A program made the translations under genes and the position numbers. 64,000 nucleotides of DNA from NCBI GenBank assembly GCA_965216875.1, contig OZ244207.1, forward strand, positions 5,568,001 to 5,632,000. The letters run 5' to 3'. The DNA comes from Rubripirellula sp. Lineage in GTDB: Bacteria; Planctomycetota; Planctomycetia; Pirellulales; Pirellulaceae. Shown here piece by piece: positions 1-64,000 of the stretch. Position 1 is the first letter of the stretch, and the number at the start of each line of letters is the position of its first letter. Below the pieces are notes generated by a model, which saw only the letters and a program-made list of their open reading frames with translations, searched no databases and was not told the origin of the DNA.

Positions 1-433
1 AGTTGGGACGCAAATGATCCATCGTGATGCTCGGCAACATCACCATCGTGTAAAGCGTGATGTCGTCGGTGGCCCCATACATGATGTGGGCCATGTGCAT
101 TTCCATCGTCATCTGTGTCGGCGTTGCACCACGGTTGGTCAACACGCCATCGACGGTGATTCCGGGACCAGGCGGTGGTGAGGTCGGCGGAACACCCAAA
201 GCCGCCGTGTCCGAGACTTTTCTCGACCCGATCTTGTTGTCTTCCATGTACATGTTCATGTACTTGTACTCGACCATCCACTCGCCCTTGTTGTGCAGAT
301 GGTCTCCCATGATGCCTGCGGGAGCATGCTTGTCAGCCATCGACTTGCGGCCGGGGTGATCGGCGTTTGCGCTCGACGTGAAAACGAGACCTGCTGCGGC
401 AACGAGCGAGAAAAAGAGGGATGAGATTTTCAT
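1..433 (-). CDS. Exported His/Met-rich protein, probable outer-membrane beta-barrel ('transporter' family); 3' end lies beyond the window edge
   Basis: Not in the ORF track. Manual translation from ATG at 433 gives MKISSLFFSLVAAAGLVFTSSANA|DHPGRKSMADKHAPAGIMGDHLHNKGEWMVEYKYMNMYM...QMTMEMHMAHIMYGATDDITLYTMVM, i.e. a signal peptide plus the HAPxGxMGDHxHxKGEWM motif; open to base 1. Confidence 0.7.
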   Translation of the reverse strand, partial: MKISSLFFSLVAAAGLVFTSSANADHPGRKSMADKHAPAGIMGDHLHNKGEWMVEYKYMNMYMEDNKIGSRKVSDTAALGVPPTSPPPGPGITVDGVLTNRGATPTQMTMEMHMAHIMYGATDDITLYTMVMLPSITMDHLRPN

Positions 434-636
434 CTGGAGTCTGGGGTGAGGGTAGGCCAAGTAGACTTATCGAATTCATCGACAGGTCTAATGCCATCAT
501 CAAGACTTGCTCATTGCGCCCTCAAAGTTTGCCTGACCCAAAGGTGAGAGCGCTGTGAAACACACCGATCGCGGTCGGTAAGGCGCTAGCCGCCGGGAAT
601 ACAACACACCTACTCTCCGCGACTTCTCAACAGGCC

Positions 637-715
637 GTAGCTACCTTCGCCAGAAGGTGGATTCCATTTGGTAAACCACTTTCCACGATCACCACGCTCT
701 GGCGAGCGTAGCTAC
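637..715. repeat. REP doublet (REPIN-like), GTAGCTAC family
   Basis: GTAGCTACCTTCGCCAGAAGGTGG (637-660) followed by the inverted partner CCACGCTCTGGCGAGCGTAGCTAC ending at 715. Confidence 0.75.
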
Positions 716-730
716 GAAGCGTGGAAACAC

Positions 731-794
731 CGTTCGTCGTCCAGCCTTTTGGCAGTCTGTGAAAAGATTCCGGCTAAAGCTCGGTACTACGAAC
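731..794. repeat. REP, GTAGTAC family (GTTCGTAGTACCGAGCTTTAGCCGGAATCT on the minus strand) with a degenerate inverted partner
   Basis: AGATTCCGGCTAAAGCTCGGTACTACGAAC at about 765-794; related copies at about 6128-6151, 13001-13031 and 45677-45710. Confidence 0.75.
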
Positions 795-820
795 GGCAGT
801 CTTTGCAGTACCCGATGCGA

Positions 821-2605
821 CTACTCTTCGCTCAACTCCATCCACCGTTCTTCGGCGGCGGTGAGCTCTTCGTTGATCTTGGTCATCTCTTCATGCAAAC
901 GGACCGCTTCGTCGGGATTGGTCTCGTTCATCAACTTGTCGTTAAGCGCCCGCTTTTCATCGTCGAGCCGAGCAATCTTCTTTTCGAGGTTTTTCACCTC
1001 TTTCTCGGCCTTTCGCTGATCACGTTGGTTTTGTCGGTAGTCGGCTTTTCCCTTAGGTGCGGGGCCACTTGGCGATTTCTGAGCCCCTTTTCCCTTTTGC
1101 GCTCGCTCGCGTTCGCCATCGTCAATCTCTTTTTCGACCGATTCAAGGTACGTGTCGTAGTTGCCAAAGTAGTTCTTCACTTTGCCATCGCGAACTTCGA
1201 TCACGCTGGTCGCAACGCGGCGCATGAAGTGGCGATCGTGACTCGTGAAGATCACCGTGCCCTTGTATTGCTCAAGTGCCTCGGCGAGCGCCTCGACGGT
1301 TTCAACATCCAAGTGGTTGCCCGGTTCGTCCAACACCAACACGTTGGCCGTGCCCAACAACAGACTTGCCATACAGAGTCGGGCGCGTTCGCCACCACTT
1401 AGTACCTTGATCTTCTTTTCGATTTGCTCGTCGCGGAACAACAACGCGCCGGCCATCGCCAAAAGATCCTGGCGTGTTGTCTCGGAATCAGAAGCGTATT
1501 CAAGGTGTTCAATGATCGATTGTCGTTCATCCAGACTTGTGTAAACGTGCTGGGCGTAAGTTCCGACCTCGACGCCATACCCCCACTTCATCATGCCGCC
1601 ACGCGGCTCAAGCGAATGAACCAACGTTCGCAAAAGCGTCGTCTTTCCTTGGCCGTTGTCACCAACGATGGCGGCCCGTTGGCCATGTTCGATTTCAAGC
1701 GTGATCTCATCGGCGACTTGGTGATCGGGATAACCGATCACCAAATCTTCGCATCGCACACAGGTTCCCTGGCGCGGTTGGACGCGAGGTGCGCGAATGT
1801 GCACGGTTGGTTCGTCGACTTCGATCTCGGTCGTTTGCAGTCGAGCAAGCTGTTTCGCCTTGCTGCGCGCCTGACTGGCTGTCGACGCGTTTGCTCGATT
1901 CTTGTCGATAAACCGCTGCAACTGTTTCTGCTTTGCCTGCGTGGTCGCGTTGACCCGTCGATCATGCTCTCGGCGTTCTTCACGAAACTCAAGGAACGGA
2001 TCGATTTTGCCCGGGTACATCGTCAACTTGCCCCGTGACAACTCGAGCGTCTGAGAACAGGTGGCCGACAAAAAGGCGCGGTCGTGACTGACGATCAAAG
2101 CGGCCTTGCGGAAATCACGCAAAAAGTGCTCGAGCAAGATCTGCGTACGAAGGTCCAAGAAGTTTGTCGGCTCGTCCAGCATCAGAAGATTCGGATCGTG
2201 CAACAGCAGCGCCGCCAATTTGACTCGGGTCTGCCAACCACCCGACAGCTCCTTGACGGGGCCTTCGAGGTAGGCCCCCTTGAGCTCGAATTGCCCCGCC
2301 ACTTCACCACATCGCCAATCGGGCTGGCCGCTGTCGCGAATCAGAAAATCGAGGGCTGATTCACCCGCCTGAAAAGGATCGTGCTGGCGCAGGTAACCGA
2401 TCCGCAGCGACGGATGGTGGACCACCTCGCCCTTTTCCAGCTCTTCGTTGCCCAACAAGACTTTCAGCAGGGTCGATTTGCCAGCTCCGTTGCGTCCGAT
2501 GAACCCAACCTTGACGTCATCCACCAGCGAGACTTCGGCGCCATCGAGCAGAATCTGGTCGCCAAAACGCTTGTGCGCATCGCGGACTTGAATGAGAACG
2601 GGCAC
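821..2605 (-). CDS. ABC-F family ATP-binding protein (Uup/YheS-like)
   Basis: Two ABC cassettes (GRNGAGKST, LSGGW, LMLDEPTN; GDNGQGKTT, LSGGE, LVLDEPGNHLD), no TM segments, C-terminal coiled coil. Confidence 0.93.
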   Translation of the reverse strand: MPVLIQVRDAHKRFGDQILLDGAEVSLVDDVKVGFIGRNGAGKSTLLKVLLGNEELEKGEVVHHPSLRIGYLRQHDPFQAGESALDFLIRDSGQPDWRCGEVAGQFELKGAYLEGPVKELSGGWQTRVKLAALLLHDPNLLMLDEPTNFLDLRTQILLEHFLRDFRKAALIVSHDRAFLSATCSQTLELSRGKLTMYPGKIDPFLEFREERREHDRRVNATTQAKQKQLQRFIDKNRANASTASQARSKAKQLARLQTTEIEVDEPTVHIRAPRVQPRQGTCVRCEDLVIGYPDHQVADEITLEIEHGQRAAIVGDNGQGKTTLLRTLVHSLEPRGGMMKWGYGVEVGTYAQHVYTSLDERQSIIEHLEYASDSETTRQDLLAMAGALLFRDEQIEKKIKVLSGGERARLCMASLLLGTANVLVLDEPGNHLDVETVEALAEALEQYKGTVIFTSHDRHFMRRVATSVIEVRDGKVKNYFGNYDTYLESVEKEIDDGERERAQKGKGAQKSPSGPAPKGKADYRQNQRDQRKAEKEVKNLEKKIARLDDEKRALNDKLMNETNPDEAVRLHEEMTKINEELTAAEERWMELSEE

Positions 2606-3314
2606 GGTCAGGACACAAGTGGGTTGAAGGTTTTTGGACGAAAAATGCCTGCTGGGAAACTAAACGACACCCGCCTGTGCGGCAATGGCAGGCTACCAAG
2701 CTCAACCCCCAATGCACGCGAGTTCGAACAGGTGAGCCGCTGGCCGTGAGTCCCCCGATTACTCGGCAGCAGAACGGGCCAACGGCAGCAGAACGGGCAC
2801 TCACCAGCTGAACCGGCTCTCGCCAGCAAAACTGCCCCTTGGCAGCTGGAGAGCGCAATGCCCGGCCGCTGACGCGGGCGCGGTCCATCTATCGCGATGG
2901 CCAATTCAACGCCCCCGATCGAACACCCCGCCAGCGATCGTGCAGGCGAGATCAAAAGTTGTTGACCGAGCCTACCCTGATCGCGGCGGATTATCTAAAT
3001 TGCTTGGGTCATTTTTAGCGTCGAACTCGCGGACCTTCACTCAGTCGTTTTTTGGCCATTTTTGCGCCAGCAGCGATGCCGGAATCGTGCCAAAAACGAA
3101 TCCGGATTGTCGTGTGCGAGATTCGTTTAGCGCCCGGTTCCACGGACCGGCGTGAGGCCCCGAGCAGGTGCCAAACGGGGGATGACGCGACGACACGAGG
3201 ATGCTTTCCAACGGACACCGATTACAACTCAATGACATCTTCGATTGGATACGATTGATTGTCAGTGGTGCCCTGCCCCATCTAGCCGACTTCTGATTGG
3301 CGTTTGCCATCACC

Positions 3315-6059
3315 ATGAATAGTTATTCCTTGGACTACATCGACGACTTGTATGTCCAATACGTTCGCGACCCCTCGAGTGTCTCCGAGACGTGGCGTCA
3401 ATATTTCGAGCAGTTCATGGTCGCTCGACCAAACGGCTCGGCCGCTGCCGACGGCGGCAAGACGAGCGGCTCAAAAGAGATCGACCAAACGCTCTGGCTT
3501 TCGCGTATCCAAGATCGCGTCAACAACCTGGTTCGCGAGTACCGCGTGCGCGGCCACCTTGTTGCGAACCTCGATCCACTTGGATTTGGTCGGCCTGACA
3601 GCCCCCAACTCAATCCCGAGGTCTACGGGCTAAGTGACGAAGACCTGCGTCGCCCCTTCGATTCTTCCGCTCTCGAAAACGTCATCGGCGGAACACTTGA
3701 ATCGATTCTGACGCGTTTGAACAACACATACTGCCGCAGCATCGGCGCGCAATTCATGCACATCGACCGTCGCAATATCCGCGACTGGTTGCAGCGGCGG
3801 ATGGAAACGACAGAGAACCGCCTTGAACTCTCGCACGATGTGCAACGTCGTATCTACGCACGACTTGCCGATGCATCGATCTTTGAAGAGTTCGTGCGGC
3901 GCAAGTTTGTCGGCGCGAAAACCTTCTCGCTCGAAGGAGCCGAGAGCCTCATTCCGATGCTTGACTTGGCGCTCGAAAAAGCATGCCAACACAATGTCAA
4001 AGAAGTCGTGATGGGGATGGCCCATCGCGGCCGCTTGAACGTCATGGCAAACATCTTGAAAAAGCGCGCCATGAACATCTTCTGGTCGTTCGACGACCCG
4101 AACCCCGAGATGAACCGGGGTGGCGGCGACGTGCGTTACCATCTCGGTTACAGCAGCGACTGGAAAACCGCTTCAGGCGACAACCTGCACATCTCGCTGT
4201 GCTTTAACCCCAGCCACCTCGAGTTCGTCAACACGGTCGCCCAAGGTCGAACGCGTTGCAAACAAGACAAGGTTGGCGACGAGAAACGCCAGGAAGTCCT
4301 GACCATCCTGATCCATGGCGACGCGGCCTTTGCCGGCGAAGGCATCGTTCAAGAAACGCTCAACCTGAGCCAACTCGAAGGCTATCGCACCGGTGGCACA
4401 CTGCACATCGTCATCAACAACCAAATCGGATTCACGACTGAACCCGACCAGGGCCGTAGCACCACCTACGCGACTGACATCGCCAAGATGCTGCAGATCC
4501 CCGTTTTCCACGTCAATGGCGAGGACCCCGAGGCGGTCGCTCAGGTCGTTTCGCTGGCGATGGACTTCCGCAAAGAATTCCATCGCGATGTTGTGATTGA
4601 CCTGTACGCGTTCCGGCGCTGGGGACACAACGAAGGGGACGAACCGCGGTTCACTCAGCCGCGAATGTATTCCGAAATCGACCGCCGCGCTAGCGTTCGC
4701 GAAAACTATCTCGCAAGCCTGCTTGAGCTTGGCAAAATCAGCCCGCAAGAAGCCGAAGAGATTCAGAAAGAGCGAACGGAAAAACTCGAGTCTGAATTCG
4801 AGGCCAGCAAAAACGAACCTTTCGTTCCCGACACGCAAACGCTTTCGGCCGATTGGAGCGAGTACTTCGGTGGTCTCGAACCAACCGACCCCACCGACAC
4901 AACGTTCGATGCCGCCGAGCTAGGCCAGTTGCTTGATTCGATCACTCGGCTACCCAACGCGTTCGCTGCAAACAAAAAGCTTCGCCGCCCGATGGCTCAG
5001 CGCCGCGAGATGGCCGAAGGCAAACGCCCGCTCGACTGGGCAAGTGCTGAAGCCGCTGCGTTTGCGAGCCTGCTCGCGCATGGCTATCCCATTCGCTTGA
5101 CCGGCCAAGATGCCCAGCGCGGCACGTTCAGCCAACGTCACGCCGTGCTGCATGATCCCCAATCGGGCGAAACCTACACGCCACTGGAAAACCTTGGCGT
5201 CGAACAAGCCACTTTCGAGATTCACAACAGTCCGCTCAGCGAAGCGGGCGTTCTCGGTTTCGAATACGGTTACTCACTTGATTGCCCCGACGGGCTGGTC
5301 GCTTGGGAAGCACAGTTCGGAGACTTCTGGAACTGCGCCCAAGTCATCGTCGACCAATTCATCGCAAGCGCCGAAGACAAGTGGAATCGTCTAAGTGGCC
5401 TGGTGATGCTGCTGCCACATGGGTTCGAAGGCCAAGGCCCTGAACACTGCAGCGCTCGCGTCGAACGCTTCCTTTTGATGGCGGCCGAACACAATATCCA
5501 AGTCTGCCAACCCACCACGCCGGCTCAGTACTTCCACCTGCTTCGTCGACAGGTTCTCCGCAAATGGCGCAAGCCGCTTGTTGTGCTCACGCCCAAGAGC
5601 TTGCTTCGCCATCCGATGGTGATCAGCTCCATGGATGAACTCACCGATGGCAGTTTCCAAAAAATCCTGCCCGATGATGAGATCGCGCTCAGCGATTGCC
5701 GACGTTTGATCCTCTGTACCGGCAAGGTCTACTACGACCTCGTGGAAGCCCGCAAGAAACGCAAGATCAAAGGGCTCGGCATCATGCGAATCGAACAACT
5801 CTATCCGCTCAGCGGTGACGAGTTGCTCACTGCACTTGATGGGCTTGCAGGTGGGACCGACGTCTATTGGGTCCAGGAAGAACCGACCAACATGGGCGCG
5901 TGGCCGTATTTGAAGATGAACTACGGCGATTTGCTGAACGAAAAATACAAACTGCAACGTATTTCGCGTGCCGAGTCAGCCAGCCCGAGTACCGGCAGTA
6001 TGGCTGCCCACAAGCTGGAGCAATCCGAGCTGATCGACGAAGCCCTCGCCGGACTCTAA
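3315..6059 (+). CDS. sucA: 2-oxoglutarate dehydrogenase E1 component
   Basis: FSLEGAE, GMAHRGRLN, GDVRYHLG, FNPSHLE, HGDAAFAGEG, GHNEGDEP, WEAQFGDF, LLPHGFEGQGPEHCSAR; ATG at 3315 chosen. Confidence 0.97.
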   Translation: MNSYSLDYIDDLYVQYVRDPSSVSETWRQYFEQFMVARPNGSAAADGGKTSGSKEIDQTLWLSRIQDRVNNLVREYRVRGHLVANLDPLGFGRPDSPQLNPEVYGLSDEDLRRPFDSSALENVIGGTLESILTRLNNTYCRSIGAQFMHIDRRNIRDWLQRRMETTENRLELSHDVQRRIYARLADASIFEEFVRRKFVGAKTFSLEGAESLIPMLDLALEKACQHNVKEVVMGMAHRGRLNVMANILKKRAMNIFWSFDDPNPEMNRGGGDVRYHLGYSSDWKTASGDNLHISLCFNPSHLEFVNTVAQGRTRCKQDKVGDEKRQEVLTILIHGDAAFAGEGIVQETLNLSQLEGYRTGGTLHIVINNQIGFTTEPDQGRSTTYATDIAKMLQIPVFHVNGEDPEAVAQVVSLAMDFRKEFHRDVVIDLYAFRRWGHNEGDEPRFTQPRMYSEIDRRASVRENYLASLLELGKISPQEAEEIQKERTEKLESEFEASKNEPFVPDTQTLSADWSEYFGGLEPTDPTDTTFDAAELGQLLDSITRLPNAFAANKKLRRPMAQRREMAEGKRPLDWASAEAAAFASLLAHGYPIRLTGQDAQRGTFSQRHAVLHDPQSGETYTPLENLGVEQATFEIHNSPLSEAGVLGFEYGYSLDCPDGLVAWEAQFGDFWNCAQVIVDQFIASAEDKWNRLSGLVMLLPHGFEGQGPEHCSARVERFLLMAAEHNIQVCQPTTPAQYFHLLRRQVLRKWRKPLVVLTPKSLLRHPMVISSMDELTDGSFQKILPDDEIALSDCRRLILCTGKVYYDLVEARKKRKIKGLGIMRIEQLYPLSGDELLTALDGLAGGTDVYWVQEEPTNMGAWPYLKMNYGDLLNEKYKLQRISRAESASPSTGSMAAHKLEQSELIDEALAGL

Positions 6060-6062
6060 CCA

Positions 6063-6103
6063 GTAGGCCGGCATCAAGGAGCGACAGCGACGCGGATCCG
6101 GCA
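6063..6103 (+). repeat. REP, GTAGGCCGG family
   Basis: GTAGGCCGGCATCAAGGAGCGACAGCGACGCGGATCCGGCA; a near-identical copy is on the minus strand at 31460-31499. Confidence 0.75.
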
Positions 6104-6161
6104 TGAGTGGAGCCGGCTAGGACTAAGCCGGCTAAAGCCTGTACTACGAACGGTCGGCAGC

Positions 6162-7835
6162 CTACAGATCGTCGCGTAGCTGGTCAAAGTACTGCTGAGC
6201 GTGCTCGCGTTCGGTCCGCGGCAACGTTTGATTCTCAGCTGGGTCACTTTCCTTGCTCAGCTCCGACAGGATCGCTGCTTTAACAGCCTCACGTGTGACG
6301 CCCTTTCGGTTGGGACCATCGGCAAAGCCCGAAACGATCGCTTTGCCTTTCTTGACGTCACCACGAACCTGAGTTTCGTACGTGTTGGTTTCACCTTCGA
6401 GCTCGGGGCGGTCACCCGATCCGTTGCCTTTGCCAAGCCCATCGCCTTGGCCTTGTCCTTGTCCCTGCCCCTGGCCAAATCCTTGACCAAAACCATTGCC
6501 TTGGCATTGTTGGCATCCGGCGCCTCCACAACTCTTGCATCGCATTTGGCTTTGCGACTGCGACAGCTGATCCATCGCCGATTGCAGGTCTTCAAGCTCG
6601 GACATTTGCTGCTGCATTTCCCCAAGCTGATCGGCCATCTGTTGCATCGCGTCAGCGGCCTGCTGGGCATCGCCCTGCTGCATGGCTTGCTGAGCGCGGC
6701 TCATCGATTCGGCCATTTGTTGCATCTGACCCATCTGTGAATCTTTCTGCGAAAGCTCGTTCATCTTTTGTTGCAGACGAGCAGCTTCCGCACCGTCACC
6801 TTTCGAGCGAGCTTGATCGATTTGACGCTGCAGATCTTCTTTTTGCTTTTTGTGTTCTTCAACCGCCTTCTGCATGGCGTTCTTCATCTGCTCAATCTGT
6901 TTCTTGAGCTGCTCTTTTTGCTGGTCCGAAAGCTTGCCATTTCGAATTTGGTTGGCCAGTTGCTTTGCCATCTCTTTGGCCTTGCCAAATTCGCCCTTTT
7001 CCATCGACTTGGCAACCTTTTCGCCAGGTCCCGATTCGAGTCCCTTCATTTGCGACATGGCTCGACGCATCTGGTCGGACGAACCTAGTTTTTGACGTCG
7101 CTCTTCAAGTTGTTTCTTGAGGTCGTTCAGCGCGATCATGGCCTCCTTGCGAGTCATGTCCTGCCGCTTGGTGATCTTGTCCAAGTCGGCTTCCATCTTC
7201 TCAAACAGCTCGCGTGATTCTTTCAGACCATCACTTTCAGCCTTCTTGCGTTGCGCTTGGATGCGTTTCTTGAGCGCGGATGCAGCCTTTTGAACCTGCG
7301 ATACTTCCATCGCATCGACTTTCTTGGTGCTGCTTGCGTCAGTCTCCTTTGCTGGCTCGACCAGCAACAGAACGATGGCCAAGACAGGAACGACCGAAAC
7401 TGGCAACCAACTCATCTTGGTGGGCCGCAACAGGAAACGATCTGAAATCGAAAGTTGCCCTGCTCGCTTTTCGGCGTCAGCCGTCAATGCGATACCGAAA
7501 TCCGTTTCTCGCTCGGTCTCTTCAAGCGTCATCGAACTGCTGAGGCGTTCTTTGAGTCCAAATCGCTTGTCGACTTCGGCAGCGACCGATTCGGCCGATG
7601 GTGCGGTCATCCATGCATAGACAGCCGCAGCGATCAATGCGGCACCCGCACAAGCGCCAATCCAGCTGTAAACCCAAGTATTGAAATCGACATTCATCGC
7701 CCGCAGTGCAGGTAACGAAATCGCAATGGTGGCAACGAGCAGACCAGCGAACAACGTGACGCTCAGCACGTGACCGAAACGCCCCAAAATAAGGCGGCGG
7801 CGAGCACTCTGGACTTGGCTTTCAACTCGGTTCAT
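6162..7835 (-). CDS. Membrane-anchored long coiled-coil protein with Gln/Gly-rich tail and CxxCxxxGCxxC
   Basis: Three N-terminal TM stretches, about 250 aa of Q/K/E coiled coil, CKSCGGAGCQQC, GQ repeats, C-terminal LPRTEREHAQQYF; likely start MNRVES at 7835. Confidence 0.75.
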   Translation of the reverse strand: MNRVESQVQSARRRLILGRFGHVLSVTLFAGLLVATIAISLPALRAMNVDFNTWVYSWIGACAGAALIAAAVYAWMTAPSAESVAAEVDKRFGLKERLSSSMTLEETERETDFGIALTADAEKRAGQLSISDRFLLRPTKMSWLPVSVVPVLAIVLLLVEPAKETDASSTKKVDAMEVSQVQKAASALKKRIQAQRKKAESDGLKESRELFEKMEADLDKITKRQDMTRKEAMIALNDLKKQLEERRQKLGSSDQMRRAMSQMKGLESGPGEKVAKSMEKGEFGKAKEMAKQLANQIRNGKLSDQQKEQLKKQIEQMKNAMQKAVEEHKKQKEDLQRQIDQARSKGDGAEAARLQQKMNELSQKDSQMGQMQQMAESMSRAQQAMQQGDAQQAADAMQQMADQLGEMQQQMSELEDLQSAMDQLSQSQSQMRCKSCGGAGCQQCQGNGFGQGFGQGQGQGQGQGDGLGKGNGSGDRPELEGETNTYETQVRGDVKKGKAIVSGFADGPNRKGVTREAVKAAILSELSKESDPAENQTLPRTEREHAQQYFDQLRDDL

Positions 7836-7990
7836 CGCAAGAATCCCGTCAGAACGAATGGGTCTGGGCGTTGTCTTAGTTTCAAATTGTCGGTTATTCG
7901 GTTGCGGGCGCAGGAGCGCCGTATGATAAGTATAGGGTGGATCGGCACACCCAATTGAGGCCGAATTTCCCGAATTGCCGAAGAATTGAG

Positions 7991-8419
7991 ATGCTCCGCA
8001 GGCCTTCGCTTCCCGACCCAGACGCACTAACCACTGCTGACGTCGTGATTTACGACGGCGAGTGCAATTTTTGCCAAGGTCAGGTAGCTAACCTTCGGCG
8101 ATTTGATGTGGGCGGTCGTCACCTCGCCTTTCTCTCGCTCCACGACCCCCGAGTTGCCGAGCGTTACCCCGATCTGAGCCACGACGAACTGATGGAACAG
8201 ATGTACGTGATTGACGGTAAAAATCGTCGTCACGGGGGTGCGGATGCCGTGCGATACCTCTCACGCCGACTGCCGCTCCTTTGGCCGATCATGCCGATCC
8301 TGCACATTCCCGGGACGGCCAGATTATGGCGATGGATGTACCGGCAAGTCGCCAAGCGTCGCTACAAAATCTCGGGACGATCCTGCGACGGCGATTCGTG
8401 CAGCGTCCATTTCGACTGA
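7991..8419 (+). CDS. DCC family thiol-disulfide oxidoreductase-like protein (DUF393)
   Basis: VVIYDGECNFC (DxxCxxC) motif and C-terminal YRQVAKRRY. Confidence 0.88.
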   Translation: MLRRPSLPDPDALTTADVVIYDGECNFCQGQVANLRRFDVGGRHLAFLSLHDPRVAERYPDLSHDELMEQMYVIDGKNRRHGGADAVRYLSRRLPLLWPIMPILHIPGTARLWRWMYRQVAKRRYKISGRSCDGDSCSVHFD

Positions 8420-8507
8420 GAACGTTGGTGAGAACGCCGGGGGCTGTACTTGAACGCCCTCTGTCTTCAGGGACTCGTAGCCTCGTCCACTACCGAGCGT
8501 GAAGATT

Positions 8508-8531
8508 GGTGCGTGCAAGCACACACCCTAC
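8508..8531 (-). repeat. REP, GTAGGGTG family
   Basis: GGTGCGTGCAAGCACACACCCTAC; identical copies at 15669-15692 and 28431-28454, inverted copy at 28383-28406. Confidence 0.8.
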
Positions 8532-8547
8532 GAAACGACTCTTTCGG

Positions 8548-9348
8548 TTACGCGAACCAGTCGACCGCGTTCTTGAACATCGCAAGTCCGTCGCCGTGTT
8601 CTGGCTGCTCTTTGCGACGTGTCCACGTCGGGTGTTGCGTCGCATCGATATGTCGTTCGGGATGCGGCATCAAACCAAACACGCGTCCGGTTGAATCGCA
8701 GACGCCAGCGACGTTTGCATCAGCGCCATTGGGGTTCATCGGAAACGGAAGCATCTCGTTTTGGACGCCACCCTCGGGACCGTCACAGTAGCGAATCGCC
8801 AACCGTCCGGCATTGCCCAGTTCGTTCAACACCGATTCGCCTGCTGCCACAAACTTGCCTTCGGCGTTTGCCATCGGCAGGTACATTCGCTCGATGTCTT
8901 TGAGAAAGACGCAGGGTGTTTGGTCAACGGCCAAGTGCACCCAGCGATCTTCGAACCGACCATGGTTGTTCCAGGTAAGTGTGGCGGGAGTCGTGTCTTC
9001 ACCTCCAACGCCCTCGGTCAACACGCCCAGCCGCATCAAGACCTGCATGCCGTTGCAGATTCCGAGCACGAGACGGTCGCCGTTGCCATGAACAAAGGCA
9101 TCGACCATGTCCGACAGGTGCCGCCGCAGTCGAGATGCAAGAATCCGCCCGGCTGCGATGTCGTCGCCATAGCTAAACCCGCCAGGAACGCACAGCACTT
9201 GGTAACGATCCATCAGGGCCGGGTTTTCGATCAACCGATTAACGTGCACACGTTCGGCTGTCGCACCAGCTCGCTCAAACGCATGCGCGGTCTCTTCGTC
9301 ACAGTTGGTGCCTGGGGCACGAAGCACTAAAACGCGAGGAGAGGCCAT
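8548..9348 (-). CDS. purQ: Phosphoribosylformylglycinamidine synthase glutamine amidotransferase subunit
   Basis: PGTNCD, PGGFSYGD, LGICNGMQ, GLMPHPER. Confidence 0.95.
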   Translation of the reverse strand: MASPRVLVLRAPGTNCDEETAHAFERAGATAERVHVNRLIENPALMDRYQVLCVPGGFSYGDDIAAGRILASRLRRHLSDMVDAFVHGNGDRLVLGICNGMQVLMRLGVLTEGVGGEDTTPATLTWNNHGRFEDRWVHLAVDQTPCVFLKDIERMYLPMANAEGKFVAAGESVLNELGNAGRLAIRYCDGPEGGVQNEMLPFPMNPNGADANVAGVCDSTGRVFGLMPHPERHIDATQHPTWTRRKEQPEHGDGLAMFKNAVDWFA

Positions 9349-9545
9349 GTGTCGTCGTTAGGGGGTTGGATAAAGGTCGGGCATTGGCACGGATTGTCGG
9401 CCAAGATTCTTCCGGCGAAGTTTACGCTCGAAGCGATTCTTTGAGAACCACGTGAGGTTCACCGCAGCGCTGATCCCGTCCTCACCGCCGAGGCAGCCAG
9501 AAAAAAGCCCCGGTGAGCCAAGCGTTGGCCGTTTCGCCGCCAGGG

Positions 9546-11000
9546 CTAGGGGCGTTCTATCTTCACTTGAAGCCGTTCATGGCGGGCGTCCCAGCCGACG
9601 ACCGTGCCGCGGCCCGTCCACAGGTCGCGACCGATATTCTCGAATTCGTCTGCCAGCTCATGGGGGATGTAAAGGACCAATGGTAGAGCGGGATCACGGT
9701 AGCGAGCCCAAACCGCGTAGCCATCCTTGTAGACGTGTGGATCCTCCGCGCCGGTATACAACAACCGCCGCTCGACAATCGCCTCGATCGAGAAGGTCAA
9801 TCCTGTGACCGCTTCGACCAGCATTTCAACTTGATCGCGATCTTCGCGAGAGGCCCAAAGATGAGCGGCGGTCTCGGCGAAGGTGAGCTCACCACCGGAA
9901 ACCGACGGAGGACTCGACGGAGGACTTGAAGCCGGCGCAGAACGGGTGGCGGCCGGCGAGCCAAGTTGAGCCGCATCGACGGGACGTGGCGATTGCTCAG
10001 AACTCGACGCGTCGTCAGGGCTGGATGAGGGCACGACCGTCAGCGTCAGGTCTTTGCTCCAATCGGGCCAACGTGGAATGTCGACTCTCAGTTCCACGTT
10101 CCAGATCAAATCATTGTCGTCCAAATCAAGCGAATAGGGCGCGTCATCAGGCAACGTAAAATCGAGCTTGTATTCTTTCGGCGCTCCGGCCTGCAGCGTC
10201 GTCGCCTCTTCCAACGTCACGATCCGCTCGAAGAAAACCTTTTTGTGCGTGGTCCGATTGCTACCACTTCCGCTCACCACCTGCTCTCGAGCCTCGATCT
10301 TCATCGTGATGCCGTTGACGTTGACGTTTCGTCTCGGCTGCAACGCCAACTGACCACCAACATGACCACCTGGCGTCAACGTTTCTTCATCAAGGTAGTA
10401 GGTCACTTCGCCCAACAATCGTTTTGGCAAAAAGACGCGAACAAACCAAGTTCCAATCCCGATTGCACAGATCAAGCCAAACAAGATCAGTCCGCACGGA
10501 AAGGTTGCGACGGCGACAAAACCACCAATGCCAAAGAACGCCAACAGAATCACCGAGACCACGACCCAAGCGACAAGACCGCCGGTCTGCTTCGTCACCG
10601 ATTCCTTGACTTCGTATTCACCTGCACTGCTTGGACGCATCAAGAACGGCGCAGATGCTTTGGGATCGAAGCCCCATGGGATCTTTGCGCGCGCGTCAAC
10701 GTAATGATCGACGTTCAAATAATGGCCGTGATAGCTGGGAGGCCAATTTGCGACCTTGAGTTCGAACCGGTACGACTCCGTTTGACCCGCTTTCCATTCG
10801 CCCTCATAGAGCGTGAGTGAGGTTTCAGTACCAGTGTCGACATTGCCGCGACCGTGAGTCTTCCACCCCGAGGTGACCTCAAGACCCTTGCAATTGACAT
10901 CGGCATCAGCGCGCACATGAATCACACCGGTGATCGTCTCGCCACCGTTGTAAACGCGCTGAGGTTCATCCAGTTCAATCGATAAATCGCATTTCGCCAT
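9546..11000 (-). CDS. SpoOM/arrestin-like beta-sandwich membrane protein
   Basis: Two arrestin-like repeats (GGETITGVIHV..WKTHGRGN..PPSYHG; GGHVGGQL..PDDAPYS..LIWNVELRVDIPRWPD) around two TM helices; start MAKCDL at 11000. Confidence 0.7.
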   Translation of the reverse strand: MAKCDLSIELDEPQRVYNGGETITGVIHVRADADVNCKGLEVTSGWKTHGRGNVDTGTETSLTLYEGEWKAGQTESYRFELKVANWPPSYHGHYLNVDHYVDARAKIPWGFDPKASAPFLMRPSSAGEYEVKESVTKQTGGLVAWVVVSVILLAFFGIGGFVAVATFPCGLILFGLICAIGIGTWFVRVFLPKRLLGEVTYYLDEETLTPGGHVGGQLALQPRRNVNVNGITMKIEAREQVVSGSGSNRTTHKKVFFERIVTLEEATTLQAGAPKEYKLDFTLPDDAPYSLDLDDNDLIWNVELRVDIPRWPDWSKDLTLTVVPSSSPDDASSSEQSPRPVDAAQLGSPAATRSAPASSPPSSPPSVSGGELTFAETAAHLWASREDRDQVEMLVEAVTGLTFSIEAIVERRLLYTGAEDPHVYKDGYAVWARYRDPALPLVLYIPHELADEFENIGRDLWTGRGTVVGWDARHERLQVKIERP

Positions 11001-11661
11001 GGTGAAACTTCTGAGCTTGAACTCGTTCGTAAAGGTACCCTTCGATACCGCGAAAATCACATTCGAAACGCTGCACGAGCGTTTCAGCATCCTGCACAGA
11101 CAATTCCGGCACAGGGCCCGCGGCAAGTCGCGACGCCTCGATGCGCCGATTCAGGACTTCGGCCAGCAAACGCGCGTCGTTACCTTGTCCAATACATTCG
11201 GTATGAACTTGATAGCCAAATCGCCGCAGCGACCGAGTCAGATCTCGATGCGTTGCAAGCACCAAAGGTAGCCCCGTCGCAAAGATCGACCTGCGTACGC
11301 GTTTGGGCAGTCGCTGAGCTTCGTCGACTAGCAGCGGACTCCCCTCAGCAATCGCCGGGCACGGTTCGTCCTCGGGAAGATAGACGTAGTGAGCATCTGC
11401 GAATGATGCAGCCAACACCAACATGCGTGTCGTCTTTCCGCGACCACAATCTCCGATGAATTGAACTGCCGTTTTTGGTTCGCTCAGTTTTTCACGAATC
11501 GCAGCCACATCAACGACCGCAACTTCAACGCGTTCGGCGCGCGTCAATTCACCAAACGGATTGCGACGTAGATTGCACCATGCCCACGGCAACCAACCAC
11601 CCTCGGCGCGATCCGTTTCGGATGCGGCCGATGTTAAGTTTGTGTTGCCAACGTCAAGCAC
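10975..11661 (-). CDS. Small P-loop NTPase, hypothetical
   Basis: Walker A GDCGRGKTT, Walker B LLVDEAQ, N-terminal RNPF; overlaps the next gene; start (GTG 11661) uncertain. Confidence 0.7.
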   Translation of the reverse strand: MLDVGNTNLTSAASETDRAEGGWLPWAWCNLRRNPFGELTRAERVEVAVVDVAAIREKLSEPKTAVQFIGDCGRGKTTRMLVLAASFADAHYVYLPEDEPCPAIAEGSPLLVDEAQRLPKRVRRSIFATGLPLVLATHRDLTRSLRRFGYQVHTECIGQGNDARLLAEVLNRRIEASRLAAGPVPELSVQDAETLVQRFECDFRGIEGYLYERVQAQKFHHGEMRFID

Positions 11662-11744
11662 GGCGATCAAGTCCTTGGGAAGAGCCGGACAGGATGAAAG
11701 ATTGTGGGCTATGATGCTCGCTTTGACCCCAACGATGCAACCGG

Positions 11745-12470
11745 ATGAACCAAACACAAGCCGAATCGAGCTTGGTAAAGCGAAAAGGCAGCTTCTCGCT
11801 GCGTTTTCTTGTGCCGACCCTGCTGGTCGCCTGCGGCATTGTCCTTCTCGCATCGGGAATCGACATTCGCGATACCCAACAATGGCTGCGATCCTTGGGG
11901 ATTTGGGCGCCCTTTGCCTTTATCTTTATCGCAATCGCCCTGATGTCCGTGCTGTTGCCCAAAACAGCGATTTCAGTCACCGCAGGCGTCCTGTTTGGGA
12001 CGACAACAGGCAGCGTGCTGATGGTGATCATCGCCGTCACAGCCGCGACCACAAACTATTGCATCGGTCGCTGGTGGCTCAAAGATTCCATTGACCAACG
12101 TCTCGACACTGCCGCGACCGACCAGGGCAAAACGCGATTGCTGAGGACCATTCGCGACATGGCTGGAGATGCAGGTTTCTTCTCGCACCTGCTTGTTCGA
12201 CTTGCCCCCATTCCCACGATGGTCATCAGCTATTCAATGGGAGCGGCTGGCGCAAGAGTACGTCCCTACCTGTTGGCAGCCGCCGTCGCTGTCATTCCTC
12301 AAATGTTATGGGTGCACAGCGGAAGCGTAGCCACCTCGATCGGAACCGCGGACTCAAACGTGGCACAATGGACCGGTGTGGTCGTTTCAGTCATCATGGC
12401 GATCCTAATCAGCATCCTCATCCCGCGTGCAGCGATGAAACGGCTTGCTGAATGTTCATCCTCTCACTGA
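11745..12470 (+). CDS. TVP38/TMEM64 (DedA/VTT superfamily) membrane protein
   Basis: LLPKTAISVTAGVLFG and LVRLAPIPTMVISYSMG motifs, multiple TM helices. Confidence 0.88.
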   Translation: MNQTQAESSLVKRKGSFSLRFLVPTLLVACGIVLLASGIDIRDTQQWLRSLGIWAPFAFIFIAIALMSVLLPKTAISVTAGVLFGTTTGSVLMVIIAVTAATTNYCIGRWWLKDSIDQRLDTAATDQGKTRLLRTIRDMAGDAGFFSHLLVRLAPIPTMVISYSMGAAGARVRPYLLAAAVAVIPQMLWVHSGSVATSIGTADSNVAQWTGVVVSVIMAILISILIPRAAMKRLAECSSSH

Positions 12471-12957
12471 ACCCCCTCTCACTGAACCGCATGCTACGTT
12501 GAACGAAACCGACTCCTCAAAACTCCCTTCCAAAGAACGGTCATCGGTCTACGAATCAGCAATCGACCTGTGGGTCGCAGTGCTTCTGTTCATGGGCCCA
12601 GCCTTTGCATCAGCGGTCGCCATCTACCTGCTGAGCGTGCAAAAACATAGCGAAGCATCGCTGATGTTTGTTACCGCTGCGATCACCTTGGTGGTTACCG
12701 CCGCATTCACCATGCCCTGCCGCTACACGTTGCTCGAAGACACCCTTTCGATCCGCTGCGGAATCATCTTCTACCAAGTTTCTCTGGCCGACATTGAAAA
12801 AGTCGAACGCAGCTCGAGCATGAAGAGCGCCCCTGCCCTCTCGCTATCACGTGTCGCAATCAAGACCGCAAAGCGAACCTACTTGATTTCGCCAAAAGGG
12901 CGCGAGGAGTTCATCGTCGAACTGAAAAAAGCCCTTCCGAAAAATCCCGACGCTTGA
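12445..12957 (+). CDS. Two-TM protein with bacterial PH domain
   Basis: Two TM helices then YTLLEDTLSIRCG..IEKVE..APALSLSRVAI..YLISPKGREEFI; true start may be TTG near 12499. Confidence 0.75.
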   Translation: MLNVHPLTEPPLTEPHATLNETDSSKLPSKERSSVYESAIDLWVAVLLFMGPAFASAVAIYLLSVQKHSEASLMFVTAAITLVVTAAFTMPCRYTLLEDTLSIRCGIIFYQVSLADIEKVERSSSMKSAPALSLSRVAIKTAKRTYLISPKGREEFIVELKKALPKNPDA

Positions 12958-12970
12958 GCCCACCAGCGCT

Positions 12971-13031
12971 GTTTGTCGTCCCGGCTTTGTCGGGTTGTGA
13001 GAAGATTCCGGCTGAAGCCGGTACTGCGAAC
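12971..13031. repeat. REP doublet, GTAGTAC family
   Basis: Degenerate GTTTGTCGTCCCGGCTTTGTCGG facing GAAGATTCCGGCTGAAGCCGGTACTGCGAAC, between convergent genes. Confidence 0.6.
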
Positions 13032-13052
13032 GGCACGCGGTACCGCATTCTT

Positions 13053-13895
13053 CTAGTCGTTGGCGCATCCCAATTCGTCATGACGACGAAACACGAATTC
13101 GTTGCAGCCCCATCCGTTACCAACCGTCTTGATTCGATCTAGAACGAAGCCGCGTCTCCGCAGCGGCATGATCACGCGATCGGGCGTCGCCACCTCGAAC
13201 GGCAAACCACCGATCCAATCGACCCAGTCGTGCCAAGCCGACATGCCGCGGTCTTTCTTCTTGGCCTTCCAATCCGCAAACGGCAATGGGTTCTTCAACC
13301 GCGCGACACGCGCCAACACGAACTTGGCCTCGTACCAGCCGGCAATGACCAACACCCAGAGTGGCCGAATGACTTTAGGCAAACGATTGTAAACTCGCTT
13401 GATCTTTAGCCATCGCCGACTTGCACTCCCTTGGTCGTTGTAGATCGCGATGAAGAAGTGCCCCTTGTCCGAAACACAATCCGAAGCAATTCGAATCGCC
13501 CGATCCATCTCACCCGTATGGTGCAGGACGCCCCACGAATAGACGACATCGAACTTCCCGATCGACTGCATCAACGTGTCATCAAGGACAGAACCTTGGC
13601 CGACGTCCCAGCGACGATGGGACAGGTCGGCGCCATAGGTGCTTCGCAAATGCTCGGCACATGCTACCGATTGGTTGTCAAAGTCAATTGAAACGACATC
13701 CGCTCCCAACCGATGCGCCGCAAGCGAAAAAAGACCACTCCCGCTGCCGATATCAAGAAACGATTTTCCTGCGAGCGATTCGACTTGCAGCATCTCTTTA
13801 AGAGAAACCACAGCCTGATCGATCCGTTCTTGGTCCAATGTGTCCAAGAAGGATTGCCAGTTCTTTCCGAATTCAAATCGTTCTGAATCACTCAT
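13053..13895 (-). CDS. Class I SAM-dependent methyltransferase
   Basis: FLDIGSGSG motif I, FDVVYSWGVLHHTG, N-terminal RFEFGKNW. Confidence 0.9.
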   Translation of the reverse strand: MSDSERFEFGKNWQSFLDTLDQERIDQAVVSLKEMLQVESLAGKSFLDIGSGSGLFSLAAHRLGADVVSIDFDNQSVACAEHLRSTYGADLSHRRWDVGQGSVLDDTLMQSIGKFDVVYSWGVLHHTGEMDRAIRIASDCVSDKGHFFIAIYNDQGSASRRWLKIKRVYNRLPKVIRPLWVLVIAGWYEAKFVLARVARLKNPLPFADWKAKKKDRGMSAWHDWVDWIGGLPFEVATPDRVIMPLRRRGFVLDRIKTVGNGWGCNEFVFRRHDELGCAND

Positions 13896-14106
13896 ACACG
13901 ACTACCGGTTCCCCGCAATTCATCGCTCTAAATCAACGCCATCGTAGATGCAGATCGAGGTTGCTTCCGATCGAAAAAACCGCCTGAATATGGCGAATTC
14001 GTCGATCACTTCCTATCGGCACGATCGTATAGATTGAAGGGAGCCGCCAAAAGACCCAGGCGGCCGCTTCACGCAAATGGTTTCGCACTGGTCAGGGAGC
14101 ACGCCC

Positions 14107-15540
14107 ATGGATTTCGCCGCTTGTTCACGTCGCCTCGTTGTACTCGCCATTGTCATTCTTGCAGCTCTCTGGCCAAGCTTTGCAATCGGCAACGAAGCCA
14201 AGAGCACGGTGATCCAAGACGTTCCGCATGTTCGTCAGAAACCTGATTTTTGCGGCGAGGCCTGTGTCGCCGCTTGGCTTCAAAAACTTGGAAGCACCCT
14301 CTCCCAGGACGACGTCTTCAATGTCTCAGGCGTTGACCCCGCGCTCGGTCGTGGTTGCTACACACGTGATCTCGCCAACGCGTTGCGTCAACTCCGATTT
14401 GACTGTGGCCCCGTCTGGCACACCATCGAACCAGCCAAGAAAGAGGTGCAACTTGCAACGCTCTGGCAAACGGTTGCCAAGGACCTCGCTGATGGCACTC
14501 CCTCGATCATCTGCATGCGGACCAGCAATGACGCTTCGGCGACCGAACACTTTCGATTGATCCTCGGTTACGACGCAACTCGCGACGAGGTGATCTACCA
14601 CGAACCCGCTGCCGATCGCGGCGCTTACCATCGAATTGACCGCGAAGAGTTGATCGACCTTTGGCCTCTCAAATACACCGCCGACAAATGGACGGTCGTT
14701 CGCTTTGCCCTACGCAGTACGAACCTTCCCGCGTTGCCTCAACAATCCGGCTTCACCAGCGCGGACTACGCCCAACACATCATCGAACTGAAACGACGTC
14801 TACCGGGCAAAGAGTTCAAGGTGCTTGTCGAACCGCCGTTTGTTGTCGTCGGTGATGAATCGACCGCCCGACTACGTCAACGAAGTGAGCGAACGGTGCG
14901 TTGGGCGACCAAGCGACTCAAAGATTCCTATTTCTCGAAAGACCCCAACCAAATCCTCGACATCTGGCTTTTTAAAGACAAAGTCAGTTACGAGACCAAT
15001 ACGATCCACCTGTTCGGTAGCTTGCCGACAACACCGTATGGGTACTACTCATCAACCGATGGTGCCTTGGTGATGAACATCTCGACTGGCGGCGGCACAC
15101 TCGTACACGAAATCGTTCACCCGTTCATCGAGTCGAACTTTCCGGCTTGTCCCTCATGGTTCAACGAAGGACTCGGTTCACTCTACGAACAAAGCAGTTC
15201 ACGTGACGGCAAGATCATTGGCCTCACCAATTGGCGACTCGCCGGACTCCAGCGCGCAATCAAGGCAGGATCAGTCCCGTCATTTGGCCAACTCTGCGGA
15301 ACGACCACCAACGAGTTTTATCGAGCAGACCCTGGGACCAATTACGCCCAAGCTCGCTACCTCTGCTACTACCTGCAAGAACACGGATTGCTTCGCAAGT
15401 TTTATCACGACTTCGTCAAGAATCACAAAGCCGACCCGAGCGGCTATCAAACGCTCAAGCAAACACTGAAAGTCGACGACATGGATGCGTTCAAGAAAGA
15501 CTGGGAAGCGTACGTGATGAAGTTGCGTTTCGAGAGATAG
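14107..15540 (+). CDS. Exported C39-like cysteine peptidase domain fused to an HExxH zinc metallopeptidase domain
   Basis: Signal peptide; VPHVRQKPDFCGEAC...EHFRLILGYD..VIYHEP; later GTLVHEIVH...WFNEGL. Confidence 0.78.
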   Translation: MDFAACSRRLVVLAIVILAALWPSFAIGNEAKSTVIQDVPHVRQKPDFCGEACVAAWLQKLGSTLSQDDVFNVSGVDPALGRGCYTRDLANALRQLRFDCGPVWHTIEPAKKEVQLATLWQTVAKDLADGTPSIICMRTSNDASATEHFRLILGYDATRDEVIYHEPAADRGAYHRIDREELIDLWPLKYTADKWTVVRFALRSTNLPALPQQSGFTSADYAQHIIELKRRLPGKEFKVLVEPPFVVVGDESTARLRQRSERTVRWATKRLKDSYFSKDPNQILDIWLFKDKVSYETNTIHLFGSLPTTPYGYYSSTDGALVMNISTGGGTLVHEIVHPFIESNFPACPSWFNEGLGSLYEQSSSRDGKIIGLTNWRLAGLQRAIKAGSVPSFGQLCGTTTNEFYRADPGTNYAQARYLCYYLQEHGLLRKFYHDFVKNHKADPSGYQTLKQTLKVDDMDAFKKDWEAYVMKLRFER

Positions 15541-15562
15541 ACGTAGGTGCGGTACGACAAAC

Positions 15563-15601
15563 ATCCGCGGCACATCCGTGTGATCCGCGTTATCGGTGGT
15601 T
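15563..15601 (+). repeat. Short-period ATCCGYG repeat
   Basis: ATCCGCGGCAC-ATCCGTGTG-ATCCGCGTT-ATCGGTGGTT, four imperfect units, intergenic. Confidence 0.5.
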
Positions 15602-15688
15602 CCCTTTTTCTAATTGATCGTGAGCGAATCACCGTCGGCACGCATGGCGACCAGCGAGAAGAAGGCTAGGTGCGTGCAAGCACACACC

Positions 15689-16861
15689 CTACTTGAAATG
15701 CTCGGCGATCACTTCGGGGAGCTTGTCGTCGGCCAGACCTGCCTTGCCTCGGTCGCCCATACGCATTTGGACGTTTAGTGCAGCATCCTCGGCAATGTGA
15801 TCCCAGAATTTGCGAATCACTTTGTCGTCAAGCTCTTCATACGATCGGAACAGTCGCATTCCGACCCCGCGTGCTGGGTCATCCGAGAACCACCAAGGAC
15901 TCTTGGGGTAATTGGGATCCTCGTTCTTCCAAACACCATCATCGGAAACCATCCGCGCGGCACTCCGTAGCTGCTCGGGATCGTCTTCCCATGTGCCACC
16001 GCGTACGACACACCCCGTTTCTGTTTCGGGCCATTTCACGACATCGATTGCATTGACCGACTCTTTGTCGGCAAGCCACGCGTAGCCGTCTTCGGTGTGC
16101 GCGTTGACCGTCCACTCGGCAACGTTTCCATGCATGTCGTACAAACCGAATGCGTTTGGCTTCTTTTGGCCGCCAGGCAATTGACCGTTCTCGGCGTTGT
16201 CAAAGTACCAAGCATGGTCGTCGACGCTGTCCGCATCATCACCCCAACTGTACGCGGTCTTTGTTCCCGCGCGACACGCGTATTCCCATTCGGCTTCGGT
16301 TGGAACCCGAAACTGTTGTCCCGTGATGGCCGACAGCCATTCGGTGTACTGCATTGCAGCATACTGAGTCATCGTCACTGCTGGCTGATCAGGTTCTTCG
16401 CCGTATTCAAAGGTGTAGGTCGGTTCGTAAAGCGGAGTCGGTGCGGTGATGGCATCGGGTTGCTCGACCGATTTGATCGGGCGAACGCCGCTCGCCTCGA
16501 ACTCAGTAAAGACTTCATACAGGTTCATGTACTCTTTGTACTCTTCCCAGCGCACTTCGTACTTTGCGACCCACATCGGTGGCACATTGACAGTGATCTG
16601 CGGACCTTCGTCGTCGTTTCGGTCGGCTTCCGATTCAGGACTACCAAGCAAGAAGGTTCCACCGGGAACAGGAACCATGTCAAACGAGATATCGGTACCA
16701 GGTATCCGCGTTGTGTACGGAACCATGTATTTGCCATCCACTTCGACGAAAAGCCCATCAGCCGGTTTTTCAGTGACAACGCCGACGCGATCTTCTGCGG
16801 CCTGCGAGACAACACTCAGGCCAATCAACAACGCGAAACCAAATGCAATCAGACGAACCAA
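15689..16861 (-). CDS. FGE-sulfatase (SUMF1/EgtB/PvdO-like) domain protein, exported
   Basis: MVPVPGGTFLLGS, RVPTEAEWEYACRAG, PNAFGLYDMHGNVAEW, VVRGG; start (TTG 16861, GGAG upstream) inferred. Confidence 0.88.
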   Translation of the reverse strand: MVRLIAFGFALLIGLSVVSQAAEDRVGVVTEKPADGLFVEVDGKYMVPYTTRIPGTDISFDMVPVPGGTFLLGSPESEADRNDDEGPQITVNVPPMWVAKYEVRWEEYKEYMNLYEVFTEFEASGVRPIKSVEQPDAITAPTPLYEPTYTFEYGEEPDQPAVTMTQYAAMQYTEWLSAITGQQFRVPTEAEWEYACRAGTKTAYSWGDDADSVDDHAWYFDNAENGQLPGGQKKPNAFGLYDMHGNVAEWTVNAHTEDGYAWLADKESVNAIDVVKWPETETGCVVRGGTWEDDPEQLRSAARMVSDDGVWKNEDPNYPKSPWWFSDDPARGVGMRLFRSYEELDDKVIRKFWDHIAEDAALNVQMRMGDRGKAGLADDKLPEVIAEHFK

Positions 16862-16964
16862 GACGAACACTCCAAAGGTATGGATTGAGATTTGCTTTGT
16901 GACCACCGGCACCGCAGTCATTGTAGCGGATACCGCGCCAAGTTCCCCGCAGACTTCACGCTGC

Positions 16965-18236
16965 TCAATTCGCAGGTCCGTTTTCTCGTTCCCTACGGCG
17001 ACGTTCCCGTTCACGCTTCCACTCCATCTCTTTACGACGGTATTCCTTGATCGCCGGCAGAAGGTTTTCATTAGCGAGGCCGATTTGACTGTGGCCTGAA
17101 TCGAGTTTCATTTGGACGTCCTGCTTCACTTTTTCACTGGTGTGGTTCCAGAATTTCTTTATCAGTTCGTCATCAAGTGGTTTGTAAGATCGAAACAAGC
17201 GAAAACCGACGCCGCGTGCAGGATCGGAAGTGAACCACCAGGGGCTGCGTGGAAAATCGGGATCTTCCATTTTCCATTCGTCGTCGTCCGATTCGAGTCG
17301 CACGGCACAGCGAACATCCTTGGCATCGTCTTCCCATTGGCCGCCTCGGACAACACACGACGTGGCGCGCACGGGCCACTTCACCACGTCAATCGCGTTC
17401 ACCGGTTGCTCGCGATCTCCAAGCCAATCATAGGACTTCGTATAGGCATTGACGGTCCACTCGCCGACATTGCCGAGCATGTCATGCAATCCAAATGCGT
17501 TCGGCTTTTTTGATCCAACGGTGCTGTATCCTTCGTGGTCGATCTCACTGTCGAACGACCAAGCGTACAGATCACTCTTGGACACATCTTCGCCCCAAGA
17601 AAATGCTTTGGCGGACCCGGCGCGACATGCGTATTCCCATTCGGCCTCGGTCGGCAGTCGGTATTGCGCCCCCACCATCGCGCTCAACCACTTCGTGTAT
17701 TGCTGAGCGGCGAACTGGGTCATCGAGATTGCGGGCAACTTTGGGCCGCGGCCAAACTCGTAAATGAAAAGTGGTTCATAAAGCGGGGTCGGAGTCGTCA
17801 TAGCATCCACATGCTCGAGAGTGACCTGTGCTCCATGCGTGCGCTCGTACTCGCGCATCACGTCGTACATGTCGACGTACTGGTCGTACTCGGCCTGAGT
17901 CACTTCGCATTTGGCGACCCACATTGGATTCACTTCGACAAAGACGACGGGCCCTTCGTCTGCATTGCGATTCGGCTCACCGGATGGACTGCCCATCAGA
18001 TACTTGCCACCCGGAACAGGAATCATCTCAAAAGTGATGTCCGTGCCAGGAATGCGTTCGGTATAGGGCACCATGAACTGATCCCCAACCTTGACGAAGC
18101 GTCCCTCTTTGGGGCGTTGCGCCGCGATTCCTTTCGAATCTGCCGCGCCGGATTGCTTTTGCGCGATCACCGCGGGCGACGATGATGCAAGAACAAACAG
18201 GGCGATGACTGCTGAGAGAGATTTCAGATTCAACAT
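16965..18236 (-). CDS. FGE-sulfatase domain protein, exported; tandem paralogue
   Basis: RLPTEAEWEYACRAG, PNAFGLHDMLGNVGEW, VVRGGQW, GVGFRL; signal peptide from MLNLKS. Confidence 0.88.
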   Translation of the reverse strand: MLNLKSLSAVIALFVLASSSPAVIAQKQSGAADSKGIAAQRPKEGRFVKVGDQFMVPYTERIPGTDITFEMIPVPGGKYLMGSPSGEPNRNADEGPVVFVEVNPMWVAKCEVTQAEYDQYVDMYDVMREYERTHGAQVTLEHVDAMTTPTPLYEPLFIYEFGRGPKLPAISMTQFAAQQYTKWLSAMVGAQYRLPTEAEWEYACRAGSAKAFSWGEDVSKSDLYAWSFDSEIDHEGYSTVGSKKPNAFGLHDMLGNVGEWTVNAYTKSYDWLGDREQPVNAIDVVKWPVRATSCVVRGGQWEDDAKDVRCAVRLESDDDEWKMEDPDFPRSPWWFTSDPARGVGFRLFRSYKPLDDELIKKFWNHTSEKVKQDVQMKLDSGHSQIGLANENLLPAIKEYRRKEMEWKRERERRRRERENGPAN

Positions 18237-18493
18237 TTCAACTCGCGTTTTTGGTCCCGCGTGAAACTCAAACTTCGGCATCCACATCTTCCTCGCTTCC
18301 GTGGGGCGGCTCAACCGACCGCGTCAACCTAGGCGTCATATTTTGACTCAGCCGCACACCGTGCCAGATTCCTACAACGGGAACAGGAATGATGGGCAAA
18401 ACCAGCCATTTCCGCCACAAACGGGGGCCCCAGCGGATCGATACCGTTACGAGTCGATGGGCTCCAACCCTACCAACACCGGAAACGCATGCC

Positions 18494-19375
18494 ATGACTC
18501 GCCCCGTTTGCATCGCCGTGCTACTCGTCTTCGCGGCGTTGAATTCCGCAAACGCTCAGAGCACGAACTCCAATCGCAGCTATGAGTGGACCGCTGGTGG
18601 AGGTTTATGGGGTTCACTGCTGCCATCGTATGAATTGGGCGCAACCCCAGCTGGCAGCCCCGCCTACCGCGACAGCTTGAACAATCTTGGCGGCATCACT
18701 CAGATGAAAGTGGTGCGTCGTTGGCTGTGGACGCGAACGAATTTCGAAGCCAAGGGCTTCTTCGCCGCAAGCGATTCAACAGCATCCTCTGGGATGGTCG
18801 ATGCCGATGTGCCAGATCCCATCACGGGCGCAATCTCGAACCTGACGGGCGGACAACCGTACCTGAAAAGCAAAGCCCAAAACTACGGTGGCGACATTGG
18901 GCTGCGCGACACGTGGCGAACGCGCTTCGGCGGACTGTCGGCGGGCGCATTGTTCAGCTACATGCGGCTGGACCAAAAGTTCGACGTCAACTACTCAGCG
19001 ACCGACCTGTTTCGCGAAGACCTCGATAGCGAGTTTCGTGGCGGCAAAGCGGTCTTTGGCTGGGATGGCTACATTAAAGGTTGCCCGACCAACCTGGACC
19101 TGCAGATCGGATTCTACGATTTGAACACAGACTACCGAGTCGTCGGCCAAGCGACGCCTGGTCAATCGCGAACACGCTGGCAGCGAAACTCGACAACCAT
19201 CGAAACCAGCATCACGGCTCGTAAATGCGTCTACGATGTCGAAGTCATTGGAACACTCGGCGTGATGTACATCACCGACATGCCTGCGATTGCTCACAAT
19301 GTCGGGGCGCCCGCGAGCATCTTTTCGGATGACGCCGTGACCATCACAGGCGCGGTTGAAGTCCTGCTCTGGTAG
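18494..19375 (+). CDS. Exported hypothetical protein, probable outer-membrane beta-barrel
   Basis: Signal peptide (ANA|Q), alternating hydrophobic beta-strands, C-terminal aromatic (VEVLLW). Confidence 0.6.
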   Translation: MTRPVCIAVLLVFAALNSANAQSTNSNRSYEWTAGGGLWGSLLPSYELGATPAGSPAYRDSLNNLGGITQMKVVRRWLWTRTNFEAKGFFAASDSTASSGMVDADVPDPITGAISNLTGGQPYLKSKAQNYGGDIGLRDTWRTRFGGLSAGALFSYMRLDQKFDVNYSATDLFREDLDSEFRGGKAVFGWDGYIKGCPTNLDLQIGFYDLNTDYRVVGQATPGQSRTRWQRNSTTIETSITARKCVYDVEVIGTLGVMYITDMPAIAHNVGAPASIFSDDAVTITGAVEVLLW

Positions 19376-19399
19376 AAGAACGCCTACTGGTTTCCGCCA

Positions 19400-21376
19400 C
19401 TATTCCACCGCGCGGTTGGGCCGATTCCATTTCAACTTGACGGCATAGATACGGTTATCGCTGCCGTACTTTTCGACGCCCAGGGGCTGCATCCACTCCG
19501 TGACGACGACCCAAGTTTCGTCTTGATTCACATCGACAACGCCAAAGTTGCCTAGCCGTGCTCCCTTTTCTTGCGCGATCACGCGTTCGGTTGTTCGCAT
19601 CACACGTAGCGTCTCTGGATCAACTCTCGCGATCATCAATGGGGCCCGATGTCGAAACACGTGATCATTGTCCAAGCCACGACGCGTGTAGACCAAGAAC
19701 AAGCCGTCGCTATGAGTGACCCAATGTTGCTGGGTGTTGTAATTGCCTAGTTCTTCGCCATCGTCAAATCGCCAAACAACGGGATCGGAGTATTCAAGTC
19801 CATCGCGACTGACGCTGACGTAGCCTCGATCATCATTGCGCATGGTTAGGAAATAGCGCCGGTCGAATCGAGTGACCGATGGCTCGTAGAGACCGCGTTT
19901 GACAGGAATCGTCAATTCGTTGCCATGTTCGACGTATTTCAATTCCGCTCCGTCGAACTGGCATCGAACGACCGTCGTGCTGTATTGTTTTCGCTCGGGA
20001 ACTTTGAAATAGATCGGCAACAGAATCGTCCCATCTTGTTCATCGAACCTCTGTACCGATCCGGCTCCCGCATTCTTGAATCTGGCCTCCTGCGGCATTT
20101 CAAGCCGTTTCCATGGAGCCCACGTTTCGGTCTTCGGATCGAAGACGCTGTAAGCCGTCGAGCGGGGTCGAACATGCATCACTTTGTTGTGTTCGTACCA
20201 GACCGTTTGTCCCGTTCCCAGCAAAGTCTTTGATTTTGCGTGCCACTTTGGTGTGAAATCGCAAACCGTGAACTCGTGTCCTTTGTCGTCTGACTGACGA
20301 ACGAAGGACTCAAGTACTTTGAGTGACTGCCAAGACTCGCCGCCGTCATCGCTGAGCGTTTGATTGAGCGAATAGAACACGTCTGAGCCGGACAACAATA
20401 GCGGTTGAGTCGTCATAACGATCTGCGACGCATCGCGCTGGCGAACGACGCCGGCTCGTGCGTGAACCCAACAGCGTTTCCCATCGAATCCCCGTTGGAC
20501 GACTTGTTGATCGATGGAATAGCCCAACGGTCCGCTTGCCCCTCCAAGCGACAGGTAGGCCTGAAAAAAACGATGGCCAAGTGCTCGATAGGCTGCGGTG
20601 CTGAAGTGGACACGATCGCCCTTGTGCCCCAAACCGCTTGAACTCGCAAATGCAGTATGCGGAACCGACCCTGGCGTCTCGCGATGGACTGCGTCAACGA
20701 TCGCTCGCGCGTCGATGCGGTCGTCGTCGCTTTCCTTGCCAGCAGCCTCTTCCCTGCGCTCGACAAACTGCCCCATCTGTCCAATCACAAATGGTAGATC
20801 AGGCGATTGAAACTCGCGTCGCATTCGTGAAATCAAAGTGTGCAGCTTTGACTCGTACTCGGTCGCCAGCAGCGGTTTCGAATCGGATTCCCCTTGATGC
20901 CACAACACACCCTTGAGCGTCCCATCGCGACGTGCGCGGTTCACACGTTTGAGTGCATCGTCGTAGGGGTGGGCTCCCGTCGATTTGTGATAACCGCCCG
21001 GTTGCCAAGAATCGATTGGCGATCCCCCGACAGCACACGGGATTAACCCTACCGTCGCATCTGGAAATGCTTCGACATAGTCTCTTGCGAAGGTACGTCC
21101 AAGGCCGACACCGACCATCTTGGGCTTGTCAAAGTGAACCGGATCGACCGCAGGAACCCATTGCCCCTCCTGATTCAACATCAAGACTCGTTGATCTGGC
21201 TTCGATGCCGCATCATCCAGCCGACCGCGCCCGGCCATATTGGACTGGCCCGCAAGTACGAACAAATGAAAGTTTGATTTGTCACTCGGGATGGGAGACT
21301 GAGCGTTCGCTTCATGAAGTCCCAAAAAGCAAACCATGAAAACGACGATCAATCGAAGTTGCGTATTGAAAAACAC
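19400..21376 (-). CDS. Sialate O-acetylesterase (SASA/CE6-like) fused to a sialidase-like beta-propeller
   Basis: LAGQSNMAGRG, GLIPCAVGG, WHQGESD, DRVHF; Asp-box-like SDDGGESW and SRDGLEY, YEP, RHRAPL. Confidence 0.85.
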   Translation of the reverse strand: MFFNTQLRLIVVFMVCFLGLHEANAQSPIPSDKSNFHLFVLAGQSNMAGRGRLDDAASKPDQRVLMLNQEGQWVPAVDPVHFDKPKMVGVGLGRTFARDYVEAFPDATVGLIPCAVGGSPIDSWQPGGYHKSTGAHPYDDALKRVNRARRDGTLKGVLWHQGESDSKPLLATEYESKLHTLISRMRREFQSPDLPFVIGQMGQFVERREEAAGKESDDDRIDARAIVDAVHRETPGSVPHTAFASSSGLGHKGDRVHFSTAAYRALGHRFFQAYLSLGGASGPLGYSIDQQVVQRGFDGKRCWVHARAGVVRQRDASQIVMTTQPLLLSGSDVFYSLNQTLSDDGGESWQSLKVLESFVRQSDDKGHEFTVCDFTPKWHAKSKTLLGTGQTVWYEHNKVMHVRPRSTAYSVFDPKTETWAPWKRLEMPQEARFKNAGAGSVQRFDEQDGTILLPIYFKVPERKQYSTTVVRCQFDGAELKYVEHGNELTIPVKRGLYEPSVTRFDRRYFLTMRNDDRGYVSVSRDGLEYSDPVVWRFDDGEELGNYNTQQHWVTHSDGLFLVYTRRGLDNDHVFRHRAPLMIARVDPETLRVMRTTERVIAQEKGARLGNFGVVDVNQDETWVVVTEWMQPLGVEKYGSDNRIYAVKLKWNRPNRAVE

Positions 21377-21449
21377 GGCAGGCTCGGTGGTGCTTGGTTA
21401 GAATCGCGGTTGCCCTCAACTAGTGCAATTTGCTTTCCGCGCTGCTGGT

Positions 21450-22652
21450 ATGTTAACGCGTTACGATTCCCATTGCTCATTTCGATGCCTCACAGTACTC
21501 GTGTGGCTGGTCGCGTGCTCGACCGATGCGATTGCAGATGAACCGTCGACGCCACGACGACTCTCCCTGCCCGAGACTCCCTACAACTACAGCAATCTCC
21601 CGCTACCAAAACATGTGCGTGATGTTGCCAACCGATTCGACAACACTCCGGCCGACAATCCGATCACGGACGAAGGTGCGACGCTTGGCCGTGTACTTTT
21701 TTACGACCCGCAACTTTCGGTCAACGGCAAAACGTCCTGTGCATCGTGCCATCGCCAAGAACTAGCGTTCACCGACGATCGGAAGGTGAGCGTTGGATTT
21801 GACGGTCGCAAAGTCGACCGCAACTCGATGAGCTTGGTGAACCTGAGGTACTACCGACGCGGCAAATTCTTCTGGGATGAACGGGCCAACAGTCTCGAAG
21901 AACAAGTCCTCATCCCAATCGAAAACGACATCGAAATGGGGCACGATCTTTCGAAACTCGTGCTGCAACTGCAATCTGACCCGCTCTACCCTCCGCTATT
22001 CCGCGCAGCATTCGGTGATGAAGTCGTCGACAAAAACCGGATGGCAAAGGCACTTGCCCAATTCTTGCGTTCGATCGTTTCGTTTCGATCTCGCTACGAT
22101 GTTGGCCGCGAACAAGTCGCCTCGGTACATGATCCGTTCCCGAACTTCAGCGAAGAAGAAAACTATGGAAAGCAGCAGTTCTTCGGGCGTGGCCGCTGTT
22201 TTGAGTGTCATTTGTCAGATGACTTGCCCGCCGAGAATCCCGAGCGACAATCCGCTTTCTTCTACATTGAAACGCCTGTCGTCAACGGAATTGACAGTGA
22301 TGTCCCAGGCGCCGACCTTGGCACGGCAAAGATTACCAAAAATGATCGCGACCGAGGGCGATTTAAATCGCCATCACTTCGAAATGTCGAAGTGACCGTG
22401 CCCTACATGCACGACGGTCGTTTCATCACGCTTGATTCGGTCGTCGAACATTACAACTGGAGTGTGCGTCCCCACCCGAATTTGGACCCACGACTCGACG
22501 ACTTTGCCGCCAACGGGATGGCGCTTCCGGAAGTTGAAAAGGTCGCATTGACTGCATTTCTATTGACGCTTACCGACCGCGAGTTGCTGCAAGACCCAAG
22601 GTACTCTGATCCGTTTGAAAGCCCGCCAAATCAGCAACCGAATGAAAACTAG
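21450..22652 (+). CDS. Di-heme cytochrome c peroxidase family (MauG/MbnH-like)
   Basis: LGRVLFYDPQLS, CASCH, FFWDERA, CFECH, FKSPSLRNV..PYMHDG. Confidence 0.9.
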   Translation: MLTRYDSHCSFRCLTVLVWLVACSTDAIADEPSTPRRLSLPETPYNYSNLPLPKHVRDVANRFDNTPADNPITDEGATLGRVLFYDPQLSVNGKTSCASCHRQELAFTDDRKVSVGFDGRKVDRNSMSLVNLRYYRRGKFFWDERANSLEEQVLIPIENDIEMGHDLSKLVLQLQSDPLYPPLFRAAFGDEVVDKNRMAKALAQFLRSIVSFRSRYDVGREQVASVHDPFPNFSEEENYGKQQFFGRGRCFECHLSDDLPAENPERQSAFFYIETPVVNGIDSDVPGADLGTAKITKNDRDRGRFKSPSLRNVEVTVPYMHDGRFITLDSVVEHYNWSVRPHPNLDPRLDDFAANGMALPEVEKVALTAFLLTLTDRELLQDPRYSDPFESPPNQQPNEN

Positions 22653-23920
22653 CGATTGGTCTTGCGCTGCCTGGCATATTTCAAATTCGGCATTCCTTTT
22701 TTGAATGCCTCAAACGCCTCTTCGCTCACCTTCGTGTCGCGCAAGTTCATTGACATCAGTTTCTCCAGCCCTGTGAGATGCTCGAGGCCAGCGTCGCTTA
22801 TGTCGCAATCGTAGACGTACAACGACCTCAACTCAGCACACTGCCCTATCGCTCGCATCGCCTCGTCATCAATTGAAAGACCACTCAGCATCAAACTCCG
22901 AATGTTTGACCCAGCGAGGGGATCGAAGGCCTTTGAAGTCAAGTCTGGTGAAGATCGAAGATTCAAACTAATGACCGATGCCTTTGACGACTTGACCCAT
23001 TGCAGACTTGAATCATCAGCCGATTGCATCGAGAGGTTAAGGGAAGCCATCTTCAGTTGACCAAGCGCGTCAACGATTTCGGGCCTTGCGACAATCCGAC
23101 TCAGCCCCAGCGATCGCAGCTCGATGCTGCCCAACACGTCCAAGTCTTGGCGGGTGACCTCACGCGACATCGTGAACGCCTGCAACCCTTCCACGTCTGC
23201 CAACCGCCTTAGCCCGAAGGGGCTCACGTTTTCACCATCGATCGAGAGGGTGTTGAGCCCGGGCAACTCGGCCAACTTTCCCATTCCTGAATCACCGATC
23301 GAAGTCCGTATGATCGACAACGAATGCAAGGACTTGGCATTCTTCAGTCGATCAAGACTCTTGTCGGTAACCGACCCACCCATTAACCCAACCGAATTGA
23401 CCGCCGGAAGGTGCTGGATGAGTGAACAATGCTTGTCACGATAGATTCCGTGAACCGATCGGACTTGATCCTTATACAGATGCACGTGCACACCGGCGGA
23501 CTGTAATTCGCGGACCGCACGATCACGTTTTGTCTCGCGAAGGGCAAAGACTCGCTCTTTCGCTAACTTAGCCCCCGCTCCATCTGTGTCAGAAGCAATC
23601 CGATCAAGTGCATCAAGAGCCGACTCTCTTGAAGCGGGGTTTTGCGCCATCGCCGCGAGGATTTCGACACATCGTTCGACTTGTTCCGGACCGCCTCGTT
23701 TGGCCGTCGCTTCGACCAACGTGATGGCATAGCCACCTTCGCGAATCAAGGCTTCCGCCGCACGTTGACGCTTCGCGAAGCTTCGGCTTCGAAGGTCATC
23801 GATCGCCTGCTCGACGACATCCGTAACGGGCACCACTTCCTGCGCGGAAACGCAGTAACAAGTGGTCACCAGCAACAACGCTGCTAGTGTGGCACGAGAG
23901 TACGCGACGAGTGTGACCAT
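22649..23920 (-). CDS. Exported leucine-rich-repeat protein with N-terminal HEAT-like region
   Basis: Signal peptide; repeats such as LHSLSIIRTSIGDSGMGKL, LRSLYVYDCDISDAGLEHL, LMSMNLRDTKVS. Confidence 0.85.
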   Translation of the reverse strand: MVTLVAYSRATLAALLLVTTCYCVSAQEVVPVTDVVEQAIDDLRSRSFAKRQRAAEALIREGGYAITLVEATAKRGGPEQVERCVEILAAMAQNPASRESALDALDRIASDTDGAGAKLAKERVFALRETKRDRAVRELQSAGVHVHLYKDQVRSVHGIYRDKHCSLIQHLPAVNSVGLMGGSVTDKSLDRLKNAKSLHSLSIIRTSIGDSGMGKLAELPGLNTLSIDGENVSPFGLRRLADVEGLQAFTMSREVTRQDLDVLGSIELRSLGLSRIVARPEIVDALGQLKMASLNLSMQSADDSSLQWVKSSKASVISLNLRSSPDLTSKAFDPLAGSNIRSLMLSGLSIDDEAMRAIGQCAELRSLYVYDCDISDAGLEHLTGLEKLMSMNLRDTKVSEEAFEAFKKGMPNLKYARQRKTNR

Positions 23921-24028
23921 CGAAATCAGCTGAATAGGTGAGACATCGATCCATAGCCCAACACAACATTAAAGCAATTCGGCCTCTCTTATTGAAAAGA
24001 AAAACCAGTGCATTGGTCGATTTCTCGC

Positions 24029-25288
24029 CTACTTCCGCTCGCGAACGACATATCCAAACGATTCTTTCGCACACACCACGATGTCGCTTCCTTGTTCAAT
24101 CACGCCAGATTGTGATTTGGCCGCATATTCCACCCCTTTTACCTCGATCGTGCCGTACGGGTCGAGCACCGTTTTGCTTGTACCAGGAGCACCGAGCAGG
24201 GATGTTTCGACCGCCGACGATTTGACCTTCTTCCCGCCCGCTTTCTTTTTGTTCCCGCAATCACAGCAGTCGCAGGGGACATCGCACGGGCAATACGTTA
24301 TGTCACAGAACTGACCACATTCAGCACCAGAACAGCAAAGGTCGCACGCACAATCGCAACCTCCACAATCACAGTCCCCTGCCCTTGCCGCTTGCAGCTG
24401 TCTGCGTCGCCACGGACTTGCGATGGGTCCTTTTGCTCGCTTGGAACGATTGACCTCGCACGCCGATTCAACATTTCCAGACCGCGCTGCCGAAAGGAAC
24501 CCGATGCGATGCAGCAAAACCGAAGCTGCGATCGACTCGTCCTTGCACCGGTCGGACAACCGCCAACCTGCTTCGACAAGCTGGCGGATTGCATATGAGT
24601 AGTAGTGCGGAATGACCGACTCTTCGGCGATCGGATTGTAGTGGCCACGACGCTGATCCATCTTCCAATCATGGGCGCAGTCGGACGCGATCAGGGCAGC
24701 GCCAACGCGCTCGCCAATGGTTCGCAACAAGTCTTGCTCGTCTGGGGAACCCATCTGCTTGGCGAACAACGCAAAGACCAACCCAAACGCCCTCGCAGTT
24801 GGTTGAGTGTACTGTTCGACCGAGTGCCGCTCCGCGGTCGACTCCAGTGCGGCATGTTCCGTCAAGCACTTCCCCAAATCGATTTCAAAATCAGGGTCGT
24901 AAGCACGAAAGCTCGCTTTCATCTTTTTTGTTTGACGGCGCATGGCCAGTCGGGCACTCCACGCAAGCAGCGAACCGGAGTCCTGGACATCATCATCAAG
25001 CTTGGTCTTGGCAAGCAGCATCGCAAAGTTGCCAGCGAACTCGGCCGCTGTCGATTCTTTGGCGCTCCAATCGTGCAACCGGACACCGCGCGTGCGACAG
25101 CATTTCGGGTCGCTTTCACGTGGGGCGGGGACGAGCTTCAAATCGATGCCGGCGCAATACAAAAAGACAGCTTCGTAGCTGACGAAGACAAGCGATCGCA
25201 GACCGAACCGGCTGCGTTGCAGACTGCAACAGCGCGCATAGGCCTGCCGATACTCTCGATGCGAAGGTGGCTTCAGAAACCCAAACAT
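24029..25288 (-). CDS. DUF5685-like protein with Cys-rich linker and C-terminal NfeD-like OB domain
   Basis: Starts MFGFLKP..YRQAYARCC..SYEAVFL; KLDDDVQD; DCAHDWKMDQRRGHYNPI; C-terminal GAPGTSKTVLDPYGTIEVKGVEYAAKSQSGVIEQGSDIVV. Confidence 0.72.
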   Translation of the reverse strand: MFGFLKPPSHREYRQAYARCCSLQRSRFGLRSLVFVSYEAVFLYCAGIDLKLVPAPRESDPKCCRTRGVRLHDWSAKESTAAEFAGNFAMLLAKTKLDDDVQDSGSLLAWSARLAMRRQTKKMKASFRAYDPDFEIDLGKCLTEHAALESTAERHSVEQYTQPTARAFGLVFALFAKQMGSPDEQDLLRTIGERVGAALIASDCAHDWKMDQRRGHYNPIAEESVIPHYYSYAIRQLVEAGWRLSDRCKDESIAASVLLHRIGFLSAARSGNVESACEVNRSKRAKGPIASPWRRRQLQAARAGDCDCGGCDCACDLCCSGAECGQFCDITYCPCDVPCDCCDCGNKKKAGGKKVKSSAVETSLLGAPGTSKTVLDPYGTIEVKGVEYAAKSQSGVIEQGSDIVVCAKESFGYVVRERK

Positions 25289-25734
25289 AACGCTCCGTCT
25301 TGCTTTCTTTCTTAATGCGACGCGTGCTTCGTGCGGTTGCATGCTCTCGATGCCGTACAGTTGTCGCGCTGAAATGCATTGTGTTCCAGCAGCATCCGGT
25401 ACATGCAACGATCAAGACTAGCCGTGCCCGCCTCGCCTGTTTGTGCACGCAAACTGCTAGGCTCGATTCCCTCAGCAAGTGTGCCCATCGCCCCCCACAA
25501 GCAGCGACGAGCATCAAATTACCAAAACGTCTGTGCGGCAGCCACACTCCGAGCCGTGTGGAGGGCGCGAAACTCGAGCGGCATCGCGGTGTTTAAGAAA
25601 ACTCCGTCGCCCGCAATCGCGCGCGGCCAGCACTTAAACAAGATGCACCAGCGTCACGACGGCGAGTACCATGACAAGCGTGAACACAACGCGTTTTGGT
25701 AACTGCGGAAAAGACGACTGAAAAAGGTAGAACC

Positions 25735-26910
25735 ATGAAACACCCACGTCTCACGCGTCCGACCGCGTTCCTACTTCGCTCATTGCTCTTAGTTGCTGCC
25801 GCGATCGGTTACCAGGGCTCAGCGCCAGGCGAGGATTCTTCGTTCATCAAGTTGCAAGAAATTGAGGGTCGCACTTGGCTGGTCGACTCCAAGGGAAAAC
25901 CCTTCTTCGCGCATGGCATCACGCACTCAAGCAACAACCGCGCAGCGTTTGGGTTTACCGAATTCTCAACCGCTTGCAAACGTCTTGGGTTCAACGCATA
26001 TGGCTACGGTTGCCCGCCGCAATTGCGAGGCGACATGCCCTACATCGAAAGCTGGAATCACCTCGTTCCGATTTCAACCTATCGCGGCAAAAAGGGCGTG
26101 AAGTTTGTCGACGTCTTCGCCCCGAAAGTGCAAGCCAAACTTGAAGCAGGAGTGAAAGCCAACTGCGCACGCAATCGCAACAGCCATCACAACGTGATCG
26201 GCTACTGCTGGACGGACCTGGGCGCTTGGCCACTGGAAAACCCACTGGGCACAAACTGGGTCGATTTCATCCGCGACCTTCCGGATAACGCCCCTGGCAA
26301 AGCAGCCTACGACGCATTTCTGAAGACGTGGGATGGCGAAGATGAGACGGCGCGTGACCAAGCGTTCCTACGCCTCATTGCCCGTGAGTACTTTCGCGTG
26401 GTTGGCCGGGCCAATCGCAAGTATGCGCCCAATCACTTGATCTTTGGTGATCGCTTCGCATTCAACACACTCGATGACGACGTGATCAAGGAAATGCTTC
26501 CCTACGTCGACGCGATCGCGATTCAGCCACCGTTTTGGGGAAGTTTTCCAAAGCAAAAACTTGACGCGGTCCACAAGCTCACCGGCAAGCCGATTCTCCT
26601 TTGCGACTTTGCCATTCGCTTCAAAGATGGTGACGATGTCCGCATGTGGAAGATCTCCGACGACTCGGTCGCCGCCGGCGACGCCTACAGCGACTATGTC
26701 AAAGCAGCACTCCAAACCGACTATGTCATCGGTGTCTTCTGGTGCAACCCCGTCGATACACCGAAAGGATTTGGCAAACAGGAAGTCAAACAAGGTTTCT
26801 TTGGCGACGGCCTCAGCGTTCGCCCCGGTCTCCACGAAGCCGTTCGCAAGCTCAACGTCCACCGCGAAAGAATGACGCCAGAAAAGCTCACTTCCGAACC
26901 TGGAGCTTAG
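25735..26910 (+). CDS. Exported glycoside hydrolase, beta-agarase (GH50)-like TIM barrel
   Basis: GRTWLVDSKGKPFFAHGI, VIGYCWTD, YAPNHLIFGDRF, GKPILLCDF; family assignment by resemblance only. Confidence 0.6.
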   Translation: MKHPRLTRPTAFLLRSLLLVAAAIGYQGSAPGEDSSFIKLQEIEGRTWLVDSKGKPFFAHGITHSSNNRAAFGFTEFSTACKRLGFNAYGYGCPPQLRGDMPYIESWNHLVPISTYRGKKGVKFVDVFAPKVQAKLEAGVKANCARNRNSHHNVIGYCWTDLGAWPLENPLGTNWVDFIRDLPDNAPGKAAYDAFLKTWDGEDETARDQAFLRLIAREYFRVVGRANRKYAPNHLIFGDRFAFNTLDDDVIKEMLPYVDAIAIQPPFWGSFPKQKLDAVHKLTGKPILLCDFAIRFKDGDDVRMWKISDDSVAAGDAYSDYVKAALQTDYVIGVFWCNPVDTPKGFGKQEVKQGFFGDGLSVRPGLHEAVRKLNVHRERMTPEKLTSEPGA

Positions 26911-26970
26911 TTGTTCCACCCGAGGACCTGGTGCACAACACCGAGCGACGACTCGATGAGGAACGCAACG

Positions 26971-28386
26971 ATGAAACGCCGCAGTTTCAACAAAACACTA
27001 ATCGCATCCTTGCTTGCACAGGGTCTACTTGGAAGCAAGGTTGGCTTGAGCGACGAAGCGTCCATCGAGCTCGATCGTTTCGGCGGGTGGAAGGGTAAAA
27101 CCTTTGCAGCATCAGGTGCGTTTCGCACGGAACATGACGGTGAGCGTTGGTGGATGGTCACGCCCGAAGGCAACGCGTTCCTAAGCTTCGGAATCAATCA
27201 CCTGCATTCCGATCTATGGCGGCAAGAATTCAGCCGCGAAGCGTGGAGCGAGAAACTCGGGGTCGAGGACTTCGATGATTGGCCCAAGTTCAACGCGGGA
27301 TTGAGGACTTGGTTCTTGGACACCTGCGAAGAGTGGGGTTTCAACACCGCCGGCGTTCACAACTCGCTCAACGTCATCAACAAACCGACGCCGGCGATCG
27401 CCTACATGCAACCGATCAAGTTCGTCGACATCCCTCACTGGAAAAAGGAGGTTCCCGATTCCAATTTCCTCGACGTCTTCTCGGACGAATTCGCCTCTCA
27501 CTGCGACCGGCTCGCCAAAGCAGCGGCGGCTCCCGAAGATCCGTTCCTGCTCGGATACACAATGACCGATTGCCCTCTGCTGACCGAAGAAGATTGTCGT
27601 GAACGGACCGATGTGATTGGCGGCGCTCGCCGCGCTTCTCGAATCGGTTGGCCTCGCCGGCTGCGCAATCTTGGCGCTCAAGCGGCTGGCAAGCGGGCAT
27701 ACGTCAACTCCATGCGAGAGGTTTACCGCGATGACATTGACGGTTTCAACGCAACCTATGGAACCACATTCGATTCCTTTGACGCGCTGGCCTCAGCAAA
27801 CAATTGGCGTGTCGGCACTCAACTTTCCAATGCAAATGAAACTCGCGACAACGTCGTTTTTCTCAAACAAGTTGTCGACAAGTATTACCAGTCGGCTCAC
27901 GACGCGATTCGCCGCTACGACCCAAACCATCTGTTCCTAGGCGACAAGATCAACGCCAACACCGACACAATGGACACCGTCCTGCCGGTCACCGCCAAAT
28001 ACACCGATGTCGTGCTTTACCAGATGTACGGTCGCTACGAGGTCCAAAAACCGGGTCTCGATCGATGGTCGAAGCTCACCGATCAACCCTTCATCAACGG
28101 CGACTCGGCGTTCACGATGGTCACCCCCTTCATGCCGCGTCCCTACGGCCCCGTTGCTGATAACCTTCAGCAACGTGCCGAGTGGACTGCGGAGTTTTTT
28201 CTGCGTGCCTTTGCAAGAACAGACTTTGTCGGCTGGCACTACTGTGGGTTGATCGATGCCAACCAAAAAGTCCCGCGCAAACAAGCTCGCCAACACTCCG
28301 GCATGCTCAACGAGTTTGGCGAGCCTTACCCGGAACTGCTCAAAGTCATCAAAAACTGCTCCGCCAACCTATACAAAGGAAAGTAG
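26971..28386 (+). CDS. Tat-exported glycoside hydrolase, beta-agarase (GH50)-like; paralogue
   Basis: MKRRSF twin-arginine signal; LDRFGGW..GAFRTEHDGERWWMVTPEGNAFLSFGIN, DPFLLGY, IRRYDPNHLFLG, VGWHY. Confidence 0.68.
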   Translation: MKRRSFNKTLIASLLAQGLLGSKVGLSDEASIELDRFGGWKGKTFAASGAFRTEHDGERWWMVTPEGNAFLSFGINHLHSDLWRQEFSREAWSEKLGVEDFDDWPKFNAGLRTWFLDTCEEWGFNTAGVHNSLNVINKPTPAIAYMQPIKFVDIPHWKKEVPDSNFLDVFSDEFASHCDRLAKAAAAPEDPFLLGYTMTDCPLLTEEDCRERTDVIGGARRASRIGWPRRLRNLGAQAAGKRAYVNSMREVYRDDIDGFNATYGTTFDSFDALASANNWRVGTQLSNANETRDNVVFLKQVVDKYYQSAHDAIRRYDPNHLFLGDKINANTDTMDTVLPVTAKYTDVVLYQMYGRYEVQKPGLDRWSKLTDQPFINGDSAFTMVTPFMPRPYGPVADNLQQRAEWTAEFFLRAFARTDFVGWHYCGLIDANQKVPRKQARQHSGMLNEFGEPYPELLKVIKNCSANLYKGK

Positions 28387-28454
28387 GGTGTGTGCTTGCA
28401 CGCACCGAATCAACCTTCCACCAGATCATTGGTGCGTGCAAGCACACACCCTAC
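28383..28454. repeat. REPIN: perfect inverted pair of GTAGGGTG REPs
   Basis: GTAGGGTGTGTGCTTGCACGCACC (28383-28406) and its exact reverse complement (28431-28454). Confidence 0.85.
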
Positions 28455-28480
28455 GCAAGAGCGTGGCCCGACCTCTGGCG

Positions 28481-29029
28481 CTAGATCTTGCCGTCGAGAC
28501 CCATTTGGTAGTACTTGTGGGTGATTTTGTCTTGGTTTTCGAGCAACCAATCGATCGAGGGTTCGTTGTTCATCGCCTTGTGAATAGCTTGGGCCATCGC
28601 TTTGCGGTGAATCTCGAACAGTGCCTTGTGATCAAGGTTGTCATCGGTCGCGACGCCGGGGTTGAGCCAAACGCTGCAGATGATCCCCAGGTCATTGACC
28701 TTGTGCTTAGGCAAGTCGCCAGCGCGAACGGCGTCCAAGACTCCGTTGGCAATCGCTGCCTGCACGGTGCCCATCAAGATATTGGTGTAGCGTGTGTTCT
28801 TGACCGTGACTTTACTGACGCAAAGAGTCACGGGGCGAACCTGAATGTCGGTGTTCAAGATCGCGAACACTTTCGAGTGGCCAGCTGACTGGTCACCAGT
28901 CAACGTTGCCAGCGCCGTACCGACAGGACCGTCAAGTTCACCGATCACGACTTCGGGTTCGGCGGCTGTAAAGGGAGGCCCCCCTGCGACGAGCGATTCG
29001 CCCGTACGCATGATGATTCGATCAGACAT
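28481..29029 (-). CDS. fae: Formaldehyde-activating enzyme (H4MPT-dependent) homologue
   Basis: GESLV, GPVGTALA, GHSKVFAILN, VRPVTLCVSKVTVK, GTVQAAIANGVLDAV, AIHKAMNNEPSIDWLLE. Confidence 0.88.
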   Translation of the reverse strand: MSDRIIMRTGESLVAGGPPFTAAEPEVVIGELDGPVGTALATLTGDQSAGHSKVFAILNTDIQVRPVTLCVSKVTVKNTRYTNILMGTVQAAIANGVLDAVRAGDLPKHKVNDLGIICSVWLNPGVATDDNLDHKALFEIHRKAMAQAIHKAMNNEPSIDWLLENQDKITHKYYQMGLDGKI

Positions 29030-29167
29030 ATTGCGTGATTCCTAAAGTGATTCGTAGAGAAGGCCGCAAGCCTACCGAGAGACGAATGACCTTGCAATCA
29101 CGCAAACGTCTGAGCTTTCAGGCCGCCCGGAAGCATCGCCGATGGCCATGGAACGAACCGACGAAGC

Positions 29168-31261
29168 TCACTGATCCTCGGCGGCTTCGTAGGAAACCTT
29201 GCTCACATCGACACGAATTTCTTCGAGTCGCGTTGCGACATCCTCGGGCATCGACTCCTGAAAACGGCCGCCAATTTGAGCTGCCAAGAAGCGTTCGATT
29301 TCGGCATACATCGCCATCCGATTGACCGGTTTGGCAAACCCATGTCCTTCGTCATCGGCCAACAAATAGCTGACGTCATGCTTCTTCTCGCGAAGGGCGA
29401 CAACAATCTGATCGGCTTCGGCCTGCTTCACTCGCGGATCATTCGCTCCTTGAACAATCAGCAGCGGCTTGGCGATCTTGTCAGCACTGAACAAGGGACT
29501 CGCTTCGCGAATCAGCTTCTTGCCTTCCTCGGTTTCGGGGTCGCCCACCATGCCATACAAAAAAGCTCGACCAGCTTCCCAATACGGTGGAATCGATTCG
29601 AGCAAAGTGAAAATGTTGCTCGGACCGACGATGTCGACGCCGCACGCATAGGTTTCTGGCGTGAAGGCCAGACCCGCGAGCGTGGCGTAGCCCCCGTAAC
29701 TACCGCCCATGATCGCAACCCGATCCTTGTCGGCAATTCCCTCGTCAATCAGATGCTTGACACCCCAGGTGATGTCATCTTGCATGAGCTTGCCCCATTG
29801 CAAGTCACCCGCATTGAGAAACTTTTTGCCGTATCCGCCACTCGCCCGAAAGTTCGGCTGCAGCACTGCGTAACCTCGATTGGCCAGGAACTGGACCAGC
29901 GCGTTGTAGCCCCAACCATCGCGCGGTCCTTTTGGGCCACCATGCACCAAGACGACCACAGGCAAGTTCTCTGTTTCACCGCCAAGTGGCATCGTCAAGT
30001 AAGCCGGAATCTCCAAGCCATCACTGCTGGCGTATCGGATCGGCTCCATCGACGCCAACGCCTCTTCGACTTCCTTCAATTCGGGGCGTGGCGTGTATTG
30101 ATGAATCAACTCGCGGGACCGAGCATCAAAGTACCAAGCCTCGGCTGCATACTTGTCGCCATGCACCGCCACCAAGAACTGGCTGTAGTCTTTTGTTGCA
30201 CTTTGGAAGGCGACCTCTCGCCCGGGAAACTTCTCTTGCAAGAACTTGTAGTTCGCTTCCCACGTTTTGTCTCGCCAGTAATACCGAGTCTTGTTCTCGG
30301 TGTAGGACGTAGAAATGACCTCGCGTGTGTTGCGATCGATCCGCAAACCACCAAAGTCAACGCGCCCGTCGGGATCACTCTCGAGCTTTTTCTTTTCCTT
30401 GGTCTCGGGATCAACGATGAAGAGTGTGCTTAGGTCGAGTTCCCCCTTGTTCGTCACCAGATAGAAGTTCTCGTTGGTCGCATCCCAACCACGCACCCCT
30501 GCGTTTTCGGTCACGGATGTCTCGTAGATTGGCACCAACCCGTCTTTGTCTTTGCGAAGCCACGTTGTGTTGCCAGCCGGATCGGTTCGGGTGAGCAAAC
30601 GCAGCGTATCGTCCCAGTCGAACTCGTAACCGGTGATGCGATCTTCGTTCTTGTAGAGCAGCGTCAGTTCACCGGTCGAGATTTTGAGTTGGTAGAGATC
30701 GTGCCAGGCCTTGTCTCGATCATTGAGCCCTACCCACAACAAGTCGGGATCGTTTTGGCTCGCGTGAACGATTTGCGCCCGGACCTCTTTCATCGCCGTC
30801 AGGTTTCGCGACTCAGGAGTCTCCTTGCCCGATGCTGGCGCTGCAGCTGGATCGACGGCGAAAAGGTTGATGTTCTCATCGCCATCGGAATCCTTCACGA
30901 ACAGGATGTACTTACCATCCTCGGTCCACGTGTATCCATACAAGGGTCGAGCGCTGTCGGTCAGAGGGCGAGCGTTTTCGAACGGCTCCGAGAATTCCTT
31001 GACCCAAACATTCATGATTCCTTGATACGGTTTCATGAACGAGATGTATTTGCCGTCCGGGCTCAACTGCCCGGCAGCGATTTGTGGATTCCCAAAAAAG
31101 AGGGAACGAGGCAACAGCGGCACGTCTGATTCTCCGGCTTGCTTGTCAGTGGCCTCGGCTGTGTCCGAAACCTGAGCGCAGCTTATACCCGATCCCGCAG
31201 TCGTTGCCAGCAGCAATGCTGCGGCCGTTGTCCAACGCATGATTTTCATGAATCCGTACAC
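29168..31261 (-). CDS. S9 family (prolyl oligopeptidase-like) serine peptidase, exported
   Basis: [21 protein letters not shown] nucleophile, [14 protein letters not shown]; start may be ATG 31249. Confidence 0.93.
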
Positions 31262-31459
31262 CCCGAATGAAGAGAAATGGAAATGTGCGAGCTTTGTTCG
31301 CCGCGCGACCGAGTTTCTTGGCGACGAGGGTTGAGGACTTGGCCACCGTTGTCAATGCCGGACGTTTTGATGAACCACCATCGCAACATCAGCCGCGCCC
31401 GCAAGATTGTGATGCATGGGACAACCTCAACTCTTTTCACAACGCTGAAACTTAACCCG

Positions 31460-31499
31460 TGCCGGATCTGTGTCGCTGTCGCCCCTTGATCCGGCCTAC
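31460..31499 (-). repeat. REP, GTAGGCCGG family
   Basis: Reverse complement GTAGGCCGGATCAAGGGGCGACAGCGACACAGATCCGGCA matches 6063-6103. Confidence 0.75.
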
Positions 31500-31515
31500 G
31501 GGCCGGCATCGACGC

Positions 31516-31931
31516 TCAAACCCAGAGGTCTCGGTCGAGGGAGCGGTAGGCGATCGCTTCGGCGAGGTGCACGTCTTTGATGTCGGCTTCGCCTTCGACA
31601 TCAGCGATCGTTCGAGCAACCCGCAAGATCTTGTCGTGCGCTCGTGCCGAAAGGCCCATCTCTTCGACACTGTGGCGCAACATCTGCGTGCACGTTTTGT
31701 CGAGCTTGCAGAACGCGCGCACATGTCGGCTGGTCATTTGCGCGTTGTATCGCACAACCAACTCGCTGCCATTTTCGTTTTCAAACCGGTCGGCCTGAGT
31801 CACACGCGCGGCCATCACCTGCTCGCGCATTTGTTCGCTGCTCGTTCCCCCTTTCGACTCGGACGACAGTTCCTCAAACGGCACCGCGGGAACTTCGATG
31901 TGCATGTCAATTCGATCCATGAGAGGGCCGC
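31516..31931 (-). pseudogene. comM: 3' fragment of ComM/YifB Mg-chelatase-like ATPase, interrupted
   Basis: GPLMDRIDMHIEVPAV...SSEQMREQVMAARVTQ..YNAQM..GLSARAHDKILRVARTIADV..HLAEAIAYR; resemblance stops just upstream of GPL and the N-terminal two thirds are absent from the window. Confidence 0.9.
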
Positions 31932-32452
31932 CACTGTGTGCAACTCCATGGAATTGAATTCGCGAAGATTAGGTGGGGAGTAGCGGCGTAAGGTCCAAGA
32001 CTACTGCAATTTGATAGCAGGCCTCGTGCACTCCCAATGCCTAGCGTTCGGACGCCACCTTTTCTGGCCTGCCCTGTAGGTTCAGTGTTGTGTTCGCCGT
32101 TGAGAACGGAGGTTCGCAATCGAGTTACGGACGACCGCACAATCGGAATTCGGTACGCCTTCAAACAGTCCGCCATGCGGGTGTGCCGATAAGCACAATG
32201 CTGATTGGTACCAGCGTGTTTGCTCGGTTATGTACCCTGTGCCGGGCAAGCAGTGGGATGACTGCTTATTTGCCTGAGCGGTCCCCATTTACCGTCCGCC
32301 CAGGTATCACAAGTGCCCTTGGAGTGCCTGGGCGGACCCATTTAGTCCACGGGTGACCACAGCGAATCTGAGGTTAACGGATATCTCGCTCAGCGTTGGC
32401 GATCAATGAATTCATCAGCACGTTACGTCCAATTGTCAACGTGCTGTGCAAC

Positions 32453-32483
32453 CCGTCCACTCACACGAGTGGGCGGTTTTTTT
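32453..32483 (+). terminator. Intrinsic terminator-like hairpin
   Basis: CCGTCCACTC-ACAC-GAGTGGGCGG-TTTTTTT. Confidence 0.7.
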
Positions 32484-32625
32484 GTATGCGCCGATACACT
32501 GGCATGCAGTCCTTCGCAAACGAGAAGGTTGGCGACAAAACCGCACCGAGCATGATTGGTTGGCGAATCAAGAGCCGACACCATTAGTACACATGCGTGT
32601 CAATGACGCGCCGTGTGTTGTGCGG

Positions 32626-32662
32626 GCCGCCGGGATTGCTCACAACGTCCCGGCGGCTTTTT
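32626..32662 (+). terminator. Intrinsic terminator-like hairpin
   Basis: GCCGCCGGGA...TCCCGGCGGC-TTTTT. Confidence 0.7.
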
Positions 32663-32687
32663 CGTTCGCGATCTGTATCTAGCGATT

Positions 32688-33236
32688 CTACGAAGTCTGA
32701 ATCTCTGAAGCGTTCTTTGCACCTCGTGACTTCAAAAACGCAACAACGTTAGCATCTTTGGTGTAGTCCAGCGCAGAGAACAGTACGGTCTTGTCACCGT
32801 AAAGGGGATAAAGGCTGTTGACGTTTACCCCAGCTGCGACGAGTTTCTTGACAAGCCTTAGTCTCAATTCAGCGGACTTGCGTTGATTAAGAGCACTGAT
32901 GAGTGGCCGGCCGATGTCAACGTCTGCACCTCGCTCGAGCAGCAAGTCAACAATCTCTTCTTGATCCTCACGAATTGCGGCCACGAGCGCCGTAGTCTTT
33001 TCGGGCAATCGCATCACGTTAATGTTGAATCCGTGATCCAGAAGTGCTCGAACAACACTAAGGTGTCCCTGACGAGCCGCTTCCTGGAGATTGGGGGCAG
33101 ACTTTGAGTTGTCACCTTCTTCCGCCAATTCGGGAAACTCACGACACAGGCGTATGACTTCCTCAGTTTGGCCGCGAAAAACGGCAGCTCCCAGTTGGTT
33201 TGGTGGCGCTAACATTCTCTTGTGATCTAGTGACAT
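32688..33236 (-). CDS. Ankyrin repeat protein (possible orphan immunity protein)
   Basis: LQEAARQGHLSVVRALLDHGFNIN, TALVAAIREDQEEIVDLLLERGADVD, VKKLVAAGVNVN. Confidence 0.88.
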   Translation of the reverse strand: MSLDHKRMLAPPNQLGAAVFRGQTEEVIRLCREFPELAEEGDNSKSAPNLQEAARQGHLSVVRALLDHGFNINVMRLPEKTTALVAAIREDQEEIVDLLLERGADVDIGRPLISALNQRKSAELRLRLVKKLVAAGVNVNSLYPLYGDKTVLFSALDYTKDANVVAFLKSRGAKNASEIQTS

Positions 33237-33260
33237 AATGTGCGACGTGGCTTTCTAGCC

Positions 33261-33496
33261 CTAATCGTATCGCGGTTTGCTTGGCTCCGTTGAAGTGGGT
33301 GAATGGCTTTCTCTGCTTTCGCTACAAAGAACAAGATCTCTCAGCTGTAACGTGGGCAATCTCACAAACGGGATACCGGCCAGGAGCGATGCAACTAATA
33401 GAAACCAAGTACGGCAAACACGACTCGCGATAGAAACGCCGTCAACACAAACACGGCCAGCGCGAACAGAAAGAACACAACATCTCTAATGGACAT
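33261..33496 (-). pseudogene. Possible frameshifted small membrane protein
   Basis: MSIRDVVFFLFALAVFVLTAFLSRVVFAVLGFY* continues in another frame as WFLLVASLLAGIPFVRLPT...KPRYD*. Confidence 0.35.
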
Positions 33497-33843
33497 GGTT
33501 CTATTGTCGATGGTCACCAACTGTCGCATCAACGTTTCTCGCGGACTGTGTGAATCTTAATATTCGCGCCGCGAGCGTCGTGCCGATGCCAAACAAGTCA
33601 CGGTGCTGCCCTGCACTGTGTTGTTGCTCTGCCGCCCAGGGTCACCACCCACGACTCTGGGCGGCTTCACTTCGCAAACACCCAACGTGTTTCGCTTCTC
33701 GGAAAAGTGCCGCTGTTCAGTGTTGCGACGACGCAATCGGGCAACTTACAACTGAACAGATCGGCAACCGCCATTTGCGTACTAGGGGCATGGACGCTGC
33801 TGGCGTCGCCGGTCCTGGATTGAGGTCTCGCGGCCTCCGTCTT

Positions 33844-33882
33844 GCCACGCGGTCATTCCACTTCCGGCCGCGTGGTTTTTTT
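33844..33882 (+). terminator. Intrinsic terminator-like hairpin
   Basis: GCCACGCGGTC...GGCCGCGTGGT followed by a T run. Confidence 0.65.
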
Positions 33883-33997
33883 GTTGGCTACTTCCTGTTT
33901 GGCTACTAATCGTCACATGCGATACTTTCGGCCGCACGAAGCTGCTTCCCAATCCATACAGCTTCGTCGCTGCTCGTTCTGCCTTACGAGCGGTCCT

Positions 33998-34029
33998 GCC
34001 CCTTTCAGTTCTGCTGTGAGGGGTTTTTT
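33998..34029 (+). terminator. Intrinsic terminator-like hairpin
   Basis: GCCCCTTTCAG-TTCTG-CTGTGAGGGG-TTTTTT. Confidence 0.6.
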
Positions 34030-34059
34030 GTTGACCACTCATCACATGGAGGGCAATCG

Positions 34060-34182
34060 TTGCCAGGGGCACCACGTGAACGCACGAAGTGGAAACGAAC
34101 ATTCTGGGCTGTGGTCATACTCATTCAGGTCTTGGTGATCGTCTACCTCAGCATCGTGATCATCTACTTGTCCCTGGCCTGA
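34060..34182 (+). CDS. 40-aa single-TM peptide (below the ORF track cutoff)
   Basis: GGAGGG 6 nt before TTG; MPGAPRERTKWKRTFWAVVILIQVLVIVYLSIVIIYLSLA*. Confidence 0.55.
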   Translation: MPGAPRERTKWKRTFWAVVILIQVLVIVYLSIVIIYLSLA

Positions 34183-34478
34183 AAGCCTCGCACCATCGCC
34201 CCACCTGGGCCACTACAGTTTCTCATTGATCAAGCCTGACAGATCGCAACAATCGGTCACGCGGACACAACACACTCCCAGTCCGTGGCCACGTGATCAT
34301 TCAGCCCGGTCGCGTGGCACTTCTCTGGCCGCGTGATCAATCTGCTAGGTCACGCGGCCTCTTTGGCTCTGTTGCATGGAATCACAGGAACCGTTCAATT
34401 GGTCTTGGACCGACTGGCTTGTCATAGCCGTCGGTGGTGCCGTGTTCGCGTTCGCAACGCTTTGGATGGGCTGACCCC

Positions 34479-34664
34479 ATGAACCCTTACGAGCCCAGCC
34501 CCGCCCCATCCGAACCCGAGCCGCCCAAGCGTCGCCGCCGATCGGACGAACTGTCTCTGTCGGAGTGGGCCGTTGTCGCTATGGTTCTTGCCGTGATGGG
34601 CTTCGCGGTGTTGATGGGTGTGCGAGCACTTGAGCTAATCGTTCTTAACCTTAAGCCTGCCTGA
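34479..34664 (+). CDS. Small single-TM protein with N-terminal NPY motif
   Basis: MNPYEPSPAP..RRRRSDELSLSEWAVVAMVLAVMGFAVLMGV. Confidence 0.65.
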   Translation: MNPYEPSPAPSEPEPPKRRRRSDELSLSEWAVVAMVLAVMGFAVLMGVRALELIVLNLKPA

Positions 34665-34982
34665 TTCAACTCCTACCCCTCGCTCAAATCCGCGTTCGCC
34701 ATCGCGAATATGAACGGCAATTGCTCCATTCTCTCGCACCGTTCCTTGATAGTCGTTGTATTCAGGGTCGACAATCACGACCTCTGCCGGGTTTGTCAGG
34801 GCGATGCAGCAATACTCGTTGCCATCTTTCTGAACGCTCAACGATTGCAGACGCTTACCATGCTCTTGCTGCCAGGCATCGATTACGTCAAACAGCCCTC
34901 GCATCGAATCCGCTGCAAAGTAGAGCACGTTGCGTCGATTCCTCTTGATCGCCAGTTGTCTTTCTTCCGCCTCTTTTGACAT
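34635..34982 (-). CDS. Hypothetical protein
   Basis: MSKEAEERQ..RNVLYFAADSMRGLFDVIDAWQ..LQSLSVQKDGNEYCCIALTNPAEVVIV; AAGGGA upstream. Confidence 0.7.
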   Translation of the reverse strand: MSKEAEERQLAIKRNRRNVLYFAADSMRGLFDVIDAWQQEHGKRLQSLSVQKDGNEYCCIALTNPAEVVIVDPEYNDYQGTVRENGAIAVHIRDGERGFERGVGVESGRLKVKND

Positions 34983-35014
34983 GCCGAATCCCTTGATGAG
35001 TTTCGCCCGCGCAC

Positions 35015-35054
35015 AAAAAAAGCACCCAAGCACGGGGTAGAAGTGCTCGGGTGC
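35015..35054 (-). terminator. Intrinsic terminator-like hairpin in a gene leader
   Basis: Minus strand GCACCCGAGCAC-TTCTACCCC-GTGCTTGGGTGC-TTTTTTT. Confidence 0.7.
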
Positions 35055-35081
35055 CTACGATGGGGCAACATCGATGTGGGT

Positions 35082-35109
35082 AATCTAGCAATCGTGGAGG
35101 CAGTGTCAA
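35082..35109 (-). promoter_or_regulatory. Candidate sigma70 promoter
   Basis: Minus strand TTGACA-N16-TAGATT. Confidence 0.55.
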
Positions 35110-35214
35110 TTATTTTTGAATGGCAAGGTGAGAAGCCGTTCAGGTGTTGAACGCCGCCAGCAGCCGCCGCATTATGGATTCAGGCAACAACCATCACTCA
35201 CCAAGGGGCACATC

Positions 35215-36186
35215 ATGAAGTGGCAATCCGCTGGCCTGTATGTTCTTTCGCTGGTCTTTCTCTCAGCACCGGCGACGGCCGAAACCACCTACACCGCGAT
35301 GTTCTGGAACATCCACTCTGGCAACTCGGAAGCGGCAACTATCGGCCGGAACATGGCCGAGAAAGGGAAGGTCGATTTGTGGGGGCTTTCAGAAGTTCCG
35401 TCTGATCCCGCGTTTTTGGCAGCGTTGGAAACTAGCATCGAAACGGCAACGGGAATTGACTACGTCACCAAGATGTCAAACGTTGGCGGCGAAGATCGCT
35501 TAGCGATTCTTTACAACGCTGATCGACTGGAATCTGAACCGTACAGCGGTGACTACACCAGTCCGCTTGAAGACCTTGGCGACAACTTCTTCGAAGTGAC
35601 GGACGTCAATAGTTCGAACACCGTTCGGCCGTCACTCGGCATTCAGTTGCGCGGCGATGGCCAGTCGATCATAGTATTGGTTAACCACTGGAAGGCATCA
35701 GGCGACAGTCGTAGCCGCGGCATTCGCGTTGACCAAGCCGAAGCGACAAACACCTTCATCAGTCGGACGCCTGGCACCCCTATCGTCATCGCTGGCGATC
35801 ACAACATCCCGATCAAGGACAACGGCACTGGCCAGCAGCAACGGGCATTTGAAACGCTTACCCGGAAAGCAGATTACCTTGTGCCCAACAACTCCCGCCG
35901 GAACGTGGGGACATTTCGTAGCGGTAGCGTGTTGGACTCTGTCTTCGTTGCCAACGATCACCCCGACTGGGAATCGGAAACAACGATCATGAACCGGGTT
36001 GGCAACATCCCGGCTCGATCACGGCGGTTTCGCGACAACTCAAGGACCGCCGATCATCGACCTTTGCGGCTGGTGATTCGTAGCGATCGTGATTCAAGGA
36101 TTGAAGCTCTGGAAGAGCGGATAGCGCTGACCCTTGAGCTGCTCGAGATGCTTGAAGAGCAGCTGGCGGATTTGCGAGGGGAGTGA
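35215..36186 (+). CDS. Exported endonuclease/exonuclease/phosphatase (DNase I-like) protein
   Basis: Signal peptide ATA|E; FWNIH, WGLSEV, RLAILYN, RPSL, VNHWKA, IAGDHN, LDSVFV, ADHRPL. Confidence 0.88.
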   Translation: MKWQSAGLYVLSLVFLSAPATAETTYTAMFWNIHSGNSEAATIGRNMAEKGKVDLWGLSEVPSDPAFLAALETSIETATGIDYVTKMSNVGGEDRLAILYNADRLESEPYSGDYTSPLEDLGDNFFEVTDVNSSNTVRPSLGIQLRGDGQSIIVLVNHWKASGDSRSRGIRVDQAEATNTFISRTPGTPIVIAGDHNIPIKDNGTGQQQRAFETLTRKADYLVPNNSRRNVGTFRSGSVLDSVFVANDHPDWESETTIMNRVGNIPARSRRFRDNSRTADHRPLRLVIRSDRDSRIEALEERIALTLELLEMLEEQLADLRGE

Positions 36187-36247
36187 ATCCAGGCCGGTAC
36201 CAGGAACACTACATGTAACTTCGAACGCTCTATTGTGAGGACTCACC

Positions 36248-36561
36248 ATGCGTATCGCCTTCGCGCTCACTGTTGCTTTGACGTTCCTTGCAAGCCCGTC
36301 CTGACAACCTACTCCTTTGGAATAAAGCTCAAAGATGGACGAAAGTACGAAGCGGATGGCGTTGCATTCGACTGTGGTTCCGATGTTTCGCGGAGGCTGA
36401 AGTGTGACGTGTGGGCAACCGTTTATGCGAAACTAAGGGCTGACAATGGCCCGCCCGCGATGGTGCGTGTGCGAGAATGTGGTTACACGCTTGACTGGGA
36501 TCACTTGGAGTCGTTTTCTTGGTCAGGGCCAACATGCCACCCGGAACGTCCCGATCCTTGA
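36248..36561 (+). pseudogene. Probable frameshifted small exported protein
   Basis: GAGGA then ATG 36248 encodes signal-like MRIAFALTVALTFLASPS*; a plausible mature part (TYSFGIKLKDGRKYEADG...) is in another frame. Confidence 0.45.
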
Positions 36562-36694
36562 TCCGGCCGGCAGCCGCTGGCAACGTTCGTGGGGCATGAA
36601 CGCTGCTGGCGACTTCCCAATCGACGTAACCGCACACCGTCCGCTCGCGTGGTCTCGCTTTTTCGTGAAGTGAACGACTGACAACGACCTCATG

Positions 36695-36757
36695 AGCGTC
36701 GCCGCCGATCGGACGACCTGTCTCTGTCGGAGTAGGCCGTTTTCCTGCGGTGATGGG
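36695..36757 (+). repeat. Degenerate direct copy of 34528-34600
   Basis: 47-bp core matches 34528-34574 at 45 positions; TGG has become TAG; similarity resumes after a short deletion. Confidence 0.85.
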
Positions 36758-36944
36758 TGGGTCACATTTACGAAGCAAGCTTCGGTGAACAAATGCCCTG
36801 TCGCGACAGCCTGCCCAGCCTGTGTATGCTATCAACCAAATTGCGGGGTGCGGCAAAGAGTCTCCCTCACTTTGTGTTAACTGGGTCGCAGTTATCGTGA
36901 AACACGAAAAAAGGCGGGGCACAATCACACCGACCTGTTTGCTG

Positions 36945-37910
36945 ATGTACAAGGCGCACCAAGTTAACTGGCTCTGGTACTTCCCAATTTGGATACTCGG
37001 GGCCATCATCTCGCAAATGGTCACATTTTGGCGATGGATTGGGGTGAGTTGCCGCTGGTTTGATGAAAAGGTCCTCAATCTCCCTGACCCTAGCCACGAG
37101 AGCATCAGCGGATTTAATCTTGCGGCACCAGTGTTTGGTTTGGCACTAGCACAGGCTGGAGCATTGATCATTGCGGCTCAAGGAAAGTCCGGCTCCGAAC
37201 TTTGGGAGCTTGAGTCGTGGAGATGGAACTGGGCGTTGTATATTATCGGGGTCGTTGTCGCACTCGGAACTTTGGGCGGGATGTACTTCTCAACAACGCC
37301 CACAGAAGGAAGTGACGGCGCAAGACGCACGTTTGACGGAGGCACAATTATGGCACTGCGATGGCTCCCAATCTGGGTCGTGTTGATACTTGGTGGTTCA
37401 TCCGTGATGGCATTCAACGGATTGCTGCCAGGACAAGTGCGAGCAACAGTTGAGCCGACACGGTTCTTGAACTCAAGCAACAAGATTACGCTTAGCGTAA
37501 CGCTAGGGGTTGACGACTTGAACAAGAGTCGGGGGCGTATCTTTTTGCTTCTTGCCCATGAGCAAAACCTGGACTGGGACTTGGGGTCTCCCAAGATACT
37601 CAAGCCCCTAAAAGATGAATACGTTTCTCGCGCTGGCAAATGCTACAACTCTCCAGCTGCCAAAACGGGCTCGCAGCCAGCCGAAACGTCGGGCAGTAAG
37701 GAGTTTGACCCAGAACGAGTTCAGCCACGTGCCATTGAAATCTACGTCGTGCAAAACCGAAAAGAGAGCGACACAATCACGCTCCAGGTTCCACTCATTT
37801 ACGATGACTACAGCAACGATGTGCCGGAACCGAGATTTGAGGACATCGACAGCTTAAGAGCGGCGATTGAAAGTGATCCAAGCAGCTACATCAAGGTAAT
37901 CCACTTCTAG
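36945..37910 (+). CDS. Hypothetical membrane protein (about 4 TM plus soluble C-terminal domain)
   Basis: Long ORF with four hydrophobic segments; start uncertain. Confidence 0.65.
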   Translation: MYKAHQVNWLWYFPIWILGAIISQMVTFWRWIGVSCRWFDEKVLNLPDPSHESISGFNLAAPVFGLALAQAGALIIAAQGKSGSELWELESWRWNWALYIIGVVVALGTLGGMYFSTTPTEGSDGARRTFDGGTIMALRWLPIWVVLILGGSSVMAFNGLLPGQVRATVEPTRFLNSSNKITLSVTLGVDDLNKSRGRIFLLLAHEQNLDWDLGSPKILKPLKDEYVSRAGKCYNSPAAKTGSQPAETSGSKEFDPERVQPRAIEIYVVQNRKESDTITLQVPLIYDDYSNDVPEPRFEDIDSLRAAIESDPSSYIKVIHF

Positions 37911-37918
37911 GCAGCAAT

Positions 37919-38530
37919 ATGAGTCAGGTTTGGGCAGTTCTTCTGGCAACAGTGGTTCAGGGACAAACGATAAACTTCGAAGTATGTGTTGAAAACAAAA
38001 AAGGCTGCGAGCCTCTTCGTGTCGGCGAGATCGGACTAGAGGTCGTCACCGCAGCTGGCAAACCAAGGCGCGAGAAGATCAAAATCAAGAACGGCAAGGC
38101 GCGCATTGACGTCAATGACAATGATGTCGAGCTTCGAGATGTGACAGTCCTGCCAATCATTCCTGGTGCAACAGTCCATGAGGGGCAGTGCTTCGCGACG
38201 CGGTTGCGAATCAAGAAACCCCACCCTTTGATCAAGATCGAAGTTGAGCAGGTACCGGAAACTCGCAGCTATCGAGGTGTGCTCTACTCAGTGGAAGAAT
38301 CCGACCACGTCGTGCACGAAATCACTTACTGGAACGAGAGGTTTGAAGCTCGGCCGCGACTTGACCATCGTGGAAGAATCATCGACTACGAAATAACCCA
38401 AGGCCCATGTGTCTGTTGCCCAAACATTGAGATTCCTGGTGACGCCGATGCTATTCCTGAGCCCGTCCCGTTAGTCCTAAGTTCAGTGCCAAGCACCCCA
38501 GCCACGCCAAACCCGGCCACGTCACGCTGA
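37919..38530 (+). CDS. Hypothetical protein, possibly exported
   Basis: ATG 8 nt after the previous stop; short hydrophobic N-terminus; beta-rich. Confidence 0.6.
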   Translation: MSQVWAVLLATVVQGQTINFEVCVENKKGCEPLRVGEIGLEVVTAAGKPRREKIKIKNGKARIDVNDNDVELRDVTVLPIIPGATVHEGQCFATRLRIKKPHPLIKIEVEQVPETRSYRGVLYSVEESDHVVHEITYWNERFEARPRLDHRGRIIDYEITQGPCVCCPNIEIPGDADAIPEPVPLVLSSVPSTPATPNPATSR

Positions 38531-38615
38531 ACGCAAACCGAATGAACCGCGGCCGCTCGGGAATCTCGGCTTCAAGCAACCGCCGAGGATTCTCAGCGTT
38601 AAACATCGATGTGGT

Positions 38616-39167
38616 TCAGTTCGCGTACTTGGCATCCATGAATGAGATGCGAACAAACGTGGTTTCCACACTGTTGCCATTGCTTGCAGACACCACGAAG
38701 CGAAATCCCTTAAGATCGAACTGACGTTCGGCAGGTCGGCTGCCGGGCTTTGCCTCTGCGATCGCAGCGTCTATTTCGTCTTTGATCACTGAATTGGCCC
38801 GCATAGTGATTGCGGTTGGCGTGCTTGACCATCGCTTCCAAACATCCGTTGCCGAAAGCGGCGTGAAGCCGGCTTGATCGAAGTCGGCCGTGAAGGTTGA
38901 CCAAGTGATTGGCGAAACGGCGATCGCCCATTCAGATGACGTGCAGTTTTCGCGGACCCGATCGAGCAAAAAGACCGTGTCGTAGTCATGCGTTGCGCCA
39001 GCAGTTTCGTCTGCTTGGTCGACGGGCATCCCTGGCATTGTCTCAGTCGGCTCATTCGGATCGGCGACGTCTGCCACGACGTGACTGGGCATAGCGGGCT
39101 GTTCTACCCTACATCCAAGGGTGATTATTAGAGTGGATGCGAAAAGAATTGTCGCTTGACGGTTCAT
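38616..39167 (-). CDS. Hypothetical lipoprotein
   Basis: MNRQATILFASTLIITLGC lipobox; GAGG upstream. Confidence 0.7.
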   Translation of the reverse strand: MNRQATILFASTLIITLGCRVEQPAMPSHVVADVADPNEPTETMPGMPVDQADETAGATHDYDTVFLLDRVRENCTSSEWAIAVSPITWSTFTADFDQAGFTPLSATDVWKRWSSTPTAITMRANSVIKDEIDAAIAEAKPGSRPAERQFDLKGFRFVVSASNGNSVETTFVRISFMDAKYAN

Positions 39168-39363
39168 GCCTCACCTTCGCTGTGTTCATGCAACGGCGGT
39201 TGACCACCATAGGCTGCCCCACCTCTACTCTGTTGAATAATCAGTCTACCAGCGAACGAACCCTTTGTGCCGTCAGCTTAATCGCTCGAGGATTCGATCG
39301 TTATTCGGCGGCGGGTAGGATTGGCTAAACTATGTCGCGTAGTCCCCATCTGCGTGATCTGAT

Positions 39364-39843
39364 ATGCCGCCGCCTCCGACCAAAAGTCTGCCCACCGTTA
39401 CCACCGCAACAAGGCTTGTCTACCTGGGGCCGTGCTTCCTTCTCGTTTGTGTAGCTGCGACACAGTTCTTTGTCGCTCATCGCACCAATCTAAGCCCGTG
39501 GAAAGGCGGTGGCTTTGGAATGTTTTCAAATAGCGACTCACCGGGCTCACGCAAGCTCGTCTGTGCCGCACTGGCTGATGGGGCTTGGATCCGCGTTCAA
39601 GCCCCAAAAGAATTCGATCGGCTGGAGTCGCGTCTAAGGTCGGTTGGCAGCGACTCGCTGGCACAACAGCTGGCTCGCAAACTCCATGACTTTGATCACC
39701 CTCTCTATTGCTCGGACAGCAAGCAGTACATCGACATTCGACAACTCGAAGCCATCCGAGTTTCACTCTATCGGCAAACGTGGGAACACGACAACGCGAA
39801 GGTAGGTTGGGATCTGCTTGTGCAAGCGGGGACAAAGCCATGA
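39364..39843 (+). CDS. SdpA-like single-TM protein (partner of HTTM protein)
   Basis: One TM then LSPWKGGGFGMFS; stop overlaps the next start (ATGA). Confidence 0.6.
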   Translation: MPPPPTKSLPTVTTATRLVYLGPCFLLVCVAATQFFVAHRTNLSPWKGGGFGMFSNSDSPGSRKLVCAALADGAWIRVQAPKEFDRLESRLRSVGSDSLAQQLARKLHDFDHPLYCSDSKQYIDIRQLEAIRVSLYRQTWEHDNAKVGWDLLVQAGTKP

Positions 39844-40718
39844 CCCAAATGCGACAGCAATTGGCCGCGTGGTACGGAACGTTTACCACGTTTGATTTCT
39901 GCAGCATCCTGACCTTAGTGATGCTCGCACAAGTCGGCCCTAGTCAGTCGGTGTTGCGCAGCGTCATTGCTACGATTGCCGTTGTCGGCATCGTTGTTCG
40001 CCCCCTGCAACGGTCAGTCGGGTTGTGGTTCACGATCTGTGTGTTCTACACGGCAGGCATCATCCTGAACTGGTGGTGGCTTGATAATCATGTTTGGCTC
40101 ATCGGATACTTGTGCCTCGCGTTACTCTTCGCGGCCGCTACGCCTGAGCATCAAGACTTAATCGTAATCCTCAATGCACGCTGGCTCATCTTCCTTTGCA
40201 TGGCGTTCGCTGTGCTGTGGAAGCTTGCCTCGCCAGACTATCTGACAGGTTCGTTCTTCACTGAAACCTTACTCACGGACAGCCGTTTTTTTGGTTTCGC
40301 TTCCCTCACTACTGGCATCCCAATTGCCGACCTCTACGCCAATCACACCCTCATTCATGGCTACGTCCCGGGCGGCATCGCCCAGCCCCCGGTGCTGACC
40401 ACAACCGGCGCGGTTGAAACCGTTGCCGCATTTATGACGTGGTGGACGATTGGTATCGAATCACTGCTGGCCGTGCTTTTCCTTCTGCCAAGCAATCGGT
40501 GGGTCGTAGCGTGCCGCAGTTGCGTCCTGCTCTTGTTCATTGGCACAACGTACTGGTTCGCCCCGGTGCTGGGTTTTGGCTGGGCTTTGGCGATTTGCGG
40601 GCTAGCCTCCGTTCGTCAGCACGGATTCAGGGTCGCATTTCTGCTTGCATTCTTCTTTGTGCAGCTCTTCCAAGCTCCCTATGAGTCGGTTTTTCGTGCC
40701 CTTGGTTTTCTAAATTGA
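39840..40718 (+). CDS. HTTM-domain polytopic membrane protein (SdpB / vitamin K-dependent gamma-carboxylase-like)
   Basis: WLDNHVWL, ARWLIFLCMAFAVLWKLASPDYLTG and TWWTIGIE in the order expected for HTTM. Confidence 0.7.
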   Translation: MTQMRQQLAAWYGTFTTFDFCSILTLVMLAQVGPSQSVLRSVIATIAVVGIVVRPLQRSVGLWFTICVFYTAGIILNWWWLDNHVWLIGYLCLALLFAAATPEHQDLIVILNARWLIFLCMAFAVLWKLASPDYLTGSFFTETLLTDSRFFGFASLTTGIPIADLYANHTLIHGYVPGGIAQPPVLTTTGAVETVAAFMTWWTIGIESLLAVLFLLPSNRWVVACRSCVLLLFIGTTYWFAPVLGFGWALAICGLASVRQHGFRVAFLLAFFFVQLFQAPYESVFRALGFLN

Positions 40719-40783
40719 CTCGCGTCCCCCTTTTCGGTGTATATTTTCGGGTCGATTCGATCTGCCTACCCAAAGCCGAAGCC

Positions 40784-40924
40784 ATGAAAAAAATTGCTTT
40801 AATCGCAGCCGCATTGTTGGTACTCGGGACAGCCACCGCATACGCGTTCAATGCGTTTGAGGGTGGGCCAACATCTGGTTATGAGGAAGACCGACCTGTG
40901 CCAGCGGCCCCTGAAGAAGACTGA
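40784..40924 (+). CDS. 46-aa secreted acidic peptide
   Basis: MKKIALIAAALLVLGTATAYA|FNAFEGGPTSGYEEDRPVPAAPEED*; typical Sec signal ending AYA. Confidence 0.72.
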   Translation: MKKIALIAAALLVLGTATAYAFNAFEGGPTSGYEEDRPVPAAPEED

Positions 40925-40983
40925 ATTGAACTGCTAGAAATGCGATTAGATCTAGCTGAGGCCCACCTGTCGAATGCCGATTC

Positions 40984-41637
40984 ATGCACCAAGTTCCAAC
41001 CGATGACATCCGGCAGGTAGGCAAAGGCCTTGTCCGAACCTTCAGGTTAAACTGTCCTAGTTGCGGTGAGTCGGGCGTCTTTTCCACTATGCATCCGACC
41101 CCATCCCCACCAGCTAAGACGACAGTTTGTATTGCACATTGCCCCGGCTGCAATTTCCGAATCCGAGTGGTGAACATAGAGGACGATGACGGACTGCTGG
41201 TATTCGTCCATCCAGAGCCATCGACGCGTCTACCGCTTGGCGAGAGAATCACCGCGATCGAAGCGGTCGATCGAGCATACCACTCAGCGGTCAACGCCTA
41301 TAACTCAGGGTTATGGCCGTCGTGTGCTGTCGCATGCAGAAGGACTTTGGAAGGGATCATCAAAGTTCGAAGCGACGAGAGTGACGGTACCCTATTTGCT
41401 CGCTTGCAGTCTTTCTTTGAAAACGAGGATCTTTCGGAACCGTTGATTCATCTTACAGGGCGAATTCGCGAAGGAGGTAACCTGGGGGCTCACTTCGATC
41501 TTGAAAAGGAGCCGACAGAAGAAGTCGCTCGGATGATGCTCGACTTGATCGAGTACTTCTTGGAGTTTCTTTTCATACTCCCCGTGCGGTCAAGGGCGTT
41601 AGAAGAGAGCTTGGGTCAATTAGATAGCGACAGTTAG
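40984..41637 (+). CDS. DUF4145 (HEPN-like) domain protein with N-terminal Zn ribbon
   Basis: CPSC..CPGC; AYHSAVNAY..CAVACRRTLEGI..TLFARL..IREGGNLGAH. Confidence 0.85.
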   Translation: MHQVPTDDIRQVGKGLVRTFRLNCPSCGESGVFSTMHPTPSPPAKTTVCIAHCPGCNFRIRVVNIEDDDGLLVFVHPEPSTRLPLGERITAIEAVDRAYHSAVNAYNSGLWPSCAVACRRTLEGIIKVRSDESDGTLFARLQSFFENEDLSEPLIHLTGRIREGGNLGAHFDLEKEPTEEVARMMLDLIEYFLEFLFILPVRSRALEESLGQLDSDS

Positions 41638-41829
41638 CCAGAACTTTCGCCGCCCACATCCGCGAAGTGAGTTGTACCACAGTCCTTTTAGCGACAATCA
41701 GAATTGTCGAGCTAACCACTCGATGAAATGTAGTCGCGGTTGGTCCCGCGATTCTCTCGGGTACGTGTGCGAAACCGCGATACGCCTCCTTGAGTCATCT
41801 TTCAACATAAGGTTTTAGTGAAGGATTGA

Positions 41830-42306
41830 ATGGTCGCTGGTAGTCGCTTTTACGAAGTGTATAAGAATTGCGATCTTGACCGGTCGGTGTGGCATGATTC
41901 GGCTACTCCCTGGATGACGACGAAGATACCATTCCTACTCCACACAAATTGAAAACGTGTTCTCGATGCCGGGTGTGGCGATGACCGCAATGTTTTGCCA
42001 TTCGCTGAAGCTGGATTTGAAGTAACGGGCGTAGATGGATCGAACGCAGGTATACAACGCGCGCGTCAGAGGCTTGGTGATTCGCTTAACGTCACGCTAG
42101 TCGATGACAATCTGGAACAAAACGAATTCGATTCGGAGTTCGACGTGGTCGTCTGCGACTACGTATTTGCGCACCTCGAAAACCAGCTGGATATCGAATT
42201 CCTAGCTGAAGATGCCCCGAGTTTCAGCAACGGCAAGGAATTGTGGCGGACCGCTTCATTGCGTGTTGGCCGACTCTTGGCCTTTGAACTATCACACCGC
42301 GCATAA
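41830..42306 (+). pseudogene. Class I SAM methyltransferase pseudogene
   Basis: In-frame TGA at 41950-41952 just before KRVLDAGCGDDRN; motif I altered; C-terminal part appears internally deleted. Confidence 0.75.
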
Positions 42307-42341
42307 AAAACGCACCTGACACGGGGAACCAGGCCAGGTGC
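42305..42341 (-). terminator. Intrinsic terminator-like hairpin downstream of gspG
   Basis: Minus strand GCACCTGGC-CTGGTTCCCCGT-GTCAGGTGC-GTTTTTT. Confidence 0.65.
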
Positions 42342-42450
42342 TAGGCGACAAGGCAGAGCCGCCGAAGTTCACTCTAGTGGTATTTGGGACGGCATGCCAC
42401 AAGTGCATTGCAAACCTATTCGCGCACAACAGCTTGCACGGAGGTGCTAA

Positions 42451-42885
42451 CTATCCCCGTGATTGAATATCGCTGCTCGACAGATCCTTGTCCGCCCCCG
42501 TGCCGCCTTCTTTGTGATCCGCTCCGTAACAAAGAACATCGTAGGGACGCGTCTTTCCTGGCGAGACGTATTCGTATGGATTGCCCCAGGGATCGTTTGG
42601 CACAAAACTCAGAATGCCTTCAGCGAACTTGTCGGTTGGCGTGGCAAGGATGGCAAGCCCCTCTTGGCTTGTCGGGTAACGGTCGTACATCGTGTAAAAG
42701 GTTTCGAGCGCTTCGCACACCTTGCTAATCTCCACCTCGGCCATGCCTTGCTTGCTGGTGATCAGGTAGCCGCGAACGCTTAGCGTCACCGCCCCCGTCA
42801 ACAGTCCTAGGATCACAAGCACGACCATCATTTCGACGAGCGTGAATGCCTTCGTTGTTACATGATCTCTATCCCGCAAGGACAT
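42451..42885 (-). CDS. gspG: Type II secretion major pseudopilin
   Basis: AFTLVEMMVVLVILG, RYPTSQEGL, DPWGNPYEYVSPG, YGADHKEGGTGADKDL. Confidence 0.92.
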   Translation of the reverse strand: MSLRDRDHVTTKAFTLVEMMVVLVILGLLTGAVTLSVRGYLITSKQGMAEVEISKVCEALETFYTMYDRYPTSQEGLAILATPTDKFAEGILSFVPNDPWGNPYEYVSPGKTRPYDVLCYGADHKEGGTGADKDLSSSDIQSRG

Positions 42886-44077
42886 TGCCTGCCTCCAATA
42901 TCGGAAGTACGGTTGCAAAAAGTATGAAGCCGACAACGATCGAGAGCATGACGATCAATGCCGGTTCCAGGATCGTGGTCATTCGTGTGGCGAGTTGTTC
43001 CGCCTGGCGATCGTAGTCATCACCGAGTCGCTGCAACATGCGATCGAGTTGCCCGCTTTGTTGGCCAAGTGCAAATACCTGTGCGATTGAATGTGAAAAG
43101 ATCGGGTGCTTTTGTGCCGACTCTCTTAGGTCACGCCCTACCTTGAGATCTTCTTGCATCTCGGACAACGCGGAACGCAGCAATCGGTTGGTAGCTGAAC
43201 GTTCAGCGATCGCCAGGGCATCAACCAATTCCACGCCAGAACGCAGCAGACTGCTCACCACAAGTGCCATACGGCTAAGGGCTTGCTTTTGTACGAGCGT
43301 CCCAACAATGGGCAACGTCAATGCAACCCGATCAAGCCGGACTCGCCCACGCTCCGTTCGTAGGTGCGCTACTAGGCCAACCATGAGCAATGCCAGCCCA
43401 ACGAAAACGAATGGACCGTAGTCGAGCAGCGTGTCGCTTATCCATTTCAATATAAGCGTTGGTAGCGGCAGGTCCTGTCCCATCTCAAGCAGATTCTGAA
43501 GCAACATGGGGACAACAACGGTCATCAGGAAAACGGTCACCGCAACGCTGATCACCATCACAATCATCGGGTACAGTAGCGCCGAGATGACGCGATCCTT
43601 GAGCTGGCCGCTTCGTTCGCGAAAACCAGCGATGTGCTCGCAGACTTCATCGAGGTTACCCGCGTGCTCGCCGACGCGAACCATGCCGATCGTCATTTCG
43701 TCGAAGATCGTCGGTTCATCGGCCATTGCATCGGCGAGGCTTGATCCGCTCGACACTTTGTCTCGGACGGCGAGCATAGCATCGTGAAAACCGCCTCGCG
43801 TTTGCGGCAGCAACGAATCGATAGCGTCCAGCAGCGATACACCCGCTTGCAGCAGAGTGGACAACTCGCGTATCGCGTCGGTCAATTGATTCCTGTAACG
43901 ACCTGTCCGGCGTATCGTGAGCGTTTGGCCTTTGCTCGATGCTCGTTCGGCGACCGACTCGACGCGCAACCCGCTGCCGCGCAGCTGCTGCCGCGCATGT
44001 CGCCCGCTGGCCGCAGTGATCGTTCCGCGGCATCGCCGTCCGGTCTGATCGATCGCTCTGTATGCAAAAGTTGCCAT
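42869..44077 (-). CDS. gspF: Type II secretion inner-membrane platform protein
   Basis: MATFAYRAID, ELSTLLQAGVSLLDA, VGEHAGNL, ALLYP, LPLPT, LEPALIV. Confidence 0.93.
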   Translation of the reverse strand: MATFAYRAIDQTGRRCRGTITAASGRHARQQLRGSGLRVESVAERASSKGQTLTIRRTGRYRNQLTDAIRELSTLLQAGVSLLDAIDSLLPQTRGGFHDAMLAVRDKVSSGSSLADAMADEPTIFDEMTIGMVRVGEHAGNLDEVCEHIAGFRERSGQLKDRVISALLYPMIVMVISVAVTVFLMTVVVPMLLQNLLEMGQDLPLPTLILKWISDTLLDYGPFVFVGLALLMVGLVAHLRTERGRVRLDRVALTLPIVGTLVQKQALSRMALVVSSLLRSGVELVDALAIAERSATNRLLRSALSEMQEDLKVGRDLRESAQKHPIFSHSIAQVFALGQQSGQLDRMLQRLGDDYDRQAEQLATRMTTILEPALIVMLSIVVGFILFATVLPILEAGNVLAG

Positions 44078-44111
44078 CGCCCCGTTTCAGTCGTTCCTTG
44101 CTTCTTTGTTG

Positions 44112-45584
44112 CTAAAGTGCAGTACGCATCGTGACTCGGTCAATCTCTTCGCTGGTGGTCACACCCGCTTCGACTTTTTCAAGTCCCGATTCTCGCAACA
44201 ATCGCATGCCTCGATTGATGCCTGCTTCACGGATCTCTGAAGCATGCGCGCGACGTTGAATCAAATCGCGAATCGTATCGTCAAGCACTAGTAGTTCGTA
44301 GATGCCTTCCCTTCCACGATAACCTGTCCCTCGACAGGTTTGGCAAGAACTCACTTGTTTTTCGTGACCTCGACAGTTTGTGCAAACCCGTCGCACCAAC
44401 CGTTGAGCCATCACGGCCAGGACACTACTGGATACCAAATAGGGCTCAATCCCAAGGTCTAGCATTCGTGTGACTGCACTTGCGGCGTCATTCGTGTGCA
44501 ACGTGCTGAAAACCAAGTGTCCTGTCAATGCAGCTTGCACGGCCATCACCGCGGTTTCTTGGTCGCGTATCTCGCCGAGCATGATGATGTCGGGATCCTG
44601 TCTCAAAACGCTTCGTAGACCACTAGCGAACGTCATTCCTTTCTTCGTGTTGATTTGCGTCTGACTGATACTCTCGAGCTGGTATTCGATGGGATCTTCG
44701 AGCGTGACCGCGTTTCGTGAATCTGTATCAAGCTCCTGCAGCGCTGCGTAAAGCGTCGTGCTTTTGCCGCTTCCCGTTGGACCGGTGACCAAGACCAGGC
44801 CGTGTTCGGCGTGGATGACACTTTGGAACCGGTTCAATGTTCGAGTGTCCATGCCAATTTCAGCCAATTCGTAGAGCCTGGCGCTCTTGTCGAGCAGTCG
44901 AACGACAACGCGTTCGCCAAAGCTTGTTGGCATCGAAGCGAGGCGCAGGTCAATGATTCGCTGGCCAACACATACGGTCGCACGTCCATCTTGTGGCAAA
45001 CGTTTTTCGGCGATATTCATTTTCCCGGCGACTTTGAGCCGACTCACAACTTCATCCTGAACCGACTTTGGAATCTGCCGCACTTCGGTCAGCACACCAT
45101 CGATCCGCATGCGCACAACCATCGACTCTTCGAATGGTTGTAAATGGATGTCAGAAGCACGCTGTTGGATCGCGTCAAGAAGTAAAGAATTGACAAGCTG
45201 AACGACTGGACCTCGCGTGTCTGTCTCAAGCAAATCGTCGCGATTGACATTTGTCGGAGCATTTAACAACTCATCCAAGCTAACCGCATCGGAGTTTGCC
45301 AATGAGTTTCGCGATGCCTGTTTTTCATAAGCTTCATCGATCAAACCCTGAAGTTTTTCTACGTCAATCAGCTCGATGGCAATCGGGTTTCCCAGCAGTC
45401 GACCGATGTTGTCAGACAAGCGGTGCGACACTTCGCCGCCGCAAAGCAGTCGAACTTGGTCCTTATCGTCGCATGCTGCCAGGACATTATGCCGCCGGCA
45501 ATACTCAATCGAAAATCGTTCAAGAAAAGGCGCATAAGCCTTCCAAGTTTCAATCGGTCGTGTGTTGGTTGTTTCACTTCGCAT
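44112..45584 (-). CDS. gspE: Type II secretion ATPase
   Basis: ASDIH, EKRLPQDG, GPTGSGKSTT, TLEDPIE, LRQDPDIIMLGEIRD, TGHLVFSTLHTND, CTNC..CQTC. Confidence 0.95.
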   Translation of the reverse strand: MRSETTNTRPIETWKAYAPFLERFSIEYCRRHNVLAACDDKDQVRLLCGGEVSHRLSDNIGRLLGNPIAIELIDVEKLQGLIDEAYEKQASRNSLANSDAVSLDELLNAPTNVNRDDLLETDTRGPVVQLVNSLLLDAIQQRASDIHLQPFEESMVVRMRIDGVLTEVRQIPKSVQDEVVSRLKVAGKMNIAEKRLPQDGRATVCVGQRIIDLRLASMPTSFGERVVVRLLDKSARLYELAEIGMDTRTLNRFQSVIHAEHGLVLVTGPTGSGKSTTLYAALQELDTDSRNAVTLEDPIEYQLESISQTQINTKKGMTFASGLRSVLRQDPDIIMLGEIRDQETAVMAVQAALTGHLVFSTLHTNDAASAVTRMLDLGIEPYLVSSSVLAVMAQRLVRRVCTNCRGHEKQVSSCQTCRGTGYRGREGIYELLVLDDTIRDLIQRRAHASEIREAGINRGMRLLRESGLEKVEAGVTTSEEIDRVTMRTAL

Positions 45585-45676
45585 TTGCGAAATCTGATTT
45601 AAGGATCAATGAAGTGCGTCGCGCTCCGCACGCTATTGTCGCCTTTCGCTCCGCGAAATTTGCGCCGCTTGTAGGA

Positions 45677-45710
45677 GAGAAGATTCCGGCTAAAGCTCGG
45701 TACTACGAAC
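45677..45710. repeat. REP, GTAGTAC family, inside the island
   Basis: AGATTCCGGCTAAAGCTCGGTACTACGAAC, identical to the copy at about 765-794. Confidence 0.8.
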
Positions 45711-46159
45711 AACTGGCTCAAACAATCACAGCCGCCCCGCGAAAGTTGCAATTGCACAACGTTTTTATGCACATCACGCTACCTTGCCGAAGCCACGTCA
45801 AGCATACATCGCGTCGTGTCGCAACGAACAACGTACAAAAAGCTCAATGCGGCGTTGAGCGCGCACAAGTATGACTGACAACAAACGATCTAGATTTTTT
45901 TTGGAAGTCGTAAGTCACTATTGCGTGCGTCGTCGCAACGGCTCTTTCGCTTTGACAAAAACGGGAGTTGCGCGTTTGTAGTTTGGTTCTACTAAGAACA
46001 ACTTGCGCGCCTTCGCGATCATTTTATTTTGCCCAAACTGTTGACAACCGAATTCGGAACGGCAATTGTGAAATTACTACTCACGGGTGCGTTCGGTTCA
46101 CCGATTTCACTACGTGTATTTCTCCTCAAATAATGCATCCAATCGCTGGGGTACTGCGA

Positions 46160-48217
46160 ATGGGCAGACGGGCACTGAGTCTGTTTGTGGTGGGATTGTT
46201 GGCTATCCAGGCAGGGTTGCTAACTCATTCCGCCAAAACGAATAGTCCAACATTCGACGAAGTCGGGCATCTTGCTGCCGGACTTTCTCACTGGGAACTT
46301 GGACGTTACGAGCTTTATAGCGTTAATCCGCCACTCGTGCGGACGATCGCCGCGGCACCAGTTGCACTTTGGTCAAAACCAGAAGTCGACTGGGGGCACT
46401 ACCGCGACGATCCTTCAAAAAGAACGGAGATTTTCGTCGGTCGTCGATTGATCGAACTCAACGGCGAAGACTCCTTTAACCACTTCTTCTACGCCCGGTT
46501 GGCGGTGATTCCCATCGCCTTACTTGGCGGGTTGCTTTGCTTTCTCTGGGCGAAGGATTTGTTTGGATCCACCGCCGGCCTGATAGCGCTCGCGCTGTGG
46601 ACCTTTTCGCCAAACGTCTTGGCTTACGGGGCCGTTATTACGCCCGACATGGGGTCGACGGTCGCGTTATTGGGGACCAGCTATCTCTTTTGGCGTTGGC
46701 TGAAAGAACCGAGTCTGGGTTGGGCGTTTTCGCTCTCGGCCGCACTCGGACTGGCGATGTTGACCAAGTCGGTTTGGCTCGGTTTGCCGTTCGCATTTGC
46801 CGCAATCTGGTTGGCGGCGAGGGTCTTTGACCGTCGCTCGAAAACGGATGAAAGCGAGCAAGCTGGCGAAGGAGAATCTCGGTCAGCTTGGATTTCGGGT
46901 CGGCGTGGCGAGGCCTTGCAGCTCGTAGCCGTCGCCACGTTGGCTCTCGTCTTCGTCAACGGTTTCTACGGATTCGAAAAAACATTTAGTCGCCTTGGTG
47001 AGTTCTCCTTCGTTAGCACCAGCTTTTCAGGTAATCTGGCCGAGTTGGTCGGAAGCTACTCCGATTGCATTGGGTGCCCCGAGAACGATCGCTTCAATGT
47101 CGAAAAGGGGAATCGGTTCGCCGGATCACTTCTTGGTTCTGTGCCAGTCCCGCTACCGGCTAACTATTTGCAGGGGATCGATATCCAAGTCCACGACTTT
47201 GAACGTGGCGCGTACGATTCCGCTTGGAAAAGCTATTTGTTGGGCCAGTGGAAGCAAGGCGGCTGGTGGTACTACTACATCGTCGGGCTGTTCTTCAAGG
47301 TTCCGATCGTCATTTGGTTGATGCTTGGTGCGGGGTCAATTGCTGCCCTCTCCTGGCGACCCGAACGCCAAAAACTGTTGGGGGTGATCTGCCTATGGGG
47401 ACCCGCGATTGGATTGTTTGTCGTCGCAAGTGCCTGTACCGGATTGAACCGATACATTCGCTACGTGCTACCCGTCCTTCCAGTGCTTCTGATTTGGGCG
47501 AGTCAAGTTGGACGATGGGTGGAATCCACCAACGAGAACTTTCAAAAGAAAGCTCGCATTGCGATCGCAGTCGGTTGTGTTTGGCTAGCCGCGACATCGC
47601 TTTGGAATGCTCCCGGTCACCTCAGCTATTTCAACGTTGCCGCCGGTGGTCCGAGTCAAGGGCACGAGGTTCTCTGTGATAGCAACATCGATTGGGGGCA
47701 AGACCTGATTCGGTTAAAGCAGTGGATAGAAGACAACCCAGGCGAAAGCGGCGAACTTTCGTTGGCTTACTTTGGTGGATTCGATCCGGCGACGGTCGGC
47801 TTGCAGTACAAGTTGCCGCCAAGGTATTTCGGCGATAGCGATTCCCAGCAACCGGCCTTCCGGATGAGTCCGGGCACCTATGCGGTCAGCAAGAGTTTGA
47901 TTGCAGGCCATTCGATGCCAGTGCCCGATGGCTACAACCCCATGAGGTTCCGCCTCTTTGGTCCCGGCGTCTTTTCGTACTTTGGCGAGCTTGAGCCGGC
48001 CGGTCGGATCGGTCATTCGATCAATTTGTACAAGGTGTCCAAGGAGCAAGCCGACAAACTTGCGGTTGATTTGAATCAACGGACGCTTGAGATGCGAAAA
48101 CTGGCACGGCAGCGTCGCGAAGCTCAACAACCAACCGTCGCCAAAGCGAGACCGGCGCAGGTCGACGTTGCCAAAGATGAACAGCAGAGTGTGGTCGTAA
48201 CGGAATCGGAATCGTGA
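46160..48217 (+). CDS. ArnT/PMT-like (GT-C fold) integral membrane glycosyltransferase
   Basis: SPTFDEVGHL, NPPL, PNVLAYGAVITPD, AMLTKS, GWWYYY, IRYVLP, LSYFN, DSNIDWGQDL. Confidence 0.88.
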   Translation: MGRRALSLFVVGLLAIQAGLLTHSAKTNSPTFDEVGHLAAGLSHWELGRYELYSVNPPLVRTIAAAPVALWSKPEVDWGHYRDDPSKRTEIFVGRRLIELNGEDSFNHFFYARLAVIPIALLGGLLCFLWAKDLFGSTAGLIALALWTFSPNVLAYGAVITPDMGSTVALLGTSYLFWRWLKEPSLGWAFSLSAALGLAMLTKSVWLGLPFAFAAIWLAARVFDRRSKTDESEQAGEGESRSAWISGRRGEALQLVAVATLALVFVNGFYGFEKTFSRLGEFSFVSTSFSGNLAELVGSYSDCIGCPENDRFNVEKGNRFAGSLLGSVPVPLPANYLQGIDIQVHDFERGAYDSAWKSYLLGQWKQGGWWYYYIVGLFFKVPIVIWLMLGAGSIAALSWRPERQKLLGVICLWGPAIGLFVVASACTGLNRYIRYVLPVLPVLLIWASQVGRWVESTNENFQKKARIAIAVGCVWLAATSLWNAPGHLSYFNVAAGGPSQGHEVLCDSNIDWGQDLIRLKQWIEDNPGESGELSLAYFGGFDPATVGLQYKLPPRYFGDSDSQQPAFRMSPGTYAVSKSLIAGHSMPVPDGYNPMRFRLFGPGVFSYFGELEPAGRIGHSINLYKVSKEQADKLAVDLNQRTLEMRKLARQRREAQQPTVAKARPAQVDVAKDEQQSVVVTESES

Positions 48218-49017
48218 GCAGAAAGAAGAACAAAAAACAACCAGAGCAGGCAAGTCGTTTTCCCGTTGCCTTGTTGGCGGCCGTGTTTTTGCCACTCGTC
48301 GGCTTCACCGCCTATTCGACGATGCGTCAGCGGCCAGCGATCGAGGTGGCGGACGCTCCGCTTGCGATTCAAGCGCGCAACCAGGATGTGACCAGTGGTG
48401 GCATCGTGCGGCCTAAGACTGATGTCATGGTTCGTGGTGATGTTTCCGAAGTGGTCCAGCAGGTTCGCGAAATGCAAGAGGCGAGTTGGCCCACCGGATC
48501 TATCGAGGACCATTTGGACGAACTTCCAGTTCTCGATAAATCAATGAACGCCAACGTCAAGAACACAATCGAAGCGATCGAAACGGGCACGCATCCAGAG
48601 CGTTTGACACCAGTGATCCTGCCCAAAAAATTCGACCTCGCAGCGTACAAGGCGAACCCACAGGCTTACCTTGATGTCGTTGAACCGGGCCGAGTGTTTC
48701 AATCGGCCCAGCCTGGACGAGGTGTTCCCACCATCGGGTCGGGAAGTTCGATGTTTCAAACGCTCAAGCAAGGAGAGGCCGTTCGGCTTCGCGTCTTGAC
48801 CGAGCCTGGAGCACCGGTTAGTTGGACCTCATTCGACCTCGGGGCATTTGACAATCATCTTCCGTTGATCACCAAAGCAGCTAACGAAGAAGGTTGGGCC
48901 GAGGCAACGTTCACTGCAACCACGGGCACAACCGGCACGGTCAATATCCTGGCCGCCAGTCCGGTCGCGTCCGGACGTGTTGAATACGTCGTGACCATTC
49001 AAGAGCCGCAAGGCTAG
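48214..49017 (+). CDS. Membrane-anchored protein with C-terminal Ig-like domain
   Basis: Basic N-terminus plus one TM; C-terminal VRLRVLTEPGAPVSW..ANEEGWAEATFTATTGTTGTVNILAAS; GTGA overlap with the glycosyltransferase. Confidence 0.72.
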   Translation: MSRKKNKKQPEQASRFPVALLAAVFLPLVGFTAYSTMRQRPAIEVADAPLAIQARNQDVTSGGIVRPKTDVMVRGDVSEVVQQVREMQEASWPTGSIEDHLDELPVLDKSMNANVKNTIEAIETGTHPERLTPVILPKKFDLAAYKANPQAYLDVVEPGRVFQSAQPGRGVPTIGSGSSMFQTLKQGEAVRLRVLTEPGAPVSWTSFDLGAFDNHLPLITKAANEEGWAEATFTATTGTTGTVNILAASPVASGRVEYVVTIQEPQG

Positions 49018-49159
49018 TTGAAAACACAAATCCAATTGACGCTTGAATCGCAAGCGAGTGAATCTCGGTGTTTTTGCTGAGTCCTCGCAAACTACTTATT
49101 GACATCTAGCACACCATTCATCTTTGAGTTTTGGCACAGGACTCGTCTGGGGGACATCG

Positions 49160-52100
49160 ATGAATCCGCTTCGCAGGTTCGTAATTCGCTTGGTAGTGAT
49201 GGTCTTTGCGGCCGTATCAATTTGTTCGTATGGCTTCGCTCAAAACCCACCGCCACCTGAGATGGTGTGGGGCAATGTCAACTCTGAAGATGCAACACCG
49301 AGTCCGATCATTCGCCAGCCCGACATGCGAACCGCCACCGCTAATTCGGCCGTAAACGGATGTATGAACAAGGCCTGTGTGAGCGAGTGTCCGCCGCCTG
49401 CTGGGATTTCGGATGTATCCGGTTGGAATCCCTATGACTCTGGCCCGTTCGTAAGCGACTGGAATCCAAGTGGTTCGGGGCCACTTGGTCGAGGTGGCTG
49501 GAATCCAAGTGGTTCGGGGCCACTTGGTCGAGGTGGCTGGAATCCAAGTGGTTCGGGGCCGCTTGGTCGAGGTGGCTGGAATCCAAGTGGTTCGGGGCCG
49601 CTTGGTCGAGGTGGCTGGAATCCAAGTGGTTCGGGGCCACTTGGTCGAGGTGGCTGGAATCCAAGTGGTTCGGGGCCTCTTGGATGTGGAAGCGGGTCAT
49701 GTGGCTCAGGCGGACGCTCGGGTGGAGCGGGGATTCCGGCCAACCAGTCTCCTTTCTATTTCAGCACGATCACTGGTGGTGCCAACGGAAGACCTCTCCG
49801 GCAAGGCACAATCAACGGTATGTCGATGATCGAAGGATTCGGTCTCGACTACATGCACTGGGCCGACGACATCGTGCCGCGGATTCGTGGTGACATTGGT
49901 GTTCGACGTTTTCACCGCCCTCGTTTCAGCGCATGTGGTTCAAGCTTTGGCCCAATGGTGATGAGCAACTGGGATCTGAGACTCTACTTTCACCTCTACT
50001 ACGGCGGCGATACTTCGGTTGGCTACACGCAGATCTATGTGCGTGATCCAATCGCCCAGACACCTTACCGCCTCAATCACATCAGCTACGGCACTTACAA
50101 CGAAGGCGGGCACAACCTTCTAGCAGCAGACAAGGGAAAGTTTGTTCCCCAGACGGCAGGTACGATTAAAGAGGCGTGGGTGGGGCCAGAGCTCCCAGAT
50201 TCAAATACCGTTTGGGACTACAACCCTCAAGCAAGCTCAATCAATTCGAGCAACTTCTTCCTAGCACACGAAGACGTTCGAACGGCCACGATGACGGGCT
50301 GGGATGGAGTGGTTTATGAGTTCGAGCTAATGAAGATTCCCGACCAGACCGCGTGGGAGCAAGTCCTCGACCAACAATGGTTGTACATGAACGGACTGCC
50401 TGGCTATTCCCAGGCGGCGTATTACGGCTCCGAAATCTACAACTACGTGATTCAAGGTCGGCTCACCAAAATCACCATCCCAGGCAATCGGTCGTACACG
50501 ATCAGCTACAAGAGCTGGACGCCGATGGAGATCTATGACTCGTGGGAGCGTGTTTGGCAGATTGACACCATTACTTCGGAAACGGGGCAAACACTGACCT
50601 ACACTTATGGTGCGCAAACAGTCGCCGGCCAGTGGGCTGTCAGCAACATTGCCAACAGCAATGGCAAATCAGCAAGCTACACCTACACCAATGACTACCT
50701 TTCGCAGGTCACACGAAGCGACGGCACGACATCAAGTTTTACCAACGGCTTCGATTCCGTGGCCAATGCCGCGTCGATTGAATTCGATGATCCCGCAGCC
50801 GAAAACGGACATCGCAAGAAGACCATTCTGCTGTCGTCATCATCTGCGGGGACAAGTGGATTCTACTTCGCGGGTTCGATGAACTTGATTCGATCCGTTG
50901 TCAATGCCGCTGGCGAAGTAGCCTACGCGAGCATTCCGGTCATGAACTATTCCGCGCCGAGTGGGCAGGGTCTTTCGGTTTTCAACTATGTCGGCGGCGG
51001 CCGGATGATGCGCAACGTACCAGCGGGTGGGGCAAACCTGAATGCAACGGGCGCTTTTTGGCGGTGGTCTTCTTACATGGAAGGCGGCTGGCAAATGTCA
51101 GTCAATAATGGGGCGATGGAATTCACCGGCGACGCGGAATCTCCCATAGCCGTTCACGAAAGTACCGGTCTCTGGGGAACATTGGGCAATCTCTACCCCA
51201 CCACGGTTGACGAACGTGGCCTAACCCAGACGCACGAGTACGACAATGGCTGGCTCGTACGGACCAACTATTCCGACGGCTCGTTTGAAACATGGTGTCG
51301 TGATGGATCAGGACGTGTCACTCGTTACCGCGACCGCAACGGCAATGTAACGAAGTATGCGTACCACTCATCCGGCGCGTTGTCTCTGAAGGAAGTTGGA
51401 CTTACCGACCACCCAAGCAACGTTGACGTCCCGCCAACACAATACGGAAGCGGTACGCCCTACGACTATTGTGCGACGAACGACGTCCAGACTGCTGATC
51501 ATGCTGTCTATCAGTGGACGTACAACGCCGATGGACAACTACTCGCCAGTATCGACCCACTTACAAACCAGACTGACTACAACTATGACGCACAGGACCA
51601 ATTGATCGAAATCAAGGCTCCCCAGGTTACAGGTGAATCAGGTCGCGCCACCACGACGATGACCTACCATCCGTCCGGCAAGCTGAAAACGATGACCGAT
51701 CCTGTCGGAACGGTCATCGAGTACTTTTACGATGGCCAGGATCGCTTGATCAGCACTCTCTACGATGATGGCACAACCGATCGGACTGAATACGAAACGG
51801 GCACCAACGGCTTCGGGCTTCCCGCCAAGACCATTGACCGACTTGGCGTCGTCACCACTTACGAATACGACGCGGCGGACCGGTTGATCAAGAAGGTGGC
51901 CGCTGCGGCCCAGATGGACGGTGCGACCGAAACACCCACACCCGAGCTCGCCTCGACTTCCGAATGGAAATACCTCGAAGGAACAAACGACCCGATCGCA
52001 ACCCGCGTCGATGGCCGCGTGACGACCTACAAGTACGACTACCGCGGACGCCGAATCGAAACAAAGGTCTATTCGTCTGCTGGCGTTTCGAAGGTTGTTC

Positions 52101-55100
52101 AAAAGAGCAAATACATCAACAACCAACTCTTCCGCAGCGAGGATGCCTTCGGTCGCAAAACCTATTACGGCTACGATGCAAATGATGGTCGATTGATCCG
52201 AACCGTGGTGGGAACCGTTCCCGAGTTCGAAATCCCCGAAGAGGATCCGAGCGTCTCAAACTACGATCCAAACGATGCGGTTCTGGCATTGACCCGAGAC
52301 AGCCAGCCCAACGCAACCTACATCATCACCGACTCGATCTACGACGAATCAGGCAAGCTAGTTGAGAGCATTGACCCTCGCAATATCGCTACCAAGTACG
52401 AATATGATGATGCGGGACGGCAGACGGCTGTCATCGCAGCGGCAACGACAGGTGTCGAAACACGTCGCGAGACGGTCTACAACATCGCCGGTCAAGTGAC
52501 CGAAGTTCGGAGCCCCCGCTACTTTGATTCAAGCGATACCGAAGGCTATCAAAAAGCTTCGGAAACTTGGACCTATGACGAACGTGGCAGGCAGTCGACA
52601 CACACTGTTGCGCCAAACTCTGCAATCGCGGCAACCGAATCGTTCAAGTATGACCTGCTGGGTCGACAGATCGAAAAGACCGATTTCGCTGGCAAGCTCT
52701 GGAAGGCCCACTTTGAAGATTGTTGTGGCAAAGTCACGGGAAGTGAGAATCCACTTGGTCATGGTGCCATTAGTCGGCGTGACTCGTTGGGGCGTGTGAT
52801 CCATCAAGCCTCGCTCGAAACCTATTCGGACCATGTTGCGGCGCTCGACAATCCGGTCGATGCCAAAACACTGCGTGAGGTCACCACCCGATACGATGGA
52901 CGTGGTCGCCCGGTGGCAAGAACCACGTGGCTCGTCGCCCGAGGCGTTGTCGATGCAACCAATCCACCGATCGCGGGCCTAGATGGAGTCGCCGCCACAG
53001 ACGGTATTACTCAACAATACCTCTACGACGAAGACCTTACCGATGGCGTCGGTCTCGATTCCGCCACGGGCGCGTCTGTCGATCAGCTTGGCGGTGGAAC
53101 GTATAACGTTTCACTTTCGGCCGCGCTTGCCAAACTCGCCGACACCGAAGCCAACGGTGGCGCTGGCATCACCTTCAATGCAGATGCAATCGGTAGTGCG
53201 CGTGTCTCGATCAACGCTGAAGAGGAAATCAGCTTCAGCATCAGTGACGCAGCAGGGAAATCCGTCATGTCAGGCATCATCGAGCCACATGACGGAGCCA
53301 ATCCGAACTCGCTACTCAGTTGGAACGTCACTCCTGATCAAGCCACCACGAACTTGGCAGGCTATGGCACCGTAGTCGTTTCAAAGAGTGTCAACGCGTT
53401 TGGCAAATCCAACACTCAGCATAGTGACGCGGCCGGACGCACGATTCAATCGATAGATGCACTCGGGAAAATCACTTCGTACACCTACGACGCATCAGGA
53501 AATCTGCTTTCGGTGCGCGACCCAAACAACGTTGGTCAGGACTGCACCTACGATGCACTCGGACGTGGCCTGACCTGCACCGACACCGGTGGCGCATCGA
53601 CAAGCAGCACCTACGACGATGCCGGAAACAAGATCGTTTCGACCGATGCAGCGAGCAACAATACGACCTACACCTTCGATGCGCGTGGTCGCCAGATCAA
53701 ACAGACCGACCGCCTTGGTGGTGAAACGGAGTTCGACTACACCGCCACCGGCCAGCTAGCATCGCTTACTGATGCCGAGGATCAGGTCACCAGCTACACC
53801 TACGACGATGCCGGCGGCAAGCTTACCGAGACCTATCCCGACCACATTGGCGGAACGCCCGGACAAGCGGGCTACGGGATCGTCACCTTCACGCTCGATG
53901 CGACCGGACGCACACTTCGCAAGCAGGATCAGCTTGGTGATACGGTCACCTACAACTACGACCTCGCTGGTCGTCTAACGAGTCGCGACTATCGCACTGT
54001 CGCCAATAGCCCCTCTGGGACGATTGCTGACAGCGACACCTTCACTTATGACGCAGCCGGTCGCATGCTGACTGCAGCGAGTGGTCGCTATACCAACACC
54101 GTCACCTACACTTATGACGATGCCGGACGAAAAGCGACCGAAGCGCTCACCATTGCCGGTGTCACCTACACGACCACAACCGCCTACAACGCGGCCGGCC
54201 AGGTGACCGGATACACCTACCCCGACGGGACATCCGTCACGCGGACCTACACCGATCGCGGGCAATTGGCAACGATTGGGGTTGATAGCACGACCGTCGA
54301 CACCCGGACTTATGACGACGGAGGCCGAATGCTTACTAGCGTGTACAATAATGGGGTGACAGAGACACGTGCCTACAACTCCGATAACACGCTGGCCAGT
54401 ATCATGCATGCAGGTGCTGCAATCGGTAACTACACCTACGGCTGGGACAGCAACAAGAACAAGACTTCCGAAGCAATCACGGGAACGATGTCAGGTTATG
54501 GGTTTACAGTCGGCGCGAGCGGCTACGACGACGAAGATCGTCTGGTCAACTGGGAACGTGACGACTCAAACCTTGATCAATCATGGAACCTCTCTCTGGT
54601 GGGTGACTGGAACAGCATCACCGAAAACGGCAGCGTTCAAAGCCGGACGCATGGACCGGCTCATGAAATTCTCACTGTCGCGTCGCAGGCGATCACTCAC
54701 GACGCCAAAGGTAACATAACCTCGATCCCCGCAGTCCTCCGCAGCGGCTCCGATTCGCTGGCGATGTCCTGGGATTTTGATAATCGAATGACTGGAGCCG
54801 ACGTTGACAACGACGGTACCGACGACGTCACCTACCAATTCGATGCGCTTGGTCGCCGAGTTCATAGTGATGATGGCAGCACTGCCACGGTCTTCGTGCA
54901 AAGCGGTCAGCAAACGTTCGCCGACTACACGAGCGGCACGGCGGCCACGAGCCCAACTTACACCTACGTCTACGCCAGCTACATCGACGAACCGGTTTAC
55001 CGAGACGGCAGCGGCGGAGTGCGCTACTACCATCGCACCCAACAGTACTCGATCACCGCGCTGACCGATTCAAGCGGCACGATAAGAGAACGCTACGCCT

Positions 55101-55891
55101 ACAGCGCCTACGGCGAGCCAACCATCACCGATGCCGCCGGAGTCACACGCACATCCACCGCCGAAGGCAACCGCTACACCTACACCGGCCGTGAATGGGA
55201 CAACATCGCCGAACTCTTCCACTACCGAGCGAGGATGTACGACTCGGCGAGTGGCCGGTTCTGCTCCAGAGATCCGATTGGGTACTTTGACGCAAACAGC
55301 CTATATCAGTCGCGCATGTATTTGAATGCTCTTGATTCTCTGGGTTTGTGCTCGGTTGAATGCACACCATTTGCCAAAAAGGATGTGGCGGCAGTGCATT
55401 TTGGGATGCAAAGCTGGGATGTAGGAAATAATCCCGGTGCGGGAGATGACGCGGTGATTGATATTTGGACGATCGAGATTGCCCAAAAAATCCTGAACAT
55501 AATTGCAATACGTGGTGCTGGTTCGACTAAGAGCATTGATGACATCATCAAAGAGATTGTGGACGCTGGTGGCAATCCCTCTTCTAAGAATACGGTCGAT
55601 GCTATCGAACAGATATGGAGCAAGCGGCAAAAACTCGGAATCCGAAGACAATTCCAGGCTTTGTTCATCAAGGTGCGCGGAAAATGTTGCAGGCAAGGTA
55701 AATACCCTTGGTCGAGCAACTACTGGGATAAGTACGACTACTGGTATCGTTGTGATGCTGCCCAGAAAATCGACCTGACGCGTCCAGAAGATGTCGCTAA
55801 AAAGCTAGACCGCAACTTGCAACAATGCATTAAGAACGCAGAGGCTGCCTTCGATTGTAAGACACTGATGGGTAATGTGGCGAAAGGTTGA
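49160..55891 (+). CDS. Rhs/YD-repeat protein with Sec signal peptide and unknown C-terminal domain
   Basis: Signal MNPLRRF..SYGFA|Q; many YD repeats; core end ERYAYSAYG..RYTYTGREWD..FHYRARMYDSASGRFCSRDPIG..DSLGL. Confidence 0.95.
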   Translation: MNPLRRFVIRLVVMVFAAVSICSYGFAQNPPPPEMVWGNVNSEDATPSPIIRQPDMRTATANSAVNGCMNKACVSECPPPAGISDVSGWNPYDSGPFVSDWNPSGSGPLGRGGWNPSGSGPLGRGGWNPSGSGPLGRGGWNPSGSGPLGRGGWNPSGSGPLGRGGWNPSGSGPLGCGSGSCGSGGRSGGAGIPANQSPFYFSTITGGANGRPLRQGTINGMSMIEGFGLDYMHWADDIVPRIRGDIGVRRFHRPRFSACGSSFGPMVMSNWDLRLYFHLYYGGDTSVGYTQIYVRDPIAQTPYRLNHISYGTYNEGGHNLLAADKGKFVPQTAGTIKEAWVGPELPDSNTVWDYNPQASSINSSNFFLAHEDVRTATMTGWDGVVYEFELMKIPDQTAWEQVLDQQWLYMNGLPGYSQAAYYGSEIYNYVIQGRLTKITIPGNRSYTISYKSWTPMEIYDSWERVWQIDTITSETGQTLTYTYGAQTVAGQWAVSNIANSNGKSASYTYTNDYLSQVTRSDGTTSSFTNGFDSVANAASIEFDDPAAENGHRKKTILLSSSSAGTSGFYFAGSMNLIRSVVNAAGEVAYASIPVMNYSAPSGQGLSVFNYVGGGRMMRNVPAGGANLNATGAFWRWSSYMEGGWQMSVNNGAMEFTGDAESPIAVHESTGLWGTLGNLYPTTVDERGLTQTHEYDNGWLVRTNYSDGSFETWCRDGSGRVTRYRDRNGNVTKYAYHSSGALSLKEVGLTDHPSNVDVPPTQYGSGTPYDYCATNDVQTADHAVYQWTYNADGQLLASIDPLTNQTDYNYDAQDQLIEIKAPQVTGESGRATTTMTYHPSGKLKTMTDPVGTVIEYFYDGQDRLISTLYDDGTTDRTEYETGTNGFGLPAKTIDRLGVVTTYEYDAADRLIKKVAAAAQMDGATETPTPELASTSEWKYLEGTNDPIATRVDGRVTTYKYDYRGRRIETKVYSSAGVSKVVQKSKYINNQLFRSEDAFGRKTYYGYDANDGRLIRTVVGTVPEFEIPEEDPSVSNYDPNDAVLALTRDSQPNATYIITDSIYDESGKLVESIDPRNIATKYEYDDAGRQTAVIAAATTGVETRRETVYNIAGQVTEVRSPRYFDSSDTEGYQKASETWTYDERGRQSTHTVAPNSAIAATESFKYDLLGRQIEKTDFAGKLWKAHFEDCCGKVTGSENPLGHGAISRRDSLGRVIHQASLETYSDHVAALDNPVDAKTLREVTTRYDGRGRPVARTTWLVARGVVDATNPPIAGLDGVAATDGITQQYLYDEDLTDGVGLDSATGASVDQLGGGTYNVSLSAALAKLADTEANGGAGITFNADAIGSARVSINAEEEISFSISDAAGKSVMSGIIEPHDGANPNSLLSWNVTPDQATTNLAGYGTVVVSKSVNAFGKSNTQHSDAAGRTIQSIDALGKITSYTYDASGNLLSVRDPNNVGQDCTYDALGRGLTCTDTGGASTSSTYDDAGNKIVSTDAASNNTTYTFDARGRQIKQTDRLGGETEFDYTATGQLASLTDAEDQVTSYTYDDAGGKLTETYPDHIGGTPGQAGYGIVTFTLDATGRTLRKQDQLGDTVTYNYDLAGRLTSRDYRTVANSPSGTIADSDTFTYDAAGRMLTAASGRYTNTVTYTYDDAGRKATEALTIAGVTYTTTTAYNAAGQVTGYTYPDGTSVTRTYTDRGQLATIGVDSTTVDTRTYDDGGRMLTSVYNNGVTETRAYNSDNTLASIMHAGAAIGNYTYGWDSNKNKTSEAITGTMSGYGFTVGASGYDDEDRLVNWERDDSNLDQSWNLSLVGDWNSITENGSVQSRTHGPAHEILTVASQAITHDAKGNITSIPAVLRSGSDSLAMSWDFDNRMTGADVDNDGTDDVTYQFDALGRRVHSDDGSTATVFVQSGQQTFADYTSGTAATSPTYTYVYASYIDEPVYRDGSGGVRYYHRTQQYSITALTDSSGTIRERYAYSAYGEPTITDAAGVTRTSTAEGNRYTYTGREWDNIAELFHYRARMYDSASGRFCSRDPIGYFDANSLYQSRMYLNALDSLGLCSVECTPFAKKDVAAVHFGMQSWDVGNNPGAGDDAVIDIWTIEIAQKILNIIAIRGAGSTKSIDDIIKEIVDAGGNPSSKNTVDAIEQIWSKRQKLGIRRQFQALFIKVRGKCCRQGKYPWSSNYWDKYDYWYRCDAAQKIDLTRPEDVAKKLDRNLQQCIKNAEAAFDCKTLMGNVAKG
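49459..49683 (+). repeat. 39-bp coding tandem repeat (5 full units plus 30 bp), GGWNPSGSGPLGR
   Basis: Unit CTGGAATCCAAGTGGTTCGGGGCC[A/G/T]CTTGGTCGAGGTGG at 49459, 49498, 49537, 49576, 49615, 49654. Confidence 0.97.
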
Positions 55892-55892
55892 G

Positions 55893-56483
55893 ATGAAAGC
55901 AAGATTGGCACAGATGTTCGCCGTCTTTTTGGTGGTCTTTTCAATTCCACTAATACGTAGGCAATATCTGCAATGGGAATTCGAAAAAGCGAGGGAATCG
56001 TCGCTACGCAATACTTATAGCGTGGGATGGAAAACCGATTCGCCAGATCCGATGACAAGAGCGTTTGCGATTCGCCATGAAACTGTCGTTGATCGTATTG
56101 CAAGTGTGCAATTTCCTATTGCTGATGACCCTAGACTGATTTACGCCCTTTCGTATTCTGATTCTCTTGGTTGTTATCTTGTCGTTGACTGGTTAGGCAC
56201 TAATGAGGTCGAGGGCGTAAAGCTTGTGTTTAAGGAATCTAGTCATTACGTTGCATTTGGTGAAGGTGACCTTATTCCGAGAGAGTCAGCAAAGGGGCTT
56301 TATGTTTGGCGGAGTATCGAAATACCTCGCGAGTTGCCGTTCGCGATGTTGGACCACATCCAACTTGTCGGTCCAAACAATCAATCCATTGGCGCAGCTC
56401 TAAAGGATGTCGTTGTAGTACCAAGCAACTCGGGGACGGAGGAAGATAAAGGGAAGAGAAAAGGGGACGGGGGTCTTTTTTAA
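55893..56483 (+). CDS. Candidate Rhs immunity protein with N-terminal TM/signal
   Basis: ATG 1 nt after the Rhs stop; MKARLAQMFAVFLVVFSIPLI; AT-richer like the Rhs tip; role inferred from position. Confidence 0.7.
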   Translation: MKARLAQMFAVFLVVFSIPLIRRQYLQWEFEKARESSLRNTYSVGWKTDSPDPMTRAFAIRHETVVDRIASVQFPIADDPRLIYALSYSDSLGCYLVVDWLGTNEVEGVKLVFKESSHYVAFGEGDLIPRESAKGLYVWRSIEIPRELPFAMLDHIQLVGPNNQSIGAALKDVVVVPSNSGTEEDKGKRKGDGGLF

Positions 56484-56497
56484 GGGCTTGGCCGAAT

Positions 56498-56650
56498 CTA
56501 GGATGAAGTCTTTCTCGTTGATGGGAAGTCAGCACTGCCGAGACGAACTCGATCCTCCGCTGCTGTCGCCTTGGCCCATCCGTCGCTCACCCGACACACA
56601 ACCAAGAAGTGAGCATCGTCCTGAACTGGGAGATTTTTGAACCGGGTCGC
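56498..56650 (-). pseudogene. Remnant of a REP-associated tyrosine transposase (RAYT, Y1 family)
   Basis: RFKNLPVQDDAHFLVVCR resembles the RAYT segment RFKSFPVQ-D-H---CRY, broken at the catalytic Tyr position. Confidence 0.6.
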
Positions 56651-57249
56651 GCGCGTCAAGGCGGCTACACCGTTTGCCGGGAAGGCAAGAGTTTCTGCAT
56701 GAGAGCTAACCGCACCAATCAGAGATAGCGCTGCGCGCGGCCATTGAAAAACCGGCCGAAAACTTGCAGCTCCAGACCTAAGTGACCCGATCGAAGCCAG
56801 GAGACAGCTTCGAATCAACACAATGGTCTCGCTAGTGGTATGTCCCCATGTGCCCCATTTTGGGCGAGGAGTGCTTGCGGGGTCTTCCGCGAGGTCGGAT
56901 CGTGGACCATAGACCGAGCCGATCAGCAATCGATTCTGTCCAAGTAGCGTCTCCGAACGGGCGCTCTCGTTGGACACTGGTCCGAATAGCTTCACGCTCC
57001 CGGCGTTAATCGAAACCGGCAACCGGTTGCATAACCTCGTATGCAATCGACCCGGTCACAACGTCCCGTGACCATGCGGAAGGTCTTACCAAAGGAGTGC
57101 ACTGATTCGAGGGCAATGCGGGGGCGCGTCTTTGAGTGTTCGGAGGGGACTCGTTGCCTCGTCCACTACCATAATCTCGCCCACTACTAAGATGGCGACG
57201 GGCTATAATCGAGTCGGTGTATGTGAATCGGTTTGAATGGTCAGGCTTC

Positions 57250-57798
57250 ATGATTATGTACGGCAAGGCGAATTGCAGAGATCTCGCTCGCCCCAAAGCG
57301 TTTACGCTCCTTGAGATCATGGTGGTGGTTGCAATTCTTGCAATCGTGTCGGCGTCGGCTGTCTTGGCAGTTCGCCAACCTCTTGCCGACACCCAGCACG
57401 AACTCACCGTTTCAAAACTGCGATGGCTTGACTCGCTGGTAAGGGGGCGAGCCGAGCGGTTTGGTCAGGCGGCGCTCGAAATCGATGCTCAGCTCGGTTC
57501 GGCTAGCGTTTCGACCGGTATGGACCGATCGGGTCGTCGCGCGGTGGATCATAGGATGGTAGTCGACCAGCCAACGCACATTCACACTGTCTTGGGGCAC
57601 AACGAGAAATCGAACGAAGGCGTTTATCGAATCGTCTATAATCGTTTTGGCCGGTGTTCCTCCTACGCCATTGAGCTCGGTGACAAGCACTCGTCTCAGT
57701 GGCTGCTGGTGCTTGGATTGACCGGCCAGACGTACAACTTCGATGATCGGGGCAAGGTGGATGCGATTATTGCGGCCGAGCGGAATGACGCTGATTGA
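57250..57798 (+). CDS. Minor pseudopilin, GspH-like
   Basis: KAFTLLEIMVVVAILAIV; first gene of the right-hand gsp operon. Confidence 0.8.
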   Translation: MIMYGKANCRDLARPKAFTLLEIMVVVAILAIVSASAVLAVRQPLADTQHELTVSKLRWLDSLVRGRAERFGQAALEIDAQLGSASVSTGMDRSGRRAVDHRMVVDQPTHIHTVLGHNEKSNEGVYRIVYNRFGRCSSYAIELGDKHSSQWLLVLGLTGQTYNFDDRGKVDAIIAAERNDAD

Positions 57799-58171
57799 AG
57801 TCGTTGCCGGCATCGCGTTGCTGGGCACGCTCATGGTCGCTGTCTTGATAAGCGGTAGCCAACATCTACGTCAGTTGAAGGCGGCTGACCAGAAGCGGCA
57901 AGCTACAGCCAAGCTCGACGACTTTTTAGCTGCCTGGGCGTTGCAAAACTTTTCCGATGACGGTCTGTCGGTTGCAGCGGCTCGTGCTGGATTGAGCGTG
58001 GCTGACCACCCCGTTGCATCTGATTCGACGCAAACGTCCTATGTCGTGGAAGTAAGTCCACGCCCGGCGTTGATCGACGGCGGCAAAGTGCTGCGGCTCG
58101 ATGTTTCGGCTCAACGACCTAACGGAACACGCCGTCCGGCAGCTTGGGCAGAGATTCTGGTGGAACAATGA
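57761..58171 (+). CDS. Minor pseudopilin, GspI-like
   Basis: RPSG|MTLIEVVAGIALLG. Confidence 0.8.
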   Translation: MRLLRPSGMTLIEVVAGIALLGTLMVAVLISGSQHLRQLKAADQKRQATAKLDDFLAAWALQNFSDDGLSVAAARAGLSVADHPVASDSTQTSYVVEVSPRPALIDGGKVLRLDVSAQRPNGTRRPAAWAEILVEQ

Positions 58172-58686
58172 GGGTTTGTGGTTCCAGACACGCACCTCGA
58201 CATGGCCTTACGCTGGTCGAGCTAACCGTTGCGCTCGCGCTATCAGCGATGCTAATGGCTGGCATCGTCGGTTTGTTGCGCGGCTTGAATCAACAATCAG
58301 AGCTTGCTGAAGAATACGACACCGATGTTTGGCCTGCGCGATTTGTCTCTTTGATTCGAAGCGATTTGATGTCCGCCCAGTCGTTATGGGATGGAAGCGG
58401 CGTGATTTGGATGAGGCATGATGCGTCGGGCCAAGCACAGAGCCGGGTTGGGTATCGTTGCCGTACTTTGACTGAAGGGCTCAGCGTGCTGGAACGAATC
58501 GATGCAGACGCTGTGTCCGTTTTGGCGATCGGGCCCGCACGTGTTGACGTGGAGAGGCTTGATGCCCAGGGACTTCCACAGCCGATTCCGAACACGCCTG
58601 GACCAGTGCCAACCCAGGTTCGCATCTGGGTATGGGATGGCGAGAACACCGAGCCGGTTGTCCTTCGTGATCTGGTGTTGCGATGA
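58168..58686 (+). CDS. Minor pseudopilin, GspJ-like
   Basis: RHG|LTLVELTVALAL, IRSDL, C-terminal PTQVRIWV. Confidence 0.8.
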   Translation: MRVCGSRHAPRHGLTLVELTVALALSAMLMAGIVGLLRGLNQQSELAEEYDTDVWPARFVSLIRSDLMSAQSLWDGSGVIWMRHDASGQAQSRVGYRCRTLTEGLSVLERIDADAVSVLAIGPARVDVERLDAQGLPQPIPNTPGPVPTQVRIWVWDGENTEPVVLRDLVLR

Positions 58687-59531
58687 CGTCTATCGGCACA
58701 CGGACACAGCGCCGCGGGTTTGTCCTATTGATGGTTGTCGTAATGATCGCCATCGCAGCCATGATTTTGGCCCGACTCGCGAGCACTTCTCTGCGGGTTG
58801 CGTCGGTCGCTGTTGAAGAGGAACGCGAGATGCGAGAGCGTTGGGCAGTGGCCAGCCTGCGTCGGTATTCCTTTGAGACAGCGCCGAGGTTGTTTGCTGG
58901 TCTTTCAGATCAAGATGCCAACGACGGGACGCGAGCGGTCTTTTGGCAAGACGTGAGACTAGCTGGCGAGACCTGGAAGATCGTTGTGGCGGATGAGTCG
59001 GCAAAACTGAACCTCGCGAAGTTCCGAGGCCAGATCGGAAGTGACGATTGGTCGACCGATGTTGAACCGCTGCTCGAAACAAATTCGGTACGATTTAATT
59101 CGAGCATTGAGGCACCTCGATTGCGATGGGGCGACTGGCTCGAGGCGGCCGGTAGTTCCCGGTCGCCTTCGGCCGAGGCGGTCGCAACCGCAACGCAGCG
59201 CATCACGCTGTGGGGCGATGGTCGACTGAACGTCATGCAGTGTGATGATGAAACGCTTGGCATCGTTTGGAGACGACAGTTCGGCCATGCGCCACCGGCG
59301 GTGCTGCATCAGATGCGATCACAGCAACCGCCGCCGACAACACAACAAATGATGGCCGCATTGGATCTGCGGGATTCCCAGCGAGACAAGGCGAACAACT
59401 GGATCACGGCCGAAAGCCGTTGCTATTCGACTTGGGTATTTTGCAGAACGAGCCATCGAGTCCCCGCATCGCTCTTTGTAGAATGGGGGCAGTCGGGAGC
59501 TGCGAAGGAGCATCGCGGTTACCAATACTAA
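58683..59531 (+). CDS. gspK: Minor pseudopilin GspK-like
   Basis: RRG|FVLLMVV (no Glu5), DESAKLNL, ITLWGDGRLNV. Confidence 0.85.
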   Translation: MTSIGTRTQRRGFVLLMVVVMIAIAAMILARLASTSLRVASVAVEEEREMRERWAVASLRRYSFETAPRLFAGLSDQDANDGTRAVFWQDVRLAGETWKIVVADESAKLNLAKFRGQIGSDDWSTDVEPLLETNSVRFNSSIEAPRLRWGDWLEAAGSSRSPSAEAVATATQRITLWGDGRLNVMQCDDETLGIVWRRQFGHAPPAVLHQMRSQQPPPTTQQMMAALDLRDSQRDKANNWITAESRCYSTWVFCRTSHRVPASLFVEWGQSGAAKEHRGYQY

Positions 59532-59563
59532 GGCAGTGGTTCGGGCTTCGCTCGGGGTACAAA

Positions 59564-60091
59564 TTGAACGACAAGCATTCTCGTCTCGCTCTGGGAACCG
59601 CCAGTTTGATCTGCGCGTCTGGTGCTTCGGCTCTCATCTCAGCCGCAGTCCTCTTTCCACCTGCGATACCGGTTGTTGAACACAGCGCGGTGGATAGCCG
59701 ATTTATTCCTCAACCCACTTCCGTAGCCGGACGCGAAGAACTGACGGAAGAGGATTTTCAGTTTGTGTGGGGAAAGAAGCTGCAGCAGCCAAAAGAACAA
59801 CCCAAGCCAAGGCCTAACCGTCCCGCCAAAAAGGTCGAGCCTCCCAAACCACCGCCGAAGCCAGCAGTACGGTTAAACGTTTCAGTCACCGGGATCATCA
59901 AAACGGGCGACTACTCACGTGCATGGTTGTCCGTTGATCGGCGAACTGTAGCCGTTTCGCCTGGTGACGTAATCGAATCCCACCCGGGTTCGCCAACGGT
60001 GAAGGAGATCGGAGAACGAGAGGTCGACATCGAATTGGCCGGCGAGATGCATACCGTGTCACTCCCCGACTCCGAGATGATGGCCGAATGA
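59564..60091 (+). CDS. GspC/PilP-like protein
   Basis: TM, Pro/Lys linker, then LNVSVTGII..RAWL..VSPGDVI..VKEIGEREVDI (HR-domain-like); TTG start inferred. Confidence 0.65.
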   Translation: MNDKHSRLALGTASLICASGASALISAAVLFPPAIPVVEHSAVDSRFIPQPTSVAGREELTEEDFQFVWGKKLQQPKEQPKPRPNRPAKKVEPPKPPPKPAVRLNVSVTGIIKTGDYSRAWLSVDRRTVAVSPGDVIESHPGSPTVKEIGEREVDIELAGEMHTVSLPDSEMMAE

Positions 60092-61347
60092 TTGAATCGC
60101 TTCATTCAAATGAATTGGAACCAGTGGTCCCGGCGTTGTTCGTCGCTGATGGAAGCTGCGCTATTCATGGCGACGGCGATGACGAGAGCGTTGACGCAGG
60201 TTCGATTGTCGTTGGATTGACGAGTCAACAATGCGTCTGCGTCAGTGGAACGTCCAGCAACCGCAGGTCGAGTCGCAGTTTGCTTGTCTATGATCTTGAA
60301 GACGAATTGCCCATCGATGGCGATGCATTGGCGATTGCACAGATCGATACAGCGGAGGGTGCATTTGTCGTCGCATGCGACGGCGACGAACACTGGGAGG
60401 CGGTTGCGAATCTTGAAGACCGAGGCTACTACGTTCGCGCAATCACTCCGCTGGTCTTTCTCGCCCTTGGCACGCTCGCAAAATCGAGGTCGCTGAAATC
60501 GCTTAGCACGATTATTTGGCAGAGTGGCAACGGGATCGACATTGTGACACTCTCTCGTGGCAAGGTGATTGACTGGCGATGGATTGCGGCGGAGCAGCGG
60601 ACAGCTGCGGAGTATGCTGATTCCGTGGGGGAAAACGAAGGCGGCGTCTGCCTTGTAGACGTCGATGTCGAATTGAGTGAGGCCTTTGCGGGTCTCGGAG
60701 ACGTCGAGGTCGAGTCGATCCCGCTGCGTGCAGCGGCAGAGGAGGAAGCGGATCGGATCGCAAACGGGTTGGCGGTGCCAATGATCGATCTTCGAAACGG
60801 TCCGCTCGAGTCCTCACAACCGCTTCGTCCAATTGCCAGTTCTCTCCGATTGTTCATCGTTTGTTTCTTTGCATTGCAGGCTTGCGTTGTCGGTGCGATT
60901 GCGGCTCGAAGCTCCTATCTAAGGTCGCTCGCAAGTCAGCTTGTCGACAAACAAGAAGCAGCGTTTGAGACGACCTTTCCTGGTGAACGTGTGCCAGTCG
61001 GAATCATTTCGCGACTACAAAGCGAGCAGCGACGACTGGCCGGTACACGCGGCGTTTCAGGTCCGTCGATGCCGCAGCTTCGTTCTGCGATTCCGATTAG
61101 CCATAAGCTGCTCAGTTCGATGCCCGAACAGAATGATGCGACCTACTGGCTGAGTCGACTCGAGTTGCAACCCGATGCTATTGGTGTGATGGAAGGCGAA
61201 GCCGAGTCCTACGGTGATCTCGAGTTGATAGCCGAACGAATGCGTATCGCCGGCCTTGACGTTCCCCCGGTTTCGGCAACGCAAACCTCCAAGGGCGTTT
61301 CACTTCGCTTCGAGGAGATCGGTGTTGCGAGTGAGGCCGAACAATGA
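60088..61347 (+). CDS. GspL-like protein
   Basis: Cytoplasmic domain (YDLEDELP, IDLRNG), one TM, AFETTFPG; operon position. Confidence 0.75.
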   Translation: MIESLHSNELEPVVPALFVADGSCAIHGDGDDESVDAGSIVVGLTSQQCVCVSGTSSNRRSSRSLLVYDLEDELPIDGDALAIAQIDTAEGAFVVACDGDEHWEAVANLEDRGYYVRAITPLVFLALGTLAKSRSLKSLSTIIWQSGNGIDIVTLSRGKVIDWRWIAAEQRTAAEYADSVGENEGGVCLVDVDVELSEAFAGLGDVEVESIPLRAAAEEEADRIANGLAVPMIDLRNGPLESSQPLRPIASSLRLFIVCFFALQACVVGAIAARSSYLRSLASQLVDKQEAAFETTFPGERVPVGIISRLQSEQRRLAGTRGVSGPSMPQLRSAIPISHKLLSSMPEQNDATYWLSRLELQPDAIGVMEGEAESYGDLELIAERMRIAGLDVPPVSATQTSKGVSLRFEEIGVASEAEQ

Positions 61348-61886
61348 ACCAGTTCTCGAGATCAGCCTATTGGGTGTTGTTCACCCAGGCACTTCTGTTG
61401 GCGCTGATGATTTGGATGGGCCTGCGATTAAGTGACGCCCACGCTTCACTTAAGGACAGCGCCGACAATGAGAAACTCGCCGTGAAACTTGCAGCTGAGA
61501 TCGAGCAGTTGCGAGCAATGGATTCAGTCGCAAACGATGACGAAAACCAGGTGCGCATCGAAAACTCGCAGGTCGTTGAGCTAGCCAGGATGTGCGGTGT
61601 CACCGAACCTCAGATTGCTTCGATCCAGCGTTTGCCTTCCGAAGGGATCAAAAACACGGATTATCAACGGCACGACACATCCCTACAGTTCCGCGCCGTC
61701 ACCATGGAGCAATTGCTGCGAATGGGATTGATCATGGAGCGTGAACGGCCCTCGGCGAAGGTGACTGCGATCCATTTGACAAGCAACCGTCTGCCAAATG
61801 CCCAACACAAGGGCAATCAGGAGCTCTGGAATGTCGAGCTGATCTTGACGCAATTGGTCTACGTTGCGAGAAGTGCCATCAACTGA
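61344..61886 (+). CDS. GspM-like protein
   Basis: TM, coiled coil, ferredoxin-like end (AVTMEQLLR..VTAIHL..WNVELIL); follows GspL. Confidence 0.7.
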   Translation: MNQFSRSAYWVLFTQALLLALMIWMGLRLSDAHASLKDSADNEKLAVKLAAEIEQLRAMDSVANDDENQVRIENSQVVELARMCGVTEPQIASIQRLPSEGIKNTDYQRHDTSLQFRAVTMEQLLRMGLIMERERPSAKVTAIHLTSNRLPNAQHKGNQELWNVELILTQLVYVARSAIN

Positions 61887-61949
61887 CGTTAAGCTGGGAA
61901 GGATTCCAGCACTTTTGAGGGCACTTCATTCTGCGGCAGGACTACGCAG

Positions 61950-62846
61950 TTGGCAGGACGCGTTTTCGCTTCGAATCTATGGAAAACGGCTGCGGTTGCC
62001 GCTGCGCTGATGCTCGGTGGCTGCGGTTCCCTGATTCACCGTCATGACACGCACGCTGTGCCCTACACAACACAGCCACCACATGACTCCGTGGTGAATG
62101 AACAGGCGCGACTACTCAACAAACGTGGCCTTCATGCATTTGAGATTGGTAATCTTCTCAAGGCGGAGCAACTTTTCCGCGAGGCTCTCGAGGCCGACGT
62201 GAACTTTGGCCCAGCGCACAACAACCTTGGCCAAGTCTACCTGGCTCGGCACCAGCTCTATCTTGCAGCTTGGGAATTTGAGTACGCAGCCAATCTCATG
62301 CCCGAACTCGTCGAGCCGATCATTAACCAAGGGTTGGCATACGAAACAGGCGAACGGCTCGAACGAGCTGCGGAGATCTATCAAGACGCATACTCGCGAC
62401 TGCCCAGTCATCCGGTCGCGATAGCAAGCTTGGTTCGCTGCAAGGTCAAACTCGATGCGGATCCTTATGAGATTGCTTTCTTGCTGGACGAGCTGATCAT
62501 GCACGACGGGCGTCGTGAATGGGTCGAGTGGGCAAAGGAGTTGCGAGCAACCAAATACCGTAACGATTGCTTGGAATGCGGCGAGCACCAGTCGCATCAG
62601 CAGTTCGACGACCAGTCATCGGATCGTCAACCAAGCTTAGGGCGAGATGAGTTCGATCGTGAATCGGATTCACTCAGACGCGAGTTGTTGCCGATGACCG
62701 AGCCAGTGCCCGGCCGGCCAGATGACGAGTCAACAGAGAGTACGAAGCCGAGCGTGCTTCTGCCTGGGGATGGAACTGCAGACCGGTCGCTCGGGTTCGA
62801 GCTGCCACCGATCCCAAATGATGTAACCCAAGGGCCACGCGAATGA
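61950..62846 (+). CDS. TPR lipoprotein, PilF/PilW-like candidate pilotin
   Basis: LGGC lipobox; TPRs (AEQLFREALEAD..AHNNLG); directly before the secretin. Confidence 0.75.
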   Translation: MAGRVFASNLWKTAAVAAALMLGGCGSLIHRHDTHAVPYTTQPPHDSVVNEQARLLNKRGLHAFEIGNLLKAEQLFREALEADVNFGPAHNNLGQVYLARHQLYLAAWEFEYAANLMPELVEPIINQGLAYETGERLERAAEIYQDAYSRLPSHPVAIASLVRCKVKLDADPYEIAFLLDELIMHDGRREWVEWAKELRATKYRNDCLECGEHQSHQQFDDQSSDRQPSLGRDEFDRESDSLRRELLPMTEPVPGRPDDESTESTKPSVLLPGDGTADRSLGFELPPIPNDVTQGPRE

Positions 62847-64000
62847 CCAGAAACAAAATGATCGCGCTGAGATTCGCGGTGTGCCTTGCCTCCATGTTGG
62901 CTGTTGCATTCGGTGGAAGGCTAGCCGCTCAGCCAGTGCCGCCGCAAAAGACAATGCTGCTGCAAGGTGAAGTACCGCTCTCGGGCTTCATCGACTTCAT
63001 GTCAAAACAGCTTGGTGTGCGTATTCTGTATGACGAATCCTTAAGTAAGAAGAACGTCAACCTGATCGCCCCCGATCCAATCCCTGCCGAAAGCCTTCCC
63101 GAGGTTCTGCAGACGGTGTTGATCAATGAGGGGTTGGTGATCACCGACACGGATCGCCAAGGATTCAAGCGGATCACAACTAATGCTCAGATACCGATCG
63201 TGGCTCGTCCGAGCAATGCGTCCGAGGACTTGACCAAAGTTGACGCCGCGGTGCCCCTCACACGCGTGTTTGTGTTGGGCGAAAGTCAGCCGACGAAACT
63301 CGCCGAGCTGATCAAACCTTTTCTTACGGGAACAGGTGCAACGGCGATTCCGCTCGATCGCAGCGGATTGTTGGTTGTGACCGATGTGGCAAGGAACATT
63401 CGCCGCGCCGAACAACTCATACGCGTGCTTGATGGTGAATCGACTCAGGTCGAAATCGAGTTCGTCCCTGCCAGAAATGTTGCGGTCAACGACTTGGCGG
63501 ACCAACTTCGCGAATTGTTGTTGGCAAGAAAGAAGGCGATGGGCACGGGCGAGGACGCTGCGGGTGGACTTGAGGTATCAATCGACGCGCGAACCAACAG
63601 CCTGATTTTAATTGGGACGACGTTCGAAATCACACAGGCACAGCGTCTGCTAAGTCAGCTCGACAAATCGCTCGACACACAACAACGTGCCTTTACCCTT
63701 CGTTTTTTCTCTGCAGAAAAGCTTGATTCGATCGTTCGAGACATTGTCGACGGCCAGCCACTGAAACCTCCGTACCAATCGCGCGTCGAAGGAAACGTGT
63801 TGATCGTCAGTTCGACACCGGAAGTGCTGCAGTTGGTCGACCGAACTCAGAGGCAACTCGATACGCGAGAAGCACCCGAAGGCCAGAGTCCGGTTCGCTT
63901 CTACAAGATCAAGAACGTTCCTGCCCAGGAACTCGTCGAGACGATTCGAGGCATTGGCGGCCGAGTCACCGCGACACCGCAACGACAAACACTTCCGCCA
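62843..64000 (+). CDS. gspD: Type II secretion secretin, N-terminal part (runs off the window)
   Basis: Not in the ORF track. ATG 62843: signal peptide, N0 domain (LSGFIDFMSKQLGVRILYD), KH-like N domains (LAELIKPFL, IDARTNSLILIG..LLSQLD, VRFYKIKNVPAQELVETI). Confidence 0.88.
   Translation, partial: MTRNKMIALRFAVCLASMLAVAFGGRLAAQPVPPQKTMLLQGEVPLSGFIDFMSKQLGVRILYDESLSKKNVNLIAPDPIPAESLPEVLQTVLINEGLVITDTDRQGFKRITTNAQIPIVARPSNASEDLTKVDAAVPLTRVFVLGESQPTKLAELIKPFLTGTGATAIPLDRSGLLVVTDVARNIRRAEQLIRVLDGESTQVEIEFVPARNVAVNDLADQLRELLLARKKAMGTGEDAAGGLEVSIDARTNSLILIGTTFEITQAQRLLSQLDKSLDTQQRAFTLRFFSAEKLDSIVRDIVDGQPLKPPYQSRVEGNVLIVSSTPEVLQLVDRTQRQLDTREAPEGQSPVRFYKIKNVPAQELVETIRGIGGRVTATPQRQTLPP

Follow-up and report, generated by a model that had tools for sequence, protein, structure and literature searches.

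An island-borne type II secretion gene set around an Rhs cassette in Rubripirellula, a likely dedicated route for antibacterial Rhs export

Described Rhs toxins and membrane-bound chaperones

T2SS-dependent activity of an Rhs protein is an already published precedent. The Rhs bacteriocin Bcn-A of Xanthomonas perforans is active in the supernatant and this activity is lost in an xpsD (gspD) mutant (PMC7259588). As at the locus described here, the gene for this antibacterial Rhs/YD protein is followed by an immunity gene; Bcn-A differs in its length (1398 aa) and in its use of an ordinary Xps system encoded elsewhere, and the available text of that paper mentions neither co-encoded gsp genes nor an upstream TM-Ig partner. 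Zhang et al. 2012 reported 'T2SS/Sec-dependent' polymorphic toxins with planctomycetes among the carriers, where 'T2SS' denotes the default Sec pathway (PMC3482391). These share a signal peptide, RHS repeats, a variable tip and an immunity gene with our locus, whereas Table 1, in the accessible part of that paper, gives no signature neighbours; our cassette has an almost invariable partner gene and repeated linkage to a Gsp machine. The large Rhs of Myxococcus, WapA and bacterial teneurin-like proteins are likewise large, signal-peptide-bearing and T6SS-independent YD toxins, but their delivery machinery is not named in the portions available, whilst our locus co-encodes a candidate outer-membrane exit (PMC10433427, PMC13018210).

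PAAR-Rhs effectors of the T6SS with EagR (RhsA, Tse5, Tse15 and Tre23, whose shells are in the PDB) have the same YD shell, Rhs core, swappable tip and cognate immunity; the Rhs protein considered here differs in having no PAAR, VgrG or EagR link, a Sec-type signal, a longer shell and Cys-rich tips. A further comparison is with CpaB and Lif/LipB, which combine an N-terminal TM with a periplasmic domain and are encoded beside their T2SS substrate, as described in the available part of the source (PMC4713064). The partner protein at our locus shares this arrangement; it differs in having no sequence family match, in its helical and Big_1-like Ig composition and in its putative client, an Rhs protein of ~2200 aa. 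Our literature search (most subscription journals and the supplements of PMC3482391, which could list such loci, lay outside it) returned no account of gsp-embedded Rhs loci in Planctomycetota and no dedicated co-encoded T2SS machine for Rhs.

The island and its secretion genes

The window, the whole 64,000-nucleotide stretch analysed, contains most of an island of ~43.3 kb that extends ~11 kb beyond the window end, is bracketed by a split comM gene and carries a whole second gsp gene set of the genome. Positions are those of the window unless marked as genome positions.

~31514-31930, minus strand: comM/yifB 3' fragment, left island border (Mg_chelatase_C at genome 5599543-5599845)
31934..31956, no strand: left att-like arm; the arm at genome 5643169-5643191 is its imperfect inverted copy
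42451..42936, minus strand: gspG, major pseudopilin (PF08334 and TIGR01710 above cut-off)
42869..44077, minus strand: gspF (PF00482; top NCBIfam match TIGR02120, below its cut-off)
44112..45584, minus strand: gspE ATPase of the module-linked subclade (PF00437; TIGR02533 575 bits vs TIGR02538 488 bits; tree)
46160..48217, plus strand: GT-C fold membrane glycosyltransferase, accessory (PMT_2; ORF opens at 45968, start uncertain)
48214..49017, plus strand: membrane-anchored Rhs partner, 267 aa, candidate T2SS chaperone/adaptor (AF2 model, fold match, Rhs next)
49160..55891, plus strand: Rhs/YD polymorphic-toxin-type protein, 2243 aa from ATG (PF05593, TIGR01643, TIGR03696)
55349..55891, plus strand: its variable C-terminal tip, 180 aa, 7 Cys, GC 0.47
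55875..56483, plus strand: candidate immunity protein, 202 aa, N-terminal TM, GC 0.46 (position and GC)
57217..59531, plus strand: minor pseudopilin genes gspH, I, J, K (N_methyl motifs in H, I, J)
59267..61886, plus strand: gspC-, gspL- and gspM-like assembly platform genes (NF041515 and TIGR01709, weak matches; M by position)
61950..62846, plus strand: PilW-like TPR lipoprotein, candidate pilotin (TIGR02521, E 1e-10; lipobox-like LGGC)
62843..64000, plus strand: gspD secretin, 5' part (Secretin_N and GspD N0; full gene 782 aa, ending past the window)
genome 5643165-5644427, minus strand: comM 5' part, right side of the island

The genes named in the first-pass annotation, from gspG-F-E running leftward to the GT-C, TM/Ig, Rhs, immunity, gspH-M, TPR lipoprotein and gspD genes running rightward, all lie where it placed them, and its view of the locus as island-borne and mobile is now mapped. 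comM is uninterrupted in the congeners G001 and G002, a large serine recombinase gene sits at the right end of the island, and inverted 23-bp arms at the two junctions match at 20/23 positions (counted by eye). With its split target gene, border recombinase and att-like arms, the island is an integrative element of the large serine recombinase type. The layout is no assembly artefact, since contigs of run X4, possibly the source sample, are identical over the entire stretch. In run X1, only guessed to be RNA, identical contigs cover 46091-56755, joining GT, partner and Rhs start, and tip and immunity gene; the gsp genes are covered there by short pieces only, and we draw no evidence from this run. 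A promoter scan gave chance-level matches only, and two ARAGORN tRNA-Pro calls at 49444-49650 were rejected as artefacts because they lie in a 39-bp coding tandem repeat.

The ATPase GspE, the platform protein GspF and a GspD secretin with N domains are all present, as are the major pseudopilin GspG and minor pseudopilins H, I, J and K, the last recognised from its position, pilin-like N-terminus and homology to the paralogous cluster, having no Pfam match. For GspE, F, G and D the top NCBIfam matches are T2SS (Gsp) models, with GspG alone noted above cut-off and the others below their equivalog cut-offs. The gspC and gspL assignments come from weak matches (GspC_delta, E 1.9e-5; GspL, E 1.4e-7), and gspM, which had no family match in the Pfam/NCBIfam profile search, is placed by position alone; the positions of C, L and M are conserved in related gsp clusters. 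Peptidase_A24 (prepilin peptidase) genes occur elsewhere in the genome and none in the locus; GspO would be supplied in trans.

A machine of this kind might instead build a surface filament, a long pseudopilus resembling a type IV pilus, for contact or for display of Rhs, with GT-C glycosylating the pilins and Rhs not being a soluble secretin substrate. The PilW-like lipoprotein, the very large cargo and the position of the GT gene in G002 C4 and G394, where it adjoins gspG or gspE/D rather than the partner, would suit such a filament. The T2SS-type best matches of GspE, F, G and D, the weak T2SS matches of C and L, the T2SS-like order G-H-I-J-K-C-L-M and the absence of PilT from the locus (NCBIfam search) argue against it, and we regard it as improbable.

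The GT-C protein (Pfam PMT_2, E 2.7e-12; 7 hydrophobic segments) returned no solved relative by sequence search, and its six closest homologues are all at module or gsp loci. The first-pass reading gave the system its own glycosylation step. GT-C lies within 5 kb of the partner at only 10/78 adaptor genes, so the GT is rejected as a core component. Modification of Rhs, partner or pseudopilins by GT-C is a doubtful, though conceivable, accessory function.

The partner-Rhs-immunity cassette

The Rhs protein, annotated at first pass as ~2240 aa with a signal peptide, has 2243 residues and a signal-peptide-like N-terminus. Its parts are a Sec-type signal peptide, a Gly/Pro/Ser linker with 13-aa repeats, a shell and an Rhs core, with an estimated mass of ~240 kDa; in the N-terminal model (mean pLDDT 71.3) the linker is disordered and a beta-rich shell begins at about residue 230. 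A closed Rhs shell of ~240 kDa would be among the largest T2SS cargoes and near the width of the secretin, which counts against this route. A strong hydrophobic stretch is found in 54/60 Rhs N-termini against 1/52 control windows, and a lipobox-like motif in only one of the 60. No PAAR occurs in 56 homologous Rhs N-terminal segments, ten of which carry DUF6531; PA14 and lectin domains are seen in some homologous N-termini. Signal-type N-termini, no PAAR and no linked VgrG or eagR set these proteins apart from T6SS Rhs effectors. The locus is, as originally read, free of PAAR, VgrG, Hcp and EagR genes, but the genome does have a vgrG at genome 7.12 Mb, about 1.5 Mb away.

YD repeats and an Rhs-associated core ahead of a variable tip, together with hypervariable tips, orphan cassettes and an adjacent immunity-type gene, mark the protein as one of Rhs polymorphic-toxin type. 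The tips are Cys-rich (4.0% vs 0.6% in the shell) and none of 780 tip pairs is related. Only 6/41 tips match an enzyme family; the families seen are WHH nuclease (with SUKH immunity), M76-like peptidases, TGL and hydrolase-like. The tip in the window has no Pfam or Atlas match and no homologue among longer proteins, the latter being weak evidence. The candidate immunity gene overlaps the end of the Rhs gene, shares a low GC with the tip, as is usual for polymorphic toxins, and its product had no family match in Pfam/NCBIfam profile searches; among genes downstream of Rhs, 26/36 start with a hydrophobic segment. We take the tip in the window to be quite probably toxic.

Rhs could alternatively serve mainly in adhesion or kin recognition in the manner of teneurins; the Cys-rich tips would then act as ligands, and the membrane proteins encoded downstream as receptors, not in immunity. 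The scarcity of enzyme families among the tips, the PA14 and lectin domains of some N-termini and the mostly membrane-anchored appearance of the downstream products are in keeping with this. It is nonetheless unlikely, given (i) the WHH nuclease with SUKH and the peptidase-, TGL- and hydrolase-like tips; (ii) the orphan tip cassettes; (iii) the report, in the available part of the source, of a bacterial teneurin-like protein with a signal-peptide-dependent toxic tip (PMC13018210).

The partner gene, described at first pass as an Ig-like gene coupled to the GT, does overlap the GT stop codon with its start. A TM is called at residues 16-34 of its product. The AF2 model (mean pLDDT 87.6) has this TM at 16-37, a helical region at 77-162 and a Big_1-like Ig domain at 168-265; a fold search with residues 168-267 only matched intimin/invasin (Z 10.7, rmsd 2.0-2.4). 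At the sequence level Pfam Big_1 is matched, weakly, by 3/114 family members, and the partner has no Atlas match. An N-terminal TM is present in 106/110 homologues and the candidate adaptor family comprises about 1000 clusters. Rhs directly follows the partner at 62/67 loci whose downstream sequence reaches 1.5 kb or more, and the two are coupled at 20/24 metagenome loci. In genome_contigs a scan with a single protein gave nothing, and one with the alignment did give matches. One partner locus was found on viral contigs. Since it has a TM and lies beside the putative substrate gene, the partner has the hallmarks of membrane-bound T2SS chaperones of the CpaB/Lif class, as given in the accessible part of the source (PMC4713064), and by this analogy we lean slightly towards a chaperone or adaptor of CpaB/Lif type. 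A secreted adhesin-like protein of 2687 aa in G463 ends in the partner module, which would suit a tether outside the cell better than a chaperone that stays behind.

Linkage of the cassette to gsp clusters

A test set beforehand was whether the Rhs block is conserved in the gsp clusters of relatives, and it did not overturn the original reading. Across Planctomycetota, and in Verrucomicrobiota too, the Ig-Rhs block turns up within gsp clusters or next to them. Two or more gsp genes are found no further than 10 kb from the partner at 23/50 loci (those with at least 8 kb upstream), in 23/31 evaluable genomes, and 4/8 metagenome loci show gsp linkage; by chance 2.1% would be expected, the share of G000 lying that close to a gspE/F cluster. 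Neither of the two other full-length Rhs genes of the host genome has gsp neighbours. The cassette sits between E and H, between C and K, after M, after D or after E, so the linkage has outlasted rearrangement. The block separates G from H, normally neighbours, and is placed differently in different genomes, as a chance landing in a gsp cluster unrelated to it would allow; with recurrence in 23 of the 31 genomes and in two phyla, such an accident is hardly credible.

A GspE tree (fast LG+G4 with SH-aLRT support, following an earlier quick tree) places the GspE of the window in a subclade of 10 rows (SH-aLRT 99.3), 9 of which are module- or Rhs-linked. The sister subclade, also of 10 rows (SH-aLRT 99) and including the genome's other cluster, has no full-length Rhs in the flanks read. 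Linked GspEs fall in more than one lineage. Because loci were gathered via the partner gene, the tree overstates the proportion of linked rows. Among 401 family genomes, the GspE lineage of the window occurs in 16/23 partner-positive vs 51/378 partner-negative genomes (Fisher p 7e-9, inflated by kinship). G000, G002 and G394 each keep the module-linked GspE in addition to a paralogue without such linkage.

The cassette may instead be self-sufficient, Rhs leaving by Sec and any resident T2SS, by vesicles or by lysis, with gsp a frequent but non-dedicated fellow traveller. No gsp cluster lies within 10 kb at 27/50 evaluable partner loci; G220 has six partner loci without nearby gsp and one distant cluster. 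Only other GspE lineages were found in G204 and G009 (93% complete), and the window-type gsp genes of G002 are spread over three places. Export of Bcn-A by an ordinary Xps system, according to the available text, points the same way (PMC7259588). No GspE of this lineage was found in 7/23 partner-positive genomes, one of which carries gspD and H next to the module; the wider lineage occurs without a partner in 51/67 genomes. Set against self-sufficiency are linkage far over chance at many different insertion points and the retention of a near-all-linked GspE subclade beside an unlinked paralogue, which leave it a minority explanation. The first-pass interpretation is largely, though not wholly, borne out.

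We hold to a dedicated export route for Rhs, a T2SS set around a partner-Rhs-immunity cassette, as the rather probable function of the island; passage of Rhs through the secretin is probable. Rhs would cross the inner membrane via Sec and, once in the periplasm, fold and acquire its disulfides, a step in which the membrane-anchored Ig-fold partner is predicted to assist; it would then leave through the GspD secretin of the island. The swappable tip would be delivered as a predicted antibacterial toxin whilst the downstream membrane protein would shield the producer. More tentatively, a PVC T2SS lineage may have become specialised as an Rhs weapon, in which Ig-fold adaptors load disulfide-bonded cocoons of ~240 kDa onto a dedicated secretin, a third Gram-negative Rhs route beside T6SS and Tc that spreads on serine-recombinase islands.

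The layout recurs in many relatives and likely represents dedicated antibacterial Rhs export independent of T6SS. The locus gives Rhs export a named candidate machine and a candidate adaptor family, and adds many uncharacterised tips rich in disulfides, along with the immunity candidates that go with them. If the proposal is true, the T2SS, a bulk exporter of enzymes, would serve in warfare by polymorphic toxins as well, the locus would probe how large a secretin cargo can be, and Planctomycetota would gain a defined antagonism system.

The partner-Rhs module and its gsp clusters

Every gene named by the first-pass annotation was found where it had been placed, and gspD (782 aa at full length) ends just beyond the window edge. 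The partner, the 267-aa membrane-anchored Ig-like protein, has no Pfam or NCBIfam name. A profile search gave 1010 clusters at 50% identity, 902 of them at E 1e-10; its named homologues belong to Planctomycetota (best Stieleria neptunia, 51%), which suggests a planctomycete host of the Pirellulaceae type. Within the family, 23 of 401 genomes carry the gene, as do 11 of 401 phylum genomes (at least one match being weak and probably spurious) and Verrucomicrobiota and Lentisphaerales records among genome contigs. With fragments, one duplicate and the window removed, 78 partner genes were retained, all 150 aa or longer. Of the 67 with 1.5 kb or more of downstream sequence, 62 have Rhs directly after the partner; in two of the remaining five, one short ORF separates the partner from Rhs. 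Metagenome contigs show the same order in 20/24 loci. One viral-collection contig (L294, n=1) carries a partner gene near a serine recombinase.

Among the 50 loci for which 8 kb or more of upstream sequence was available, 23 have at least two gsp genes within 10 kb; by genome the count is 23 of 31, against about 2% expected by chance. No gsp genes lie near this genome's other two full-length Rhs genes. Two giant Rhs genes of 4588 and 3982 aa (G000:C1:6606954-6620720 and 8048841-8060789) are not near gsp genes; their N-termini may resemble the planctomycete extracellular-protein motif. The Ig-Rhs block noted at first pass is real, and it is conserved with gsp clusters in relatives. Linkage was also seen in 4/8 evaluable genomes of the phylum sample (by eye; three of the eight overlap the genome-contig loci) and at 4/8 metagenome loci. 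Placement of the cassette within the cluster varies among lineages. GspE at E ≤1e-118 was found in 16/23 partner-positive versus 51/378 partner-negative genomes of the same 401, in which kin are not independent.

Three observations weigh against strict dedication of these systems to the module: (i) 27 of the 50 evaluable loci have no gsp linkage; (ii) of the 67 genomes carrying the wider GspE lineage, 51 lack the partner; (iii) G204 and G009 carry the cassette with no GspE of the lineage detected. In the congener G002 (C4:530001-570000, L196-L197), the genes of a wider-lineage gsp cluster are interspersed with two Rhs genes of 2111 and 2151 aa. Before each of the two stands a signal-bearing gene of about 610 aa, unrelated to the Ig partner and PA14-like by eye, possibly a second partner family. 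This arrangement suggests that the gsp-Rhs link extends beyond the Ig family.

A fast GspE tree (43 rows, SH-aLRT support) places the window GspE in a 10-row subclade (99.3) with nine rows module- or Rhs-linked and the tenth a truncated remnant. A second cluster of the same gene content at 7.005-7.017 Mb, whose GspE is 55% identical, has no Rhs, so the window cluster is an extra copy. This other GspE belongs to a different subclade, also of 10 rows, for which the flanks examined showed no full-length Rhs (two rows covered mostly on one side); the G186 flank holds an Rhs fragment. Linked GspEs of other classes and Verrucomicrobiota fall outside both subclades, so the association would be either old or repeatedly arisen. 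At L212 and L219 (G244, G185), a gene of about 2600 aa (TPR-like in G185) precedes the unlinked sister clusters and may encode another substrate or partner.

Rhs proteins, tips and partner

Partner-associated Rhs proteins span about 2000-2650 aa. By a hydrophobicity rule rather than SignalP, 54/60 have a signal-type N-terminus versus 1/52 internal controls, and PAAR was found in 0/56 N-terminal segments. The 40 unique tips have no detectable similarity among them. Cysteine reaches 4.0% in tips versus 0.6% in the shell, and 26/36 downstream genes begin with a hydrophobic segment; both features would agree with oxidative folding in the periplasm and with targets that often lie on the envelope side. 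A Pfam scan (n=41) identified one WHH nuclease tip followed by SUKH, two M76-like peptidases, one TGL and two weak hydrolase-like matches. G002, G394 and G204 have orphan tip cassettes downstream of the main gene. The GC of the window tip (0.47) and next gene (0.46) is below that of the shell (0.56), as expected for a swapped cassette. The Rhs linker contains a repeat:

49459-49683: 39-bp tandem repeat, 5.8 copies, 98% match

Two tRNA-Pro calls produced by this repeat were rejected as false.

In the AF2 model of the partner (pLDDT 87.6), a TM helix is followed by a helical middle part and, at the C-terminus, a beta-sandwich that matches Ig domains of intimin and invasin (Z 10.7); sharing this fold does not indicate function. 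The partner agrees with criteria for membrane-bound T2SS chaperones in the excerpted text of PMC4713064. At L192:2963-11026, a 2687-aa signal-peptide adhesin-like protein has the partner module as its C-terminus, and its gene is immediately followed by one for a 2610-aa Rhs; in view of this one fusion, the partner could instead act as an extracellular tether.

The island and its glycosyltransferase

The cluster was first described as island-borne, and its borders bear this out:

31543-31845, minus strand: comM C-terminal domain, left border
L001:3398-13307: right end, with a replication-like gene, DnaC/IstB-like ATPase, 716-aa gene without family assignment and large serine recombinase

The 5' part of comM lies 43 kb rightward; the two parts are contiguous in congeners G001 and G002. 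A 589-aa serine recombinase adjoins the right junction, imperfect 23-bp inverted arms (read by eye) mark both junctions, tetranucleotide deviation ranks 5th against 192 genome blocks, and the gspD-to-recombinase interval contains the ATPase and further genes of phage or plasmid type. On these grounds the island is an integrated element. Another recombinase, 44% identical, is encoded at genome 605 kb.

Within the island, an ankyrin-like 182-aa gene (32688-33236), possibly an orphan immunity gene, has a near-identical copy at genome 2940597-2941145 near an Rhs fragment. Neither member of a gene pair at 39364-40718, one of 159 aa and the other encoding a multi-TM protein of 336 aa, matches Pfam or NCBIfam. 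Short dispersed repeats with many genomic copies (45670-45740 and 56545-57170) occupy both intergenic gaps bounding the GT-partner-Rhs-immunity block.

The GT-C glycosyltransferase has relatives in 52/401 genomes. The glycosylation step proposed at first pass is not a core part of the system: the six closest homologues are all at module or gsp loci, but the gene is within 5 kb of only 10/78 partners. Some lineages have the gene as an accessory, with Rhs, partner or pseudopilin as candidate acceptors of the enzyme.

Proposed export route

We propose, as the probable route, that Rhs would cross by Sec, mature in the periplasm together with the anchored partner, leave through the co-encoded secretin and act on neighbouring cells. 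In excerpts of earlier work, signal-peptide Rhs toxins are classed 'T2SS/Sec' with no signature neighbours (PMC3482391); Rhs Bcn-A activity depends on xpsD (PMC7259588); large signal-peptide YD toxins appear with their machine not identified (PMC10433427, PMC13018210); a T2SS is linked to bacterial competition (PMC13729183); and T2SS-like loci precede giant Omnitrophota genes (bioRxiv 2023.11.21.568195). The literature searched gave no description of a gsp-embedded partner-Rhs locus, which is apparently undescribed. Both kinds of system joined here, T2SS and Rhs toxins, are already known; export of Rhs through the island T2SS is predicted.
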